Notes under the pieces: model-generated
The model's database searches: none
Told to the model about the DNA's origin: nothing
Seen by the model: the letters and a program-made list of their open reading frames with translations, nothing else
Assembly (NCBI GenBank): GCA_944377485.1
Contig: CALWFB010000004.1
Span: 12,582-76,581, forward strand
Reading direction: 5' to 3'
DNA from: an uncultured Clostridia bacterium
Lineage (GTDB): Bacteria > Bacillota > Clostridia > Christensenellales > UBA1242
Length of the DNA: 64,000 nucleotides
Program-made: the position numbers and the translations under genes
Part shown: positions 1 to 64,000 of the stretch, one piece after another
Position numbering within the stretch: the stretch's first letter is position 1
Layout: every line of letters starts with the position of its first letter

Positions 1-883
1 TAACCATTAAGAAAAGAATAAGAGGCAAAGCAAACAAAAATAATAATATATTAGATATAATGAAATATTTCCAATTCACTCTTTTTTTGACAATCCAATA
101 AATGTAAATTACAATCAACACCAATGGTATGAATATATATGATATAGCATAAGTATACAGCGTTATACCAAATAATATACAAGCAGGTATCATAAATTTT
201 TGGTTATCATTTGCTTTCATCAAAAAAATAATTGAAAACAAAAACATATATGGAAATAAATTGCAATCTAAACCCCATCTCGAAATCATAATGGTATAAG
301 GTACTAATGAAAAAACTGCCATTCCTATTAACGAAGCAAATTTGTTTTTTGTGATTAATTTAATCAAATAATAAAAAGCAAATATTCCACCAATAGAAAA
401 TAAAAGCATCACAATTCTAGCTGAAAAAACATTCATTCCAAAGATTGCAATAAACGGGATAGTTAAATATGCCAATAATGCACTTTGACCACTTCCCCAT
501 GCTTCAAGATAAATCGGATAAGAATGTCCGTTTCTATCAATTCCATAATGTAATAAAGAGTATGCATCATAAAGCATAGATGCTTCATCAACATTTAAAC
601 CTGCGGGAACATATACAAACAATATTACCCTAACTAAAATTGCAACTAATGCTATAGCCCAAAAAATAATGTAAAACCATTTTTTATTATCTAAAAATTC
701 ACTAATTTTTGTAAGATTATTTTTTCTATAATATATTGCTGCAACAATTAATAAAATTAATGATATAATATTTGCAATCAATGAAATTGCACTGCCATAA
801 TTTATATACGATAAAATTAAAAAAAGAAATACAAGAGCAAATAAACAAATTAAAAATATTGATTTTTTTTTAATCATTGACAT
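1..883 (-). CDS. GT-C fold membrane glycosyltransferase (ArnT/PMT-like); runs off the left edge
   Basis: Not in ORF track. ATG at 883 with GAGGAG SD reads MSMIKKKSIFLIC...PAGLNVDEASMLYDAY...YPIYLEAWGSGQS; multi-TM with luminal DE motif. Confidence 0.75.
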   Translation of the reverse strand, partial: MSMIKKKSIFLICLFALVFLFLILSYINYGSAISLIANIISLILLIVAAIYYRKNNLTKISEFLDNKKWFYIIFWAIALVAILVRVILFVYVPAGLNVDEASMLYDAYSLLHYGIDRNGHSYPIYLEAWGSGQSALLAYLTIPFIAIFGMNVFSARIVMLLFSIGGIFAFYYLIKLITKNKFASLIGMAVFSLVPYTIMISRWGLDCNLFPYMFLFSIIFLMKANDNQKFMIPACILFGITLYTYAISYIFIPLVLIVIYIYWIVKKRVNWKYFIISNILLFLFALPLILFLMV

Positions 884-2315
884 ACTCCTCTATCTTTAAA
901 TTCTTATTGCGTTCATTCTTTACAATTGCTAATATAATAAATACTAATGTAATGGTATTAACAATGATTGCAAATGTTCTTGTGACGTTTTGATTAAAAA
1001 ATAAATCATAAGAATGACACACACTTAAATATACTGCAAAATTCATAAATACTGAAATCAACATGTTAATTTTGTTTTTATTTACGCAAACATTAATAAT
1101 ACTTAGCATTAATGCAATGTAAAAGAATCTATCCAACATCTTTGGCATAAAGAATACCATAGTAAATGCAAATACCATTCCATAGAATACTAAATCATTT
1201 TTTGTTAAACCATATTTTTTGTATCTTTTAAATACTAAAAACAAAATTATAAAAAGCATTATCATTGTTAATGCTAAATGTGATATCATCAAAACATTTT
1301 TTATTGAACTGTTGTCTAAATCTAAAAGCATATAAATTTGACAAATATTTGCACAATTGCCAGCAAGTCTATTATCTTCAGTACTTTGATTTATATATAC
1401 TGTTAATAAATCTAAAATTGAACGTCCTGAAATAGCCGGTATTAAATTGATGCAATACATAACAGGCACAATCCAAATATCTTTCCATTTTAAGTATCTA
1501 TCACCATTTTCGTCTTTTATTATTAACATTACAAATAAAATTGGTACAATAAATAAAAATTGTAATTTAAAAGCAAAACTTATACCCAAAAACATAAAAC
1601 ACAATTTTGATTTTTTGTTAATTGCAAAATAAAATGCAAGCAAAGCAAATGACGTATATATTGCATCACATTGCCCCCAAGCAGTATATTCGATTAAAAC
1701 CATAGGTAATAACAAAATTGATACAAAAATTAGATAATTAAAATTAGTTTTTTTGATAGAAGAAATTATTTTTGTAATAATGAATGCCAATAATAATGAA
1801 AATAAAAATGTTATTAATTTTATTCCATATAAATCAGTGAATCCAAGTTTTGCCATTAATATTAAAAAATAATTATATGCAGGCGTATAATTACTAACGT
1901 CAATGATTCCATATAAAGCATCTTTAAGATTATGTGTAGAATAATATCCATACCATTTACTTAAATATTTGATATAATCATTAGACTCCCACACAACAAA
2001 TAATAAAGACATAATATAGATAAATAGCAATGCAATGTAAAAATACGTTAATTTTTTATATCTTTTAGTGTCATTTTTGATAATTGAATTAGTTCCCAAA
2101 ATCGCTATTATAAATAAAGGTATAAAAATTAGAATTGAATACAACGACAAATCCATTACATCAAAAGAATTCCATTTTATATAAATAATTGGAATTATTA
2201 ATAATGCAAAAGAAATAACTAAAATAGTAATAACTGTAATATTGAAAAATAAATTTTTTAAATTAGAATTGTAAATTCTTGCTCTATCTTTTAACATCGT
2301 AAACCCCAAAATCAT
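870..2315 (-). CDS. GT-C fold polytopic glycosyltransferase (GT87/mannosyltransferase-like)
   Basis: Many TM helices; NYTPAY, WGQCDAI, FKLQ and PKMLDRFFY motifs; overlaps the downstream GT gene. Confidence 0.65.
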   Translation of the reverse strand: MILGFTMLKDRARIYNSNLKNLFFNITVITILVISFALLIIPIIYIKWNSFDVMDLSLYSILIFIPLFIIAILGTNSIIKNDTKRYKKLTYFYIALLFIYIMSLLFVVWESNDYIKYLSKWYGYYSTHNLKDALYGIIDVSNYTPAYNYFLILMAKLGFTDLYGIKLITFLFSLLLAFIITKIISSIKKTNFNYLIFVSILLLPMVLIEYTAWGQCDAIYTSFALLAFYFAINKKSKLCFMFLGISFAFKLQFLFIVPILFVMLIIKDENGDRYLKWKDIWIVPVMYCINLIPAISGRSILDLLTVYINQSTEDNRLAGNCANICQIYMLLDLDNSSIKNVLMISHLALTMIMLFIILFLVFKRYKKYGLTKNDLVFYGMVFAFTMVFFMPKMLDRFFYIALMLSIINVCVNKNKINMLISVFMNFAVYLSVCHSYDLFFNQNVTRTFAIIVNTITLVFIILAIVKNERNKNLKIEEYVND

Positions 2316-2401
2316 TATAAAAAAACTTGTATTAATTTGTCAAATAATAAAAAATAATTTTAATAATTAATGAAACTATCTTAATTAAAATCATTTAATC
2401 G

Positions 2402-3811
2402 CTATTTTACTGAATCTATTTTGATTAGATTTGTACAACCATTTTTCTTTGGTGTACCACATGTTATTACAATAGTATCGTTGACCTTTGCATATTTTTT
2501 TCTTTTCACCAACTCGTTTGCAATTTCAAACATTTCATCAGTTGAATTGTATTCACTTGTCAATACTGGAATTACTCCCCAAGACAACTCTAACTGACGA
2601 TATACTTTTTCATTTGGTGTTGCACCTATTATTGGAACAAATGGCCGATATCTACTAATCATTCTAGCACTCATTCCTGATTGAGAGAACACTACTATCG
2701 CTCTTGTATTTTGAATTAAACTTGCATTTACTGCACTGTGAGATACTACATCTGTTGTATTTGTAATCTTATAGTTGCCTGACAAAAATCGCTTTGCATA
2801 ATTAATATGTTTTTCTGTCTCTGTTGTAATCTTTGCCATTGTCTCCACTGCTTGAACAGGGAATTTACCCATAGCAGTTTCGCCTGAAAGCATAACTACA
2901 CTTGTACCATCATATACTGCATTTGCTACATCGCTAACTTCTGCGCGGGTTGCACGATTATTATATATCATGCTCTCTAACATTTCGGTTGCAGTGATGA
3001 CCGCTCTACCTTTTTCCTTAGAACGTTTTATTATATTTTTTTGTAATTCTGGCAACTTTTCAACAGGCACTTCAACCCCAAGGTCCCCACGTGCCACCAT
3101 TATTCCATCAGAAGCATCAATAATTTCGTCAAGGTTTTTTACTCCACAGCTAGATTCAATTTTGGAAATAATTTTCATATCTCCACCATTTTTTTCTATA
3201 AAACTTCTAAGAGCAAACACATCTTCTTTACAATTAACAAAACTAGCAGCAATCAATTCAACATCATTTTTTATACCCCAAAGTATATCTTGTTTATCTA
3301 AATTATTTAGATATGGTGTACTATATTTCACATTAGGTATGCTTAAACTTTTTCTATTTGATAATACACCAGAATTCATCGCTTTCGTTATAACATCTTG
3401 CCCTTTCACTTCAAGTACTTTGAAAGTCAGCAATCCATTAACTGCCAAAATCTTATTACCTGCTTTTATGCATTTCACAATCTCAGGAGTGTTGAAACTA
3501 ACACTTCTTTCATCCCCAACTATATCTCTACCTGTGAAAATGAACTCCTGACCCTTTTTGATATTTACACTATCATTAACAAAGGTCTTAACTCTTACTT
3601 CTGGACCACGAGTATCAATCATTATAGGTAAAGGGACTTTCATTTCCTTTCTAATTCGTTTTACATTTTTTAAAATCTTTTCCATATCCTCAATTTTTGC
3701 ATGTGAAAGATTTATTCTGACAATATTCAATCCTGCTGATACTAATTTTTTCATAACTTCATATGAATTGCTGGCTGGACCAATTGTGCCAATTATCTTA
3801 GTTTTTCTCAT
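2402..3811 (-). CDS. pyk: pyruvate kinase
   Basis: RKTKIIGTIGPAS, IMVARGDLGVE, ATEMLESM and MLSGETA motifs; start moved to the ATG at 3811 with AGGAG SD. Confidence 0.97.
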   Translation of the reverse strand: MRKTKIIGTIGPASNSYEVMKKLVSAGLNIVRINLSHAKIEDMEKILKNVKRIRKEMKVPLPIMIDTRGPEVRVKTFVNDSVNIKKGQEFIFTGRDIVGDERSVSFNTPEIVKCIKAGNKILAVNGLLTFKVLEVKGQDVITKAMNSGVLSNRKSLSIPNVKYSTPYLNNLDKQDILWGIKNDVELIAASFVNCKEDVFALRSFIEKNGGDMKIISKIESSCGVKNLDEIIDASDGIMVARGDLGVEVPVEKLPELQKNIIKRSKEKGRAVITATEMLESMIYNNRATRAEVSDVANAVYDGTSVVMLSGETAMGKFPVQAVETMAKITTETEKHINYAKRFLSGNYKITNTTDVVSHSAVNASLIQNTRAIVVFSQSGMSARMISRYRPFVPIIGATPNEKVYRQLELSWGVIPVLTSEYNSTDEMFEIANELVKRKKYAKVNDTIVITCGTPKKNGCTNLIKIDSVK

Positions 3812-4068
3812 AACTCTCCTCAAATAATATTCAAACTCATTATACCATAATTTATAAAAAAACAAAATAATTTAAATTAATATTATAAATTTAGTTAAAA
3901 TTTATATATTATTTATAATTTTTTATTATTTTTACAAATTTCAATTATGTAATATTATTTTTTATTTTTATTTAATAACTTAATATTATATATTCTCATC
4001 ACAATCTCAATAATTATTTTAAATCTTATATAAATTTGGATATATTCAATAAATTTTTAAATTTAATA

Positions 4069-4096
4069 TTGAAATAAAAAAATTTTATGCTATAAT
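4069..4096 (+). promoter_or_regulatory. sigma-A promoter of ssrA
   Basis: TTGAAA-16 bp-TATAAT with extended TG, 8 nt before the tmRNA 5' end. Confidence 0.75.
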
Positions 4097-4104
4097 ATTT
4101 ATAT

Positions 4105-4455
4105 GGGGATGAATTAGTTTCGACTGATATAAACCTAAATTATACGCACGTCGTGTGGTGGCACGTTAAATACACAATTCGTTAACGACGAATAAAAATA
4201 AACGCAAACGAAAATAAATTAGCTTACGCTGCTTAGCGTGGCCGTCAGTTTAGTGGTACCGATACATTAAAACCTGGCGTCAAATATCGGTGAACGTCAT
4301 TGTGTATTTCCTTGTGCACAGTGATGACAAAAAAGGATAGCATTTATTCAGTGTCAATGTTAGTGAATATTTGTGAATATAGTCATTGACTAAACGTGTA
4401 GTGTATGATTTATATTTATGTTAGGACACGAGTGCAACTCTCGTCATCTCCACCA
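4105..4455 (+). ncRNA. ssrA: tmRNA; tag peptide (A)ANENKLAYAA encoded at 4204-4236
   Basis: GGGGATG...TTCGAC 5' end, 3' CATCTCCACCA, T-arm ACGAG-TGCAACT-CTCGT, tag ORF ending YAA-TAG, smpB nearby. Confidence 0.96.
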
Positions 4456-4494
4456 GATGTCAAAATTTGTAGAAAAAAAAGTAGTTAGATAACT

Positions 4495-4821
4495 CTAACT
4501 ACTTTTCTTATTTATAATCTCCATTGTGTTATTTGGATATTGTTTAACAAAATCTTGAATAACATCAAAAATAATTCTCCATTTGTAATCATCAAATGTT
4601 TTTTCTTGTTTTATTATTTCTAAATCAAAATTAATAAAAACATATTTAATATTTTTATCATTATTATACCACAAAAATTCATCTAGCATATCCGCATTAT
4701 AATTTAAATTCTCATATGCTTTCCAATCTCCAAAACTTTTTCCATCTAAATCCTTATAGATTTGAACATAAAAGTCTTTATAACTTTCATACATTTGTTT
4801 ATCAAAAATTATTTCTTTCAT
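4495..4821 (-). CDS. barstar-family ribonuclease inhibitor (immunity protein)
   Basis: Acidic 108 aa with YNADMLDEFLW (barstar NLDALWD-like) motif, directly downstream of the barnase-like gene. Confidence 0.8.
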   Translation of the reverse strand: MKEIIFDKQMYESYKDFYVQIYKDLDGKSFGDWKAYENLNYNADMLDEFLWYNNDKNIKYVFINFDLEIIKQEKTFDDYKWRIIFDVIQDFVKQYPNNTMEIINKKSS

Positions 4822-4831
4822 AACAAACTCC

Positions 4832-5392
4832 TTATTTTATATAAATAAATTCACTTTCACCATGATTAATTGAATAAAACATTAAACCATCATTTGAATA
4901 ATATAGTCTTTCACTATATCTTAATCCACTTGAATAATCAACATCACATTCATACCAAATTCTTCCTTCTTTTTCTGGCAAATATCCTTCTCTATTATAA
5001 AATCTATTTCCGCCAATCATTTTATTTGGAGCAAACTTTGATAAATCTTCACCTCTAGACCAGCCATATTTTTGTATTGCTTCTTCTTTTGTTATATAAT
5101 AATCTGGCAATTTACCATATACCTTTAAGTGGACATCCGGTGCTTGAAATCCTTTGTTTGATATACTTCCAGCAGGTTTTGTTTCAATGTCTTTATATTT
5201 ACAATCACATCCAAAATGAGCAGGTAAAAACACTTCTTCACCATTTTTATAAATTTTTAAATTTCTTTTAGGGCAATCAATACAAGGATTTTTACAACTT
5301 CCAACATGAATATATTGTAAAAAATCTGCAGTTGATTTATTAAAATTAAAAATTTGTTTTACTTTATCTTTGATATTATCTAAAACACCCAT
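4832..5392 (-). CDS. barnase-family RNase toxin fused to an N-terminal MuF-like Cys motif
   Basis: C-terminal LPDYYITKEEA...GW...IGGNRFYNREGYLP...WYECDVDY...R...RLYYSNDGLMFYSINH matches barnase; N-terminal CxxC...PAHFGCDC resembles the MuF PxHxxCxC motif. Confidence 0.88.
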   Translation of the reverse strand: MGVLDNIKDKVKQIFNFNKSTADFLQYIHVGSCKNPCIDCPKRNLKIYKNGEEVFLPAHFGCDCKYKDIETKPAGSISNKGFQAPDVHLKVYGKLPDYYITKEEAIQKYGWSRGEDLSKFAPNKMIGGNRFYNREGYLPEKEGRIWYECDVDYSSGLRYSERLYYSNDGLMFYSINHGESEFIYIK

Positions 5393-5510
5393 ATTATAAC
5401 ATATCTCCCAAATTTTTTAAAGATAATATCATATAAAATTTTGATTTAATCTAAAACCTTACATCAAGTCAAATATTGATTAATTTAAAATGTTGTGCTA
5501 TAATGCTTTT

Positions 5511-6062
5511 ATGAAAAAAGAAAGATATGCTTATGTTGAATATAAAGATTGTTCATCAAAACTTTGGATTTATAAATGTGATGAGGGTTTTTCTGTTAAT
5601 GACATTGTTGAAGCTCCAACTTTTGATTATGCTTACAATAATATTGCGATTATTAAGAAAATTAAATATTTAACCGACAAACATTTACCAATTGATAAAG
5701 ATAGAATTTTATCTATTTCAAACAAATTAAATAAACACGAGTTCGATAAATATTTTAATCCTTTAAGCTTTATGAAAAACTATATAAATAAAGAACATTT
5801 AAAAGAATGGACATTACCAAGCAAAAACAATTGGGTTGAATTTTATAACTCTACATTTGGTGGACAAATTAGTTATGAAGAAGATGGAGTTTTAATCTGC
5901 TCTTTAGGCAATTGCATAAATGACGATTTTTTTGAAGAATACACTATAACGAGTCGTAAAAACTTACAAATAAAATTAAAATTTCTTAAAACCGCATTAT
6001 CAGAATTGTATTACAACATCATTAGCGAAGATCAATTTAAAGAGTTATTAGACATCGTTTAA
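5511..6062 (+). CDS. hypothetical protein, probably leaderless
   Basis: TTGATT-17-TATAAT promoter 6 nt before the ATG at 5511; no recognisable domain. Confidence 0.6.
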   Translation: MKKERYAYVEYKDCSSKLWIYKCDEGFSVNDIVEAPTFDYAYNNIAIIKKIKYLTDKHLPIDKDRILSISNKLNKHEFDKYFNPLSFMKNYINKEHLKEWTLPSKNNWVEFYNSTFGGQISYEEDGVLICSLGNCINDDFFEEYTITSRKNLQIKLKFLKTALSELYYNIISEDQFKELLDIV

Positions 6063-6095
6063 TTATTTTCGACTGACGTTAAACTTGCTCCACCA

Positions 6096-6124
6096 AAAAA
6101 AGCCACCCTCGATGGTGGTTTTTT
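6096..6124 (+). terminator. Rho-independent terminator, possibly the displaced original ssrA terminator
   Basis: GCCACC-CTCGAT-GGTGGT stem-loop flanked by A and T tracts, immediately after CTCCACCA. Confidence 0.75.
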
Positions 6125-6176
6125 ATTATTTTTTATATATTCGAAAAAACTTTTTTATTTTATGAAAAGTATATTG

Positions 6177-6623
6177 TTAATCTTGCTTTTTACATTCTTT
6201 TTTGTTGAGATTGATGCTTTTGAGAACATATTCTACTCCATGTTCTCTAATTGTTTTACACAAATTATCTCTGCCTTGTTTTGATTCTTTTAACATTGTA
6301 CGCACAAATGCGTATCTTGGAAGCCTAGAACCAACAATATCACTCAACTGTTCATCATCAATTGAATCATATTTCTTAATCAACAATTCTACTGCAATTC
6401 CAATACATATTTCGTCATTATTAAATTCGGATTCTGCGAATTCTGACAATGAATCTAACTCCGCTGCATTAATAGTATTAAAAACTCTATTATATACAGA
6501 AAACTCTGAATCTTTTAAATTCGATATATCTGGATTTATATTAAATTTTTCAATCCTATTCACGCAAGATTTTAATTCGTCTCTATAATATTTTTCCAAC
6601 ATTTTAGCAATAGCTCTTGACAT
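6177..6623 (-). CDS. hypothetical protein
   Basis: 148-aa ORF with AGGAG SD and its own promoter-like sequence; no family recognised. Confidence 0.6.
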   Translation of the reverse strand: MSRAIAKMLEKYYRDELKSCVNRIEKFNINPDISNLKDSEFSVYNRVFNTINAAELDSLSEFAESEFNNDEICIGIAVELLIKKYDSIDDEQLSDIVGSRLPRYAFVRTMLKESKQGRDNLCKTIREHGVEYVLKSINLNKKECKKQD

Positions 6624-6677
6624 AAACTCTCCTTAATTTTTGCAAGTATATCATAATTAAATTAGATGACAATAAGA

Positions 6678-7118
6678 TTAGGAAAAATTTTTCTTTTTAT
6701 CTAATTCTCGTTTCTTAATAGCTTCACGTTTGTCATACAATTTCTTACCTCGTGCAATTGCTATTTCTACTTTTAAATTACTTTTAACAAAATATGCCCT
6801 AGTAGGTACAATAGTTAAATGTTCTGTTTCAACTTTTTTCTTTATTTTTTCAATTTCTTGTTTGTGTAATAAAAGTTTTCTATCTCTTCTAGTCATCTCA
6901 TGATTGCTGCTTGAATCAAATGAATTTGCATATTCCTTTATATAACTATTTCTCAAAAAACATTCATCGTTTTTAATGAAACCATAACAATCATTAATAG
7001 AAAAATGCCCTAATCTAACTGATTTGATTTCATCACCTGTTAGGACTATTCCTGCTTCAAACTTATCTAATAATTCATATTCAAATTTTGCTCTTCTATT
7101 TTCTGCAACCAATTTCAT
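6678..7118 (-). CDS. smpB: SsrA-binding protein
   Basis: NRRAKFEY, EAGIVLTGDEIKS, RKLLLHK and GKKLYDKRE motifs. Confidence 0.97.
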   Translation of the reverse strand: MKLVAENRRAKFEYELLDKFEAGIVLTGDEIKSVRLGHFSINDCYGFIKNDECFLRNSYIKEYANSFDSSSNHEMTRRDRKLLLHKQEIEKIKKKVETEHLTIVPTRAYFVKSNLKVEIAIARGKKLYDKREAIKKRELDKKKNFS

Positions 7119-7297
7119 ACAAATATTATATCATAATTTTAAACACTTTGTAAATTATAATTATTAATCTAAAAATATTTTAATTGATAAAATAATTAAA
7201 ATATTAAAAAATATTCTAAAATTAATTAGAATATTTATTTTTATAATAATAATTTATATTTATTTTAATATTTTATTAATTTTTTTATAAATTAATA

Positions 7298-9508
7298 TTA
7301 TCTTTTTTTTCTTTTATTTTTGTTTGATTTAGATTTTGTAGTTTTAGATATCTTTCTTGTCTGTTTTTTTGTCCTATTATCCTTTTTCTTTATGACAAAA
7401 CTTCCTAATGTATTTTTCTCTACTCCTACCAATTCAAAATCAATTTGCCTTAGTTTTGTATTTGCGTTGGCAACAATCACTTTTAATGTATCTCCAATTG
7501 TATAATGATGATTATTTCCTTTAAGAGTCATAGACATGTCATCATATTCATATTCATCACTTGGAAGATATTCTAATCTCACCAAACCTTCTACTCCATT
7601 TTCTAGTTCAACAAAAATACCAAACTCTTGTACCCCAGAAACAGTGCCAACAAATTGCTCTCCTATGAACTTAGTCATATATACAGCTTTCTTATAATCG
7701 TCAACTTCTCTTTCTGCTTCATCTGCTGTTTTTTCTGTTTCACTCGACTGTTCGCTCGCTTGTGCCACAATAGGTGTATACTTTAATTTTAAATTTTGAA
7801 TTGGAACACCACGCAAATGATTTTTAATAATTCTATGAATTAACAAATCTGGATATCTTCTAATTGGACTAGTAAAGTGGCAGTAATACTCACTTGCTAA
7901 GCCAAAATGCCCTAAGCATGTAGGTGTATATCTAGCTTTCATCATCGAACGTAAAATTAACTTTGTCAAAGTGGTTTCATTTGTTTTTCCCTTGATTAAT
8001 TCAATTATTTTTTGATAACTTGCCGGCACATCTCCGTCAATCTGCAATTGATTAGCTACCCCCATATTTTTTAACATATTTGATAGCCTTAACACTTTTT
8101 CACTATCTGGTTTTTCATGCACACGATATACAAAAGGTATTTTTAAATCAAAATACGTCTTTGCAACACATTCATTTGTTAAAATCATTAAACTTTCGAT
8201 TATTTCATGTGCTTCATCTTGCACTCTTTTTTCTATGCTGACTATTTCACCAGAAGCATTCTCCAAAATATAAGGTTCTGGAATATCCATTCTTATCTCG
8301 CCGCGAGCATGACGTTTCATTAGCAATTTTTTAGAAATTTCTTGATAACATAAAATATCATCATAAACATCGTGATATTTTTCTATTAAGAAATTATCTC
8401 CCTCTAAAATATTTTTAATTTCAGTATATGTCATTCTATGATTACTATGGATTATTCCTTCAACTATTCTATGTTTTAAAACATTGCAATCTTTATCCAA
8501 ATCAATGATTACACTTAATACAAGTCTATCTTTACCCTCGCTAAGTGAGCATACTCCATTTGACAACTCTTTTGGAAGCATTGGTATAACCTGGTTTGAA
8601 AAATACACACTTGTTCCTCGTCGATATGCTTCCTTATCCAAATAAGAATTTTCTTTCACATAATCAGAGACATCTGCAATATGAACTGATAATCTATATC
8701 CTCCATTATCAATGCGTTCCACAGCTATTGCATCGTCAAAATCTCGTGCATCTTCTCCGTCTATTGTAATCACTCGTTGAGAAGTAAAATCTTCTCTATT
8801 TTTATATTGGCTCTTATCAACAGTTTGCGAAATTGAACGTGCCTCTTTTAAAGTATTAGGGTCAAATTGTTCTATTAGATTAAATGACCTAATAATTGAT
8901 AGTTGCTCCGCTTTTGGAGTGTTTGCAAGACCTAATATTTCCACCACCTTTCCACGAACTTCTTTGCTGTCCATTGAATCCATGTCAAGTTCAACCCATA
9001 CTTTTTCATTGTTCTTCGCATTCTTGCTGTCATTTTTTAGAATTCTAATTTGAGGTAATTTATCATCATCTGGGAATACAACATTTTTGCTTTTACCCTC
9101 AATATAGGTTCCCACTATATGCGTAGTATTGTGACGTAAAACTTTCACAACCTTTCCTTCAATCTCCTCATCTGATTTACGATTGATAATTTCTACCAAG
9201 CAATCATCTCCATCGTATGCACCATTTATTGCAAATGCAGGAATAAAAAAATCTGGATAACCTTCCACATTTGCAAATCCATAGCCTTTTCTATTTAAAG
9301 TAATTTTTGCCTTAAAAAATCCTTTATCCGCTGAAATAGAAATCTTCTTTTCATCATCTAAAAAGAGACTTCCGTCATGAATAAGCGAATTGATTTCATT
9401 TTTTAAATCAATTACAGACTCTCCTGTCAATTTTGATAATGCCTTAGCAAGTGCATCAATTTTTAAATATATAAGATTGTTTTCTCTAATAAGTTTAACT
9501 ATGTCCAT
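7298..9508 (-). CDS. rnr: ribonuclease R
   Basis: TIDGEDARDFDDA and HFTSPIRRYPDL motifs, S1 domain, basic tail; secG-rnr-smpB synteny. Confidence 0.96.
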   Translation of the reverse strand: MDIVKLIRENNLIYLKIDALAKALSKLTGESVIDLKNEINSLIHDGSLFLDDEKKISISADKGFFKAKITLNRKGYGFANVEGYPDFFIPAFAINGAYDGDDCLVEIINRKSDEEIEGKVVKVLRHNTTHIVGTYIEGKSKNVVFPDDDKLPQIRILKNDSKNAKNNEKVWVELDMDSMDSKEVRGKVVEILGLANTPKAEQLSIIRSFNLIEQFDPNTLKEARSISQTVDKSQYKNREDFTSQRVITIDGEDARDFDDAIAVERIDNGGYRLSVHIADVSDYVKENSYLDKEAYRRGTSVYFSNQVIPMLPKELSNGVCSLSEGKDRLVLSVIIDLDKDCNVLKHRIVEGIIHSNHRMTYTEIKNILEGDNFLIEKYHDVYDDILCYQEISKKLLMKRHARGEIRMDIPEPYILENASGEIVSIEKRVQDEAHEIIESLMILTNECVAKTYFDLKIPFVYRVHEKPDSEKVLRLSNMLKNMGVANQLQIDGDVPASYQKIIELIKGKTNETTLTKLILRSMMKARYTPTCLGHFGLASEYYCHFTSPIRRYPDLLIHRIIKNHLRGVPIQNLKLKYTPIVAQASEQSSETEKTADEAEREVDDYKKAVYMTKFIGEQFVGTVSGVQEFGIFVELENGVEGLVRLEYLPSDEYEYDDMSMTLKGNNHHYTIGDTLKVIVANANTKLRQIDFELVGVEKNTLGSFVIKKKDNRTKKQTRKISKTTKSKSNKNKRKKR

Positions 9509-9638
9509 ATAATTATTTTAACAATTAATTCAATAAATAACAAATCATATCAAACAAAAAACAAAAAAAATAGATAATTTTAATATAAACTATATAAATT
9601 ATCTATTAAAATCAAATTGAAATAAATGTTTTAGCATT

Positions 9639-9941
9639 TTAATAAAGTTTAGGTATTTTCATAAATACAAAGTACAATATACTAAACAATACAATTAAAC
9701 CAACAGTTATATAAATCAATCTAGTAATTCTGCCTTCACGAGAACCAGATTTGTTTTGTGCATAATAACTATCTTGATTTCCTGTAATAACATTATTAGT
9801 ATTGCTTCCACCTGTTATTTGCATGAATACCAAAACTACTAAAATTAATGCCAACAATGCTAACAATACTAAGCATATACGTTCAAATATAGGAAAAGTT
9901 CTACTCATCCATGCTGGAACTGTTGCCAATAAAAAATTCAT
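9639..9941 (-). CDS. secG: preprotein translocase subunit SecG
   Basis: Two TM helices with a Gly-rich linker; canonical position upstream of rnr. Confidence 0.8.
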   Translation of the reverse strand: MNFLLATVPAWMSRTFPIFERICLVLLALLALILVVLVFMQITGGSNTNNVITGNQDSYYAQNKSGSREGRITRLIYITVGLIVLFSILYFVFMKIPKLY

Positions 9942-10001
9942 ATTTCCTCCAAATGCTTAAATAGTATAACATAAATTACTATTATTTACAAGTCTTTTTT
10001 A

Positions 10002-10226
10002 TTATTTTCTAATATAAGTGAGCCAAACAAGAAGTGCAAATAGCAATACAGCCAAAATCATCATACTAACCTTGACAAATTTTTTGTTGGCTTTACTATT
10101 CTCTTTAAAGAAAGTCATAACACACAATAGAATTGCTGCAAGCAAAACTAGCCATATGGCAATAAACCAACCTTTGCTCATCTCCTGTATAAAATTAATA
10201 AATTGATAATAATAACTTTTTAACAT
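10002..10226 (-). CDS. small two-TM membrane protein
   Basis: 74 aa with two hydrophobic stretches separated by a basic loop. Confidence 0.6.
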   Translation of the reverse strand: MLKSYYYQFINFIQEMSKGWFIAIWLVLLAAILLCVMTFFKENSKANKKFVKVSMMILAVLLFALLVWLTYIRK

Positions 10227-10311
10227 AATTTTCCCTTAACGTTAATTTTAATATCAAACGAATCTAATATTATTAGAATTTTAACAAAAAGTTAAAGGAA
10301 TGTCAAGGCGA

Positions 10312-11799
10312 TTATAATAGCAAACTCTTTCCTGTAAAACTTTTATTTGGTTTTAATTGCAATAAATTTAAAAATGTAGGTGCAACGTCTTTCAATTCAC
10401 CATACTTTTTGAATTTGTATTTTTTATCCTTTTCTACTGCTAGACAAAATACTCTATTGAAAGTATGTGCTGTGTGTGGTTCTCCCGAAATTGTACGCAT
10501 CATTTCACTATTGCCATGGTCGGCAGTTATTAATAAAAAATATCCTGTTTTCTTTGCGTATTCTACTACCTTTTTTACACATCTGTCTAGTTCCTCTAAT
10601 GCTTCAACAGTCGCTTCATAATTTCCAGTATGTCCAAGCATATCAGGATTTGAGTAATTAACAATTATAGCATCATAATTTTTATCCATAGCTTTTATTA
10701 TCTCTTTTGTGATTTCTCCTGCTCTCATTTTAGGAGTTTTGCTAAAATTATCAACTTTTATAGTAGGAATATGAACTCTATCTTCGTTTTCAAATGGTTC
10801 TTCTCTTCCGCCATTTAAAAAGTAAGTGACATGTGCATACTTGGTGGTTTCGCTGATTTTTATTTGCTTTTTCCCTTGTTTTGATAGATATTCACTCAAA
10901 GTATTTTTTACAATTTTGGGTTGATACAAAACAGTTGTTTTAGCTGTACTAACACTTGACATTGTTATGATATTATGACTTAATTCGTATGTTTTCATCA
11001 CAATTTGTCTCAATCTATCTTCTCTAAAATTGAAAAAGAATATCAAATCATCTTTTTTCAATTCAGAACTTTGTTTTGTATCAATATGAATTGGATTAAT
11101 ATATTCGTCTGTGTTCCCTGACAAATGCTCTTTTTTTAAATAATTTTCAATTTCATTACTTTTTATATTAGATATTTTTTTATCTAAATTAAACATAGTA
11201 TGCACAGCTAAATCCGTTCTATCCATGTTATTCTCTCTATCCATTGCATAGAATCGCCCCATTACACTAGCAATTTCTACATTTGTCATATTTTTAATGC
11301 ATTTCTGCAACTCTTTTAAATATTTAAGGCTATCTTCTCCTCCCGAATCTCTACCATCTGTAATAAAATGAATAAAAATGTTTTTGGCATACTTATTAAA
11401 CATCTTTAATATTTCATATGCATGATTTATATCACTATGAATATTTTTATCACTCATTAAACCAATCAAGTGAAGATTCCCATGTGTTGCTTTTAATTTA
11501 TCTCTTTTATTTAAAAGTTTATTATTTTTTTGAAATATGCCTATTTTAATGTCATCATGAATTTTTTTTGCAGTGGACGGTACAATTCTTCCTGCTCCAA
11601 TTGTAGTGTGTCCTACTTCACTCCCTCCCAATTCTCCGTTAAACAGACCAACCGCTTCACTATCGGTCTTTAAAAGAGAATAACTATTTTTTTTCAATTC
11701 ATTAAGAGTAGGAGTATTAGCATTCTTCACTGCATTATAAAGCCCGGATTTTCCTTCTCCGTAGCCATCTAAAATCATCAAAATACCCTTTCTACTCAT
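10312..11799 (-). CDS. gpmI: 2,3-bisphosphoglycerate-independent phosphoglycerate mutase
   Basis: ILDGYG, SEVGH, TDGRD, GRFYAMDR, NPDMLGHTG and TADHGN motifs. Confidence 0.95.
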   Translation of the reverse strand: MSRKGILMILDGYGEGKSGLYNAVKNANTPTLNELKKNSYSLLKTDSEAVGLFNGELGGSEVGHTTIGAGRIVPSTAKKIHDDIKIGIFQKNNKLLNKRDKLKATHGNLHLIGLMSDKNIHSDINHAYEILKMFNKYAKNIFIHFITDGRDSGGEDSLKYLKELQKCIKNMTNVEIASVMGRFYAMDRENNMDRTDLAVHTMFNLDKKISNIKSNEIENYLKKEHLSGNTDEYINPIHIDTKQSSELKKDDLIFFFNFREDRLRQIVMKTYELSHNIITMSSVSTAKTTVLYQPKIVKNTLSEYLSKQGKKQIKISETTKYAHVTYFLNGGREEPFENEDRVHIPTIKVDNFSKTPKMRAGEITKEIIKAMDKNYDAIIVNYSNPDMLGHTGNYEATVEALEELDRCVKKVVEYAKKTGYFLLITADHGNSEMMRTISGEPHTAHTFNRVFCLAVEKDKKYKFKKYGELKDVAPTFLNLLQLKPNKSFTGKSLLL

Positions 11800-12502
11800 T
11801 GTCTATTCCTTTTACAATTTCAATAAATTCTTTAATTCTTAAAGACACTCCACCAAGTAAAAATCCATCAATATCTGCATCACTTATCATTTTGTAGTTA
11901 TCAATACCCACACTTCCACCATACAAAATGCTCGAATCTGTATATCCTAATTTTTCTAGATGAGCTTTTATCATTCTTGTCATTTTGTTTATTCTATTGA
12001 CTGCGGGCAATTTCCCTGTGCCTATTGCCCATACAGGTTCGTATGCAATGATTGGAATAATATTATTATCAATATTTTTTAATGCATAATTAATTTGCTC
12101 TAAAACAATATCTAATTTATCAGATTTCTTTTCTTCTCCTACGCAAATTATTGGCTTTAATTTATTATTTAAACAAATATTTATTTTTTGATTAATCTGT
12201 TCATCAGTTTCTCCAATCTTTCTGCGTTCACTATGTCCAATAATCACATACTTTACGCCAAATTCTAATAGCATTTTAGGACTAATTTGTCCAGTAGATT
12301 TTGAGTTTTCTTGATTAGTTATATCTTGACAACCTAGCTCAACATTTTTGTTTTTTAGATTAAATTCGTCAAGATAAACAAAAGGTGGACACAAAACAAT
12401 TTTTGTGTCCCTAACTTTTACTTTATTGACTTCTTTTATTATTTTAGCGAACAATTTCTTGTCGCCATTCATTTTATAATTTGCGACTATTAATCTTCGC
12501 AT
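11792..12502 (-). CDS. tpiA: triosephosphate isomerase (divergent)
   Basis: NYKMN, GHSERR, AYEPVWAIGTG and YGGSV motifs; start moved to ATG 12502 (GGAG SD). Confidence 0.93.
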   Translation of the reverse strand: MRRLIVANYKMNGDKKLFAKIIKEVNKVKVRDTKIVLCPPFVYLDEFNLKNKNVELGCQDITNQENSKSTGQISPKMLLEFGVKYVIIGHSERRKIGETDEQINQKINICLNNKLKPIICVGEEKKSDKLDIVLEQINYALKNIDNNIIPIIAYEPVWAIGTGKLPAVNRINKMTRMIKAHLEKLGYTDSSILYGGSVGIDNYKMISDADIDGFLLGGVSLRIKEFIEIVKGIDNE

Positions 12503-12509
12503 AACACTC

Positions 12510-13691
12510 CTACACGTCTTCAATCACTTCCACACAAGGCAATTTTTTACCTTGCAATAACATTAAAGATGCGCCACCGCCAGTAGATAGATGAGTCACC
12601 TTTTTAGCTACACCCAAAGATTGGATTGCTGCCACACTGTCACCGCCACCAATTACAGATATGGATTTACTTTTTGCTACATATTTAGCGATTTTGTTTG
12701 TACCTTTTTTAAACTTTTCGTATTCATATACGCCAACTGGTCCATTCCAAACAATCGTCTTTGCTTTTTTAATTATTTTTTTGAAAGCTTTAATCGTCTT
12801 TGGACCAATATCCATACCTTGATAATCATCTGCAATAAAGCCACTATTAAACAATTTAACTTCTGCATCTTCGCTAAATTCTTTTGCGCCTACGTTGTCA
12901 ATTGGTAAAACAATTTTTACTCCTTTTTCTTTTGCCTTATCTAAAATTTCATTTGCCAAATCAATTTTAGTATTATCAACAATGGACATTCCCACATTTC
13001 CACCGATTGCCTTGATGAAAGTATATGCCATACCACCACCAATCAAAATCGTATCTACTTTGTCAAGCAAGTTCTCAATTACCGGCAATTTATCAGCAAC
13101 CTTAGCACCACCTAAAATCGCAACAAATGGGTGGTCAGGATTGTTTAAAACTTTATCAAAAATCAACAATTCTTGTTCTACCAAAAAGCCAACAGCAGAT
13201 GGCAACAATTTTGCTACACCATAAGTAGACGCATGCTTTCTATGTGCAGTAGCGAATGCTTCCAACACATATATGTCAGCAAGTCCTGCTAAATATTTTG
13301 CGAACTTTTCATCGTTCTCATCTTCTTCTTTGTAAAATCTAATATTTTCAAGCATCAACACGTCGCCGTCATTCATTTTATCTACCATTTCAATAGTAGA
13401 TTTATCTAAAATGTCTTCGGCGAAAGATACCGGTTTATCTAAAAGTTTTGATAACCTTGCAAGTACTGGCCTTAGGGATAATTTAGGGTCAACTTGCCCA
13501 TTAGGTCTTCCCAAATGTGAACACAATATTACACGAGCATTATGTTCAATTAAATAATTGATTGTTGGTAGAGTTGCAGTGATTCGAGTATCGTCTACGA
13601 TTTTCAATTCAGCGTTCATTGGCACATTATAGTCCACTCTAAGAAACACTCTTTTGCCGCTGACGTCAATATCTCTAATTGTTTTTTTCAT
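12510..13691 (-). CDS. pgk: phosphoglycerate kinase
   Basis: RVDYNVP, SHLGRP, LENIRF, GGGDS and STGGGASL motifs. Confidence 0.97.
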   Translation of the reverse strand: MKKTIRDIDVSGKRVFLRVDYNVPMNAELKIVDDTRITATLPTINYLIEHNARVILCSHLGRPNGQVDPKLSLRPVLARLSKLLDKPVSFAEDILDKSTIEMVDKMNDGDVLMLENIRFYKEEDENDEKFAKYLAGLADIYVLEAFATAHRKHASTYGVAKLLPSAVGFLVEQELLIFDKVLNNPDHPFVAILGGAKVADKLPVIENLLDKVDTILIGGGMAYTFIKAIGGNVGMSIVDNTKIDLANEILDKAKEKGVKIVLPIDNVGAKEFSEDAEVKLFNSGFIADDYQGMDIGPKTIKAFKKIIKKAKTIVWNGPVGVYEYEKFKKGTNKIAKYVAKSKSISVIGGGDSVAAIQSLGVAKKVTHLSTGGGASLMLLQGKKLPCVEVIEDV

Positions 13692-13756
13692 CATTGTCTC
13701 CAAAAAATAAAATATCCACTTAATATTTATTGCAATTATTATATCACAGGTTAAAA

Positions 13757-14272
13757 TTATTTCAAAATAATTTTAGAATATTTGTTAAATTTTCTATTCA
13801 TTTTACCATTTTCGACCGTGCAGACACCAAAATTATCACAGAATATATAAATCTTTCGTTTTGCACAATGATTTATATTTGGATAAATTCGTTTTTTTGA
13901 TAAAATAATTTTATTGCATTTTTTATAATCAGTATTTTCCGTTCCTACAATAAAACATTTACCTTTTACAAAAATTTTAGCACCTTGTTTCGCATTGGTA
14001 ATATGGATTTTTTCACCATCACAAACAATGATAGATTTGCGAGTAGTATCTTTTGAAATCACATTTACACCAGCGGCAACAATTGAATGTAAACTTTTTG
14101 CTAAACTCATCAATTCTTTTGTGACAACCGCTTGTTTCATCAATTCATTGCATATATCATAATCATAAATTATACCGAAATTAAAAATTAATAAATCGCA
14201 TCTACTTAACTTTACAAAATAATTTAAATAAAATGACTTATAACTGCCACCCGCCACACAAATTATCTTCAT
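13757..14272 (-). CDS. hypothetical protein (possibly degenerate carbon-nitrogen hydrolase fold)
   Basis: 171-aa ORF with only weak resemblance (CDLLIF, AKSLHSIVAAG); no catalytic triad evident. Confidence 0.45.
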   Translation of the reverse strand: MKIICVAGGSYKSFYLNYFVKLSRCDLLIFNFGIIYDYDICNELMKQAVVTKELMSLAKSLHSIVAAGVNVISKDTTRKSIIVCDGEKIHITNAKQGAKIFVKGKCFIVGTENTDYKKCNKIILSKKRIYPNINHCAKRKIYIFCDNFGVCTVENGKMNRKFNKYSKIILK

Positions 14273-14423
14273 ATTTCATTTTATGCAGAAGCAATGAAAT
14301 TGATAAATATTGAAGATTTTAGATTTTTTATTATTTATAAAGTTTTTAAAACTAAAATTCATTTCATGTTTTATATATAATCACAAAATTTAAATTAGAA
14401 ATTGAAATTTATCATGCGTTGTG

Positions 14424-14756
14424 CTATATACAATCAACTGTTGCATTTAATACTGTTTCAATATTTGGATTCTTTATGTAATAAATTATATTTTTCCCAT
14501 TTCTGTCCGATGAAACTATATCAATAGATTTTAAAATTTTTAATTGATGACTTATTGTAGTTTGGTTTTGGCTTAAAATTAATGAAATATCTCCTACACA
14601 TAAGGGCTTTATAGTTAACAAAATAATGATTTTCAATCGTGTGTCATCACTAAATGCGTAGAAAAAACTTGTCATATTCTTCAAATCCGTTTTATTAGGC
14701 ATATAATGACGCAGTGCAATTTCTTCTCTACAATCTAATTTACAATCTAAATTCAT
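14424..14756 (-). CDS. ArsR/SmtB family transcriptional regulator
   Basis: FSDDTRLKII...LCVGDI...SHQLKILK...GKNIIY signature. Confidence 0.9.
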   Translation of the reverse strand: MNLDCKLDCREEIALRHYMPNKTDLKNMTSFFYAFSDDTRLKIIILLTIKPLCVGDISLILSQNQTTISHQLKILKSIDIVSSDRNGKNIIYYIKNPNIETVLNATVDCI

Positions 14757-14859
14757 AAAAAAAGAATAACATAAAAATTTTAAATTATATATTTTTCACA
14801 ATATCTAATTTTGACGAATAAATAAAATAAACGAAAAAAAATATATAAGGAGCAAGAAA

Positions 14860-15042
14860 ATGAACACTGCATTCTACATATTATTCGCAATTTTGATTTC
14901 AATTATTGCACAAGCGACAAACACCAATCTTGCAAACAACACCACATTCCTTCTATTATTACTTCTCGCATTGGGCGCATACAATCAAAATGGTGATAGA
15001 AACAATTGTTGTGTGTATGGGCAACAACGTAGTTTCTTCTAA
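14860..15042 (+). CDS. small hydrophobic protein with a C-terminal CC
   Basis: AAGGAG SD; 60 aa with two hydrophobic segments. Confidence 0.55.
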   Translation: MNTAFYILFAILISIIAQATNTNLANNTTFLLLLLLALGAYNQNGDRNNCCVYGQQRSFF

Positions 15043-15096
15043 AAAAATTAGCACTCTAATATGAATTAAACTGCTAATTTTCAATTGTTTTCATTT

Positions 15097-16659
15097 CTAT
15101 TTTAATTTATAGCCCATCTTTTTTGGAATAAAAATCTTTTTGTCCATTATTTTCAGATTCTTTGAGATTCTAGGTTTAAATTCCATATTTGCAAGAATAT
15201 CTTTTTTAAGGTCCACATTTGGTGCTATTTCTACCAATTCTATTCCCTTAGCAGTCAATTTGAATACCGCCCTTTCGGTCACATATGTGATATCCTGCTT
15301 GTTTTTTATCGCATTTTTGGCAGAAAAACTAATCTGTTGAACCCTGTCTACAAATTTTTTTACTTTGCCTTCATTCTTAATTTTCAAACCTTTACTATTA
15401 ACTTGAACGTCAAGCCCACTTGAAGTAAATGTACCAATAAATACTATTTTAGGAGTATTTTGCGTTATATTAATAAATCCGCCCGGACCAAATACTCGTT
15501 TCCCAAATTTTGACACATTTACATTTCCTTCTCTATCCACTTCAGCAAGTCCTAACACTGCACAATCTAACATTCCTCCATCGTACAAATCAAACATATC
15601 TGAATCTGGAATGATTGAATCTGGGTTGTATGCAATACCAAAAGTCACTCCGCTCTGTGCTACTCCACCAGTTATTCCTGTTTCAACTGAGGTCGTCATA
15701 TCTTCTATTCCTCCCTCTTCATTTAAAACATTAGCAACCAATTCAGGCATGCCAACTCCTAAGTTCACCAATACACCTTTATTCAATTCCATCATTGCAC
15801 GTCTAGCACATATCTTCCTAATGCTCATTTCTATCGGTTTGATTTCACTTAATTCAATTCTTTTTTTACCAACTAAACCTGGGATATGTTTTGGAATATT
15901 ATATTCCCCTAACGATTTATCAGGTGGTGTGACAATAACATAATCAACCAAACGTTCTGGAATTAGCACATCTTTTGCTTTTAGTTCACCATATTCAACT
16001 ACTTTTTCAACTTCGGCAATCACTATTCCCCCAGAATTATGTGCCGCTGCTGCAAGTTGAAATTGTTCCCCAATGATAGGTTCCCATTCAAGAGATAAAT
16101 TACCTTTTTTGTCTGCATATGTTGCTTTTATTATTGAAACATTGATAGGGAATGATTTATAGAACAATTTTTCTTCTCCACCTATATCAATAAGTTCAAC
16201 TATTGGCTCAACTTCTTCTGCTTTTTGGTTTAATCTCGCACTCTCAATCCTAGGGTCAACAAAAGTATTTAGTCCTACATGTGTAATTACTCCCGGTTTC
16301 TTACCTGCTATTGCTCGTAATAAGTGAGTATAAACTCCCAATGGAATCCCAAATGCTGGAAATTGATTTTCTCCTACCGCTTCACCGAATTTCTTTGCTT
16401 TCCCATAATGGGTGCATATTGCCTTCCCTGTTAAACCAGGTTCAGCCAAACAATTAAGACCAACATCATCGTCTGTCAAATTTCCAGGAATAATACCTGC
16501 CGCCACTGTCAGATTTTTTGGACATTTATTCTTTCTAAATCTATTTACGAGTGCTTTTAATGTTGCTTCTGGTGAACCACTTCCTCCTGAACCACTTATT
16601 GCTATTGTATCATTTGTTTTTATTAATTTTGCAGCCTCAACTGCGCTTATAATTTTCAT
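15097..16659 (-). CDS. acyl-CoA:acetate/3-ketoacid CoA-transferase (YdiF/Pct-like)
   Basis: KPGVITHVGLNTFVDPR, VNLGVGMPE, catalytic Glu in SVETG, GNVNVSKF and GGFINITQN motifs. Confidence 0.92.
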   Translation of the reverse strand: MKIISAVEAAKLIKTNDTIAISGSGGSGSPEATLKALVNRFRKNKCPKNLTVAAGIIPGNLTDDDVGLNCLAEPGLTGKAICTHYGKAKKFGEAVGENQFPAFGIPLGVYTHLLRAIAGKKPGVITHVGLNTFVDPRIESARLNQKAEEVEPIVELIDIGGEEKLFYKSFPINVSIIKATYADKKGNLSLEWEPIIGEQFQLAAAAHNSGGIVIAEVEKVVEYGELKAKDVLIPERLVDYVIVTPPDKSLGEYNIPKHIPGLVGKKRIELSEIKPIEMSIRKICARRAMMELNKGVLVNLGVGMPELVANVLNEEGGIEDMTTSVETGITGGVAQSGVTFGIAYNPDSIIPDSDMFDLYDGGMLDCAVLGLAEVDREGNVNVSKFGKRVFGPGGFINITQNTPKIVFIGTFTSSGLDVQVNSKGLKIKNEGKVKKFVDRVQQISFSAKNAIKNKQDITYVTERAVFKLTAKGIELVEIAPNVDLKKDILANMEFKPRISKNLKIMDKKIFIPKKMGYKLK

Positions 16660-16784
16660 ATCCCACCCCTAATTAAAATTAGTTTACCATATTTTCGACA
16701 AATTAAACAACTATTTTTATTTAATGAAAATGAAAAATATTTTTATATCCATTATAAACAATTCAAAATTTTTCTATTACACAA

Positions 16785-16815
16785 AAAAACAAGCATTTTA
16801 AATATGCTTGTTTTT
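16785..16815. terminator. intrinsic terminator downstream of the acyltransferase
   Basis: AAAAACAAGCAT-tttaaat-ATGCTTGTTTTT inverted repeat. Confidence 0.7.
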
Positions 16816-16829
16816 CAATAATCTGATGA

Positions 16830-18440
16830 TTATTTAGTTTTCTTAGTAGTTGTTTTCTTAACACTAGTAGTTTTTACAGGAGTGCTAGCAGTCTTCTTGC
16901 TAGATGCTGTTTTTGTACTAGGTTTTGCTGTTTCTTTATTAGTAGCTGCAGCTTTTGTGGCTTGCTTTGGAGCAGCCTTAGTAGTCGTGCTACGTGTAGA
17001 AACAGTTTTAGGAGTTGATTTTTTCTTTGGTTGAACTTCTTCTTTAACTTCTACTTTTTCAACTTTTGCTTCATTATCTTCAACAGCAGTCACAGGCACT
17101 GTCTCACCATTACTTGCAACTATTGCTTCTGTCCTAACAGTTTTATTCTTTCTAATTACAAATTTATCCATCAAGAATTTAACAATGCAACCCAATACAA
17201 CTGAAATTGCTGTCACAACCCAGAACACTTCTGCCCAAGAATATGGAGTAGCTGGATTTTTGCCTCGAATTTCAACATAAAAGTAGATGAAAGGCATATG
17301 AAGCATATAGATATATAATGCTGAACCACCAAGATAGTCCAAAACTTTTGCTGTATACTTATTGTTTAATAATGCCGTCACATAATCTTTTCCTAATAAA
17401 GTCAAAGTAACCAAAACGATACACAACAAATGAATTGTTGTCCTGTATGTCCAATTGTTGGTAACCACCGAAGGTACATCTCCACTAGCCACTGAATTGT
17501 TGATGATAAATTCACCTGCAAGCCACTCAGGTTGAATAGTAAACATCACAATTAGCACAGCAACTGCTAAATATACGATAGTCAAAATCACTTTGGTAGC
17601 GATATTGTAATTTAATTTTTTCAACTTTTCGACAGCGTAATAGATGATTACTCCACCACACATTCCGATAAGCACGAACAACAAGCCATTGTTGAATCCT
17701 ATCACGCCAGTGCTGACAGCGGAACCAGTCACGCTAGGGTTCGTTGAATATTGTTCACCTAAAGTTGAGAAAGCTGCTTGAGAAGCACGTGTACCGCTCC
17801 AAGCCCACCATCCACCTAAGAACACGAACAAGAATGGTGCGATGAATCCTGCGAATACATCTTCATTTTTACACATTGCCCAATAGATAATGTAAGAACA
17901 TATCAAAAGTCCTGATATGAACCACATAGCGCCATTTGCCTGACTATAGGCAGCTGGATAACCTGCAGCATACAATCCCAAGAATTCCCACAACCCATTA
18001 AATACTGAGTTAATTGCTACTGCAAAAGTACTTTCTTGGAAAATAGCAACTGCTATCACGCCCAAGATAATGCCTAATGCTAGCACAGGAAGCAATGCTT
18101 TGATTCTACCCCAAAGGTATTCCCAAGCACGACCACTGGCAGTCCTTGAAGCATATTCAGGATTGGCTTGCAATCTCTTGAAATGCTTGACTAAGAAATA
18201 ACCAGCAGTTAAGGTGAACACAAATAGAATTTCACCAGCCCCAGCCATCCAGGTAGCCGCTTCTATAATTCCTGCCATAGTGCGAGGAGCCAAGATGGTA
18301 CCGATGTGATAGCCGAGAATTGCGATAGCGAAGAAGAAACGCCAAAATTCAATAGCATGATTTCTCTCCGACTTCTTTTGAGCAACCGTTTGAACTTGCT
18401 GAGTTTCAACAGGTTGTTCATTCACGATTTCTTTTGTCAT
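16830..18440 (-). CDS. acyltransferase family 3 membrane protein with a Lys/Thr/Ala-rich C-terminal tail
   Basis: RNHAIEFWRF...YH, FTLTAGY, NGAMWFIS and SALYIYMLH motifs; about 10 TM helices. Confidence 0.8.
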   Translation of the reverse strand: MTKEIVNEQPVETQQVQTVAQKKSERNHAIEFWRFFFAIAILGYHIGTILAPRTMAGIIEAATWMAGAGEILFVFTLTAGYFLVKHFKRLQANPEYASRTASGRAWEYLWGRIKALLPVLALGIILGVIAVAIFQESTFAVAINSVFNGLWEFLGLYAAGYPAAYSQANGAMWFISGLLICSYIIYWAMCKNEDVFAGFIAPFLFVFLGGWWAWSGTRASQAAFSTLGEQYSTNPSVTGSAVSTGVIGFNNGLLFVLIGMCGGVIIYYAVEKLKKLNYNIATKVILTIVYLAVAVLIVMFTIQPEWLAGEFIINNSVASGDVPSVVTNNWTYRTTIHLLCIVLVTLTLLGKDYVTALLNNKYTAKVLDYLGGSALYIYMLHMPFIYFYVEIRGKNPATPYSWAEVFWVVTAISVVLGCIVKFLMDKFVIRKNKTVRTEAIVASNGETVPVTAVEDNEAKVEKVEVKEEVQPKKKSTPKTVSTRSTTTKAAPKQATKAAATNKETAKPSTKTASSKKTASTPVKTTSVKKTTTKKTK

Positions 18441-18513
18441 TTTACCCCCTTTTATCACTAACTAAGAAAACGTTAGATATAAAGATTATGTGCAAAAAAA
18501 TAAAAAAAGTCAA

Positions 18514-19071
18514 TTATTTTTTCTTTTTTTTGACTTTTTCATTTTTATTTGTTAAAATTTCTCGCAATTTCATGAATTCTATATAGGTTTTATTGCTCAT
18601 ACACTGTTTTTTTAGCAAAACAACATTTTGCTCATTGAATACTAAAAATATATAATCTTTTTGAACTTTTATACTAGATAAATCTTTGGCATAATACGTA
18701 TTAGTACCTAAAATTTTTTCTTTTATCATAAAAGTTTCAGTAATTTTTTCATTTTCATATATTACTCGTACTTTTGTCACTTTGTTTAAATCAGATGATA
18801 AGAAAAACATTTTTTGTTTTCTCTGATTAAACCAAAGTGCAACATAATCAACCAAGAAATATCCAACAATCAAAATTATCGTAGCAATACCAATTGTCCA
18901 ATAACTTTTCTTTTCAATAATTCCACCAATTGAAACCATTATTCCAATAATAGAAACAATTATTACTAATAAGTTAACAATTCCAGTTTTTTTTCTATTT
19001 TTGAATTTAAATAAATATTTGGTTGCAGCCAAATTATCTTCTAATTCATAATTATATATGCATTCGTTCAT
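18514..19071 (-). CDS. YcxB-like membrane protein
   Basis: Two TM helices followed by a soluble beta-rich domain; start moved to ATG 19071 just after a -10 box. Confidence 0.5.
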   Translation of the reverse strand: MNECIYNYELEDNLAATKYLFKFKNRKKTGIVNLLVIIVSIIGIMVSIGGIIEKKSYWTIGIATIILIVGYFLVDYVALWFNQRKQKMFFLSSDLNKVTKVRVIYENEKITETFMIKEKILGTNTYYAKDLSSIKVQKDYIFLVFNEQNVVLLKKQCMSNKTYIEFMKLREILTNKNEKVKKKKK

Positions 19072-19143
19072 TTGTAATATAATATCAAATATAAATGTAA
19101 AAGTAAACAAAATTTCAAATCTAAACCGACAATGAAAAAGGAA

Positions 19144-20187
19144 TTAATTGAAATAATTAATTCCCATACTTGTCTTTAACTTGATTAAATTTTTATGAGC
19201 AACTTTTCTTGCTTCCATTGTGCCATCATATAAAATTTTCATAATAGCAGCTGGATTTTTTGCAAACTCTTTTCTTTTCTCTCTTATTGGTGTAATCAAT
19301 TCTTGCAATATTTCATTTAAAAATTTTTTAATTTTCATATCGCCCAAGCCACCACGAGAGTAATGCACTTTTAATTCATCTAATGATTTATACTCTGGTA
19401 AATATTTTTCAAAATGCTCAGGGCGAGAAAACACATCTAAATATGTGAACACTGTATTTCCTTCCACTTTGCCAGGGTCAGAAACATGAATATGGTCAGG
19501 GTCTGTATACATTGAAAATACTTTTTGTTTTATTTCTTCTGGTTCATCGGATAAATAAATGCAGTTATTTAAACTCTTGCTCATCTTTGCTTTTCCATCA
19601 GTACCAACTAACCTATATGAATTTTCATTATCTGGAAGAACTGCTTTCGGTTCAATTAATGTTTCTCCATACAAATTATTAAATGAACGAACAATTTCTC
19701 TAGTTTGTTCAATCATCGGCAATTGGTCATCACCCACTGGAACAATGTTCGCATTAAATGCTGTGATATCCGCTGCTTGACTGACTGGATATGTCAAAAA
19801 TCCCATAGGGATTGAATTGTTAAAATCTTTTTGTTTCAATTCTTCTTTCACAGTAGGGTTTCGTTCCAATCTTGATAAAGTGACTAAATTCATATAATAA
19901 AATGTGAATTCAGTCAGTTCGCTCACCTCACTTTGAATGAAAAATGTCACTTTTTGGGGGTCAAGACCCACTGCTAAATAATCTAAAATTACTTCCATTA
20001 CATTATCTCGAACCTTTTGTACATTGCCAAAATTATCTGTCAGAGCCTGTGAGTCAGCTATCATGATATAAAACTTATCATAACCACCTTTGTTTTGAAG
20101 TTCTATTCTTCTTTTTAAACTACCAACATAATGCCCCAAATGTAATCTACCTGTTGGTCTATCACCTGTCAAAATTATATCTTTCAT
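19144..20187 (-). CDS. trpS: tryptophanyl-tRNA synthetase
   Basis: TGDRPTGRLHLGHY (HIGH), YPVSQAADI, VPVGDDQ and KMSKS motifs; own TTGCAT-17-TAGAAT promoter. Confidence 0.97.
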   Translation of the reverse strand: MKDIILTGDRPTGRLHLGHYVGSLKRRIELQNKGGYDKFYIMIADSQALTDNFGNVQKVRDNVMEVILDYLAVGLDPQKVTFFIQSEVSELTEFTFYYMNLVTLSRLERNPTVKEELKQKDFNNSIPMGFLTYPVSQAADITAFNANIVPVGDDQLPMIEQTREIVRSFNNLYGETLIEPKAVLPDNENSYRLVGTDGKAKMSKSLNNCIYLSDEPEEIKQKVFSMYTDPDHIHVSDPGKVEGNTVFTYLDVFSRPEHFEKYLPEYKSLDELKVHYSRGGLGDMKIKKFLNEILQELITPIREKRKEFAKNPAAIMKILYDGTMEARKVAHKNLIKLKTSMGINYFN

Positions 20188-20346
20188 ATTTTCTCCTTTT
20201 TTATTCTACCTAAAATTTTATTAAAATGCAAATATTTAAATTTAATCGCAAAAATATTAACTTTTAAAACTTAAATATTTAATAAAAATTAATTAAAATT
20301 GTTTTTTTTATATGATTTCAATTATTAATTCCAATAATTTTAATTA

Positions 20347-20421
20347 TTAATTCCAATAATTTTCAATTATTATTAAAAATTTAAAGCCAATTTTACCTTT
20401 TATATTTATATTATTTACCAT
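20347..20421 (-). pseudogene. 24-codon mini-ORF after the attenuator; possible remnant of the regulated gene
   Basis: AGGAG SD, then MVNNINIKGKIGFKFLIIIENYWN-stop decaying into AT-only sequence. Confidence 0.35.
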
Positions 20422-20434
20422 ATTTACTCCTAAT

Positions 20435-20605
20435 AAAAAATACTGTCAACAATGAATTATGCTATATGACAGTATTTATTTTAAATTTATATTGATAAAC
20501 AAAAACTATACATATAGCAAAACTATATGTTCCACCAATAATTTAAATTTTTGTTTATATTAATCGTCATGTAGATATAATATATCAAAAAAATCAAAAA
20601 GTCAA
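20435..20605 (-). promoter_or_regulatory. tryptophan ribosomal attenuator (promoter, leader peptide, alternative hairpins, terminator)
   Basis: TTGACT-17-TATTAT promoter; ACATATAG/CTATATGT (1:2), TGCTATATG/CATATAGCA (2:3) and AAATACTGTCA/TGACAGTATTTTTT terminator (3:4). Confidence 0.75.
20523..20570 (-). CDS. Trp leader peptide MTININKNLNYWWNI
   Basis: ATG 6 nt after the -10 box; tandem TGG TGG codons just before hairpin segment 1. Confidence 0.75.
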   Translation of the reverse strand: MTININKNLNYWWNI

Positions 20606-20708
20606 TAAATTTAGTCTTTTAAATTAGAATAAAAATACAACAAACACTTTTCTGTTGACTTTTCTAATTTTAAATATTAATATAAAAACATTAACATAAG
20701 GAGAAAAA

Positions 20709-21290
20709 ATGTTGTATAAAAAATTTGAAGGGAAAAAAATTTATTTTGCACCAATAGACAACCAAAACATTGAGTTAATCACAAAATGGATGAACGATGA
20801 AACTTTAACAAGAGGAACTGGACGTGTAGCACAAGTTTTTACTGAAACTGCTCAAAAGGAATTGATGGAAGAAAATTCTAAGAAAACAGACAATTACCAA
20901 TTTTATGTGGTTAGAAAAAATGATGACAAAATTTTGGGAATATATAATTTACATCATATTAAGCAAGTACACCAATTTGCAAAAGTTGGCGGACTCATAG
21001 GTGAAATAGACGAACGAGGAAAAGGCTATGGTAGTGAAGCCCTCAGAATGTTATGTGATTTTGCTTTCAATATACTTAATTTACATACACTTGTTGCTGA
21101 CATCTATTCTTTCAATTATCCCTCTATAAAATCAGCAGAAAAAGTTGGATTTAAAAAAGTTGGTGAAATTAAAGAATGCTATTACTTTGGAGGAAAATTT
21201 TATAATCAAATCATTTTAGAAATCACAAAAGACGAATTTAATAAAAAATATAAAACCTTTGTATTACCTATACCAGATAAAATTAAATAA
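20709..21290 (+). CDS. RimJ/RimL-type GNAT acetyltransferase
   Basis: ERGKGYGSEA acetyl-CoA motif; N-x-x-S...EKVGF. Confidence 0.88.
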   Translation: MLYKKFEGKKIYFAPIDNQNIELITKWMNDETLTRGTGRVAQVFTETAQKELMEENSKKTDNYQFYVVRKNDDKILGIYNLHHIKQVHQFAKVGGLIGEIDERGKGYGSEALRMLCDFAFNILNLHTLVADIYSFNYPSIKSAEKVGFKKVGEIKECYYFGGKFYNQIILEITKDEFNKKYKTFVLPIPDKIK

Positions 21291-21292
21291 TA

Positions 21293-21320
21293 AAAAAAAT
21301 CTCGCATTTGCGAGATTTTT
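21293..21320. terminator. bidirectional terminator between the GNAT gene and tuf
   Basis: AAAAATCTCGCA-tt-TGCGAGATTTTT inverted repeat. Confidence 0.85.
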
Positions 21321-21331
21321 AATTTTTAAAA

Positions 21332-22534
21332 TTAACCAATAATGTCAGATACAACACCTGAACCTACTGTTCTACCACCTTCACGGATAGCGAATCTCAT
21401 ACCCTTTTCAATAGCGATTGGGTGGATAAGTTCGATTTCCATAGAAACGTTATCACCAGGCATAACCATTTCAACTCCATCAGGAAGTTTGATTGAACCA
21501 GTAATATCAGTAGTACGAACATAGAATTGTGGACGATATCCATTGAAGAATGCAGTGTGACGACCACCCTCTTCTTTCTTCAAAACGTAAACTTCTGCTT
21601 TGAATTTAGTATGAGGAGTGATTGTACCAGGTTTAGCAAGAACCTGACCACGTTCAATTTCAGTTCTCTGAATACCACGAAGCAATAATCCAGCATTATC
21701 TCCTGAACGAGCTTCATCAAGTGATTTTCTGAACATTTCAATACCAGTGATAACAACCTTACGAGTAGGTTTGATACCAACTAATTCAACTTCTTCATTA
21801 AGTTTTACAACACCACGTTCAACTCTACCAGTTGCAACAGTACCACGACCAGTGATTGAGAATACGTCTTCTACTGGCATCAAGAAAGGTTTATCAGTAT
21901 CACGAACTGGGTCTGGAATATAACTATCAACAGCATCCATCAAGTCCATAATGCATTGACATTCAGGAGCATCTGCATTACCAGCAGAAGCTGCTTCCAA
22001 AGCCTTTAATGCACTACCCTTGATAATAGGAGTTTTGTCGCCAGGGAATCCATAAGATGTTAACAAATCACGGATTTCCATTTCAACCAAGTCTAAGATT
22101 TCAGGGTCATCAACTTGGTCAGTCTTGTTCATGAATACTACAATGTATGGAACACCTACTTGACGAGCAAGCAAGATGTGTTCTTTTGTCTGAGGCATTG
22201 GACCATCAGTTGCAGCAACAACAAGAATAGCTCCGTCCATTTGAGCAGCACCAGTAATCATGTTTTTAACATAGTCTGCGTGTCCTGGACAGTCTACGTG
22301 TGCGTAGTGACGTTTTGCAGTTTCATACTCAACGTGTGAAGTATTAATTGTAATACCACGAGCTTTTTCTTCTGGGGTATTATCGATTTGGTCATAAGTT
22401 TTCTTTTCAGAAAGACCTTTCGCAGCCAAAACCATAGTAATAGCAGCGGTCAATGTAGTTTTACCGTGGTCAACGTGACCAATTGTACCGATATTAACGT
22501 GTGGTTTGGTTCTATCAAATTTAGCTTTTGCCAT
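21332..22534 (-). CDS. tuf: elongation factor Tu
   Basis: [17 protein letters not shown] and [11 protein letters not shown] motifs. Confidence 0.99.
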
Positions 22535-22625
22535 AATTTAATTCTCCTTTAATAATTTATACTCTAATATTTTACTTTAATTGCTTGATTAAAGTCAAGC
22601 AAATAATACACATTTTTTAATAAAT

Positions 22626-24707
22626 TTATTCAGTTAATTTTTTTCTATCACCAATAATTTTGTCTGAAACATTCTTTGGACATTCAGCATAATGACTAAA
22701 TACCATAGTATATGTTCCACGACCTTGTGTAGAACCACGAAGGTCAGTAGAATAACCAAACATCTCAGATAATGGAACTTCTGCATGAATTACTTGTGAA
22801 CCGAATTTTGCCTCTGTTCCTGACAATATTCCACGACGAGAAGTAATTCCTCCCATTACAGTACCAAGATATTCATCTGGAACATTAACTTCCACTTTCA
22901 TAATAGGTTCAAGCAATACTGGGTCTGCTTTTTTCATAGCTTCTTTGAATGCCATAGAACCAGCAATCTTAAACGCCATTTCAGATGAGTCCACATCATG
23001 ATATGAACCATCAAATACAGTCACTTTAAAGTCAATTGTTTCATATCCTGCAAGCACACCTGACTTTTTAGCTTCTTGTATACCTGCATCAATTGGTGGA
23101 ATAAATTCCTTAGGAATAGCACCACCGACAATGGCGCTCTCAAAGACATATCCTTTATCTCTTTCAAGTGGTTCCATCTTGATTTTACAATGACCATATT
23201 GTCCACGACCACCTGATTGTTTGATATATTTACCTTCTGCTTCAACTGCACGGCGAATTGTTTCTTTGTATGCAACTTGTGGTTTACCAACATTTACTTC
23301 AACACCAAATTCTCGCTTCATTCTGTCAACCAAAATGTCAAGGTGCAATTCTCCCATACCAGCGATAATTGTCTGTCCTGTTTGGTCATTGGTGTATGAT
23401 TTAAATGTAGGGTCTTCTTCCATAAGTTTAGCAATTGCAATACCCAATTTTTCTTGTGCTTGTTTGTCTTTTGGCTCAATAGCCTCTTCGATAACTGGTT
23501 TCATGAATTCCATCTCTTCAAGTTTGATTGGGTGATTTTCGTCACACAATGTGTCACCAGTACCTGTATTTTTAAGTCCTACAACCGCACAGATATCTCC
23601 TGCTAATACTTCTGGAATATCCGTTCTATTATTTGCATGCATGTGTAGTAATCTACCAATTCTCTCTTTCTTATCCTTAGTAGAATTTAATACATAACTA
23701 CCAGATTCTAATTTTCCGCTGTATACACGAATGAATGTGATACGACCAACGTATGGGTCAGTAGCAATCTTAAATGCAAGTGCAGCAAATGGTTCGCTAT
23801 CGCTATTGTTTCTTTCAACTTCTGTTCCATCTGGAAGTGTACCTTTAATAGCTGGAACATCAATAGGACTTGGCATATAATCAACAACTGCATCAAGCAA
23901 TTCTTGTATACCTTTATTCTTTGCAGCAGTTCCACAAAGTACTGGGAATATTTTAAGAGTACATGTAGCTTTTCTTAGACCCTTTTTCAATTCATCGTTT
24001 GAAATTTCTTCTCCTGAGAAGAATTTGTCTAGTAAGACATCATCTGTCTCAGCGATTGCTTCTATCATTTTTTGTCTATATTCTTGTGCCTGAGCTAGCA
24101 TATCAGTTGGAATTTCTTCTTCACGATAATCTTTTCCAAGGTCATCATAGAATACATATGCTTTCATCTTGATTAAGTCAACTATACCTTTGAAAGTCTC
24201 TGCCTCACCAATAGGAAGTTGAATAGGAACAGCATTTGCACCCAACACTTCACGAATGCTCTTAACAGCTTTTAAGAAATTAGCATCATTGATGTCCATT
24301 TTGTTTATAAAACATATACGAGGAACATTGAATTTTGATGCTTGACGCCAAACGTTTTCACTCTGAGCTTGAACACCAGCACGTGCACTAAATAGAGCAA
24401 CAGCACCGTCCAAAACTTTCAATGAACGTTCAACTTCAACTGTAAAGTCAACGTGTCCTGGGGTATCGATAATATTGATTGTACAATCTTGCCATTGACA
24501 AGTAGTACAAGCAGAAGTAATAGTAATACCACGTTCTTGCTCTTGTGCCATCCAGTCCATGGTTGCCTGACCGTCATGCACTTCACCAAGTTTATGATTG
24601 ATACCTGTATAGAAAAGTATACGTTCAGTTGTAGTTGTTTTACCAGTATCAATGTGTGCCATGATACCAATATTTCTAATTTTTTCTAATGGAACTTGTC
24701 TTGCCAT
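22626..24707 (-). CDS. fusA: elongation factor G
   Basis: [25 protein letters not shown] and [10 protein letters not shown] motifs. Confidence 0.99.
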
Positions 24708-24725
24708 ATAATTTCCCCCTAATAA

Positions 24726-25196
24726 TTACCAGCGATAGTGTGCGAATGCCTTGTTTGCTTCCGCTTGTCTATGCATATCATCTCTCTTCTTAATTGCTCC
24801 ACCAGCTTGGTTGTAAGCATCAGCGATTTCAGCAGCTAATTTTGCGTCCATTCCACGTTCATTACGTTTTCTAGCGCACATAACTAACCAACGGATAGCA
24901 AGGGTTTGCTGTCTGTCTGCACTTACTTCAAGTGGAACTTGATAGTTAGCTCCACCAACACGTCTAGCTTTGGTTTCCAATTTTGGTTTAATATTTTCAA
25001 TAGCTGTGGTTAGTACTTGCAAAGCATCTTCATTGATTTTTTCGCTTGCAGTTTTCATAGCACTATATACAATTGATTGAGCAATGCTCTTCTTTCCATC
25101 ATACATTACTTGATTTACAATCTTAGATACTAATGTAGAATTGTACATAGGGTCTGGTAATACTTCTCTTTTCACAGCCGCATTTCTTCTTGACAT
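24726..25196 (-). CDS. rpsG: 30S ribosomal protein S7
   Basis: RRVGGANYQVP and AEANKAFAHYRW motifs. Confidence 0.99.
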   Translation of the reverse strand: MSRRNAAVKREVLPDPMYNSTLVSKIVNQVMYDGKKSIAQSIVYSAMKTASEKINEDALQVLTTAIENIKPKLETKARRVGGANYQVPLEVSADRQQTLAIRWLVMCARKRNERGMDAKLAAEIADAYNQAGGAIKKRDDMHRQAEANKAFAHYRW

Positions 25197-25403
25197 ATAT
25201 ATCTCCTTTATAAATTTTTACCAAATATGATAAATTAATAATTAATATAATTTCTTAATATTCTAAAAAAAATAGCAATTTCATAATCAATATAATTTAA
25301 TCTAACTATATTCAATTTTTAGTACTTTACATTTATATAATTATGAATAAAACAAAATAAAATTTAATCTGTCATCATCTTTTACTTAAATCTTAATTGT
25401 CGT

Positions 25404-25775
25404 CTATTTAGGACGTTTAGCGCCATATTTACTTCTGCCTTGTTTACGTTTTTGAACAGCAGCAGTATCTAGTGCGCCACGAACCACATGATATCTAACA
25501 CCTGGTAGGTCAGGAACACGTCCGCCACGAACAAGCACAACATTGTGTTCTTGAAGATTGTGACCTTCACCTGGAATATAACAAGTGGTTTCTTTGCCAT
25601 TAGATAAACGTACTCTACAAATTTTACGTAAAGCAGAGTTAGGTTTTTTAGGTGTAGTAGTTGTGACAGTCAAACAAACACCACGTTTTTGTGGGCATTC
25701 ATCTAAAAGAATAGATTGACTTTTCGCAACCTGTTTTACTCTACCTTTTCTAACTAATTGATTAACTGTAGGCAT
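25404..25775 (-). CDS. rpsL: 30S ribosomal protein S12
   Basis: [19 protein letters not shown] and DLPGVRY motifs. Confidence 0.99.
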
Positions 25776-25856
25776 TATACCCTCCTTAAAAAATTTTGCA
25801 ACCTCTTTTGGCTAACGCCAGTATAGACAAAGCAGCAATAAGTCTATAACAAATTA

Positions 25857-25885
25857 ATTATATAAAATAGTGAACAAATTGTCAA
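25857..25885 (-). promoter_or_regulatory. sigma-A promoter of the str operon
   Basis: Perfect TTGACA-17-TATAAT. Confidence 0.85.
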
Positions 25886-26009
25886 TAGTTTTATGAATTA
25901 AATATCCACAATTTGCACAAATTTATAAACAAAAATACACATTTAAAAGTATTGAAGTTATTTATGATAATAATTAAAAATATAAACTAAATTAATTTGT
26001 ATTTTATAA

Positions 26010-26333
26010 TTATTTCATATTTTTTATTAACGTTTTAATACTTTGTTTACTTTCATTAGATAAATTTTGGTATAAATCAATAATTTCTTTTATTTCAGAA
26101 TAATCAGAAAGATTTCTAAAAAAGAATTCTTCTGGTGTTGAACCACAAATTTCAATAGCATTTAATAAGACTTCACTCGGCATTTCAAAATCACCATTAT
26201 CAAACTTGGCGATATAAGCAATTGATTTATCTAGCAATGCTGATAATTCTCTTGCCGACATTTTTGCTCTATTCCTTATATATCCTAATCTATTTATCAA
26301 AAATTTTCTTTTTTCATTGATATCTTTTCTCAT
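26010..26333 (-). CDS. XRE-family HTH regulator
   Basis: IRNRAKMSARELSALLDKSIAYIAKFDNG helix-turn-helix. Confidence 0.8.
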   Translation of the reverse strand: MRKDINEKRKFLINRLGYIRNRAKMSARELSALLDKSIAYIAKFDNGDFEMPSEVLLNAIEICGSTPEEFFFRNLSDYSEIKEIIDLYQNLSNESKQSIKTLIKNMK

Positions 26334-26477
26334 ATTAGCACCTCATAAATAAAGTGTAATTTAAACGAAAAGACTATCCGATAACTCACATTGGTAAAAA
26401 TATATTGAAATTCAATTTTTTTGTGTTATAATAATAATTGTAATTAATTTTTACCAAAGAGATTATATAGGAGAGTT

Positions 26478-27014
26478 ATGTTAAATAAAAGTTGTTCATT
26501 TATTGGTCATAGAACAATACAACACACAAAAGAATTAGAAATAAAAATTAACAATTTAATTGAATGTTTAATAATTAAATTTGGTGTGTCAAATTTTTTA
26601 TTCGGAAGCCGCAGCGAATTTAATACACTTTGTTATTCTATTGTGAGTAAATTAAAAGAAAAATATACTAATATTAAAAGGATATCATATACATGCAAAA
26701 GTGAAATATGTATTTACGAAAAAGAACGAGATTATTGGGAAAATGTTTTATTTAGAATTTCTAACAAAAAAATAAGTTTATTTGGCATGGAAGAAGAGGT
26801 CGAACACAAAACAAAATACACTGCTGGTAAAGCAAGTTATATTGAAAGAAATTTTGCAATGATTGACGATAGTGATTACTGCATTTTTTATTATGATAAC
26901 AACTATAAACCTAACGTGAATTCAAAAAAGAAATTCTGTTCTTCTAATAGTGGTACAAAAATTGCTTATGAATATGCAAAAAGAAAAAAGAAAATTATTT
27001 ATAACATATTTTAA
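26478..27014 (+). CDS. SLOG-superfamily (DUF1273/YspA-like) protein
   Basis: CSFIGHR, RNFAMIDDSD and SGTKIAYEYA motifs. Confidence 0.7.
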   Translation: MLNKSCSFIGHRTIQHTKELEIKINNLIECLIIKFGVSNFLFGSRSEFNTLCYSIVSKLKEKYTNIKRISYTCKSEICIYEKERDYWENVLFRISNKKISLFGMEEEVEHKTKYTAGKASYIERNFAMIDDSDYCIFYYDNNYKPNVNSKKKFCSSNSGTKIAYEYAKRKKKIIYNIF

Positions 27015-27072
27015 TAAAAAGAAAAAGCCAAAAATTGCTGGCTTTTTATAAAATTTTATTTATAAATATTTA

Positions 27073-27600
27073 TTATATATTATTCCCTATATTTGAAGTA
27101 TGAAATAACCAATCACTAATTTCTTCATTTATTTCCAATTGTTTAAGTGCTCGTTCTCTCATTTTTGAAAATTTAATTGGATAATATTGTATTGCTCTAT
27201 TCAATTCCTCAATGACAACCGCATGTAAAAATCTTGTATCACTGAAATAATCTTTATCCAAATCTTGATAAGGAAATTCTCTTTTAAAATAGGAATAAAA
27301 ATCACGTCCTGATTGAGTAGGTTCTATTTTAATTCTTCCTATCAAATCAAGATAAAAATATGGTTCATTTTCATTTTTTTGTACCCTGAAATGACCATCT
27401 TGAAAACTATCTATATTATAAAATGAATCTTTTTCATTATTGTACTTATCCAATATTGTCCATTTTGAATTTTCTTTCTTTTGAACTGCTACAAAATATT
27501 CATTTAAAGGTTTTATATTATAAAGTTGTTCTCTTTTTTCTCCATTTGGAAATTTTAACGTCATATTACCTATGTATCCTGAAACATATATTTTATCCAT
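27073..27600 (-). CDS. hypothetical protein, paralog of 27655-28215
   Basis: Shared FxDGxF, DLIGR...SG and FLxAVVxE blocks; own TTGACA promoter and SD. Confidence 0.7.
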   Translation of the reverse strand: MDKIYVSGYIGNMTLKFPNGEKREQLYNIKPLNEYFVAVQKKENSKWTILDKYNNEKDSFYNIDSFQDGHFRVQKNENEPYFYLDLIGRIKIEPTQSGRDFYSYFKREFPYQDLDKDYFSDTRFLHAVVIEELNRAIQYYPIKFSKMRERALKQLEINEEISDWLFHTSNIGNNI

Positions 27601-27654
27601 CGTATTTTCTCCTTAATGTTTAAATTTTATCATGCAAAATATCCATTGTCAATA

Positions 27655-28215
27655 CTAATTTATATTTCCTGTCAGTTGCACTGTACTGAAATGGCTATTG
27701 ACCATATCTTGAAGTTTTTTTGTGATTTGTTGTCTAAGCACATATTGTTTGATTGACGTATTATATTCTGCTGGATATTCTGCTACAACTCTTTTCACGT
27801 ATTCCTGCACAACCGCAAGCAAAAATCCGACATCTGTTAACCAATATGTCTTCAAATCATTGAAATCTTTTTCACCATTAATGAATTGAAAAAATGCTTT
27901 GCCAGATTCTGTCTTGTTGTCTGTTGTCCTGCCAATTAAATCACGATATTTATTAGATAAATTATCTTTATCCCTAACGACAAAAAAACCATCTTCAAAT
28001 TTTAAAATTTCACTAAATGTTTCGCTGAAATTTCCGAATTTATCTGCAATTTTCCATAAATCATTTTTTGTACTTTGAATTGCTAAAAAATCATGATATA
28101 CTTTAATATCTTTTACATTTATTTTTTTACCTGTCACAAAAGTTATCTCGTAATTGCCGGTTTCTCCAACAATCATAGGCTTTTGATTTTCTTCAAAATT
28201 TTCATTGTTATACAT
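27655..28215 (-). CDS. hypothetical protein, paralog of 27073-27600
   Basis: Same shared blocks; GGAGG SD; TTGACA-17-TATTAT promoter. Confidence 0.7.
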   Translation of the reverse strand: MYNNENFEENQKPMIVGETGNYEITFVTGKKINVKDIKVYHDFLAIQSTKNDLWKIADKFGNFSETFSEILKFEDGFFVVRDKDNLSNKYRDLIGRTTDNKTESGKAFFQFINGEKDFNDLKTYWLTDVGFLLAVVQEYVKRVVAEYPAEYNTSIKQYVLRQQITKKLQDMVNSHFSTVQLTGNIN

Positions 28216-28229
28216 AATTCCTCCATAAG

Positions 28230-28251
28230 ACGTGGTCAGATAATACCACGT
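28230..28251. promoter_or_regulatory. palindromic operator-like site over a -10 box
   Basis: ACGTGGT-N8-ACCACGT perfect inverted repeat in an AT-rich intergenic region. Confidence 0.5.
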
Positions 28252-28359
28252 TAATATATGCTTGTCAATATTAAAATATATATATTTTTGTCGAATTCTA
28301 TTGAAAAATATAAAAAATTCTGTTATAATATAATAAATAATAAATTTAAGGAGTGAGTT

Positions 28360-28572
28360 ATGAACGAAGATAAGGAAAAGAAAGCAATTTATCGAGTTCT
28401 ATACAACAAGGAAGAGCGCACTTGGCAAATAAAAAAAGATGGTGCAAAGCGTGTGATTTCATCTTTCCCTACAAAAGATGAAGCCCTAAAACGAGTGAAA
28501 GAACTCAGCGAAAGCAATGATTTGAATTACATTGTACATAAAAAAGATGGCAAATTTCAAAAGAAAAAATAA
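28360..28572 (+). CDS. DUF2188-family small protein
   Basis: WQIKKDGAKRVISSFPTKDEA...IVHKKDGKFQ. Confidence 0.85.
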   Translation: MNEDKEKKAIYRVLYNKEERTWQIKKDGAKRVISSFPTKDEALKRVKELSESNDLNYIVHKKDGKFQKKK

Positions 28573-28616
28573 AATAAAAAACTGCATATATTTTATGCAG
28601 TTTTTTCATACCTTAA

Positions 28617-29816
28617 TTATAACGAATATCCAAATGTTCCTTCATTTTCACTGTAATAAAATTGTTGATTGATTGTATCATATACACATACTGTTCCATT
28701 GCTATCTACTACTGGAATTAACATTAATTCATCCTCATCATCCCAAATATGCATATAATAAAACCTTCCATCAAATGGTCTGTTATCAAAACTTGTTCCA
28801 GTATGTAAATTAAATAAACAAATCTGTACACCAGAATATACTTGGTCCACACTCCAATCTGTGCATGTAAAGGTCTTACTTTCAGTTCCGTTTTTATAAA
28901 AGATATTATTTATAAAAGTATCTACTTGTTCAGTATTTTCCATACTAGGCACAGTGTAAGAAGAGTGCGTTTGAGTACCCCAAATTGGCCAAATGGAAGT
29001 AGGACTAACATAAAATAAACCAAATGCCGAATTGTTCTGTGCTCTTCTTGCACCAAACACCCAACCTTCTGTTTCTGTTGATAAATATTTTATCTCACAA
29101 CATGAATTTTGATTAGCATAATAATCCAACAGGATATATGGATTAGTACTACTTTCATCAGTTGTCAAATAGTCTAATCGTGTGTATGTTGCAACATCTG
29201 TGTCAGTATCTACTTCTTCCACTAAATAATAAACCGCAAATAAAGCATCTGTTGGATACACTCCTGTTTCATCTGCTGGCAAAGTGGACTGTATTGCAAG
29301 AGCAGTGAATGTCACTTCGATAGAGGTTTGTTTGAAATCATTTGTAAACTCATCTCCATTTAGTGTAAATGATAAATTAACAGAATCACTCTGTCTTGCA
29401 TTTAACAAACTAGCAGGTGCAGTATTATTTTCTAAATTTATATTATCTATTCTTTCACCATCCAGATTGTAATAATAAATAAACACATAACTATTGCTAT
29501 TAATTTCAAATTTTAATTTCAATTTTACAATAGTATAAACCGATTCATTACCAGTATTTGATATAGACAAAGAATTGAAACTAATTGTACTTCCTGGATA
29601 AACATTATTCAAATATGTAGTGGTAAAACTTGAATCTGTCATGCTTGTTGAACCAGATGTTATGTCAACTTCTAGTGTTGCAAAAGTTGGAGTATCTTCG
29701 TATCTTGCTCGTGCAGTGAACCAAGCATACACATTTGATGATACTAAAATCAGTAAAAAAAGAATCAAAATCAAACTAACTAATATTTTACTTATATTAG
29801 ATTGTTTTTGCTTCAT
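28617..29816 (-). CDS. secreted TasA/camelysin-like protein with a SipW-type signal peptide and an extra C-terminal domain
   Basis: Signal peptide ending VYAWFT; N-terminal PG...ISNTG...AIQ pattern; C-terminal beta-rich domain starting YTRLDYL. Confidence 0.65.
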   Translation of the reverse strand: MKQKQSNISKILVSLILILFLLILVSSNVYAWFTARARYEDTPTFATLEVDITSGSTSMTDSSFTTTYLNNVYPGSTISFNSLSISNTGNESVYTIVKLKLKFEINSNSYVFIYYYNLDGERIDNINLENNTAPASLLNARQSDSVNLSFTLNGDEFTNDFKQTSIEVTFTALAIQSTLPADETGVYPTDALFAVYYLVEEVDTDTDVATYTRLDYLTTDESSTNPYILLDYYANQNSCCEIKYLSTETEGWVFGARRAQNNSAFGLFYVSPTSIWPIWGTQTHSSYTVPSMENTEQVDTFINNIFYKNGTESKTFTCTDWSVDQVYSGVQICLFNLHTGTSFDNRPFDGRFYYMHIWDDEDELMLIPVVDSNGTVCVYDTINQQFYYSENEGTFGYSL

Positions 29817-30014
29817 AATTCCCCTTTATTTAATTTTATTCTACCATAATATAAAATTAATGTCAAAAAAAACAAAATAATATTAAAAATTAACTTAATT
29901 ACTATTTTTTATAATATTTATTAAAATTTTATAAAATTTAAAATTAATTAATAAAATATATTTAAATAATAAATTAAATAAAAAATAATTTAATTTTTAT
30001 ATTATTTTTTAAAT

Positions 30015-30038
30015 AAAAAAAGGACTTAAGTCCTTTTT
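30015..30038 (-). terminator. terminator at the end of the alpha operon
   Basis: AAAAAAGGACTTAAGTCCTTTTTT palindrome at the rplQ stop. Confidence 0.75.
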
Positions 30039-30546
30039 ATATCAATTCAATAATTGCCATTTCAGCATTGTCACCTTTGCGAATTCCTGTTCTAATTATT
30101 CTAGTATATCCACCCTTAGTGCCTAGTTCTTTTGCTCTTTCAGCATATTTAGGTGCATATATGTTAAATATTTTTTCTAGAAGCGGATTTTTAATATTAT
30201 CTATACGCAATAGATAATCAGCTTTTTTCTCGCCTGGTTTGCGTTCTTCTTTTACTGAATAAACTTTTGACATAATCTTTCTACGTGCAGCAAGTTTTTT
30301 AGGTCCATCGTTTAATACTTCACGAGTGACCTTTTCACCTTTCTTATTGACACTTGTCTTTTGAACAGTGATTACATCTTCATAAGAATTAATAGCAAGA
30401 GTTAAAAGTCTTTCAGTATAACTTCTAAGTGATTTTGCTCTGGCAAGAGTTGTCTCAATCTTTCCTTTCCAAAGAAGGTCAGTAGCCTGATTTCTCATCA
30501 TAGCTAATCTCTCTTCGGTAGGGCGTCCTAATTGTTTCACTTTCAT
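30037..30546 (-). CDS. rplQ: 50S ribosomal protein L17 (with insertions)
   Basis: IETTLARAK and GGYTRI...RKGDNAEMAIIEL motifs. Confidence 0.95.
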   Translation of the reverse strand: MKVKQLGRPTEERLAMMRNQATDLLWKGKIETTLARAKSLRSYTERLLTLAINSYEDVITVQKTSVNKKGEKVTREVLNDGPKKLAARRKIMSKVYSVKEERKPGEKKADYLLRIDNIKNPLLEKIFNIYAPKYAERAKELGTKGGYTRIIRTGIRKGDNAEMAIIELI

Positions 30547-30557
30547 ACTGGCACTCC

Positions 30558-31514
30558 TTAATAATTTTCATTTCCTTCAAGGATAATTCCATAAGATTCA
30601 AGTTTATTGATAACTTCTTCCATTGATTTAGCACCCATATTACGTACTTTCATCATTTCTGCACGTGTCTTCTTAGCAAGGTCACCCACTGTATCAATAC
30701 CTGCTCTCTTCAAGCAGTTATAACTACGAACACTTAATTCCATTTCCTCGATAGGTTTTTCGAATAATTTTGTTCTTTCGTCTTCTTTTCTAGCAACTAA
30801 AATGTTCATTCCGTCCATTCCTTCAACAAGTTCTACGAACATAGTTGCATAATCATTTAATAATTTAGCAGAAAGTGCAACGACTTCTTTTGCACTAACT
30901 GTACCACGTGTCTGAACATCTAAAACAAGTTTGTCGAAGTCTAGGCTACGACCAACACGACTAGATTGAACTTCAAAATTGACACGTTTAACAGGAGTAA
31001 ACAATGAATCAATCGCAATAAAATCTACTTCATCTGAAAAATCTTTATTGACACTAGCTGGAACATAACCTCTACCTCTGCCAACGTAAAGAGTCATATC
31101 AAGGTCTGCATCGTCATCTATTGTGCAAATATATAAGTCTGGATTGACAATACTTATACCATTTTCACATTCAATGTCCTTTGCATATACAACTGCTGGA
31201 CCTTTCTTTTTGAGTGTCATTGTACCTTTGAAATCTTCATCGGTGCTTTCTGTCTTCACTGCAAGAGCTTTGATATTCAAAACGATATCTGGCACATCTT
31301 CTGTCACACCTTTTATCGTTGAAAACTCGTGCAATACATTTTTAATTTTAATGCCTACAACGGCAGAACCTGGCAAAGAACTAAGCAAAGTTCTTCTAAG
31401 CATATTACCAATAGTAATACCGAAGCCTTTTTCTAATGGTTCAACAGTAATAATTGCATGTGCACCATTGTCTTGTTCTTCCAAAGATATTTTTGGTTTT
31501 TCGATTTCCATCAT
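30558..31514 (-). CDS. rpoA: RNA polymerase alpha subunit
   Basis: EPLEKGFGITIGNMLRR, HEFSTI and LSVRSYNCLKRAGI motifs. Confidence 0.98.
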   Translation of the reverse strand: MMEIEKPKISLEEQDNGAHAIITVEPLEKGFGITIGNMLRRTLLSSLPGSAVVGIKIKNVLHEFSTIKGVTEDVPDIVLNIKALAVKTESTDEDFKGTMTLKKKGPAVVYAKDIECENGISIVNPDLYICTIDDDADLDMTLYVGRGRGYVPASVNKDFSDEVDFIAIDSLFTPVKRVNFEVQSSRVGRSLDFDKLVLDVQTRGTVSAKEVVALSAKLLNDYATMFVELVEGMDGMNILVARKEDERTKLFEKPIEEMELSVRSYNCLKRAGIDTVGDLAKKTRAEMMKVRNMGAKSMEEVINKLESYGIILEGNENY

Positions 31515-31529
31515 AATTCGTTTCTCCTA

Positions 31530-32147
31530 TTATCTTGAATAAAATTCTACAATCAAATGTTCTTGAATGTTCATATCTATATCATCACGTTCAGGAAGTG
31601 CAAGCACTTTACCAGTGAGACTTTTTGAGTCAAACTCCAACCATTTTGGAGTATTTACTTTTGCTTCTTTCAAGGCTTTGAACATTTCAATATTTTGTTT
31701 GTTTTCTTTGATTTGAATCACATCTCCCACTTTAACTTGATAAGAAGGTATATTTACTTTCTTGCCATTAACAGTGATATGTCCATGATTTACAATCTGT
31801 CTTGATTCTGAACGAGAAGAACCAATACCCATACGATAAACCACATTGTCCAATCTTAATTCAAGCATCTTCAATAATGCCCAACCCGTACCTTCTTTGC
31901 TACGAGTGGCTTTTTCATAATATATTCTGAATTGTTTTTCAAGCAATCCATAAGTTCTACGAACTTTTTGTTTTTCTCTCAACTGCATACCGTATTCAGA
32001 GAACTTTTTCTTAGCAGTACCATGCTGACCAGGAACTACTGGACGTTTGTCAAACGAACATTTAGTTAGACATCTCTCGCCCTTTAAGAAAAGTTTCATA
32101 CCTTCTCTACGACATTGCTTACAATCTGGGCTAGTATTTTTTGCCAT
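31530..32147 (-). CDS. rpsD: 30S ribosomal protein S4 (Zn-type)
   Basis: CKQCRREG, QLREKQK, RLDNVVYR and LIVEFYSR motifs. Confidence 0.98.
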   Translation of the reverse strand: MAKNTSPDCKQCRREGMKLFLKGERCLTKCSFDKRPVVPGQHGTAKKKFSEYGMQLREKQKVRRTYGLLEKQFRIYYEKATRSKEGTGWALLKMLELRLDNVVYRMGIGSSRSESRQIVNHGHITVNGKKVNIPSYQVKVGDVIQIKENKQNIEMFKALKEAKVNTPKWLEFDSKSLTGKVLALPERDDIDMNIQEHLIVEFYSR

Positions 32148-32155
32148 ATTTCCTC

Positions 32156-32551
32156 CTATAATCTTCTCTTCTTAGGTGGTCTGCAACCATTGTGCGGAAT
32201 TGGAGAAACATCTTTGAACATCGTCACTCCTAGTCCAAATGTAGTTGCAGCACGAACTGCTGCTTCTCTACCGCCACCAGTACCAGCACCCTTAATATAG
32301 ATAGCAATCTTGTTGATACCAAAAGAGCTAGCCTTGCTCAATACATCTTCAACAACTTGTTGAGCAACGAATGGTGTACTCTTTTTAGCACCTCTATATC
32401 CCAATTTACCAGCACTGCTCTGTGCTAATTGATTGCCTTGACTATCTGTTAAAGATACTAATGTATTGTTAGAACTAGCTTGAATGTGCACAGCACCTTC
32501 ACCATTACTAACTAAAATTTTCTTTTTCTTTGTTTCTTTTTTAGTAGCCAT
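32156..32551 (-). CDS. rpsK: 30S ribosomal protein S11
   Basis: KKSTPF and PIPHNGCRPPKKRR motifs. Confidence 0.97.
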   Translation of the reverse strand: MATKKETKKKKILVSNGEGAVHIQASSNNTLVSLTDSQGNQLAQSSAGKLGYRGAKKSTPFVAQQVVEDVLSKASSFGINKIAIYIKGAGTGGGREAAVRAATTFGLGVTMFKDVSPIPHNGCRPPKKRRL

Positions 32552-32564
32552 TATTTACTCCTTA

Positions 32565-32933
32565 TTACTTCTTCTTATTAGCTATTGTCACCCTAGGACC
32601 TTTACGTGTACGTGCATTACGTTGTGTAGATTGCCCTCTAACTGGTAGGTTAGCGATATGTCTAAGTCCACGATAACATCTAATTTCTTTCAAACGTTTG
32701 ATGTCCATAGCGACATTTTTACGTTTTTCACCTTCCACGACAAAATTAGCCTCTATATATTTACGAATAGAAGCGATTTCATTTTCTGTAAGGTCTTTTA
32801 CTCGGGTATCAGGATTGATACCAGTAGCCTCTAAAATTTTATTAGCACTGGTTCTTCCAATTCCATAAATATAAGTAAGCCCGATTTCTACTCTTTTTTC
32901 ATTAGGTAAATCCACGCCTGATATACGTGCCAT
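32565..32933 (-). CDS. rpsM: 30S ribosomal protein S13
   Basis: [10 protein letters not shown] and YRGLRH...LPVRGQ...NARTRKG motifs. Confidence 0.98.
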
Positions 32934-33012
32934 AATTTTTCCTCCACTTAATGTAATTTATTTACTCACAATGCCAAATTGCCGCGAGACATTGTGCTTA
33001 TTTTCGAATTTA

Positions 33013-33129
33013 TTAACCTTGACGTTGTTTGTGCTTAGGATTCTTTGAGCAAATAACCATAACTCTGCCATTACGTTTAATCACTTTACATTTTTCGCAC
33101 ATTGGTTTAACTGATGGTCTAACTTTCAT
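33013..33129 (-). CDS. rpmJ: 50S ribosomal protein L36
   Basis: Not in ORF track; manual translation [38 protein letters not shown]. Confidence 0.97.
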
Positions 33130-33140
33130 AATTTCTCCTT

Positions 33141-33362
33141 CTAGTTTTTATCTCTCCAAACAATTCGACCTTTCGTCAAATCGTACGGACTCATCTCTAC
33201 TTTCACTTTATCACCAACTAATATCTTGATATAATTGGTACGCAATTTACCAGAGATATAAGCTGTAATTACATGGTTGTTCATAATCTTAACCTTGAAG
33301 TTGGTATTACCTAACACTTCAATTACTTCGCCCTCTGCTTCAATAAGGTCTTCTTTCGACAT
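33141..33362 (-). CDS. infA: translation initiation factor IF-1
   Basis: ISGKLR...[18 protein letters not shown]. Confidence 0.98.
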
Positions 33363-33363
33363 A

Positions 33364-33633
33364 CTACTCCTTTACCATATAAACTTTAATCATTTTATAG
33401 ATTTCTGTATTTGTTGCAAGTGACGAATTAATCTTTTTGATTATGTCGTCATCGTGTCCAACTTTTATCAAGTGCCTTGAATTTTTTTTCTTCGGCTTGT
33501 CCATAGTTCTATACTTACCATCTATTATATCAAGATATCCGTTTTTGTCAATAGATGTGACTATAAATAAGCGATTTTTATCGTGTCCTGATAGTGATTT
33601 CACTATGTCTCCCACTGAAAATTCTATATCCAT
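33364..33633 (-). CDS. KOW-domain (L14e-like) RNA-binding protein
   Basis: [12 protein letters not shown]...DGKYR...KPKKKN; typical clostridial position between map and infA. Confidence 0.85.
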
Positions 33634-33640
33634 AACACTC

Positions 33641-34387
33641 CTATAAAGTCAAGATTTCAACACCTGTATCTGTAATTAGAACTGTGTTTTCGTAATGTGC
33701 ACTATCAAGTCCGTCCTGTGTTGTCACAGTCCAATCATTGTCTTCTAAATACACATAACGTTTTCCCATAGTAGACATTGGTTCAATCGCCAAGGTCATA
33801 CCAGATTGTAAAACCACACCGGAATTATAGTTGCCATAGTTTAAGACTTGTGGGTCTTCATGAAGCTTTGTACCAATTCCATGTCCGCACAATTCTCGAA
33901 CCACACCATATCCATGTTCTTCCAAATAAACCTGAATTCTGTGGCTAATGTGACCCAATCTATCGCCCGCTTTAATTCCTTTAATTCCTTCAAAGAAGGA
34001 TTGTCTAGTGGCTTCAATTAATTTTGCCTTCTCAATAGATATGTTGCCAACAGCAAACGTCCTTGCTGCGTCCGAATGATAACCTTGCCAAATCACTCCA
34101 CAATCAATGGAGATAATATCTCCTTCTTTTAGTGGCTCATCTGAGCAGAATCCGTGCACCACTTGTGCATTAACACTGGCACAAATCGTGTACGGAAACC
34201 CCTCATAGTTTAAAAAGGAAGGTTTTGCACCTTGTGAAATAATGTAATTATAGGCCAAATCGTTAAGGTGCGCACTGGTTTGGCCGGGATAGATAGATTG
34301 CTCAATTAGGTCAAGAGTCTGTTTTAATATCTTGCCTGCTTTTCGCATCTTCTCAATTTGTTCGTTATTTTTTATAGTTATGTTCAT
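33641..34387 (-). CDS. map: methionine aminopeptidase
   Basis: GDIISIDCG, HSDAART, GHGIG...HEDP and AHYENTV motifs. Confidence 0.97.
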   Translation of the reverse strand: MNITIKNNEQIEKMRKAGKILKQTLDLIEQSIYPGQTSAHLNDLAYNYIISQGAKPSFLNYEGFPYTICASVNAQVVHGFCSDEPLKEGDIISIDCGVIWQGYHSDAARTFAVGNISIEKAKLIEATRQSFFEGIKGIKAGDRLGHISHRIQVYLEEHGYGVVRELCGHGIGTKLHEDPQVLNYGNYNSGVVLQSGMTLAIEPMSTMGKRYVYLEDNDWTVTTQDGLDSAHYENTVLITDTGVEILTL

Positions 34388-35004
34388 TTTATTACCTTCA
34401 TAACTGCTTTTAATACTTCATTTGGAGTCTTGGAAGCATCTATTTCTACCAAAACTCCACTTTCTCTGTATCTTTTGATTAATGGTTCAGTTTCTAATCT
34501 ATATTGTTCAAATCGTTTATTCGCTACCTCAGGTGTATCATCGCTACGAACTGTCAATTTACCATTGCAAACTGGACATACCAAATCTGGACATTTCACT
34601 CTTGTAGTGATATTCCCACATTTTGAACAAGTTAGTCTATTCATAATGCGCTTTAATGCATCTTCTTTTTTCAAATTTAAATAAATTGCAAGGTCTACAT
34701 TACAAATCTTATCTAACTCATCAGCTTGCTCTCTACTCCTAGGAAAACCATCAAAGATAACAATAGATTTTTTGTTATCAGACAATTTTTTATTGATTGT
34801 ATCCATAACGATATTAGTATCAACTAGTTCGCCTTTATCCATCTTTGATTTTATCAATTTCCCTAACTTTGAACCTGTTGCAATCTCATCTCTAAGCGAT
34901 GAGCCAACTGACACTAATAAGAAATCTAAATGCTTTGATAAATCTTGTACCAAAGTTCCCTTTCCTGAACCTTGAATACCCAATAGAACAATATTCATTT
35001 TCAC
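34384..35004 (-). CDS. adk: adenylate kinase
   Basis: GSGKGT P-loop, DGFPR, CxxC...CxxC lid, RSDD. Confidence 0.95.
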   Translation of the reverse strand: MKMNIVLLGIQGSGKGTLVQDLSKHLDFLLVSVGSSLRDEIATGSKLGKLIKSKMDKGELVDTNIVMDTINKKLSDNKKSIVIFDGFPRSREQADELDKICNVDLAIYLNLKKEDALKRIMNRLTCSKCGNITTRVKCPDLVCPVCNGKLTVRSDDTPEVANKRFEQYRLETEPLIKRYRESGVLVEIDASKTPNEVLKAVMKVIK

Positions 35005-35006
35005 CC

Positions 35007-36314
35007 CTATTTCAAAAATCCTCTATAATTTTTCATCATCATTTGAGCTTCTAATTGCTTGTTGAATTCAAGCGCAACCGAAACGACAATCAGCATACCA
35101 GTAGCACTGAATGCACTATTCAATCCGCTTGCACCAATTCCGGTAAATACCAATGTAGGAATCAATGCCATGAACGCCAAGAATATAGCACCAAATAATG
35201 TTATACGTTTGTTGATACTACTCAAATACTGTGATGTAGGTTTTCCTGGACGAATTCCTGGAATAAAACCACCATTTTGTTGAATTTGCCTACTAATCTC
35301 ATCAGTATCAAAGTTTATCATAGTATAGAAGTATGCAAATGCCAAGATTAAAAGTGCCAACAATACTGCATAGACCCAACTGCCCGCACCTATCCAAGTA
35401 TTCCACCACTGAACAAATCCACTGCTTGAATCTGAATCAAAAATACTCATCAATAATTGTGGGAAAGTGAGTAAAGCACTTGCAAATATAATTGGCATAA
35501 CGCCATTTGCATTCACTCTAATAGGGATATAGGTGGATTGACCACCATATAGTTTTCTACCCTTCATTTGTTTTGCATATTGAACTCCAACCTTACGTTC
35601 TCCGCCGTCAACAAATACAACGAGAGCAAAGATTGCAATCAATGCTACAAGGAACAAAACTAATTGCCAAATTGCTGTCTGAGTAGTTTCCCCACCAACG
35701 AATAAGTTTTGGAAATTGCCCATAATAGCACTAGCAGCACTGGATAGAATACCTACAAATATCAATAATGACATACCATTACCGATACCAATTTCTGTAA
35801 TTTTTTCGCCAAGCCATACAGTGAACATTGCACCTGCAACTAGCATGATAACAATAAATGTATAGCATAGCACTTCGCTTCCACCAAATATTTCAATATG
35901 TGCGCTACCAGCCGTACCAAATCCTACTGCGATTCCTATTGCCTGAGCAAGAGCGATAATCAAAGCAGCAATCTTTGTATACATACTAATCTTCTTTCTT
36001 CCGTCAGCACCCTCTTTGGATAGACGTTGCCAACTTGGAATAACAGCTGCAAGTAATTGAATTATAATTGACGCAGTAATATAAGGAGAAACACCGAGCG
36101 CTAAGAATGAACCTTGGGCAAGCGCACCACCGCTCACTGAGCTTAGCAAGCTCAAAAATGTACTTCCTTCAACATTGACGCCAAGTGCTTCGCTGTCTAT
36201 GCCAGGTATTGGCAACCAACAGCCTAGACGATAAACAAAGAGCAAAACCAAAGTCAAAATCAACTTGTTTCTTACTTCTTTGATTTTAAATGCGTCAGCT
36301 AATGTCTTAAACAT
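35007..36314 (-). CDS. secY: preprotein translocase subunit SecY
   Basis: LGVSPYITASII, GIGNGMSL, GVMPIIFA and IPGIRPG motifs. Confidence 0.98.
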   Translation of the reverse strand: MFKTLADAFKIKEVRNKLILTLVLLFVYRLGCWLPIPGIDSEALGVNVEGSTFLSLLSSVSGGALAQGSFLALGVSPYITASIIIQLLAAVIPSWQRLSKEGADGRKKISMYTKIAALIIALAQAIGIAVGFGTAGSAHIEIFGGSEVLCYTFIVIMLVAGAMFTVWLGEKITEIGIGNGMSLLIFVGILSSAASAIMGNFQNLFVGGETTQTAIWQLVLFLVALIAIFALVVFVDGGERKVGVQYAKQMKGRKLYGGQSTYIPIRVNANGVMPIIFASALLTFPQLLMSIFDSDSSSGFVQWWNTWIGAGSWVYAVLLALLILAFAYFYTMINFDTDEISRQIQQNGGFIPGIRPGKPTSQYLSSINKRITLFGAIFLAFMALIPTLVFTGIGASGLNSAFSATGMLIVVSVALEFNKQLEAQMMMKNYRGFLK

Positions 36315-36760
36315 TATACCTCCTCTACACTGCCACCTTGTGCTGTAATCTTTTCTTTCGCTTGTGTGGTAAATTTATTTGCCACAACTTTTAGAGCAAC
36401 AGACAAATCTCCATTACCTAAAATTTTAACGCCATCTTTTTCAATCTTTGACAAGATTCCACTTTCAAGAAGTTTGACAGCATCAACCACTGTATTAGGT
36501 TCAAAACTGTTAAGTTGACTAACATTAACAATAGAATACACCTTTTTGAATTTAGCATTACTAAATCCACGAGCAGGTAATCTTCTGTATAATGGGTTCT
36601 GACCACCTTCAAATCCTGGACGGACACCGCCACCGCTTCTTGCGTTCTGACCTTTATGTCCCTTACCAGATGTCTTACCAATTCCGCTACCGATACCTCT
36701 TCCTAGTCTTTTCTTGCTAGTTTTTTCTCCGTCAGCATTTTTTAAATCGTGTATATACAT
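36314..36760 (-). CDS. rplO: 50S ribosomal protein L15
   Basis: [18 protein letters not shown] and FEGGQ motifs. Confidence 0.98.
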
Positions 36761-36771
36761 AACTTTCTCCT

Positions 36772-36969
36772 TTATGCGTCTTCTTCCACTTTTAACAAGT
36801 GTTTAACTTTGAAGATACTACCTCTAATGCAATCATTATCTGGAAGGACTCTTGTCTGACCTAACTTTCTGAAACCTAATGCTTCAAGAATCTTCGCTTG
36901 ACGTTTGTTAAAGCCTGTTGCACTTTTAACTAATGTCACTTTTATAGTCTTTTCTTGCTTCTTTGCCAT
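36772..36969 (-). CDS. rpmD: 50S ribosomal protein L30
   Basis: IKVTLVKS...KVKHLL; spc operon position. Confidence 0.93.
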
Positions 36970-36977
36970 AAGTCCTC

Positions 36978-37496
36978 CTAAATTTCTTCAACTGATTTAC
37001 CACGTAGCATAGCAACTTGTTCTTTCGTTCTCAAATTTTTCAAGCCGTTTAAAGTAGCTCTAACCACGTTGATTTTATCAGTAGAACCATAAATTTTTGC
37101 GCTAATATCAGTATAACCAGCCATTTCAAACACTGTACGAGCAGCACCACCAGCAATCAGACCGCTACCCTTTTTAGAAGGAAGCATTTTTACGTTGGTC
37201 TTAGCAAATTTACCGATAGTTTCGTGCGGGATAGTTCCATCAATAATAGCAACATTAATAACAGCTTTTTTAGCAGCCTTAGTTGCTTTTTCAATAGCAG
37301 CAGGTACTTCACTTGCTTTTGCAATTCCCATACCAACTCTACCTTTTTTATCTCCTACTACAACAAGAGCAGAGAAACGCATAGTACGTCCACCTTTGAC
37401 AACCTTGGTGACTCTTCTCACATCAAGCATTTTCTTGTCAAATTCGTCTTTTTCTTCAACCCTTGGTTTTCTAAATTCACGTTTTTGTTGTGCCAT
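36978..37496 (-). CDS. rpsE: 30S ribosomal protein S5
   Basis: RVTKVVKGGR..RFSALVVVGD. Confidence 0.98.
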   Translation of the reverse strand: MAQQKREFRKPRVEEKDEFDKKMLDVRRVTKVVKGGRTMRFSALVVVGDKKGRVGMGIAKASEVPAAIEKATKAAKKAVINVAIIDGTIPHETIGKFAKTNVKMLPSKKGSGLIAGGAARTVFEMAGYTDISAKIYGSTDKINVVRATLNGLKNLRTKEQVAMLRGKSVEEI

Positions 37497-37505
37497 AATT
37501 TCTCC

Positions 37506-37874
37506 TTAAAATTTCAAGCCAGCAGCTCTTGCGCCGTCAGCAAGTTCTTTTACTCTTCCTGTATAAAGGTATCCGCCACGGTCGAACACTACTTCTTCAA
37601 TTTTTTTCTTTTTAGCGAGACGAGCAATCTCACCACCAACGTATTTAGCCTGTTCTTTATTAGTCATACCTTTTACTTTTGCTTGTATTTCTTTTTGAGT
37701 AGTATTACATGCAACTAGTGTCTTGCCAGTTGTGTCATCGATAATTTGTGCATATATATGATTTAAACTTCTATAAACACATAGTCTTGGACGAACACTT
37801 GTGCCTGTTAAGTCGTGACGTAATTTGATATGACGTTTAACACGTTGAGCATTTTTATTAATCTTACTAATCAT
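37506..37874 (-). CDS. rplR: 50S ribosomal protein L18
   Basis: RPRLCVYRS and VVFDRGGYLY motifs. Confidence 0.98.
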   Translation of the reverse strand: MISKINKNAQRVKRHIKLRHDLTGTSVRPRLCVYRSLNHIYAQIIDDTTGKTLVACNTTQKEIQAKVKGMTNKEQAKYVGGEIARLAKKKKIEEVVFDRGGYLYTGRVKELADGARAAGLKF

Positions 37875-37885
37875 AACTTAACCTC

Positions 37886-38431
37886 CTACTTCTTCTTACC
37901 TGCCGACTTACCAGGTTTTAAGATTACACGTTCATCAGAATATTGTATACCATAACCATGATAAGGTTCGATAGGTCTTAATGCTTTAATTTTAGCAGCA
38001 ATTTCGCCAACCAATTCTTTATTAGCACCTTTTACTAATATAGTATTGTTATCAGGAACTTCAAGAGTAATCCCTTCCACTTCTTCAAATTCTACTGGGT
38101 GGCTCAATCCTAAATTCATTACTAATTTTTTTCCTTGTTTTGACAACTTATAACCAACGCCTTTAACAGTTAAAGATTTTTTGAATCCGTCTTTTACACC
38201 AATAATCATATTATTGATAAGCTGACGATACAAACCTTGTTTTGCGTTAGAATCTCTTGTGTCATCATTGCGAGTGACGAAGATTTGGTTGTCTTTTATT
38301 TCAACTGTGACATTATTTGAATATGATTGTGACAAAGTCTCTTTTGCACCTTTAACTGTCACAACGTTATCTTTAATATCTACGGTCACACCCGCTGGTA
38401 TTGAGATAGGTAATTTTCCAATTCTTGACAT
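37886..38431 (-). CDS. rplF: 50S ribosomal protein L6
   Basis: MSRIGKLPI, GVGY and RPIEPY motifs. Confidence 0.98.
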   Translation of the reverse strand: MSRIGKLPISIPAGVTVDIKDNVVTVKGAKETLSQSYSNNVTVEIKDNQIFVTRNDDTRDSNAKQGLYRQLINNMIIGVKDGFKKSLTVKGVGYKLSKQGKKLVMNLGLSHPVEFEEVEGITLEVPDNNTILVKGANKELVGEIAAKIKALRPIEPYHGYGIQYSDERVILKPGKSAGKKK

Positions 38432-38442
38432 ACTTCACCTCT

Positions 38443-38841
38443 CTACCATACGTAGGCGAGCACTTCGCCACCTACATTCAATTTTCTAGCACTTTTATCT
38501 GTGATGATACCTTTGCTAGTAGAAACAATTGCAATTCCTAAACCGTTAAGAACTTTTGGTAATTGTTCAGTATTAGCATAAATTCTTAATCCCGGTTTGC
38601 TGATTCTTTTAAGTCCTTGGATAACTTTTTCACCATTAGGACCATATTTTAGTGTGATTTCAATCATCTTGATTCCATTATCAACGATAGACTTGTAATC
38701 TACAATATAACCTTCATCTTTCAAGATTTTGGCAATCGCAAGTTTCGTATTAGATTGTGGAACAAGAACACTTTCGTGCTTATTAGCATTCGCATTACGA
38801 ATACGAGTAAGCATATCTGCGATAGGGTCTATACTTATCAT
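38443..38841 (-). CDS. rpsH: 30S ribosomal protein S8
   Basis: [19 protein letters not shown] and GGEVLAYVW motifs. Confidence 0.98.
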
Positions 38842-38853
38842 ACTACTCTCCTT

Positions 38854-39039
38854 TTACCAACTAGCCTTCTTAACGCCAGGGATTTCTCCTTTGCTAGCCA
38901 AGTTTCTAAAACATATTCTGCAAATTCCATATTTTTTAAGTACGGCATGTGGACGACCGCAAATAGAACATCTCGTGTATTCACGAGTTGTGAACTTTTG
39001 CTTTCTTTTTTGTTTATTTACCATTGCTTTTCTTGCCAT
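38854..39039 (-). CDS. rpsN: 30S ribosomal protein S14 (Zn-binding type Z)
   Basis: RCSICGR...CRICFR...PGVKKASW. Confidence 0.97.
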
Positions 39040-39048
39040 AATTCACTC

Positions 39049-39606
39049 CTAATTACTCTTTTTGAACGGAATGCCCATCAATTTTAATAATTCATAAGCT
39101 TCTTCGTTCGATTTTGCGGTTGTGACGAATATAATGTCAAATCCTCTCACTGCATCAATCTTATCATAAATGATTTCAGGGAAGATGATTTGTTCTTTTA
39201 CGCCAAAACTATAATTTCCACGTCCGTCAAAAGATTTTGTGCTAAGTCCTTGGAAGTCCCTAACTCGTGGAAGAGCGATTGATACTAATCTATCAAAGAA
39301 TTCGTACATCTTTTCGCCACGAAGTGTCACTTTTGCACCAATCTTTTGTCCTTTACGAAGTTTGAAATTTGCAACTGATTTTTTTGCTGTTGTCACTACT
39401 GCTTTTTGACCAGCAATAAGACTTAATTCTTCAACAGCTGTATTAAAACTTTTTGCGTTATCTTTTTCCTTACCTAGACGAAGACTCAAAACGATTTTGT
39501 CAAGTTTTGGTATTTCCATAACGTTTTTATAACCAAATTTTTCTTGCAAAGCCTTTTTCACAACTTCGTTATAGTATGCATGACGTCTATTAATTTCTTT
39601 TTCCAT
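39049..39606 (-). CDS. rplE: 50S ribosomal protein L5
   Basis: [14 protein letters not shown] and FDGRGNY motifs. Confidence 0.98.
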
Positions 39607-39619
39607 ATGTCATACTCCT

Positions 39620-39976
39620 TTATGCCTTTTTACTGCTCTTTGCAGTCTTTTTTGTCTTAACAACATCTAATGATGCTCCGCATTTTTTACAAATACGTGT
39701 CTTTGTATCTCCTTCAACTGAATGAGCTACACGTGTTGCTTTCTTACATACTGGGCAGATGACTTGAACATTACTTATGTCAATAGCACCTTCTGATTTT
39801 ATAATTCCGCCCTTGTCATCCTTGCTTCTTGGTTTTTTGTGATGTGATTGAATGTTGACATTGGCAACAATCACTCTACCATCTTCTCTATTAACTTCTA
39901 GCACTTCGCCAGATTTTCCAGCATCTTTGCCTGCAAGTACAAGTACGTTATCACCTTTTTTAACACTATACTTCAT
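39620..39976 (-). CDS. rplX: 50S ribosomal protein L24
   Basis: VKKGDNV.V.AGKD.GK and ISNV motifs; C-terminal CxxC pairs. Confidence 0.97.
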   Translation of the reverse strand: MKYSVKKGDNVLVLAGKDAGKSGEVLEVNREDGRVIVANVNIQSHHKKPRSKDDKGGIIKSEGAIDISNVQVICPVCKKATRVAHSVEGDTKTRICKKCGASLDVVKTKKTAKSSKKA

Positions 39977-39985
39977 CTCTGCCTC

Positions 39986-40354
39986 CTATAATACTTCTGG
40001 TGCTAGTGAGATAATTTGAGTAAATCCCTTAGCACGAAGTTCTCTTGCAATAGGTCCAAATACACGTGTGCCACGTGGAGCCTTTTGTTTATCAATAATT
40101 ACAGCAGCATTTTCATCAAATTTAATTGAACTGCCATCTGGTCTTTGCACACCCTTTTTAGAACGCACAATGACTGCCATAACTACATCACCCTTTTTAA
40201 CTTTTCCATCTGGGTCAGCTTTTTTAACAGAAGCCACAATGATATCGCCAATATTTGCGAATTTTCTAACAGAGCCACCTAAACAACGGATACACATAAT
40301 TTCTTTTGCACCAGTGTTGTCGGCAACTTTTAATCTTGATAATGGTTGTATCAT
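39986..40354 (-). CDS. rplN: 50S ribosomal protein L14
   Basis: [15 protein letters not shown] and SLAPEVL motifs. Confidence 0.98.
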
Positions 40355-40363
40355 ATCTGCCTC

Positions 40364-40624
40364 CTACTTCGCTCTCTCAACGATAGAAAGAAGTCTAAAA
40401 TACTTATCTTTACTTAGTGGACGAGTTTCTATTATTAAAACAGTATCGCCAACATGTGCTTCATTCTTTTCATCGTGAGCTTTATATTTTTTTGTATAAG
40501 TCATATATTTTTTGTATATAGGGTGTCTTTTCTTGCTGGTGACCAAAACAGTAATGGTCTTGTCCATTTTGTCAGAAACAACAACACCTTGAATTGTCTT
40601 GCGGTTTACTTCTTTACTTTCCAT
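40364..40624 (-). CDS. rpsQ: 30S ribosomal protein S17
   Basis: [11 protein letters not shown] and ETRPLSK motifs. Confidence 0.98.
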
Positions 40625-40627
40625 ACA

Positions 40628-40825
40628 TTACTCCTTCGTTCCAGCCATTTTTTCTTTTAGGGCAGTTTTTACCCTAGCGATGTTCTTTCGAACAATTCTG
40701 ATTCTTGATGTATCAGTAAGTTGACCAACTTTGTGTTGAAAGGTTAGATTGAATAATTCACTTCTAAGTTTGCTTTCTTCTGCTGTCAACTCTTGAATTG
40801 ATAGTTCTCTATAATTATTCTTCAT
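40628..40825 (-). CDS. rpmC: 50S ribosomal protein L29
   Basis: ELFNL...RKNIARVKT; start set to ATG 40825. Confidence 0.95.
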
Positions 40826-41246
40826 TGTTTTCACCGCCTTTTTCCTTGTATACTACTCTGGTCTTACAAGGAAGTTTATGTGAAGCGAGTCTAAGTGCTT
40901 CAAGACAAATTTCTTCGCTTGGTCCGCTCACTTCAATAATAACTCTATCACGTTTAACAACTGCTACGTGACCGACTTGTGCACCTTTACCGCTACCCAT
41001 ACGAGTGTCGGCAGGTTTTTTAGTAATAGGTTTATGTGGGAACACTTTTATCCAAAGTTTTCCACCACGTTTCATATATCTATTAATCGCAACACGTGCT
41101 GCTTCAAGTTGGTTAGGTGTAATCCAACATGGTTCAGTAGCTTGAAGACCATAATCTCCATACGTCACTTTGCTTCCACGAATAGCACGACCTGTCATAC
41201 GACCACGGTGTTGCTTTCTTCTCTTTTCTCTCTTAGGCATTAACAT
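40815..41246 (-). CDS. rplP: 50S ribosomal protein L16
   Basis: MLMPKR, QLEAAR and RMGSGKG motifs. Confidence 0.98.
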
Positions 41247-41247
41247 A

Positions 41248-41922
41248 TTAGTTTTCTCCTTTCTTGTGATTTACTGAACTTTGAGAAACTTTACCCAAAA
41301 TTTCACCCTTATTAATCCACACTTTAACACCTAAAACACCGAAAGTTGTGTGAGCTTCTGTACACGCATAATCGATGTTTGCTCTGATTGTGTGAAGAGG
41401 AAGTGAACCTTCGTGGTAGTGTTCACTACGAGCAATTTCAGCACCGTCAAGACGACCGGACACCATAGTCTTTACGCCAACAGCACCCGCTCTCATCACT
41501 CTTTGCATAGCAGATTTCATAACACGTCTGAATTGAGCACGTTTTTCTAGTTGACTAGCGATTGATTCTGCCACCAATTTTGCATCTAAGTCTGGATTTT
41601 TTTGTTCAACGATATTTACGTTAACTTTCTTTGCATCAGTCATCTTCTCAACGCTTTTCTTTAATGCTTCAACTCCTGCACCTTTTTGACCAATTAACAC
41701 ACCTGGTTTAGCAGTTGTGATTGTCACAGTGATTGAATCATTTGTTCTTTCAATCAAAACGTTAGAGATTGCACAACTTTTATATTCTTTAAGGATATAG
41801 TTGCGGATAACGTTATCTTCCTTAATGTTTTTTGCTATATTTTTCTTGTCTGTGTACCAAAAAGAATTCCAAGTCTTGTTGATACCAATTCTCATTCCAT
41901 TCGGATTAACTTTTTGTCCCAT
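41248..41922 (-). CDS. rpsC: 30S ribosomal protein S3
   Basis: [19 protein letters not shown] and PLHTIRA motifs. Confidence 0.98.
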
Positions 41923-41926
41923 ACTT

Positions 41927-42319
41927 CTACTCCTTTACATCTAGCACAACTTTAATGTGACTAGTTCTTGTGACAATTCTATCAGCGCCATGTGCTCTAC
42001 CACGGAAATAAACTTTATTTACTCGTGTAGGACCTGCACCTAAGATAACTTCTGCCAACTTCAAATCATGAACATTCATTCCCTTGTTGTGCTCAGCATT
42101 TGCACCAGCAGATTTAACCACTTTTAAAAGAATCGCTGCTGCATCTTGTGGCATATTAGATAAAATTGCCACTGCATCATCATAACTCTTACCACGTACT
42201 GTGTCGATAACAATCTTTGCCTTTGTAGGAGAAAGACGAACGTGACGAACACAAGCATATGGACGAGTGTCTTTAACTGCTTTGATTTTTTCTGATTTTT
42301 CTCTAATTCTCTTTGCCAT
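41927..42319 (-). CDS. rplV: 50S ribosomal protein L22
   Basis: RLSPTK, SAGANAEHN and RTSHI motifs. Confidence 0.95.
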   Translation of the reverse strand: MAKRIREKSEKIKAVKDTRPYACVRHVRLSPTKAKIVIDTVRGKSYDDAVAILSNMPQDAAAILLKVVKSAGANAEHNKGMNVHDLKLAEVILGAGPTRVNKVYFRGRAHGADRIVTRTSHIKVVLDVKE

Positions 42320-42328
42320 AGTTCACTC

Positions 42329-42607
42329 CTACTTTTTACCCTTTGCATCTTTTTGTTTGTGTCCTTTGAAGGTACGAGTTGGAGCAAATTCTCCCAACTT
42401 GTGACCTACCATGTCCACTGTGCAATATACAGGTATATGTTTTTTACCATTGTGTACAGCGATTGTGTGCCCTACGAATTCTGGATAGATAGTACTTGAA
42501 CGAGACCATGTTTTGATGGCTTTTTTCTCATTCTTTTCATTCATCTCAGTAATACGTTGCATCAACTTTTCTTCCACGAATGGTTTTTTCTTCAAACTTC
42601 TACTCAT
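42329..42607 (-). CDS. rpsS: 30S ribosomal protein S19
   Basis: KTWSRSS and [13 protein letters not shown] motifs. Confidence 0.98.
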
Positions 42608-42616
42608 AAACTACTC

Positions 42617-43453
42617 CTACTTAGCTTTGGCTCTCTTGACAATCAATTTGTCACTAGCCTTTTTATGTTTTCTAGTCTTGTATCCAAGAGCTGGTTTACC
42701 CCAAGGAGTGACAGGACCTGCGTGACCAACTGGTGATTTACCTTCACCACCACCATGTGGGTGGTCAACTGGGTTCATCGCAGAACCACGCACTGATGGT
42801 CTAACACCTAAGTGACGTTTACGTCCAGCTTTACCAAGGGATACGATTTCATTTTCTTCATTACCGATTGTACCGATAGTAGCACGACACACAGCAAGTA
42901 CTTTTCTCATTTCGCCAGAAGGTAAGCGCAAAGTTGCGTATGCCCCTTCTTTTGCCATAAGTTGAGCAGACATACCCGCACTTCTAGCCATCTGTCCACC
43001 TTTACCTGGTTGCAATTCAATATTGTGAACAATAGCACCTAGCGGAATATCTTTCAATTCAAGTGCATTACCTGGCTTAATTTCAGCGCCAGTTCCGCTC
43101 ATAACCCTATCTCCAACATTAAGTCCCTTTGGAGCAAGGATAAATCTCTTTTCACCATCAGCATATGTCAACAATGCAATATATGCTGTTCTGTTTGGGT
43201 CGTATTGGATACTTTCAACTTTTGCCATGATTCCATCTTTATTACGTTTGAAATCAATTTTTCTATATTTGCGTCTATTAGCGCCACCAATATTACGAAC
43301 GGTTATTTTACCCTGAGCATTACGACCGCCTGTCTTTTTAACTTCTGTCAGCAATGACTTTGGTGCTACTGCATCTTTTGTCAATTCATCATATGTCTTG
43401 TAGGTTTTGAATCTACTGCCGGCAGATGTAGGTTTTATCTTTCTTATCGCCAT
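42617..43453 (-). CDS. rplB: 50S ribosomal protein L2
   Basis: YDPNRTA and [13 protein letters not shown] motifs. Confidence 0.99.
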
Positions 43454-43465
43454 AATCTACTCCTT

Positions 43466-43768
43466 TTAGTTCAAACTCTCGAAGAATGCGATAGCCTTTG
43501 ATTCAGGTTTCAAGAAAACAATTGCTTTCTTGTAATCGCTCGTTCGACCAGTCACTCGACCTTGTTTTGTATTTCTTGATTTTTCTTTTCCTTTGCAGTT
43601 TACAGTATTCACACGTTCAACTTGAACTTCAAACAATTCTTCAACTGCTTTTTTGATTTCCACTTTGTTTGCATTTACATTAACTTTAAATGTATACACT
43701 TTGTTTGGGAAGCCAGCGTACGACTTTTCAGTCATAATCGGCTCCAAGATTATTTCTTGCGCTTTCAT
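43466..43768 (-). CDS. rplW: 50S ribosomal protein L23
   Basis: PIMTEKS, ANKVEIKKAVE and YKKAIV motifs. Confidence 0.97.
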   Translation of the reverse strand: MKAQEIILEPIMTEKSYAGFPNKVYTFKVNVNANKVEIKKAVEELFEVQVERVNTVNCKGKEKSRNTKQGRVTGRTSDYKKAIVFLKPESKAIAFFESLN

Positions 43769-44391
43769 TATACGTATGCCTCCTCTAATTTCTTAATTGC
43801 ATCTTTTGTGAACACTAAATATGTGTTTTCTACTACTTGTGCCACATTGAGTAGCATAACATCTTCACAACTAACTTTTTGAATATTTCCAGTTGCTCTT
43901 ATTACGCCCTCATCTTTTCCATTAGTTAAAATCATAGTACGTTTATTCAAACCAAATGTCTTTAAGAATTCGCTAGCACTCTTGGTTTTGTTGTCAGCAA
44001 ATTTTACTTCATCTAGAATGAACACTTCGTTTTGTCTGATTTTTTGTGATAATGCAGATGAAAATGCTATATCTCTCATCTTCTTATTAATCTTTTGACT
44101 AAAATCACGTGGTTTTGGAGCGAATACTACACCACCACCATCGAATTGTGGAGCACTACGTTCATCATGACGAGCACCACCAGTACCTTTTTGTCTGTAT
44201 AATTTCTTCTTACTAGCATTAACTTCGCTACGAGTAAGAGTTGATTTTGTTCCTTGTCTTGCGTTGTTGTGCAATGCTACAACCACTTGATGAATAAGTG
44301 GTTCGTTATAGTCTGCATCGAACACTAAATCGTTCAGACTAATATCGCCAACCGCCTCTTTCTTCATATTATAAACTTTTAGTTTCGCCAT
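43768..44391 (-). CDS. rplD: 50S ribosomal protein L4
   Basis: RQGTK, RQKGTG and GGGVVFAPKPR motifs. Confidence 0.97.
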   Translation of the reverse strand: MAKLKVYNMKKEAVGDISLNDLVFDADYNEPLIHQVVVALHNNARQGTKSTLTRSEVNASKKKLYRQKGTGGARHDERSAPQFDGGGVVFAPKPRDFSQKINKKMRDIAFSSALSQKIRQNEVFILDEVKFADNKTKSASEFLKTFGLNKRTMILTNGKDEGVIRATGNIQKVSCEDVMLLNVAQVVENTYLVFTKDAIKKLEEAYV

Positions 44392-44402
44392 AGTTTACTC
44401 CT

Positions 44403-45035
44403 TTAAGCTTTCACCGCAGATTTGATAGTGACGATTGATTTCTTTGGTCCAGGAATTGCACCTTTAACCAAAATCAAATTTCTATCAGCATCTACACGTA
44501 CAACTTTAAGATTTTGCACTGTCACGGCTTCATGACCGTAGTGACCTGGCATCTTTTTGCCTTTGAATACTCTACTAGGTGTTGAGTTTGCGCCCATTGA
44601 ACCTACTTCTCTATGAACAGGTCCAACACCGTGAGTCATTTTTAATCTCTGTTGATTCCAACGTTTAATTACACCAGTGAACCCATGTCCTTTGGTAATT
44701 CCAGATACGTCTACCAAATCTCCTTCGCTAAACATATCTGCTTTAATCTCTTGACCAAGACTAAATTTTGAAACGTCATCATATTTAAATTCTTTCATCA
44801 CACGTTTTGGTTCTACACCAGCTTTTTTGAAAGCACCAGCTTGTGATTTGTTCACATTCTTTGCTTTGATATCTCCGAATGCTACTTGCACTGAGTTATA
44901 ACCATCTGTGTCTGTAGTCTTAATTTGAGTCACATAGCAAGGACCTGCTTCAATTACTGTCACAGGTTCAACTCTTCCGTCATCAGTAAACACTTGTGTC
45001 ATACCGATTTTTCTACCAATAATCGCTTTTTCCAC
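44403..45035 (-). CDS. rplC: 50S ribosomal protein L3 (GTG start)
   Basis: [19 protein letters not shown] and VKGAIPG motifs. Confidence 0.98.
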
Positions 45036-45045
45036 AGTTCCCTCC

Positions 45046-45354
45046 TTATAGTTCTACCTTGATATCTACACCAGCAGGTACATTCATTTTTAGCAATGTA
45101 TCAACTGCTTTTGCATTAGGTGCGAACACATCAATTAATCTAACATGTGTACGAGATTCAAATTGTTCACGTGAATCTTTGTACTTGTGCGTAGCACGGA
45201 TAATTGTCACCACTTCCCTTTTTGTTGGTAGTGGAACAGGTCCAGAAATTTTACATCCAGACTTTGTTGCAGTGTCAAGAATTCTTGATACTACATTTTC
45301 TAGCAAACCTATATCGTATGATGTAAGTTTGATTCTAAGTTTTGTTGTTGCCAT
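45046..45354 (-). CDS. rpsJ: 30S ribosomal protein S10
   Basis: GPVPLPT and [11 protein letters not shown] motifs; true start is ATG 45354 (AGGAG SD), not 45432. Confidence 0.97.
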
Positions 45355-45667
45355 TTTTTCTCTCCTTTTATATATAGTCAACACTAAACCAACTCTAACT
45401 TTACTATCAGGCATTTGAACATTTTCATTCAATCAATTATAGCGTATTGCGGTAGTTTGCCTTAGCACTTGCTCGCATTTACACTATGCCGGGTGTAAAG
45501 TGCTGATTTTCAAAAATAAATTGGGCAGTGCCCTTTACTTTGCTGTCGGCGTCCAACCGGACTAGGTCAACATAAATTCCCATTTGTCGCTTGCTAACAA
45601 ATGCAACCTTATGCGTCAAACCATTAATCAGCATTTTTATTCTATCAAAGAAAATAATGATTGTCAA
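45355..45667 (-). promoter_or_regulatory. S10 operon promoter and long structured leader RNA
   Basis: TTGACA-17-TAGAAT (45667-45639); GC-enriched leader with AGGTTGC and ACACCCGGC motifs resembling Firmicute rpsJ leaders. Confidence 0.75.
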
Positions 45668-45787
45668 CCCTTTTTATAAACTTTTTTAACAAATTATATA
45701 TTAAAAATCTATCAATAATTTACCTTTTTAGTTGACACCCATCTTGACCCACTTTACATTCAAAATGAAATTTGATACACTACAATT

Positions 45788-46117
45788 ATGAAACAATTTG
45801 AAAAGAATGATAATAGTTTTGTCTGTGCCTGGTGTGGTAGACTCGTTCCAGAATTAAAATACACATCTCGTGACCATTGCACGCATTGCCTTGCATCTCT
45901 GCATGTGGATATCAATCCTGGGGATAGAGCAAATTCATGCGGAGGAATACTTTTCCCCATTGATGTCACAATTAGTGGGAAAAAAGGATATATAATACAA
46001 TACAGGTGTAGCAAATGTGGAAAACTACATAACAACAAGTCAGCTGACGATGATGAATTTGCAACAATTTTAAAAGTTATGAACACAACCTACAATCCCA
46101 CAGATTATAAAAAATAA
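45788..46117 (+). CDS. RNHCP-domain zinc-binding protein
   Basis: FVCAWCG...RDHCTHCLASLHVD..PGDRA..CGG...RCSKCG...ADDD. Confidence 0.88.
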   Translation: MKQFEKNDNSFVCAWCGRLVPELKYTSRDHCTHCLASLHVDINPGDRANSCGGILFPIDVTISGKKGYIIQYRCSKCGKLHNNKSADDDEFATILKVMNTTYNPTDYKK

Positions 46118-46383
46118 AATTGATTAAAAAAAGAAAAGTTATAATATAATTTTAATAACAAAATATTAATATCTAATTTTATAATATTTTTGTCATCATA
46201 AGATTAGATATATCCACATATATTATGAAAAGATATTTTTATATTTTTGCTTTTATATTTACTAAAATATAATCTTTATGTTCGTTTAATCAAATAATTA
46301 ATAAAATTTTTTAAAAAAGGTATTTACAAATATAAAATAATGTGTTAAAATTCTAATGAATTAAATCAATTAAGGAGTAAATT

Positions 46384-46863
46384 ATGCCTAATAACGATAA
46401 TAAAAATAATAATTTAATACCTCAATTTATACCAGATAATTCAGCGGTAGCAAGAAAACTTGACAACATGTCAGACCAAGAGTTGTTCGAAAGATATTTT
46501 ATGCCAACAAATAATCCTAATTGGGATATTAGAAAAGATGCCTCAGATGTTGTTAATGTTAAAATCCCTAAAACAGAAAAATATAAATATGCAAAAACTG
46601 TATCAGTTAGTGGAGAACCATTAGATTATTTTGTTGCAGTTTTAAGTAATAGATTAAATACCTATATCCCTAACGGATATAAACTTAATATGCTTAATAT
46701 CATAGAAGATTTTGAAAATATCTTGATAGAAAATTCTGAACAAGCAAGAGATGTGTCTAGAACAAAAAAAGTCAATAGATTCTTGTATGATGTGACAAGA
46801 TACTTTGTAGATTTGTGCAATCTAGGTCTTGATTACATTCTTGCGGATACAGCAAATCAATAA
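46384..46863 (+). CDS. hypothetical protein
   Basis: AAGGAG SD, own promoter-like sequence, terminator after the stop. Confidence 0.65.
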   Translation: MPNNDNKNNNLIPQFIPDNSAVARKLDNMSDQELFERYFMPTNNPNWDIRKDASDVVNVKIPKTEKYKYAKTVSVSGEPLDYFVAVLSNRLNTYIPNGYKLNMLNIIEDFENILIENSEQARDVSRTKKVNRFLYDVTRYFVDLCNLGLDYILADTANQ

Positions 46864-46864
46864 T

Positions 46865-46892
46865 AAAAAAATCGCCGCATGGCGATTTTTTT
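46865..46892. terminator. bidirectional terminator
   Basis: AAAAAATCGCC-gcat-GGCGATTTTTT. Confidence 0.85.
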
Positions 46893-48729
46893 ATGGTGTA
46901 GATGTATAATTTTCTTCGTTTATGATTTCCACATTGCCTTCCCTAATCACTTCAATTTTTCCTCTTCCTGTTTTATATTCTTTGTCGATATCTTCAATTT
47001 TATTATTATTCATGACTCCGATATTAATTGTAGTCTGTTTTTTACCTTTATTTGTTTGGCTAACCGCCGCTGGCCTATTTAAACCATTGTTTGTATCCTT
47101 ATGTTGAGTTGTCGTTGCTGGATGCACTCTTCTTCCAATCATGCCATTGCCACTAGAAACTCCATTCGAATTTGTGGTTGCTTTTTTCCTTGGAGCTGTG
47201 CTAGCAGATTGTGTTGGAGCCGCTTTTTTATCTCCTTTCTTTGCCTGCCCTGACGGAGCTTTTGCACCTGTTTTAGTCGCACTCGCTTTCTTCACGTTTG
47301 CACTATTTTCTTTTTTCTTTTCAGGTTCTGGATTGGTATTAGCCTGTACGTTGGTTTCCGCTTTCTTCTCTTCTTTATTTGTTTTCTTTGCTTCGGCCTT
47401 TGTTTCTTTTATTTTTTCAGTTGTGGCTACTCCCACATTCTCTTTAACATTTGCGCCTATACCATTAAGCGCATTAATTAGTTTTGCCCGGTTGGAAGAT
47501 GATGCTTGTGTCTTATCTTTTATTTCTTCTTTTGCACCATTGACCGCTGCACCGATTACTGCACCTGCAACTATTGCATCTAATAATCTTGAATTAGCTT
47601 TCGCCCTATCTTTTGAAATTTTTCTATCCTTACCCTGTTCTGAAACTTCTACATCATTTGAATCGTTTCCTCTTTCAAGGATAATTCCAGTATTAATCGC
47701 AATCGCCTCAGCAATGTTTCGTTCAACAACTTGTTTTTCTGCTTGCAAATTATTTTGAGCTAATTCTGGTATGGTCTGTCTTTCTTCTTCTCTATATGTT
47801 TCAAGAACTATTTTATCTTTTTTTTCTGCCGTGATTTCATTGCCAACATGCTCTTCATTAACCTCAATTGTTTCTGTCTTATATTCAATAGTATCTTGAA
47901 CTTTAATATTGTGTTCTACTTGAACATTATGTTTTTCTGCTTCAAATTCTTTTTTCTCTTCTTCATCTAGCACATTGATATTGTTTTCAATAACTTTCTC
48001 TATTATTTCATTTACCGTCTTTGCGAAATTTGGTCTATCTATACGTATAAAATCTTTCTTTTCAGTCAAAGTAGATTTCAACTCAGCATCGACTATTTTC
48101 TTTAATTTTGGATAATGTTCAATAATGGCTAAGAGATTTACTGAATATTCTGCTTCTATCTCTTCGAGCTTTTCTTCATTATTTAAAAATATCTCATTCG
48201 CTTTAATAAGATATTTAAAACGCTTAGTTAGCCCTGCATAAACAGCGAGAGCATCTTCGTCCATATGAAATACATCTAATATTTCTCCTGGGACAACAGA
48301 TATATTCCAACGTCTATATAATGCATTTTTATCTACTACACCAGACGTTTCAACTTCGTCCAAAATATATTCGTTGATATTGCTATATGTCCCACTATTT
48401 AACTTATTATTCGCTTCAAAACTTATTTTTTCAACTAGTGAAAGTGTGGCACGATTACCTTCTAGTGTCACCATAAAAGTAATCTGTTTGTCAAACTTTA
48501 TATTGCTATAACAGATATCAATATTATCAATCGTATCTACGACATACTTTTTCATAGCGATTAACTCACGTTGAATATCAGGAGAAATGACATATTCTCC
48601 TTCCGAATTGAAATCACCCCACATATAACCAAGAATTGTATGACGCAAATTGTTGAATTTCAAATATTCAATTTCTGCGCTATCTTCGACATATCCTAAA
48701 TCAGAATCCTGTTTTAAATACTTAGCCAT
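46891..48729 (-). CDS. hypothetical protein: acidic N-domain, central hydrophobic segment, low-complexity tail
   Basis: 612-aa ORF with AGGAG SD; no family recognised. Confidence 0.7.
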   Translation of the reverse strand: MAKYLKQDSDLGYVEDSAEIEYLKFNNLRHTILGYMWGDFNSEGEYVISPDIQRELIAMKKYVVDTIDNIDICYSNIKFDKQITFMVTLEGNRATLSLVEKISFEANNKLNSGTYSNINEYILDEVETSGVVDKNALYRRWNISVVPGEILDVFHMDEDALAVYAGLTKRFKYLIKANEIFLNNEEKLEEIEAEYSVNLLAIIEHYPKLKKIVDAELKSTLTEKKDFIRIDRPNFAKTVNEIIEKVIENNINVLDEEEKKEFEAEKHNVQVEHNIKVQDTIEYKTETIEVNEEHVGNEITAEKKDKIVLETYREEERQTIPELAQNNLQAEKQVVERNIAEAIAINTGIILERGNDSNDVEVSEQGKDRKISKDRAKANSRLLDAIVAGAVIGAAVNGAKEEIKDKTQASSSNRAKLINALNGIGANVKENVGVATTEKIKETKAEAKKTNKEEKKAETNVQANTNPEPEKKKENSANVKKASATKTGAKAPSGQAKKGDKKAAPTQSASTAPRKKATTNSNGVSSGNGMIGRRVHPATTTQHKDTNNGLNRPAAVSQTNKGKKQTTINIGVMNNNKIEDIDKEYKTGRGKIEVIREGNVEIINEENYTSTP

Positions 48730-48890
48730 ATATTTCTCCTGATTAAATTATAACATAGTTATTTAAAATTCGCAAACAAAAAATAGCGTCAAAGCGCTAT
48801 TTAATTATTTGATTTTTTTAATGTTTTTATTTACAAAATTTATAAGACAAAAAATTAATTTAATGACCTTTGAATATGATTTGTTATAAT

Positions 48891-49961
48891 TTAATCTTCT
48901 TGTTCACTAAGTTTTCTTTGCTGGTCAGCAAGGGTTAGTGCATCAATCATTTCATCTAAATCACCATTCATAAAATCTTCAATGTTATAAAGACTAAGTC
49001 CTATTCTATGGTCTGTCACTCTACCTTGTGGAAAGTTGTATGTCCTGATTCGTTCGCTTCTATCTCCGGTGCCCACTTGGCTCTTTCTATTTTGTTTGTA
49101 TTCCGCTTCTTTCTGTTGTTGATAATAATCATACACCTTTGCTCTTAACATTGCAAAAGCTTTTTCTTTGTTTTGCGTCTGACTACGTTCGTCTTGGCAA
49201 CTGACCACAATTCCTGTTGGAAAGTGTGTAATCCTAATAGCAGATTCCGTCTTGTTAATATGCTGTCCGCCCGCACCACTACTTCTGAATAAATCTATAC
49301 GAATGTCTTTATCATTTATCTCCACATCGGCATCTTCCATCTCTGGCAGAATTGCAACAGTAGCAGTAGAAGTATGCACTCTACCTTGGCTCTCAGTTTC
49401 TGGTACGCGCTGTACTCTATGCACTCCTGATTCATATTTGAAACGTGCATATGCATTCTTGCCTTTTATCATCGCTTGCACTTCTTTAATACCGCCAAGT
49501 TCGGTCTCTTCAATATTCATAATTTCCATTTTGAATTTGTGAGAATCACAATACATTTGATACATTCTTAGCAAACTGTGAGCAAATAAAGAACTTTCCT
49601 CTCCGCCTGCTCCACCACGGATTTCCAATATGACATTTTTTGTATCATTCTCGTCTTTTGGGAGCAACAAAATCTTTAATTGCTCTTCACTTTTACTTAA
49701 CTTATCTTTTAATTCTTCACATTCTTCTTTCAGCATACTTTTCATTTCGGCATCAGATTCTGTTTCAATTAAACTCTTTGCATCTTCATAATCTTTGCTT
49801 AGTTTTTCATAATTTTCATATTCTTCCATGAGAGGTTGAAGAGAAGAATGTTCTTTCACTTTCTTTTGCCAAGTTTTTGTGTCTGCTATGATTTGTGGGT
49901 CAGCTATTTCACGAGTTAAGTTGTCAAACTTTTCCTTAATCCCTTTCAACTTTTCCAACAT
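48891..49961 (-). CDS. prfA: peptide chain release factor 1
   Basis: VQRVPETE (PxT), GAGGQH and RTYNFPQGRVTDHR motifs. Confidence 0.98.
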   Translation of the reverse strand: MLEKLKGIKEKFDNLTREIADPQIIADTKTWQKKVKEHSSLQPLMEEYENYEKLSKDYEDAKSLIETESDAEMKSMLKEECEELKDKLSKSEEQLKILLLPKDENDTKNVILEIRGGAGGEESSLFAHSLLRMYQMYCDSHKFKMEIMNIEETELGGIKEVQAMIKGKNAYARFKYESGVHRVQRVPETESQGRVHTSTATVAILPEMEDADVEINDKDIRIDLFRSSGAGGQHINKTESAIRITHFPTGIVVSCQDERSQTQNKEKAFAMLRAKVYDYYQQQKEAEYKQNRKSQVGTGDRSERIRTYNFPQGRVTDHRIGLSLYNIEDFMNGDLDEMIDALTLADQQRKLSEQED

Positions 49962-49973
49962 ATATACTCCTTA

Positions 49974-50789
49974 TTATTTTGTAAATACCAATACTCTATC
50001 TATTCCGTTAAGGTCTAGCACAGATTCTACAAAATTAAAATCATTAAATAATGAAATGATTGGTTGTTTTTGATTGTATCCTATCTCCAATATCAACATT
50101 CCACCATCATTTAAATGTTTTCGTGCCTCATTATGAATATCGTTAAAGAACTTCAAGCCCATATCTCCGCCATCTAGTGCAAGTATTGGGTCATAGTCTT
50201 TTACTTCTTTATCCAAATCTTCAATTTCATCCGTTGCAATATATGGAGGATTTGAAACTATTAAGTCAAATTTCCCGTCCACTTTATCAAACATATCACT
50301 CTTTAAAAATTCTACATTTACCTTGTTGATTTTTGCATTCTTTTTGGCAATCTGCAATGCTTTATTTGATATATCTGTTGCAAGCATTTCAATATCAGAA
50401 TTTTTTTTGATGGCAATGGCAAGACAACCACTACCAGTACACAGGTCTATACAAGACTTATAACCCTTTTCATTAATATACTTCAAAGTTGTATCTACAA
50501 CAACTTCACTATCTTGACGAGGAGATAAAACATTCTCATCAATATAAAATGTCATACCATAAAAATATGCTTTTTTGAATAATTTGTCTATTGGAATATC
50601 TGTATCCAATCTAATCGTTGCATATTCTCTAATCGTCTGTTCGGTCATGTCATCTATATCTTCAATCAATGTCAGTTCAGTTCTTGGCACGTTTAAAACT
50701 TCGGACACAATAAAATCTACATCAGCACTATCTTTTTCGTGCTGACAATATAAATCCTTTAATTCTTTTCTTAATTCAATCAATTTCAT
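49974..50789 (-). CDS. prmC: release factor glutamine methyltransferase
   Basis: DLCTGSGC, SNPPYI and ALDGG motifs; adjacent to prfA. Confidence 0.95.
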   Translation of the reverse strand: MKLIELRKELKDLYCQHEKDSADVDFIVSEVLNVPRTELTLIEDIDDMTEQTIREYATIRLDTDIPIDKLFKKAYFYGMTFYIDENVLSPRQDSEVVVDTTLKYINEKGYKSCIDLCTGSGCLAIAIKKNSDIEMLATDISNKALQIAKKNAKINKVNVEFLKSDMFDKVDGKFDLIVSNPPYIATDEIEDLDKEVKDYDPILALDGGDMGLKFFNDIHNEARKHLNDGGMLILEIGYNQKQPIISLFNDFNFVESVLDLNGIDRVLVFTK

Positions 50790-50851
50790 ATAATTTTTTA
50801 ATAAAAAAATACGTGCCTATTCTGCGCATGCAAAAAAGACACGTAAATTGG

Positions 50852-51070
50852 CTATTTCAATTTATGTTTTTTATTGAATCTATCTACACGACCTTCGGTA
50901 TCAACGAGTTTTTGTTGACCAGTAAAGAATGGATGACATTTATCACAAACTTCAAGTCTAACTGTATCTCCCTCTTTTACACCTGGTTTTGAAGTTTTAC
51001 CTTTGAACTCATGACCGCAAGCACATAGAAAAGTCACTTCTACGTAATTTGGTTGGATATCTTTCTTCAT
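50852..51070 (-). CDS. rpmE: 50S ribosomal protein L31 (Zn-type)
   Basis: CACG...CDKCHPFFTGQQK...GRVDRF. Confidence 0.97.
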   Translation of the reverse strand: MKKDIQPNYVEVTFLCACGHEFKGKTSKPGVKEGDTVRLEVCDKCHPFFTGQQKLVDTEGRVDRFNKKHKLK

Positions 51071-51124
51071 AACTACTCCTTAATTATTCTAGCGAAATGA
51101 TTATACCTTGAAAATAGTCATTTG

Positions 51125-52375
51125 TCAACCATTTTTTGAAGAACTTTTAATAATCTTTTTGGCTACACAATCAATATCCCCTGCTCCAACGAATGCTATT
51201 GCTCGCTCTTTTCCTATAAAATTAAGTACATTTTTAATGCTAGTTGCGTATTTTATGTTATTATTATATTTTTTTAATTCCATATACAATTCATGTGCAC
51301 TAATTCCACAACTCGGTCTTTCACGAGCAGGATATTCTTTATATATACACAAATCATCTACTTCTTTTAAGACCGATATAAATTCAGACAAAAACATTTT
51401 TGTTCGAGAATAAGTATGTGGTTGAAAAACAATTTTACATTCTTTGAATTCTTGCGAAAAGTTTTCAATAAATGCTTTCAATTCTGTTGGGTGATGAGCA
51501 TAATCTATAAATATTTTTTTATTCTTATATAGTCCTAAATATTCATATCTCCTAGGAATTCCAATAAATGAATTCACTGCTTTTATAATAGTACTATCAT
51601 CTACTCCCAAAAATTTGCATACAGCAACCGCAAGAGATATATTGTCTAAATTGTATTCTCCTTTTATTTTCGGTTTAATCTTTAAATTGGTTCGTTTAAC
51701 AAAGTTTGTATTTTTAACTCTTTTTAAATAACTGACACTATTTGTGTCATAGACAAATCTCTTTAATCCACGTTTTAAAAAGGTCAAAAAAGCAGTACGC
51801 AAATTAAAAATATTTTTATATGTATCCAAATGCTCTGCTTCCACATTTGTCACAACAGAAATTGTTGGTTTCAAATGCAAAAAACTCTTATTATATTCAC
51901 AAGCTTCCACTACCAAATAATCATCACCACACTTAAATCGAGGCGCAAAAACATCTGCACCAATATGACACGAAACTTTTTTATTCGCTGTACGCAAAAT
52001 TTCATAAATTAAAGATGCGGTAGTACTTTTCCCATGAGTGCCAGCAACTGCAATTATACATTTAAATTCCTCGCAGATTTTTCCCAAAATTCCCGCCCTA
52101 TCAAATATTGGACAATTAAGTTTTTTCAAATTGACAATATATTTATTGTTGTCCTTTATTGCCGCTGTCTTCACACAAAAATCTACATGCAAAAATTCTT
52201 TTTTAAATCTGTTCGTGACAATTATTCCAGCATTGGAACATAAGTTTGTATATTCATTCAATTTTTTATCATAACCATATACCGTGTAGCCCTTTTCTCT
52301 ATATGCTAGTGCTAATTGGTGCATACTGACTCCACCAATACCCAAAAATAAAACAGATTGATAATTTTTTTTCAT
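51125..52375 (-). CDS. murC: UDP-N-acetylmuramate--L-alanine ligase (divergent)
   Basis: GIGGVSM, AGTHGKSTT, EACEY, DYAHHPTE, FQPHTYSRT and GAGDI motifs. Confidence 0.9.
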   Translation of the reverse strand: MKKNYQSVLFLGIGGVSMHQLALAYREKGYTVYGYDKKLNEYTNLCSNAGIIVTNRFKKEFLHVDFCVKTAAIKDNNKYIVNLKKLNCPIFDRAGILGKICEEFKCIIAVAGTHGKSTTASLIYEILRTANKKVSCHIGADVFAPRFKCGDDYLVVEACEYNKSFLHLKPTISVVTNVEAEHLDTYKNIFNLRTAFLTFLKRGLKRFVYDTNSVSYLKRVKNTNFVKRTNLKIKPKIKGEYNLDNISLAVAVCKFLGVDDSTIIKAVNSFIGIPRRYEYLGLYKNKKIFIDYAHHPTELKAFIENFSQEFKECKIVFQPHTYSRTKMFLSEFISVLKEVDDLCIYKEYPARERPSCGISAHELYMELKKYNNNIKYATSIKNVLNFIGKERAIAFVGAGDIDCVAKKIIKSSSKNG

Positions 52376-52557
52376 TTTTATCACCTATTTTCATATATGA
52401 ATTAATTTTATATTTGGTAAATAGTACAAAAGAATTTAGAAAATAAAAAAAATAAACGAATAAATATATTAAAAATCATTTGCAAAATATTTTTATATTA
52501 GGTAAAATAATAATGACTACATTGTAGTTAATCTAAAAAAGGGGAAGGTGAATAGAC

Positions 52558-52824
52558 TTGGAAATCACAGACATTAGAATCAGATTGGTCAGCAAAGATG
52601 ATAGCAAGTTGAAGGCCGTTGCCTCATTCACGATTGATAATGCATTTGTTGTGCACGATGTGAAGATTATTGAAGGCACCAATGGCAACTTTATCGCTAT
52701 GCCATCAAAGCAAGCACCTAGTGGCGAGTACAGAGATATAGTACACCCATCTAACACTGAGACAAGAGAACAAATTAGTTCTGCTGTACTGGCTGCTTAC
52801 GAGAAAGAAAAAAATAATCAATAG
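52558..52824 (+). CDS. spoVG: septation regulator SpoVG (TTG start)
   Basis: ITDIRIR...KAVASFTID..FVVHDVK...FIAMPS...YRDIVHP. Confidence 0.96.
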   Translation: MEITDIRIRLVSKDDSKLKAVASFTIDNAFVVHDVKIIEGTNGNFIAMPSKQAPSGEYRDIVHPSNTETREQISSAVLAAYEKEKNNQ

Positions 52825-52980
52825 TCTCAGTACACTTCTGCATTAGTTCAATACTATGCAGATTTTTTTTACTCAAAATCTTGTTAGTCGCAATTTTTTC
52901 AATTTAAACCTAATGAAAAATAATTTTTTATTATACGCAACAAAACAAAAAAAACGAGCAATTAAATGCTCGCTTTTTTA

Positions 52981-55900
52981 TTAAACATTTGTCAAGAAGT
53001 TTAATATAATGCCAACTCTATTAGTCCATACATTGTTTGCAAAGTCGAATGTCAATTCTCTTTCATAATGTTGATTATACGGAATGAATAATCCCCATAC
53101 TCTTGCAGTCAATGTGTGAGTTCCTCTAAATGTTGAAGACTGATTGAATTCAGATGAATTTACAGTTTTAACATTGTTGTGGTTTCCTGTTTGATTATAT
53201 GAAGTATTGAATTGTCCTCCTCTGAATTCTGCAGAAATATAAGACTTACCATAATATCCTGCTCTATCTGTATTGATAACAACACTTTCCATTCTACCAG
53301 ATGCGGCAGTACCAGCATAGATGTTGTAGTTATCAGAAGTTCCTTCGCTGGTCTTGTCTTTCCACGTTTCACGATAGAAAGTACCATAACCATTTAGTGT
53401 GCTGTCAATTGTAGCATTTCTTAATGTTGCAGTATTAGGGAATTCCAAAACTAATAGAGATGTTCTAGTATTATTTGTTTGACCATACAATTGGCTAACT
53501 GCTTGAATGTCAGTAATTGTTCCATAAGTAAAGTTATAACATATTCCTGCTACGAATTTATCACCAGTAATGTAATTTTCACTGATTAAATCGCCTTCAG
53601 GATTGAAATTAGCCACCAATACTTGACTAACAGTTGCACTTGCATTTGCCATATTTACTACTACACCAGAGACATAGTTTCCGTATATATCAGAACCTGC
53701 AATAGCTTGTGATATGCTTGAATTTACTGTTGAATTATTTGCAGCAATTCCACCCACATAGAAATCTTTTCCTTCATAATATGAACCGACTGTTGCCATT
53801 AGATTATATGCATTATTGATTGTTGAATTGTTTGTTGCTACTATTCCACCAACATACATTTGAGCAATATTCACATCATTTAGAGCAATTCCTGTTCCTA
53901 ACATTCTAACATTTAATATCGTTCCATTATTTATAGCACTGACTCCACCAACTTGTAAAGTTCTATTTGTCTGTTCAATAGTCATCTCTAATGTCATATT
54001 AGAATTAGAAATTGTACCATTATTCAAGGCACTGATACCTGCAACATATGCATCATTGTTATCTTGTGCATATTTAACAACCACATTACCAGTCAAGTTA
54101 TCAATTGTGCCATAGTTTTCTGCAACTGCTCCACCGACACGTAATGTACCATAAATTGTTGAACTTGTGATATTTGCTTGTGCAAGTGTTCCGTCATTTA
54201 TTATTCCAATTAATCCGCCTACATATGAAGTTGAATTAGAAGAAGGTAAATTCAAGTTTGACACTCCAACATTAATCATTGTTGAATTATTGTCTAATCT
54301 TGCTACTAATCCACCAAAGTATGTACTTGAACCAAGATTTGCAGTTGAATATACAACTTGAACATTTTCAATAAATGAAGCACTTTCAGCAGTAGTTGAA
54401 ATCACTCTTCCAGCCAATGCACCAACATTAGTTGCACCTGTTGTGTTAAGCACTACATTCTCAATTACCAAATCTCTTATAGTTGAATTGTCTATAACTG
54501 AGAATAATCCTAAATCTCCACTCGTATGATTTGTTAAATTTAATCCAGTAATTTTGTAGCCATTACCGTCAATGATGCTATTTTTCAATTCAATAGGTGT
54601 CCAATCTACACCTGTTAAATCTACATCTCCGCCTAAAACATATTTCTTATTAACTATTGCGCCATCAGCATCTAAACAATCTTCAATAAATTGCATGAAT
54701 AATTCTGCATTGGTTTCGCCGTCATTGTCAGGAGTACCTATGGTCTCTTCTTCCAAATCTTTTAAGAAATATTCACTAGAAATAGAACTTAAATTAGCAT
54801 TTGTCATTCTCAATCTAGGTAGTGAGCCAATAATGATGTTCCAAGCTGAATTGTCCCAATATGTCTTCGTATTTTGGTCAATAGCATAGAATACATATTC
54901 TGTATTGTTTGCCATATCTGCCAAATTGTTGAATTGTACTATAAAGTAAATTCCATCAGCTTCGTTATAAAATCCTCTTGTAAAGAAAGTATCATCATAA
55001 CTATTTACTACGTTTCCAGAACTTGCTAATACATAATTACCTACTAAATGTCTCAATTGATTAGCATTTTCTGCTACGAATGAACTATCTTTTTCGATTG
55101 TACCTATGAATGAACCAAAGTTTGCATAAGTGCTAGTTGATACAGAATAAGACTCTTGAATAGAACCACTATTTGTTCCTATGATTAATTTACCAGCAAA
55201 TCCGCCAATATCTCCACTTGCATTGTATAAAGAAATTTCAGTATCGGCGAATGTGGCTTGAACTTTTGCCTTGTCGATTTCGCCCACTAAGCCACCAGCA
55301 ATTCCTGTAATTGTTGAAACCGTAGGATTCTCAGCAGTTGATGCCGTTCCAATTGTCAAAACTGCGTCTTGTACGCTAGATATTGTCAAAGTTGAATTTT
55401 CACCTGACAAACTACCAATCAAAGCACCAGTTTTTGAATTGTTCATAGTGTTTGCAATATTTACATTAACTGCTTGCACTCTTGAAACTGTTCCATTGAC
55501 TGTACCTGCCAAAGCACCTGCTGTTTGATACGCACCTGAAATTTCAACATCTTTAATATTTAAATCTGTCACAACAGAACCAGCATTTAATGTAGTGAAT
55601 AAACCAGCATTTGCATATTCAGTTCCAGTTAAATTTAATGAACTAATTGTATGTCCGTTTCCATTAAATACACCACTAAAACCAAGATATGTTTCTACTG
55701 CATAACTATAACCAATAGGTCTGAAATCATTACTCAAAGTGATATCAGTTCTCAAAGTATAATTAGCATTCAAAGCATAAGTATCACCAATTTTTTGTAA
55801 ATCAGATTGGCTATCAATATAATAAGGATTAGCAACTGAACCGTCACCAATATGAACTGTTATATTAAATTCTGCATATTTTTCGTTAGTAGTAGTAATT

Positions 55901-56190
55901 AAAAGGTTAACTTCTCCACCCTTATTTGCGACATAATAACCTCTATCTTCATTATAGTTGATAAATTGTGTCACTTCCTCACCACCGGCATTAAAGTTAT
56001 ATGTAGTATCTTTATGTTCTTTGAACACTGTATAACCTAAGTCATCTAAGGTTATAACATCTCCTACATTACAATAAATTTCTTTTGTTTTAAAGTCGAT
56101 TGCTTCGTCATTACGCAAAAAATAGTATGTAGTAAGCCCTATGCATACTACAACAACTATTGCAACTAGAAAAACTAAAAATTTCTTCAT
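52981..56190 (-). CDS. large N-anchored surface protein with GLUG-type repeats
   Basis: N-terminal TM; GDGSVANPYYI and FNGNGHTIS motifs; repeated VGG(L/I)(A/V)G units; Asn/Thr/Gly-rich. Confidence 0.75.
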   Translation of the reverse strand: MKKFLVFLVAIVVVVCIGLTTYYFLRNDEAIDFKTKEIYCNVGDVITLDDLGYTVFKEHKDTTYNFNAGGEEVTQFINYNEDRGYYVANKGGEVNLLITTTNEKYAEFNITVHIGDGSVANPYYIDSQSDLQKIGDTYALNANYTLRTDITLSNDFRPIGYSYAVETYLGFSGVFNGNGHTISSLNLTGTEYANAGLFTTLNAGSVVTDLNIKDVEISGAYQTAGALAGTVNGTVSRVQAVNVNIANTMNNSKTGALIGSLSGENSTLTISSVQDAVLTIGTASTAENPTVSTITGIAGGLVGEIDKAKVQATFADTEISLYNASGDIGGFAGKLIIGTNSGSIQESYSVSTSTYANFGSFIGTIEKDSSFVAENANQLRHLVGNYVLASSGNVVNSYDDTFFTRGFYNEADGIYFIVQFNNLADMANNTEYVFYAIDQNTKTYWDNSAWNIIIGSLPRLRMTNANLSSISSEYFLKDLEEETIGTPDNDGETNAELFMQFIEDCLDADGAIVNKKYVLGGDVDLTGVDWTPIELKNSIIDGNGYKITGLNLTNHTSGDLGLFSVIDNSTIRDLVIENVVLNTTGATNVGALAGRVISTTAESASFIENVQVVYSTANLGSSTYFGGLVARLDNNSTMINVGVSNLNLPSSNSTSYVGGLIGIINDGTLAQANITSSTIYGTLRVGGAVAENYGTIDNLTGNVVVKYAQDNNDAYVAGISALNNGTISNSNMTLEMTIEQTNRTLQVGGVSAINNGTILNVRMLGTGIALNDVNIAQMYVGGIVATNNSTINNAYNLMATVGSYYEGKDFYVGGIAANNSTVNSSISQAIAGSDIYGNYVSGVVVNMANASATVSQVLVANFNPEGDLISENYITGDKFVAGICYNFTYGTITDIQAVSQLYGQTNNTRTSLLVLEFPNTATLRNATIDSTLNGYGTFYRETWKDKTSEGTSDNYNIYAGTAASGRMESVVINTDRAGYYGKSYISAEFRGGQFNTSYNQTGNHNNVKTVNSSEFNQSSTFRGTHTLTARVWGLFIPYNQHYERELTFDFANNVWTNRVGIILNFLTNV

Positions 56191-56556
56191 AATTCCTTCC
56201 CCACAATAATTTGATATAGTTATTATAACCCAAAACTAAAATTTGTCAATACCAATTTTTATTTTTCAATAAAATTAAACTAATATTAGTTTATTAACAT
56301 ACTGTTAATTATAACGCTTTACTTTTGCTAAAACGTAAAAAATGATAAAAAAATTTAAAAATTTAGTATTTTTTTATATTAAAATTTAAACAATTATGAA
56401 AAAAAATAAAAAAAATTATTTTTTTAAAAAACTGGACAGTCTAAACTATCCAGTTTCCTTACCAACCTATTTAAAAGCTATCCTGTGTTTTCTTTTGTTT
56501 TTATTTCTTACATTATATTATTATATTTGTAAATTGTATTATTGAAAATGTATAAA

Positions 56557-57627
56557 TTAACTATTTGGTTCTATTGTTGTCTCTTTTGCCTCTAAATCTA
56601 GTAAGACCTTTTCTACGCGTTCATCAATCTTTCCGTTTTGAGCATAATTTTCTTTTAAATAATTTAAAACATTTTTATCTAATTCATACAGTCTATTAGT
56701 AAGCAACTCAACTGGCGCATTATCTATTTCACGTATGAAGATATATATTAATCCTATATCTTTTTTCTTTGCCATTGCTTTTGATATTCGTGCAATCGAA
56801 GCACCCTTTATATCTCGTGCGGCTAAATATAATCCATCAGCATCAGACCTTAAACATAAAGTATTGATTAATTTTTCGATATTGTCAGCTGGAATATTAT
56901 CGTTCTCTGTTAAAAACTTATAAATTGTTTCAAAGTTCCCAAACTTACTAAGTCTACGTGTCTCAGTTTCTATTTCCTCTGCTGTCAATACTTTTTTCTT
57001 TTCTTTTTCGACCAGTTTCTTAGCATTTGTTGTTCTTTTTGGTTTTACTGTCTTATTATCTTCTTTTTCGTTATTACTCATGCTATCTCCACCATTTGAC
57101 TCTTGTTGAGTATTTTTATTTTCTTCTGATTTGGTTTCTTCTTTCTTAGTAATTTCTTTTTCAACTTTCGTTTCAGTCGATGAATTGGTCTTTTTATTAT
57201 TTTGCCTTCTTACTTTTGATTCTGTGCTTGTCTTTTGTTTTTGTTGTTTTTCTTCTTTTTCATTTAGCTCTTCTTTTTCTAATTCATCAATGTGAGATTT
57301 GAGTGCGGAATAAATCTTTTGTTTATTAGATTTAGACAAATAGTTAATTCCCAATTCTTTTATTAACAATAATTTGTCAATTACATAAGTATATTGTTTA
57401 GCATCATACTCTTTAACAATTTCATCTGCAACAAATTTCGTAAAAAATGCTCGTATATCACTTTTTATTTGAGCATTAACAGATGAACCCTGTACTATCT
57501 GATATACCCTGCATAATGAGTTGAAACCTTTTGTCGAATATGCAATTTGCATTTTGTCTTTAATCAAAGATACAAAATCTTGATTTGAATTTTTATTTGC
57601 ATCTTTTTCTTTTCTTCCCAACGCCAT
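56557..57627 (-). CDS. hypothetical protein with a charged low-complexity linker
   Basis: Start moved to ATG 57627 (AAGGA SD, TTGACA promoter upstream); helical C-terminal region. Confidence 0.65.
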   Translation of the reverse strand: MALGRKEKDANKNSNQDFVSLIKDKMQIAYSTKGFNSLCRVYQIVQGSSVNAQIKSDIRAFFTKFVADEIVKEYDAKQYTYVIDKLLLIKELGINYLSKSNKQKIYSALKSHIDELEKEELNEKEEKQQKQKTSTESKVRRQNNKKTNSSTETKVEKEITKKEETKSEENKNTQQESNGGDSMSNNEKEDNKTVKPKRTTNAKKLVEKEKKKVLTAEEIETETRRLSKFGNFETIYKFLTENDNIPADNIEKLINTLCLRSDADGLYLAARDIKGASIARISKAMAKKKDIGLIYIFIREIDNAPVELLTNRLYELDKNVLNYLKENYAQNGKIDERVEKVLLDLEAKETTIEPNS

Positions 57628-57888
57628 AATTAACCATCCTTTGTCTATAATTTTTATTATTTTATCATTACTTTTAAGACTTGTCAATATCTTATCATTA
57701 CTTATTATACAATAATTTATATGAACTTAACTTATATTTATACCAATATGATATAAAACTATTATCTATTTTTATAAACTTTTAAAACCTTACAAGAAAA
57801 TATTGAACCATTTATAAATTCACAGAAATTGAAAAACAATAAAAAATCTATTTGATTTAATCTAAAAATTGTTATAATATTATTTAAT

Positions 57889-60102
57889 ATGAAAATTACT
57901 GGCACACTTGAAAACATTGTATTTAGAAATGACGAAAATGGATATTCTGTCGTCAATCTTTCTTGCGACAAGAAAAAAGTGACAGCCGTTGGCAATTTCC
58001 CAGAGATTTTTGAAGGACAAACACTTGAACTAACAGGTGAATATATTGTAAACAAAAAATTTGGCGAACAATTTAAAGCAGATGAAATATCTGTGGTAGA
58101 ACCAACCAGTTTGCCGGCAATAGAAAAATACTTGGCAAGTGGATTAATCTATGGTATAGGCCCTGTGACTGCAAAAAAAATCGTAGATGAATTCAAAGAA
58201 GACACATTAACGATTTTAGAATTTAATCCTGTCAAATTGAGTAAAATTAAAGGAATAAGCCGTCAAAAAGCAATAGAGATATCCAATGCCTACAATGAAA
58301 TGAAAGAGATGCAAAATGTGATAATGTTCTTGCAATCACATTTCATAAGTACGAACATGGCAATTAAAATATATAATGTGTATAAAACAAAAACGATTGA
58401 AATAGTAAAAAACAATCCATATCAATTAATTGAAGATATAGATGGAATTGGTTTCACCACTGCTGACAAAATTGCCATAAAACTAGGAATTGATTTATAT
58501 GGAGAAAACCGAATAAAAGCAGGTCTTGTGTACACGTTGAAAACATACAGTGAAAGAGAAGGTCACACATATCTCCCACGTGAGAATTTAATACAAAATT
58601 GCTTAGAAATTCTTAATTTTTCAGAAAATGAGCGAGAAATCGTACAAAAAAGCATTGATTATCTTCAAATTGAAGGCATGATTAAAAATTTTTCTTATCA
58701 TGGTGAAGAAATTTGTGTATTAACCAAATTTTATTTTCAAGAAAAATATATTGCCAGAAAATTATATAAATTGTCATATAATCAATTTGAAGAAAAAATG
58801 AATTTTATTGATAATATCAACCATTATCAAAGAATTCACAAAATAGAACTAAATGGTGAACAAACTGATGCAGTGCTAGCCAGTCAAACTAAGGGTGTAT
58901 CAATAATTACTGGTGGACCCGGTACTGGTAAAACGACCATTGTCAGATGCATATTGGAAATGTTTAAACAACAAAACAAACGAGTTTTGTTATGCGCCCC
59001 AACTGGAAGAGCTGCAAAACGATTGAGCGAGAGTTGTGGTATGGAGGCTAAAACTATACACAGAGCCCTAGAAATGAACCCAACAGAAAATGAAGGCATT
59101 TTTCATCGCAATGAGAATAATCCGCTTGATGCTGACGTAATTGTAATTGATGAAATGAGTATGGTTGATGTGAGTCTATTTTACCATTTGTTGAAAGCTG
59201 TCCGCTCTACCACTCGAATAATAATGGTTGGAGATAAAGACCAGCTACCAAGTGTCGGAGCAGGAAATGTTCTGCGTGATTTAATCGAATCAGACCGTTT
59301 ACACGTCACCCAACTGATTAATATATATAGACAAGGGAATGATAGTTTAATTATAACAAATGCACACTTAATTAATAGTGGCAAAATGCCAATAATTGAT
59401 AATACTAGTAAAGACTTCTTTTATGAACAAGGCAAAGACCTAATATCTAACAGTGAAACCATAATTGATTTGGTCAGCACTAGACTTCCAAATTATTTTG
59501 GCTATAAACCAGAAGACATTCAAGTCCTTGCTCCTATGAAAGCTGGACCCTGCGGAATTGATAATTTAAACAAGCGTTTACAAATGACTATAAATCCTCA
59601 TTATAGCGGAATTGAGCTAGCATCAGACTTTTCAAGATTTCATGTTGGTGACAAAATTATGCAAATGCAAAATAATTACGAACAGAAATATGAAAAATAT
59701 GAAGCAAATGGTACCATTCAAGAAGGCAGTGGTGTTTTCAATGGTGATATTGGATACATTAAACATATCGAGTCTGATACTCATGAGGTGACCATTAGAT
59801 TTGATGATGGTAAAATATGCAGGTATGCAAAGACAGATTTATATCAAATCAGTCTTGCTTATGCTATTACTATACACAAAAGTCAAGGTAGTGAATTTGA
59901 TTGTGTAGTCATTCCTCTTGTCCCTGGTGCTCCAATTATAATCACTAGAAATTTATTATATACGGCAATCACACGTGCAAAGAAGACTGTTGTTCTAGTA
60001 GGAAGCAAACAAATTTTAGCACGAATGATTCATAATAATTACACTGCAAAACGTTATACTTTATTAAAAGATTTTTTAATAGAAGAATTTAGTCAAGATT
60101 AA
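57889..60102 (+). CDS. recD2: ATP-dependent RecD-like DNA helicase
   Basis: GIGPVTA HhH, TGGPGTGKTT, DEMSM, GDKDQLPSVG, AITIHKSQGSEF and LYTAITRAK motifs. Confidence 0.96.
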   Translation: MKITGTLENIVFRNDENGYSVVNLSCDKKKVTAVGNFPEIFEGQTLELTGEYIVNKKFGEQFKADEISVVEPTSLPAIEKYLASGLIYGIGPVTAKKIVDEFKEDTLTILEFNPVKLSKIKGISRQKAIEISNAYNEMKEMQNVIMFLQSHFISTNMAIKIYNVYKTKTIEIVKNNPYQLIEDIDGIGFTTADKIAIKLGIDLYGENRIKAGLVYTLKTYSEREGHTYLPRENLIQNCLEILNFSENEREIVQKSIDYLQIEGMIKNFSYHGEEICVLTKFYFQEKYIARKLYKLSYNQFEEKMNFIDNINHYQRIHKIELNGEQTDAVLASQTKGVSIITGGPGTGKTTIVRCILEMFKQQNKRVLLCAPTGRAAKRLSESCGMEAKTIHRALEMNPTENEGIFHRNENNPLDADVIVIDEMSMVDVSLFYHLLKAVRSTTRIIMVGDKDQLPSVGAGNVLRDLIESDRLHVTQLINIYRQGNDSLIITNAHLINSGKMPIIDNTSKDFFYEQGKDLISNSETIIDLVSTRLPNYFGYKPEDIQVLAPMKAGPCGIDNLNKRLQMTINPHYSGIELASDFSRFHVGDKIMQMQNNYEQKYEKYEANGTIQEGSGVFNGDIGYIKHIESDTHEVTIRFDDGKICRYAKTDLYQISLAYAITIHKSQGSEFDCVVIPLVPGAPIIITRNLLYTAITRAKKTVVLVGSKQILARMIHNNYTAKRYTLLKDFLIEEFSQD

Positions 60103-60304
60103 ATTTACATTAAAAATAATTAAAAAAATAAAAAAATATTATAAATTAATTAAAAAACAATATAAATTCATTAAAATATATTGTTTTTTATTTTTTTATT
60201 TTTAAATTATAAATAAAATTATATAATTTATCTTAATATTTTTCGCATAAAATAAAATTATAATAATATAAATAAAAATAATTTTTTGAAAATTAAATCT
60301 TTTA

Positions 60305-61051
60305 TTAAATTTTTTGATTTCCTAAACCATGAGCCAGTGTCAACACATATATCTCTTTTGCTCCAGCAGACAAAATAATTTTGCTTAATTCATTACATGT
60401 GGAACCTGTTGTGTATACATCGTCAATAATTAAAACCGTCTTATCTTTTACTTCTTTTTTGTATTCGTTATTAAATTTGAATACGTTCTTCACATTTTCC
60501 TTTCTTTGCTTTAAATCTAATTCCGTCTGACTTATGTTATCCACAATTTTCACACACAAGTCATAATAAGGAATGTTATATTTTTCACTTAAAAATCTAG
60601 CAATGCATTCAGATTGATTATATCCTCTTCTTTTTAATTTTGATAAATGTAAAGGAACACTTGTTATTATATCTGGATTTATGTTCCATGTAGCAAAATA
60701 TTCGCACAAAAATTTTCCTAGTGGTTCGGACAAAAACTTCATTCTATTATATTTAAATTTGTGTATTACAGAAATAATTTTGTCTTTATATGAAAATACA
60801 CATCTAGCTAATTTAAAATCAAAATTACTAGATTTACAATTAAGACAAACTCCGCTGTTATCATCTCCAACAGGTGCTCCACATCTAAGACATGAATGAG
60901 TTATGAAAGGTAAAGAATTCATACATTCTTCGCACGTGTCATTATATGAATTCTCATTCAATTCATTGCCACAAAAAATGCACTTTATATGTCTAGGATA
61001 AAGTAAATCTAATATATAGTCTTTAAATTTCTTTAATTTATTCGCATTCAT
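60305..61051 (-). CDS. comF: ComF-family competence protein (double zinc ribbon plus PRTase)
   Basis: Four CxxC pairs, RRGYNQS and IDDVYTTGST motifs. Confidence 0.92.
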   Translation of the reverse strand: MNANKLKKFKDYILDLLYPRHIKCIFCGNELNENSYNDTCEECMNSLPFITHSCLRCGAPVGDDNSGVCLNCKSSNFDFKLARCVFSYKDKIISVIHKFKYNRMKFLSEPLGKFLCEYFATWNINPDIITSVPLHLSKLKRRGYNQSECIARFLSEKYNIPYYDLCVKIVDNISQTELDLKQRKENVKNVFKFNNEYKKEVKDKTVLIIDDVYTTGSTCNELSKIILSAGAKEIYVLTLAHGLGNQKI

Positions 61052-61206
61052 CTTTCGTAAATTTATTTTTTAACTGTTATATCTATATTAAATTAAATAA
61101 AAAATTTATTATATAATACTTATTTTTATATTTAATGTCAAATATTTATTAAATTTCAAATAAAAAATAAAATTTTTTAATTATTAATAATAAAAAAGCT
61201 GACTAA

Positions 61207-61530
61207 TTAGTCAGCTATAAAATAAAATGTATTTTTAACTTGTGGTAATTTAGCATAGCGATATAAAATATTAAAATAAGAATCTTCGTTTAAATTTATA
61301 TTTAATTTTGTGCTCATTCCAACATTATGAATCAATCTTTCAACAAATTCAGCAAAGAAATATGGCATCTCTTGGTAATGATTTTTTTTAACCTCTGCCA
61401 AATCAAATTTGATAAAACCATATTGTTTTAGAAATTCATCTTTGTCTGGCAATGATTTATACATGTATTCTTCTCCATCAAAAGACAGCTCTCCTATCTT
61501 ATAATTTTCATAACAAAGTTTAATTTTCAT
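61207..61530 (-). CDS. HipA N-terminal-like (Couple_hipA/HipS-like) small protein
   Basis: KLCYENYKIGELSFDGEEYMY...MPYFF pattern; ATG 61530 overlaps the kinase stop. Confidence 0.5.
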   Translation of the reverse strand: MKIKLCYENYKIGELSFDGEEYMYKSLPDKDEFLKQYGFIKFDLAEVKKNHYQEMPYFFAEFVERLIHNVGMSTKLNINLNEDSYFNILYRYAKLPQVKNTFYFIAD

Positions 61531-63076
61531 AAGCGACCTCACGAACACCAAATTTACCATCTAATTCTAAACCGAAATTAATTAATCTAGATTTTTCTGT
61601 TTCATTTAATTTTTTATTTGTGAAAGAATTTACATATTTAATATATTTCTTTAAAGTTTTTTCTATCTGTTTAAATAATTTTTTATCTTCATTGCTAAGT
61701 TTTGATTCGTCATGTTTTACACTTTCTATCCAATCTTGTAATTCTTTAAATAATGGATATTCTTCACATACGAACATCATACCTTGATTCTGTACAAAAT
61801 TTTTATCACGCTTTTCTTCTTTAAACATATAATCTCTATCAAAAAATAAATAATTAATATCAGCCTCGAAAGAGTGAACCACAAATTTCCTCTCCATATT
61901 GTATTCTAATATCTTACTATAATATTGAAGTCTTTTCCTTTGCAATTCATCATGAGCCAATTTAATCTCTGGATTATCATTATCAAGCGCCAATTTTTTG
62001 CATTCATCGTAATATTTCCAAAAATAAATTTCTCCTCTCTTCCCTGAATTGAAATTTTTTATATTTGCACTATATTCATCATCTGAAAAATACGCACTCA
62101 ATTTAGAACATATATCACCTATTTCATCTTCATTAATTTCATTTGCATGACGTTTCATTACTGCATACACGACTTCAAATGGTATATATTCTTCATTATT
62201 TTCTCTCAAATGACAATTTTTTATTTTTAAAATTACTACCGATTGAATTTCATCTTTCATTGACAAATATATATCTTTACCAAATAGTTCTTTTAGTCCG
62301 TATTGAGAATCAAATTCCTCCATAAGTTCTGCAAATTTTTCATCACTAAATGTCTGTTCAAACCATGTCAGCATCTCTTTATATTGAGTATTTAATAATT
62401 TCTGCTGCTCAAAACCGTAAACTTTGCAATCATTTGGATTCATTCGATAAAAGTCTTTGGTCTTATAAAAAAATGCATTTCCGTTATCATACATTGGTGC
62501 TAAATCTAAGACATATTTATCTTTATTTTCTTTCATTACAAACGCAAAATTATTGTTATGTCTATCACTTTGTTTAGTTAGATAATCAAAGCAAATCATT
62601 TTGTTCAATTTATTTGTCAATGCTTGTTTGTCCAATTCTAAATTCGGAGTGTCTTTAATTCTATTTTCAATATTCTTGATTATATCATCAGTTGTGGTTG
62701 CTGCTCCGCACGTTCCAATTTGTTCGCCAAAACAAGCATAAGTCGCATGTTTACCAAAATCAGGAGAAATTACACCTATTGCTTTTGTTTTATGGTCGAT
62801 TAATAATTTAGTATCAATACAGTCTATACCAACTTTTTTAGCAATAAAAGAAACAAATAGTTCGACAAATATTTCATAATCGAATCCTCCAAGTGCAGGA
62901 TATTTTACAAAATATTTTTTACCATCAATCTCAATAAATTTACTTGCCGTTCTACCTAAATGAGAACAGTATTCAGAATCTTTTGTATTCTCTATTTCAT
63001 AAACACCTGATAGTCCTTTTAATTTTGTACTATCCAAATGCTCATAAAGAGAATCCGTATTTTTTATTTCACTCAT
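61520..63076 (-). CDS. HipA/CtkA-family kinase with a long C-terminal extension
   Basis: YFVK, ELFVS, FDYL..QSDRHNNN and LAPMYDNG catalytic motifs; ATG 63076 lies 6 nt after TTGACA-17-TATAAT. Confidence 0.8.
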   Translation of the reverse strand: MSEIKNTDSLYEHLDSTKLKGLSGVYEIENTKDSEYCSHLGRTASKFIEIDGKKYFVKYPALGGFDYEIFVELFVSFIAKKVGIDCIDTKLLIDHKTKAIGVISPDFGKHATYACFGEQIGTCGAATTTDDIIKNIENRIKDTPNLELDKQALTNKLNKMICFDYLTKQSDRHNNNFAFVMKENKDKYVLDLAPMYDNGNAFFYKTKDFYRMNPNDCKVYGFEQQKLLNTQYKEMLTWFEQTFSDEKFAELMEEFDSQYGLKELFGKDIYLSMKDEIQSVVILKIKNCHLRENNEEYIPFEVVYAVMKRHANEINEDEIGDICSKLSAYFSDDEYSANIKNFNSGKRGEIYFWKYYDECKKLALDNDNPEIKLAHDELQRKRLQYYSKILEYNMERKFVVHSFEADINYLFFDRDYMFKEEKRDKNFVQNQGMMFVCEEYPLFKELQDWIESVKHDESKLSNEDKKLFKQIEKTLKKYIKYVNSFTNKKLNETEKSRLINFGLELDGKFGVREVAYEN

Positions 63077-63167
63077 AATTATATTATACACCTTCCATAA
63101 TACATTGTCAATATTTAAACAAATTATGAAAAATATCTTTAAATTTTTTTAATGCAAGAAAATAATT

Positions 63168-64000
63168 TTAAATATCTATTTTTTTTATATCATTTATTGA
63201 AAAATCTAAATTTTCTAATCTTTCTTTTTCTTGTTGTGTTAGATGCTTGTTTGTATTTGCATTTACAAAAGCCATATATCTTTTTAACAATTTTTTTATT
63301 TTTTTATATTCTGTTTTCTTTGCTTCTGATATATGCTTCACCTTATTTTCTATTTGATTACACCATTCCTTTAATTCTTTGAATGAATTGTATTCTTTAA
63401 AAATTTGATATTTTCTGAACTCTTTATCATGTCTTCGATTATCTTTTTTATCTTTAAATATTTCCATATCAAACAATAAATATTTTATATCTTCTAATGG
63501 CCAGTGAGAAAATTCTTTTCCTTTAATAATATTAAATAATATTTTAGCATTTAATTTTCGTTTTTTATCTTCTAACTCAATTTTTGCACATAACAATTCT
63601 GGATTGTTTTCGTCAGTTATCAACTCTTTGCATTCATCGTAATATTCCCAAATTGACATCTCTCCCATTGTTTCGTTATAAAAGTTTTTATAACTTAATC
63701 TGTATGTTTCTTCGCCATAATATTCTAATAATTTGAATACAGCTTCATGCAACTTGTGAATGTCGGTAAATTCACTCTTATGTCTCTTTACTATTGCGTA
63801 TACCGCTTCTATTGGAATATATGTTTGTCTTGTATCTCTATATTTACAATAACTAATTTTTTCTCGAACTGTACTTTTGATTTGTTCTATGATGTCTGAA
63901 TAATCCATATTATTATAAATTTTATTCATTCCATATTCGTCATTAAATTCTTCTATTAATTTGTCAAATTTTTCTTCACTAAAATTAATCTCAAACCATT
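63168..64000 (-). CDS. paralog of the 61520-63076 kinase gene; begins beyond the right edge
   Basis: Frame is open to the window edge: WFEINFSEEKF...EEF..YG vs WFEQTFSDEKF...EEF..YG; also shares YIPxExVYAxxKRH and WxYYDECK. Confidence 0.75.
   Translation of the reverse strand, partial: WFEINFSEEKFDKLIEEFNDEYGMNKIYNNMDYSDIIEQIKSTVREKISYCKYRDTRQTYIPIEAVYAIVKRHKSEFTDIHKLHEAVFKLLEYYGEETYRLSYKNFYNETMGEMSIWEYYDECKELITDENNPELLCAKIELEDKKRKLNAKILFNIIKGKEFSHWPLEDIKYLLFDMEIFKDKKDNRRHDKEFRKYQIFKEYNSFKELKEWCNQIENKVKHISEAKKTEYKKIKKLLKRYMAFVNANTNKHLTQQEKERLENLDFSINDIKKIDI

Follow-up and report, generated by a model that had tools for sequence, protein, structure and literature searches.

The pentamer GTWAC has been almost completely removed from the core of the genome analysed here, and the agent behind its removal is most likely a sequence-specific nuclease. 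We consider it probable (roughly 0.7) that GTWAC is the current or very recent target, in this lineage, of a classical Type II restriction-modification (R-M) system composed of a separate endonuclease and methyltransferase. The genome under study (G000) is metagenome-assembled and comprises 1,020,563 bases in 23 contigs, with a completeness of 98.3% and a contamination of 0.13%. The window is the whole 64 kb stretch of its core chromosome that was analysed (positions 1..64000).

Within the window GTWAC was found twice, against 89.9 +/- 9.8 occurrences expected from 100 dinucleotide-preserving shuffles, all 100 of which contained at least two. Both sites are GTAAC on the plus strand, at 17407 and 17461, the same and only two that had been picked out by eye in a sequence-only reading of the window; its remark that GTAA and GTTA followed by A, G or T are common also agrees with the exact counts (180 and 160, respectively). 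That reading had proposed a genome-wide comparison with Markov and codon-shuffled nulls, and the depletion holds under both, as G000 has 67 sites where a maximal-order Markov model predicts 807 (observed/expected ratio, O/E, 0.083), and its coding sequence has 49 where 954 +/- 20 were expected (O/E 0.051; 30 synonymous-codon shuffles of 791 ORF-called genes). In the same genes GTSAC is over-represented (1086 against 611 in the synonymous-codon shuffles), and the DNA outside ORFs and rRNA has 11 GTWAC against 102 expected. By all three kinds of null, GTWAC is rarer than base composition, neighbouring words or codon usage can account for. The word is its own reverse complement, short and symmetric like the recognition words of Type II enzymes, and it ranked second among all 4- to 7-mers, degenerate ones included, in an unbiased avoidance scan.

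The purge is also visible in codon choice. It had been claimed that valine before threonine is written with GTG or GTC in this window, and this was borne out in 53 of 55 cases, against 298 of the 1177 other valine codons; the two cases of GTT before ACN are the two residual GTWAC sites themselves. Genome-wide, GTG or GTC is used for 765 of 792 valines that precede ACN (97%) and for 4385 of 16550 elsewhere (26%), and GTS is thus far more frequent before ACN than before other codons. In the other two frames the picture is alike, with TAC or AAC after an xGT codon making up 13 of 1290 cases (18% elsewhere) and TTA for leucine in a G_C context making up 9 of 253 (43% elsewhere). Since the effect extends to all three frames and to non-coding DNA, the purge acts on the DNA itself.

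GTWAC does not stand alone, being one of at least seven restriction-type words purged from G000. The other O/E values in the unbiased scan were 0.043 for GATC, 0.174 for CTNNAG, 0.18 for CGCG, 0.27 for CGWCG, 0.28 for GGCC and 0.33 for GGATG, with the avoidance of CTNNAG extending to every variant, and the top avoided words were all short and of restriction type. The under-representation threshold of Rusinov and colleagues in 2015 was reportedly about 0.78. In the window there is one GATC where 141 were expected and there are 18 CTNNAG where 120 were expected, along with 5 CGCG and 5 CGWCG, and bin by bin across G000 the counts of GTWAC rise and fall with those of GATC (r = 0.73). CTNN6mAG was described as a methylation motif in gut Barnesiella (bioRxiv 10.1101/2022.11.07.515285) and in Mycoplasma dispar (PMC6385981).

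The sites that survive are found in particular kinds of DNA. Fifteen 5-kb bins (69 kb), picked solely by their GATC content of at least 3 GATC each, hold 57 of the 67 GTWAC, and the remaining 950 kb hold 10. These bins span defence islands, a prophage fragment and rRNA genes, and the residual GTWAC of G000 include 8 sites in rRNA genes, 19 in the defence island of contig C6 and 8 on a prophage-tail contig. Persistence in the rRNA genes is due to functional constraint and not to recent arrival, and in recently acquired DNA the purge is still incomplete. In the window both sites (17407..17411 and 17461..17465, plus strand) lie in one minus-strand gene for a membrane acyltransferase of 542 amino acids (16830..18458; Acyl_transf_3, Pfam PF01757, E 7.9e-14), where the first is read as GTT-ACN (Val-Thr). 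This gene also holds 2 GGATG and, of the 18 CTNNAG in the window, 5. It is probably accessory and of recent import. Among the core genes, fusA, encoding EF-G (22626..24707, minus strand), illustrates the full purge and contains no GTWAC. No CRISPR array was found in G000, so that there are no spacers linking phages to this host, and the prophage-tail protein of contig C22 was without relatives in the viral contig collection. The small contigs C17, C19, C20 and C22 have a deviating word content and may have been mis-binned.

The genus comprises 64 species, and the set of avoided words was found to differ species by species. In samples of 2-400 kb per genome, O/E fell below 0.25 for GATC in 29 of 60 sampled genomes, for GGCC in 19 of 52, for CGCG in 8 of 52, for GGATG in 8 of 55, for GTSAC in 5 of 47, for CTNNAG in 5 of 60, for CGWCG in 4 of 32 and for GTWAC in 1 of 57, with G032 at exactly 0.25 for the latter. 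In this genus sample the GTWAC purge was confined to G000, G082 and G032, with a partial one in G061; the depletion in G032 and G082 was confirmed on core stretches, and on a tree of 30 genomes based on EF-G, which also served as the marker for the relative search, the GTWAC state requires three changes. GTSAC is purged in the sister species G014, G016, G019, G023 and G036. Such species-specific combinations of words suggest that R-M systems are frequently gained and lost.

We infer an R-M endonuclease as the agent, with genes that were lost, are strain-variable or are missing from the metagenome-assembled genome. Carriers of such a system would occasionally cut their own DNA at incompletely methylated sites, and also upon gain or loss of the system, which would place a small cost on every GTWAC site. 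Over time, selection would then have stripped about 99% of the sites from vertically inherited DNA, mainly by synonymous changes, and a mostly synonymous removal would in turn lead to the GTSAC excess. The survivors would be those in functionally fixed sequence (rRNA and one tRNA) or in recent arrivals (defence islands, the prophage fragment and accessory genes). The same process has probably removed GATC, CTNNAG, CGCG, CGWCG, GGCC and GGATG as Type II R-M systems came and went. With 10 sites in 950 kb of core, the selection looks ongoing or just ended, which fits poorly with a long-lost system. Other observations also weigh against the R-M reading. A matching endonuclease and methyltransferase were not found in G000 or in the examined parts of its depleted relatives, and the prophage-like contig binned with G000 is rich in GTWAC and GATC, which is unexpected for a phage adapted to a restricting host unless the contig is mis-binned.

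Avoidance of the sites of orthodox Type II systems, including traces of lost ones, was described by Rusinov et al. (2015, PMC4687349), and as in that study, the word strongly under-represented here is short, recent DNA is unpurged, the matching system is absent and close relatives differ. As points of difference, GTWAC is without a characterised enzyme, the purge of the core, with about 1% of the expected sites left, goes far beyond the threshold of about 0.78, and seven words were purged in one 1-Mb genome in which only one complete classical R-M pair was found. Since restriction-site avoidance is already well described, what is new is not the principle but the motif, how strong the purge is and how finely it varies between species. 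We know of no restriction enzyme of GTWAC specificity, and none appeared among the matches listed in a full-text literature search for GTWAC, which also counts against the R-M reading. The GTSAC systems, of which Tsp45I is the enzyme prototype, share the outer GT.AC and have a central S instead of W, and their word is purged in five sister species, yet over-represented in G000. It would be speculation that a GTWAC enzyme is related to the GTSAC enzymes. Hiraoka et al. (2022, PMC8919816) found GTWAC to be methylated in genomes from marine metagenomes and, at the time, could match it to nothing in REBASE; enzymes recognising GTWAC thus exist in nature. In the available text of that report the case is one of methylation in unrelated organisms with no enzyme named, whereas that of G000 is one of avoidance.

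The sequence-only reading saw no responsible gene in the window, and we agree, as the sole methyltransferase-like gene there (49974..50789, minus strand) encodes a small MTS-domain methyltransferase with an NPPY motif (PF05175, E 5.9e-19; weak N6_Mtase match, 21 bits), which we take to be PrmC/HemK-like and not the DNA methyltransferase of an R-M system. No candidate for a GTWAC endonuclease or methyltransferase was found in the rest of G000 (98.3% complete). It had also been proposed to look for genes that track the depletion; none was recognised in G000 or in the examined parts of G032, G082 and G061, and in those parts no obvious candidate gene was common to the three. The specificity of most of the R-M genes in these relatives cannot be read from their sequence, and mobile R-M genes are frequently lacking from genomes assembled from metagenomes. 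In G000 the DNA methyltransferase genes number only three (two C5 and one beta-class N6_N4, the latter with an SPPY motif), and no endonuclease of the DpnII or Mrr_cat families was found there. At least seven words are purged, but the R-M genes found amount to a single complete classical pair plus one multi-gene defence island bearing methyltransferases, another point against the R-M reading.

The complete pair consists of an Hpy99I homologue (C2:927-1532; Pfam Endonuclease_7 and His_Me_b4a2) and a neighbouring beta-class N6_N4_Mtase (E 1.2e-45), whose SPPY motif is linked to m4C methylation. Hpy99I cuts at CGWCG (structure PMC2699513), and M.Hpy99I is given as an m4C methyltransferase of the beta class in PMC3936762. 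The C2 homologue matches PDB 3fc3 with E 8e-43 over residues 25-195, and it keeps the catalytic Asp148, His149 and Asn165. The base-contact residues Asn83, Gln84, Arg94, Asp162 and Arg170 (contacts per PMC2699513) are all identical, a five-residue pattern seen in 81 of 81 aligned family members. With all five contacts kept, the pair is predicted to target CGWCG, so that a system of the Hpy99I type explains the avoidance of CGWCG in G000 (O/E 0.27), not that of GTWAC. None of the genomes of the other 63 species in the genus has this system.

The C2 pair was rejected as the GTWAC agent, as its base contacts match the CGWCG enzyme, as three metagenome contigs with Hpy99I homologues of the same recognition loop are CGWCG-poor but GTWAC-normal (L283, CGWCG 1/14 and GTWAC 17/16; L292, 1/12 and 16/15; L285, 3/22 and 26/34), and as the same-species strain allele (L255) contains a GTWAC site. 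The first 5.3 kb of C2 are without GTWAC, which was treated as chance, and L261, an unrelated contig with an Hpy99I homologue, has 0 GTWAC against 11 expected, an association that was not significant among 31 contigs. The two C5 methyltransferases of the MZA-like island on C6 were also rejected, because the pair is found in the GTWAC-normal G081 (83% and 81% identity to G000) and G013 (56% and 58%). Among the relatives with depletion, G032 carries two C5 methyltransferases together with a Bsp6I-family endonuclease, as well as a type I methyltransferase, and G061 has several methyltransferases. G082 combines low GATC (3/41 and 5/40) with a DpnII-family endonuclease accompanied by D12 and N6_N4 methyltransferases; it also has a candidate type III pair, read as such only from an N6_N4 methyltransferase match, with an 886-aa neighbour. 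The DpnII-type cluster of G082 with low GATC and the Hpy99I-type pair of G000 with low CGWCG serve as positive controls within the genus.

An unlikely reading is that the species of this genus of gut Clostridia, with genomes of about 1 Mb, do not chiefly depend on methylation for coexisting with restriction nucleases, and instead keep their cores almost devoid of target words in a set that shifts over time and includes the uncatalogued GTWAC; absence of a word would be the mark of self. If it were true, mobile nucleases could be gained or lost at little cost, and behind GTWAC there would stand a nuclease of a new family, or else a mobile element, outside the genome bins. The sequence-only reading had raised the idea that target sites are erased instead of methylated, in which a GTWAC endonuclease, resident or repeatedly invading, acts without a methyltransferase and self is known from non-self by lacking the word. 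G000 is indeed without an m6A methyltransferase and has three DNA methyltransferases for at least seven purged words, the purge of the core is near-complete, and other defences would weigh more where there is no CRISPR array. As a full replacement of methylation it is nonetheless unsupported, because an unprotected Type II nuclease would cut the 67 sites that are left, with 8 in rRNA genes and 57 in tolerated DNA. Furthermore, no solitary endonuclease gene of the two families searched was found in G000, and an endonuclease without its methyltransferase is described as highly toxic to the cell in PMC3488263. We regard such erasure as quite improbable.

We are similarly doubtful of an agent that does not restrict at all, such as a transposase or integrase with a target preference, a DNA-binding regulator, a nucleoid protein, or a nuclease brought in by phages or by competing bacteria. 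The search for R-M genes gave none for GTWAC, and the literature matches listed include GTWAC as the binding or integration consensus of unrelated proteins, both of which would suit such an agent. GTWAC has, however, disappeared alongside GATC, CGCG, GGCC and GGATG, all of them textbook restriction words, and the spatial pattern is shared. Its sister word GTSAC, purged from five further species of this genus, is a known R-M specificity, that of the beta-class m6A methyltransferase M.Hpy99II (PMC3936762). In addition, the site of a regulator would not vanish from all frames and from intergenic DNA alike.

Sites might also be lost without selection if the cytosine of GTWAC were m5C-methylated and deaminated. 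This we consider very unlikely, and the substitution pattern against G006, the closest species genome, largely refutes it. G000 has lost 217 of the 219 aligned G006 GTWAC, against a loss of about 55% for one-off control pentamers. The two C5 methyltransferase genes of G000 would fit such a decay, as would the fact that, by type, single substitutions at lost sites are most often C>T at position 5 (48) or G>A at position 1 (46), but general AT-biased mutation pressure gives these two as well, and the C5 pair occurs in G081 and G013 without GTWAC depletion. Central W->S changes number 101, exceeding C>T and G>A, which are thus not dominant among the losses, and 82 sites have become exactly GTSAC. 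Deamination cannot yield these changes, which run against the AT bias and affect 46% of the aligned G006 sites versus 10-14% in control words. The earlier proposal of selection site by site, as opposed to passive mutational decay, is thereby upheld. An artefact of assembly, binning or library preparation might be suspected in a metagenome assembly of 23 contigs, four of them small and possibly mis-binned, but for the core genome it is already refuted and its likelihood negligible, since the purge sits in intact conserved genes with compensating synonymous codons, is found on all large contigs of a genome of high completeness and low contamination, and recurs in L255, a same-species contig from another assembly (98-99% identity to C16; 1 GTWAC against 12 expected).

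From the footprint we predict that a restriction system specific for GTWAC circulates in gut Clostridia, a specificity that as far as checked is unassigned to characterised enzymes, and footprints for CTNNAG and GTSAC are found in the same genus. A species-specific "avoidance barcode" of this kind can be used for recruiting contigs outside the genome bin, for flagging recent imports within a genome and for reading the direction of recombination between species. An instance of the last is a ribosomal-protein segment of the window (42277..45000), which has 99.5-99.7% identity to G006, against an aligned genome average of 79.5%. The counterpart in G006 contains no GATC and no GTWAC, suggesting that it was probably G006 that imported the segment from a purged lineage.

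The genome under study (G000; an uncultured Clostridia bacterium, UBA1242), in which the window occupies C4:12582-76581, measures 1.02 Mb in 23 contigs with 30% G+C and the standard genetic code, at 98.3% completeness and 0.13% contamination. Its EF-G relatives are uncultured gut and rumen Clostridia, and its genus comprises 64 genomes at species level, each about 1 Mb in size. Within the window GTWAC (GTAAC or GTTAC) is present exactly twice, at 17407 and 17461, where dinucleotide-preserving shuffles predict 89.9 ± 9.8; with any base other than C in fifth position, GTAA was counted 180 times and GTTA 160 times. The same tendency was found throughout the genome, with 67 sites against 807 expected under a maximal-order Markov model, and with 49 sites in the 791 ORF-called genes against 954 ± 20 when synonymous codons were shuffled within each gene. 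In those genes the sister word GTSAC (GTCAC or GTGAC) is in excess (1086 observed, 611 expected by codon shuffle). Of 792 valine codons ahead of ACN, 765 are GTG or GTC, versus 26% elsewhere, TAC or AAC is used for tyrosine or asparagine after a codon ending in GT in only 13 of 1290 (18% elsewhere), and leucine is written TTA in 9 of the 253 cases where the preceding codon ends in G and the next one starts with C (43% elsewhere). DNA that is neither ORF nor rRNA holds 11 sites against 102 expected. Since codon choice is affected in all three frames, and since the codon-shuffle and non-ORF counts agree, the two-site count and the codon shift described by the sequence-only reading are both correct, and the depletion spans the whole genome and acts on DNA. 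The window also contains a tmRNA gene (4105-4455, plus strand; Rfam RF00023, 143.5 bits) and a 1069-aa ORF (52981-56190, minus strand) that matches no Pfam family at E 1e-5.

It had further been proposed that the sites were removed one by one under selection rather than by passive decay. In an alignment with the nearest species genome, G006 (366 kb at 79.5% identity), 219 GTWAC sites of G006 fell at aligned positions and two of them were kept in G000, a loss of 99% compared with 54-56% for control pentamers differing by one base. The commonest change at the lost sites was from central W to S (n=101, of which 82 became exactly GTSAC), followed by C to T at position 5 (n=48) and G to A at position 1 (n=46); deamination of methylated cytosine does not account for such a pattern. 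The centre was changed to S at 46% of GTWAC sites and at 10-14% of the control pentamers, and the loss is therefore due to selection, not decay.

GTWAC is one among several words purged from G000. When every 4-7-mer, including degenerate ones, was scanned without bias, GATC ranked first (107 versus 2500 expected; observed/expected, O/E, 0.043) and GTWAC second (O/E 0.083); CTNNAG was purged in every variant (323 versus 1857; O/E 0.174), as was CGCG (O/E 0.18), and a plain 4-6-mer scan added CGWCG (0.27), GGCC (0.28) and GGATG (0.33). All seven words are borne out by the codon-shuffle null, and all are of the sort recognised by Type II restriction enzymes.

The residual sites are not evenly spread. 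The rRNA genes account for eight (23S on C5, five; 16S on C7, two; 16S 3' end on C9, one) and a tRNA on C18 for another, while 19 of the 67 fall within the initial 15 kb of C6, a defence island (L088; C6:1-15500) encoding two C5 methyltransferases, a LexA-like repressor, a YpsA/SLOG protein and homologues of MzaB, MzaC, MzaD and MzaE (HATPase, Z1, DUF4420 and AIPR domains), all below curated equivalog cut-offs. Others are on two small contigs, C19, which carries a SIR2-STAND gene, and C22, which carries a prophage tail gene. By 5-kb bins, residual GTWAC falls together with residual GATC (r = 0.73) and CTNNAG (r = 0.57); when bins were picked by GATC alone (at least three per 5 kb), the resulting 15 bins, 69 kb in total, held 57 of the 67 GTWAC sites and the other 950 kb held 10. 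Both sites of the window lie inside an Acyl_transf_3 gene (16830-18458), to which 5 of its 18 CTNNAG sites belong as well. The sites left in islands that the cell tolerates and in rRNA genes contradict the suggestion that erasure of targets has fully replaced methylation; a weaker form may hold, in which mobile nucleases become less costly to a cell as its sites grow fewer. The SIR2 and STAND NTPase gene of C19 (L095; 877 aa) has a defence-type architecture, C20 (L096) carries a pemK RNA motif (RF02913), and both contigs are rich in words shunned by the core genome.

The DNA methyltransferases of G000 comprise one N6_N4 enzyme (C2:1544-2335) and two C5 enzymes, both on C6. Searches revealed no D12-family gene above cut-off and no N6_Mtase except a PrmC-like gene, the motif [DNS]PP[YFWH], looked for in the 926 ORFs that reach 120 aa, added no DNA methyltransferase candidate, an endonuclease search covering few families gave no DpnII-family or Mrr_cat gene, and no CRISPR array was found. 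The C6 methyltransferase pair was rejected as the GTWAC agent, as it recurs in two species without GTWAC depletion (G081 and G013).

The N6_N4 gene on C2, outside the window, adjoins a 201-aa His-Me nuclease similar to Hpy99I (E 8e-43), together forming an Hpy99I-type restriction-modification (R-M) pair (L087; C2:927-2335). Hpy99I contacts its bases through Asn83, Gln84, Arg94, Asp162 and Arg170 and has Asp148, His149 and Asn165 as catalytic residues (PMC2699513); allowing for a 10-residue tag on the PDB chain, all are identical in the C2 nuclease, and the five contact residues are kept in 81 of 81 aligned family members. The 263-aa partner, with an SPPY motif, is of the beta class, like M.Hpy99I, which is listed as a beta-class m4C enzyme with target CGWCG (PMC3936762). 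Several homologues' hosts are CGWCG-poor and GTWAC-normal. The pair is predicted from its residues to target CGWCG, and would thus account for the avoidance of that word and not of GTWAC. None of the genus's 63 other species carries it. Contig L255, which comes from another strain of this species, has a flank 98-99% identical to C16 and a pair allele only 79% identical (DNA), so the locus looks like a replaceable cassette.

Avoidance of these words is a mosaic across the genus. With 2-400 kb sampled from each of the other 63 species, and counting only genomes with at least eight expected sites, O/E below 0.25 was found for GATC in 29/60 genomes, GGCC in 19/52, CGCG in 8/52, GGATG in 8/55, GTSAC in 5/47, CTNNAG in 5/60, CGWCG in 4/32 and GTWAC in 1/57 (G082), G032 standing at exactly 0.25. 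Further stretches gave GTWAC observed/expected counts of 0/20, 1/19, 0/26 and 6/18 in the core of G032, whose islands are normal, and 0/13, 2/16 and 1/16 in G082; G061 is partly depleted (3/10, 2/11, 6/11). The methyltransferases and nucleases found in these three species include a Bsp6I-family pair, a DpnII-type cluster, a type I system and an apparent type III pair, and no recognisable candidate is common to them. When 30 of the 64 genomes were placed on a tree of EF-G nucleotide sequences, (G082,(G079,(G000,G006))) with G032 sister to G020, the GTWAC state had to change three times, a count that is only indicative given a single gene and the recombination known in the EF-G region. Outside the genus, where six of 80 fetched EF-G-centred loci were dropped as shorter than 6 kb, none of the remaining 74 was depleted (lowest O/E 0.55). 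A 13.4-kb stretch of a metagenome contig from an organism outside the genus (L261) has no GTWAC against 11 expected, and avoidance therefore exists beyond the genus; its GATC, CTNNAG and CGCG are normal, and an Hpy99I-like pair is present on it as well (nuclease 57% and methyltransferase 77% identical).

The GTWAC pattern thus has all the features of restriction-site avoidance but an identified enzyme. R-M specificity is unreadable from most R-M gene sequences, and mobile genes are often missing from metagenome-assembled genomes. Avoidance without a matching system has been described as the trace of lost systems (PMC4687349), methyltransferases recognising GTWAC (PMC8919816) and CTNNAG (bioRxiv 10.1101/2022.11.07.515285; PMC6385981) are reported from nature, and GTSAC, a word that five of the sister species have purged, is listed as an R-M specificity (PMC3936762). 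On these grounds GTWAC is probably the word recognised by an uncatalogued Type II system, which would have been resident in, or a repeat visitor to, three or four lineages of the genus and would now be lost, strain-variable or outside the genome bins. The near-complete purge of the core suggests that selection is recent or continuing, and it is not explained by the genes found.

Several smaller observations concern the relatives. An integrase-linked island of G032 (L214; C2:84000-100000) has a Bsp6I-family endonuclease and two C5 methyltransferases; GCNGC, the specificity of Bsp6I, has an O/E of 0.15 in the sampled island stretches (L209 and L214, 36 kb) and 0.53 in the core, which is how a recently arrived system would look. 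In GATC-poor G082, the DpnII-type cluster (L217; C22:1-8400) combines a DpnII-family endonuclease, two D12 and one N6_N4 methyltransferases, an Mrr_cat nuclease, a GmrSD-like protein and an AAA_15 ATPase. The sister species G036 (L136) is the mirror image of G000, with GTSAC at 1 versus 21 expected and GTWAC at 15 versus 6. Window positions 42277-45000 are 99.5-99.7% identical to G006, against the aligned average of 79.5%, and neither GATC nor GTWAC is present in the G006 copy although that genome is otherwise rich in both, which points to a recent transfer into G006 from a purged lineage.
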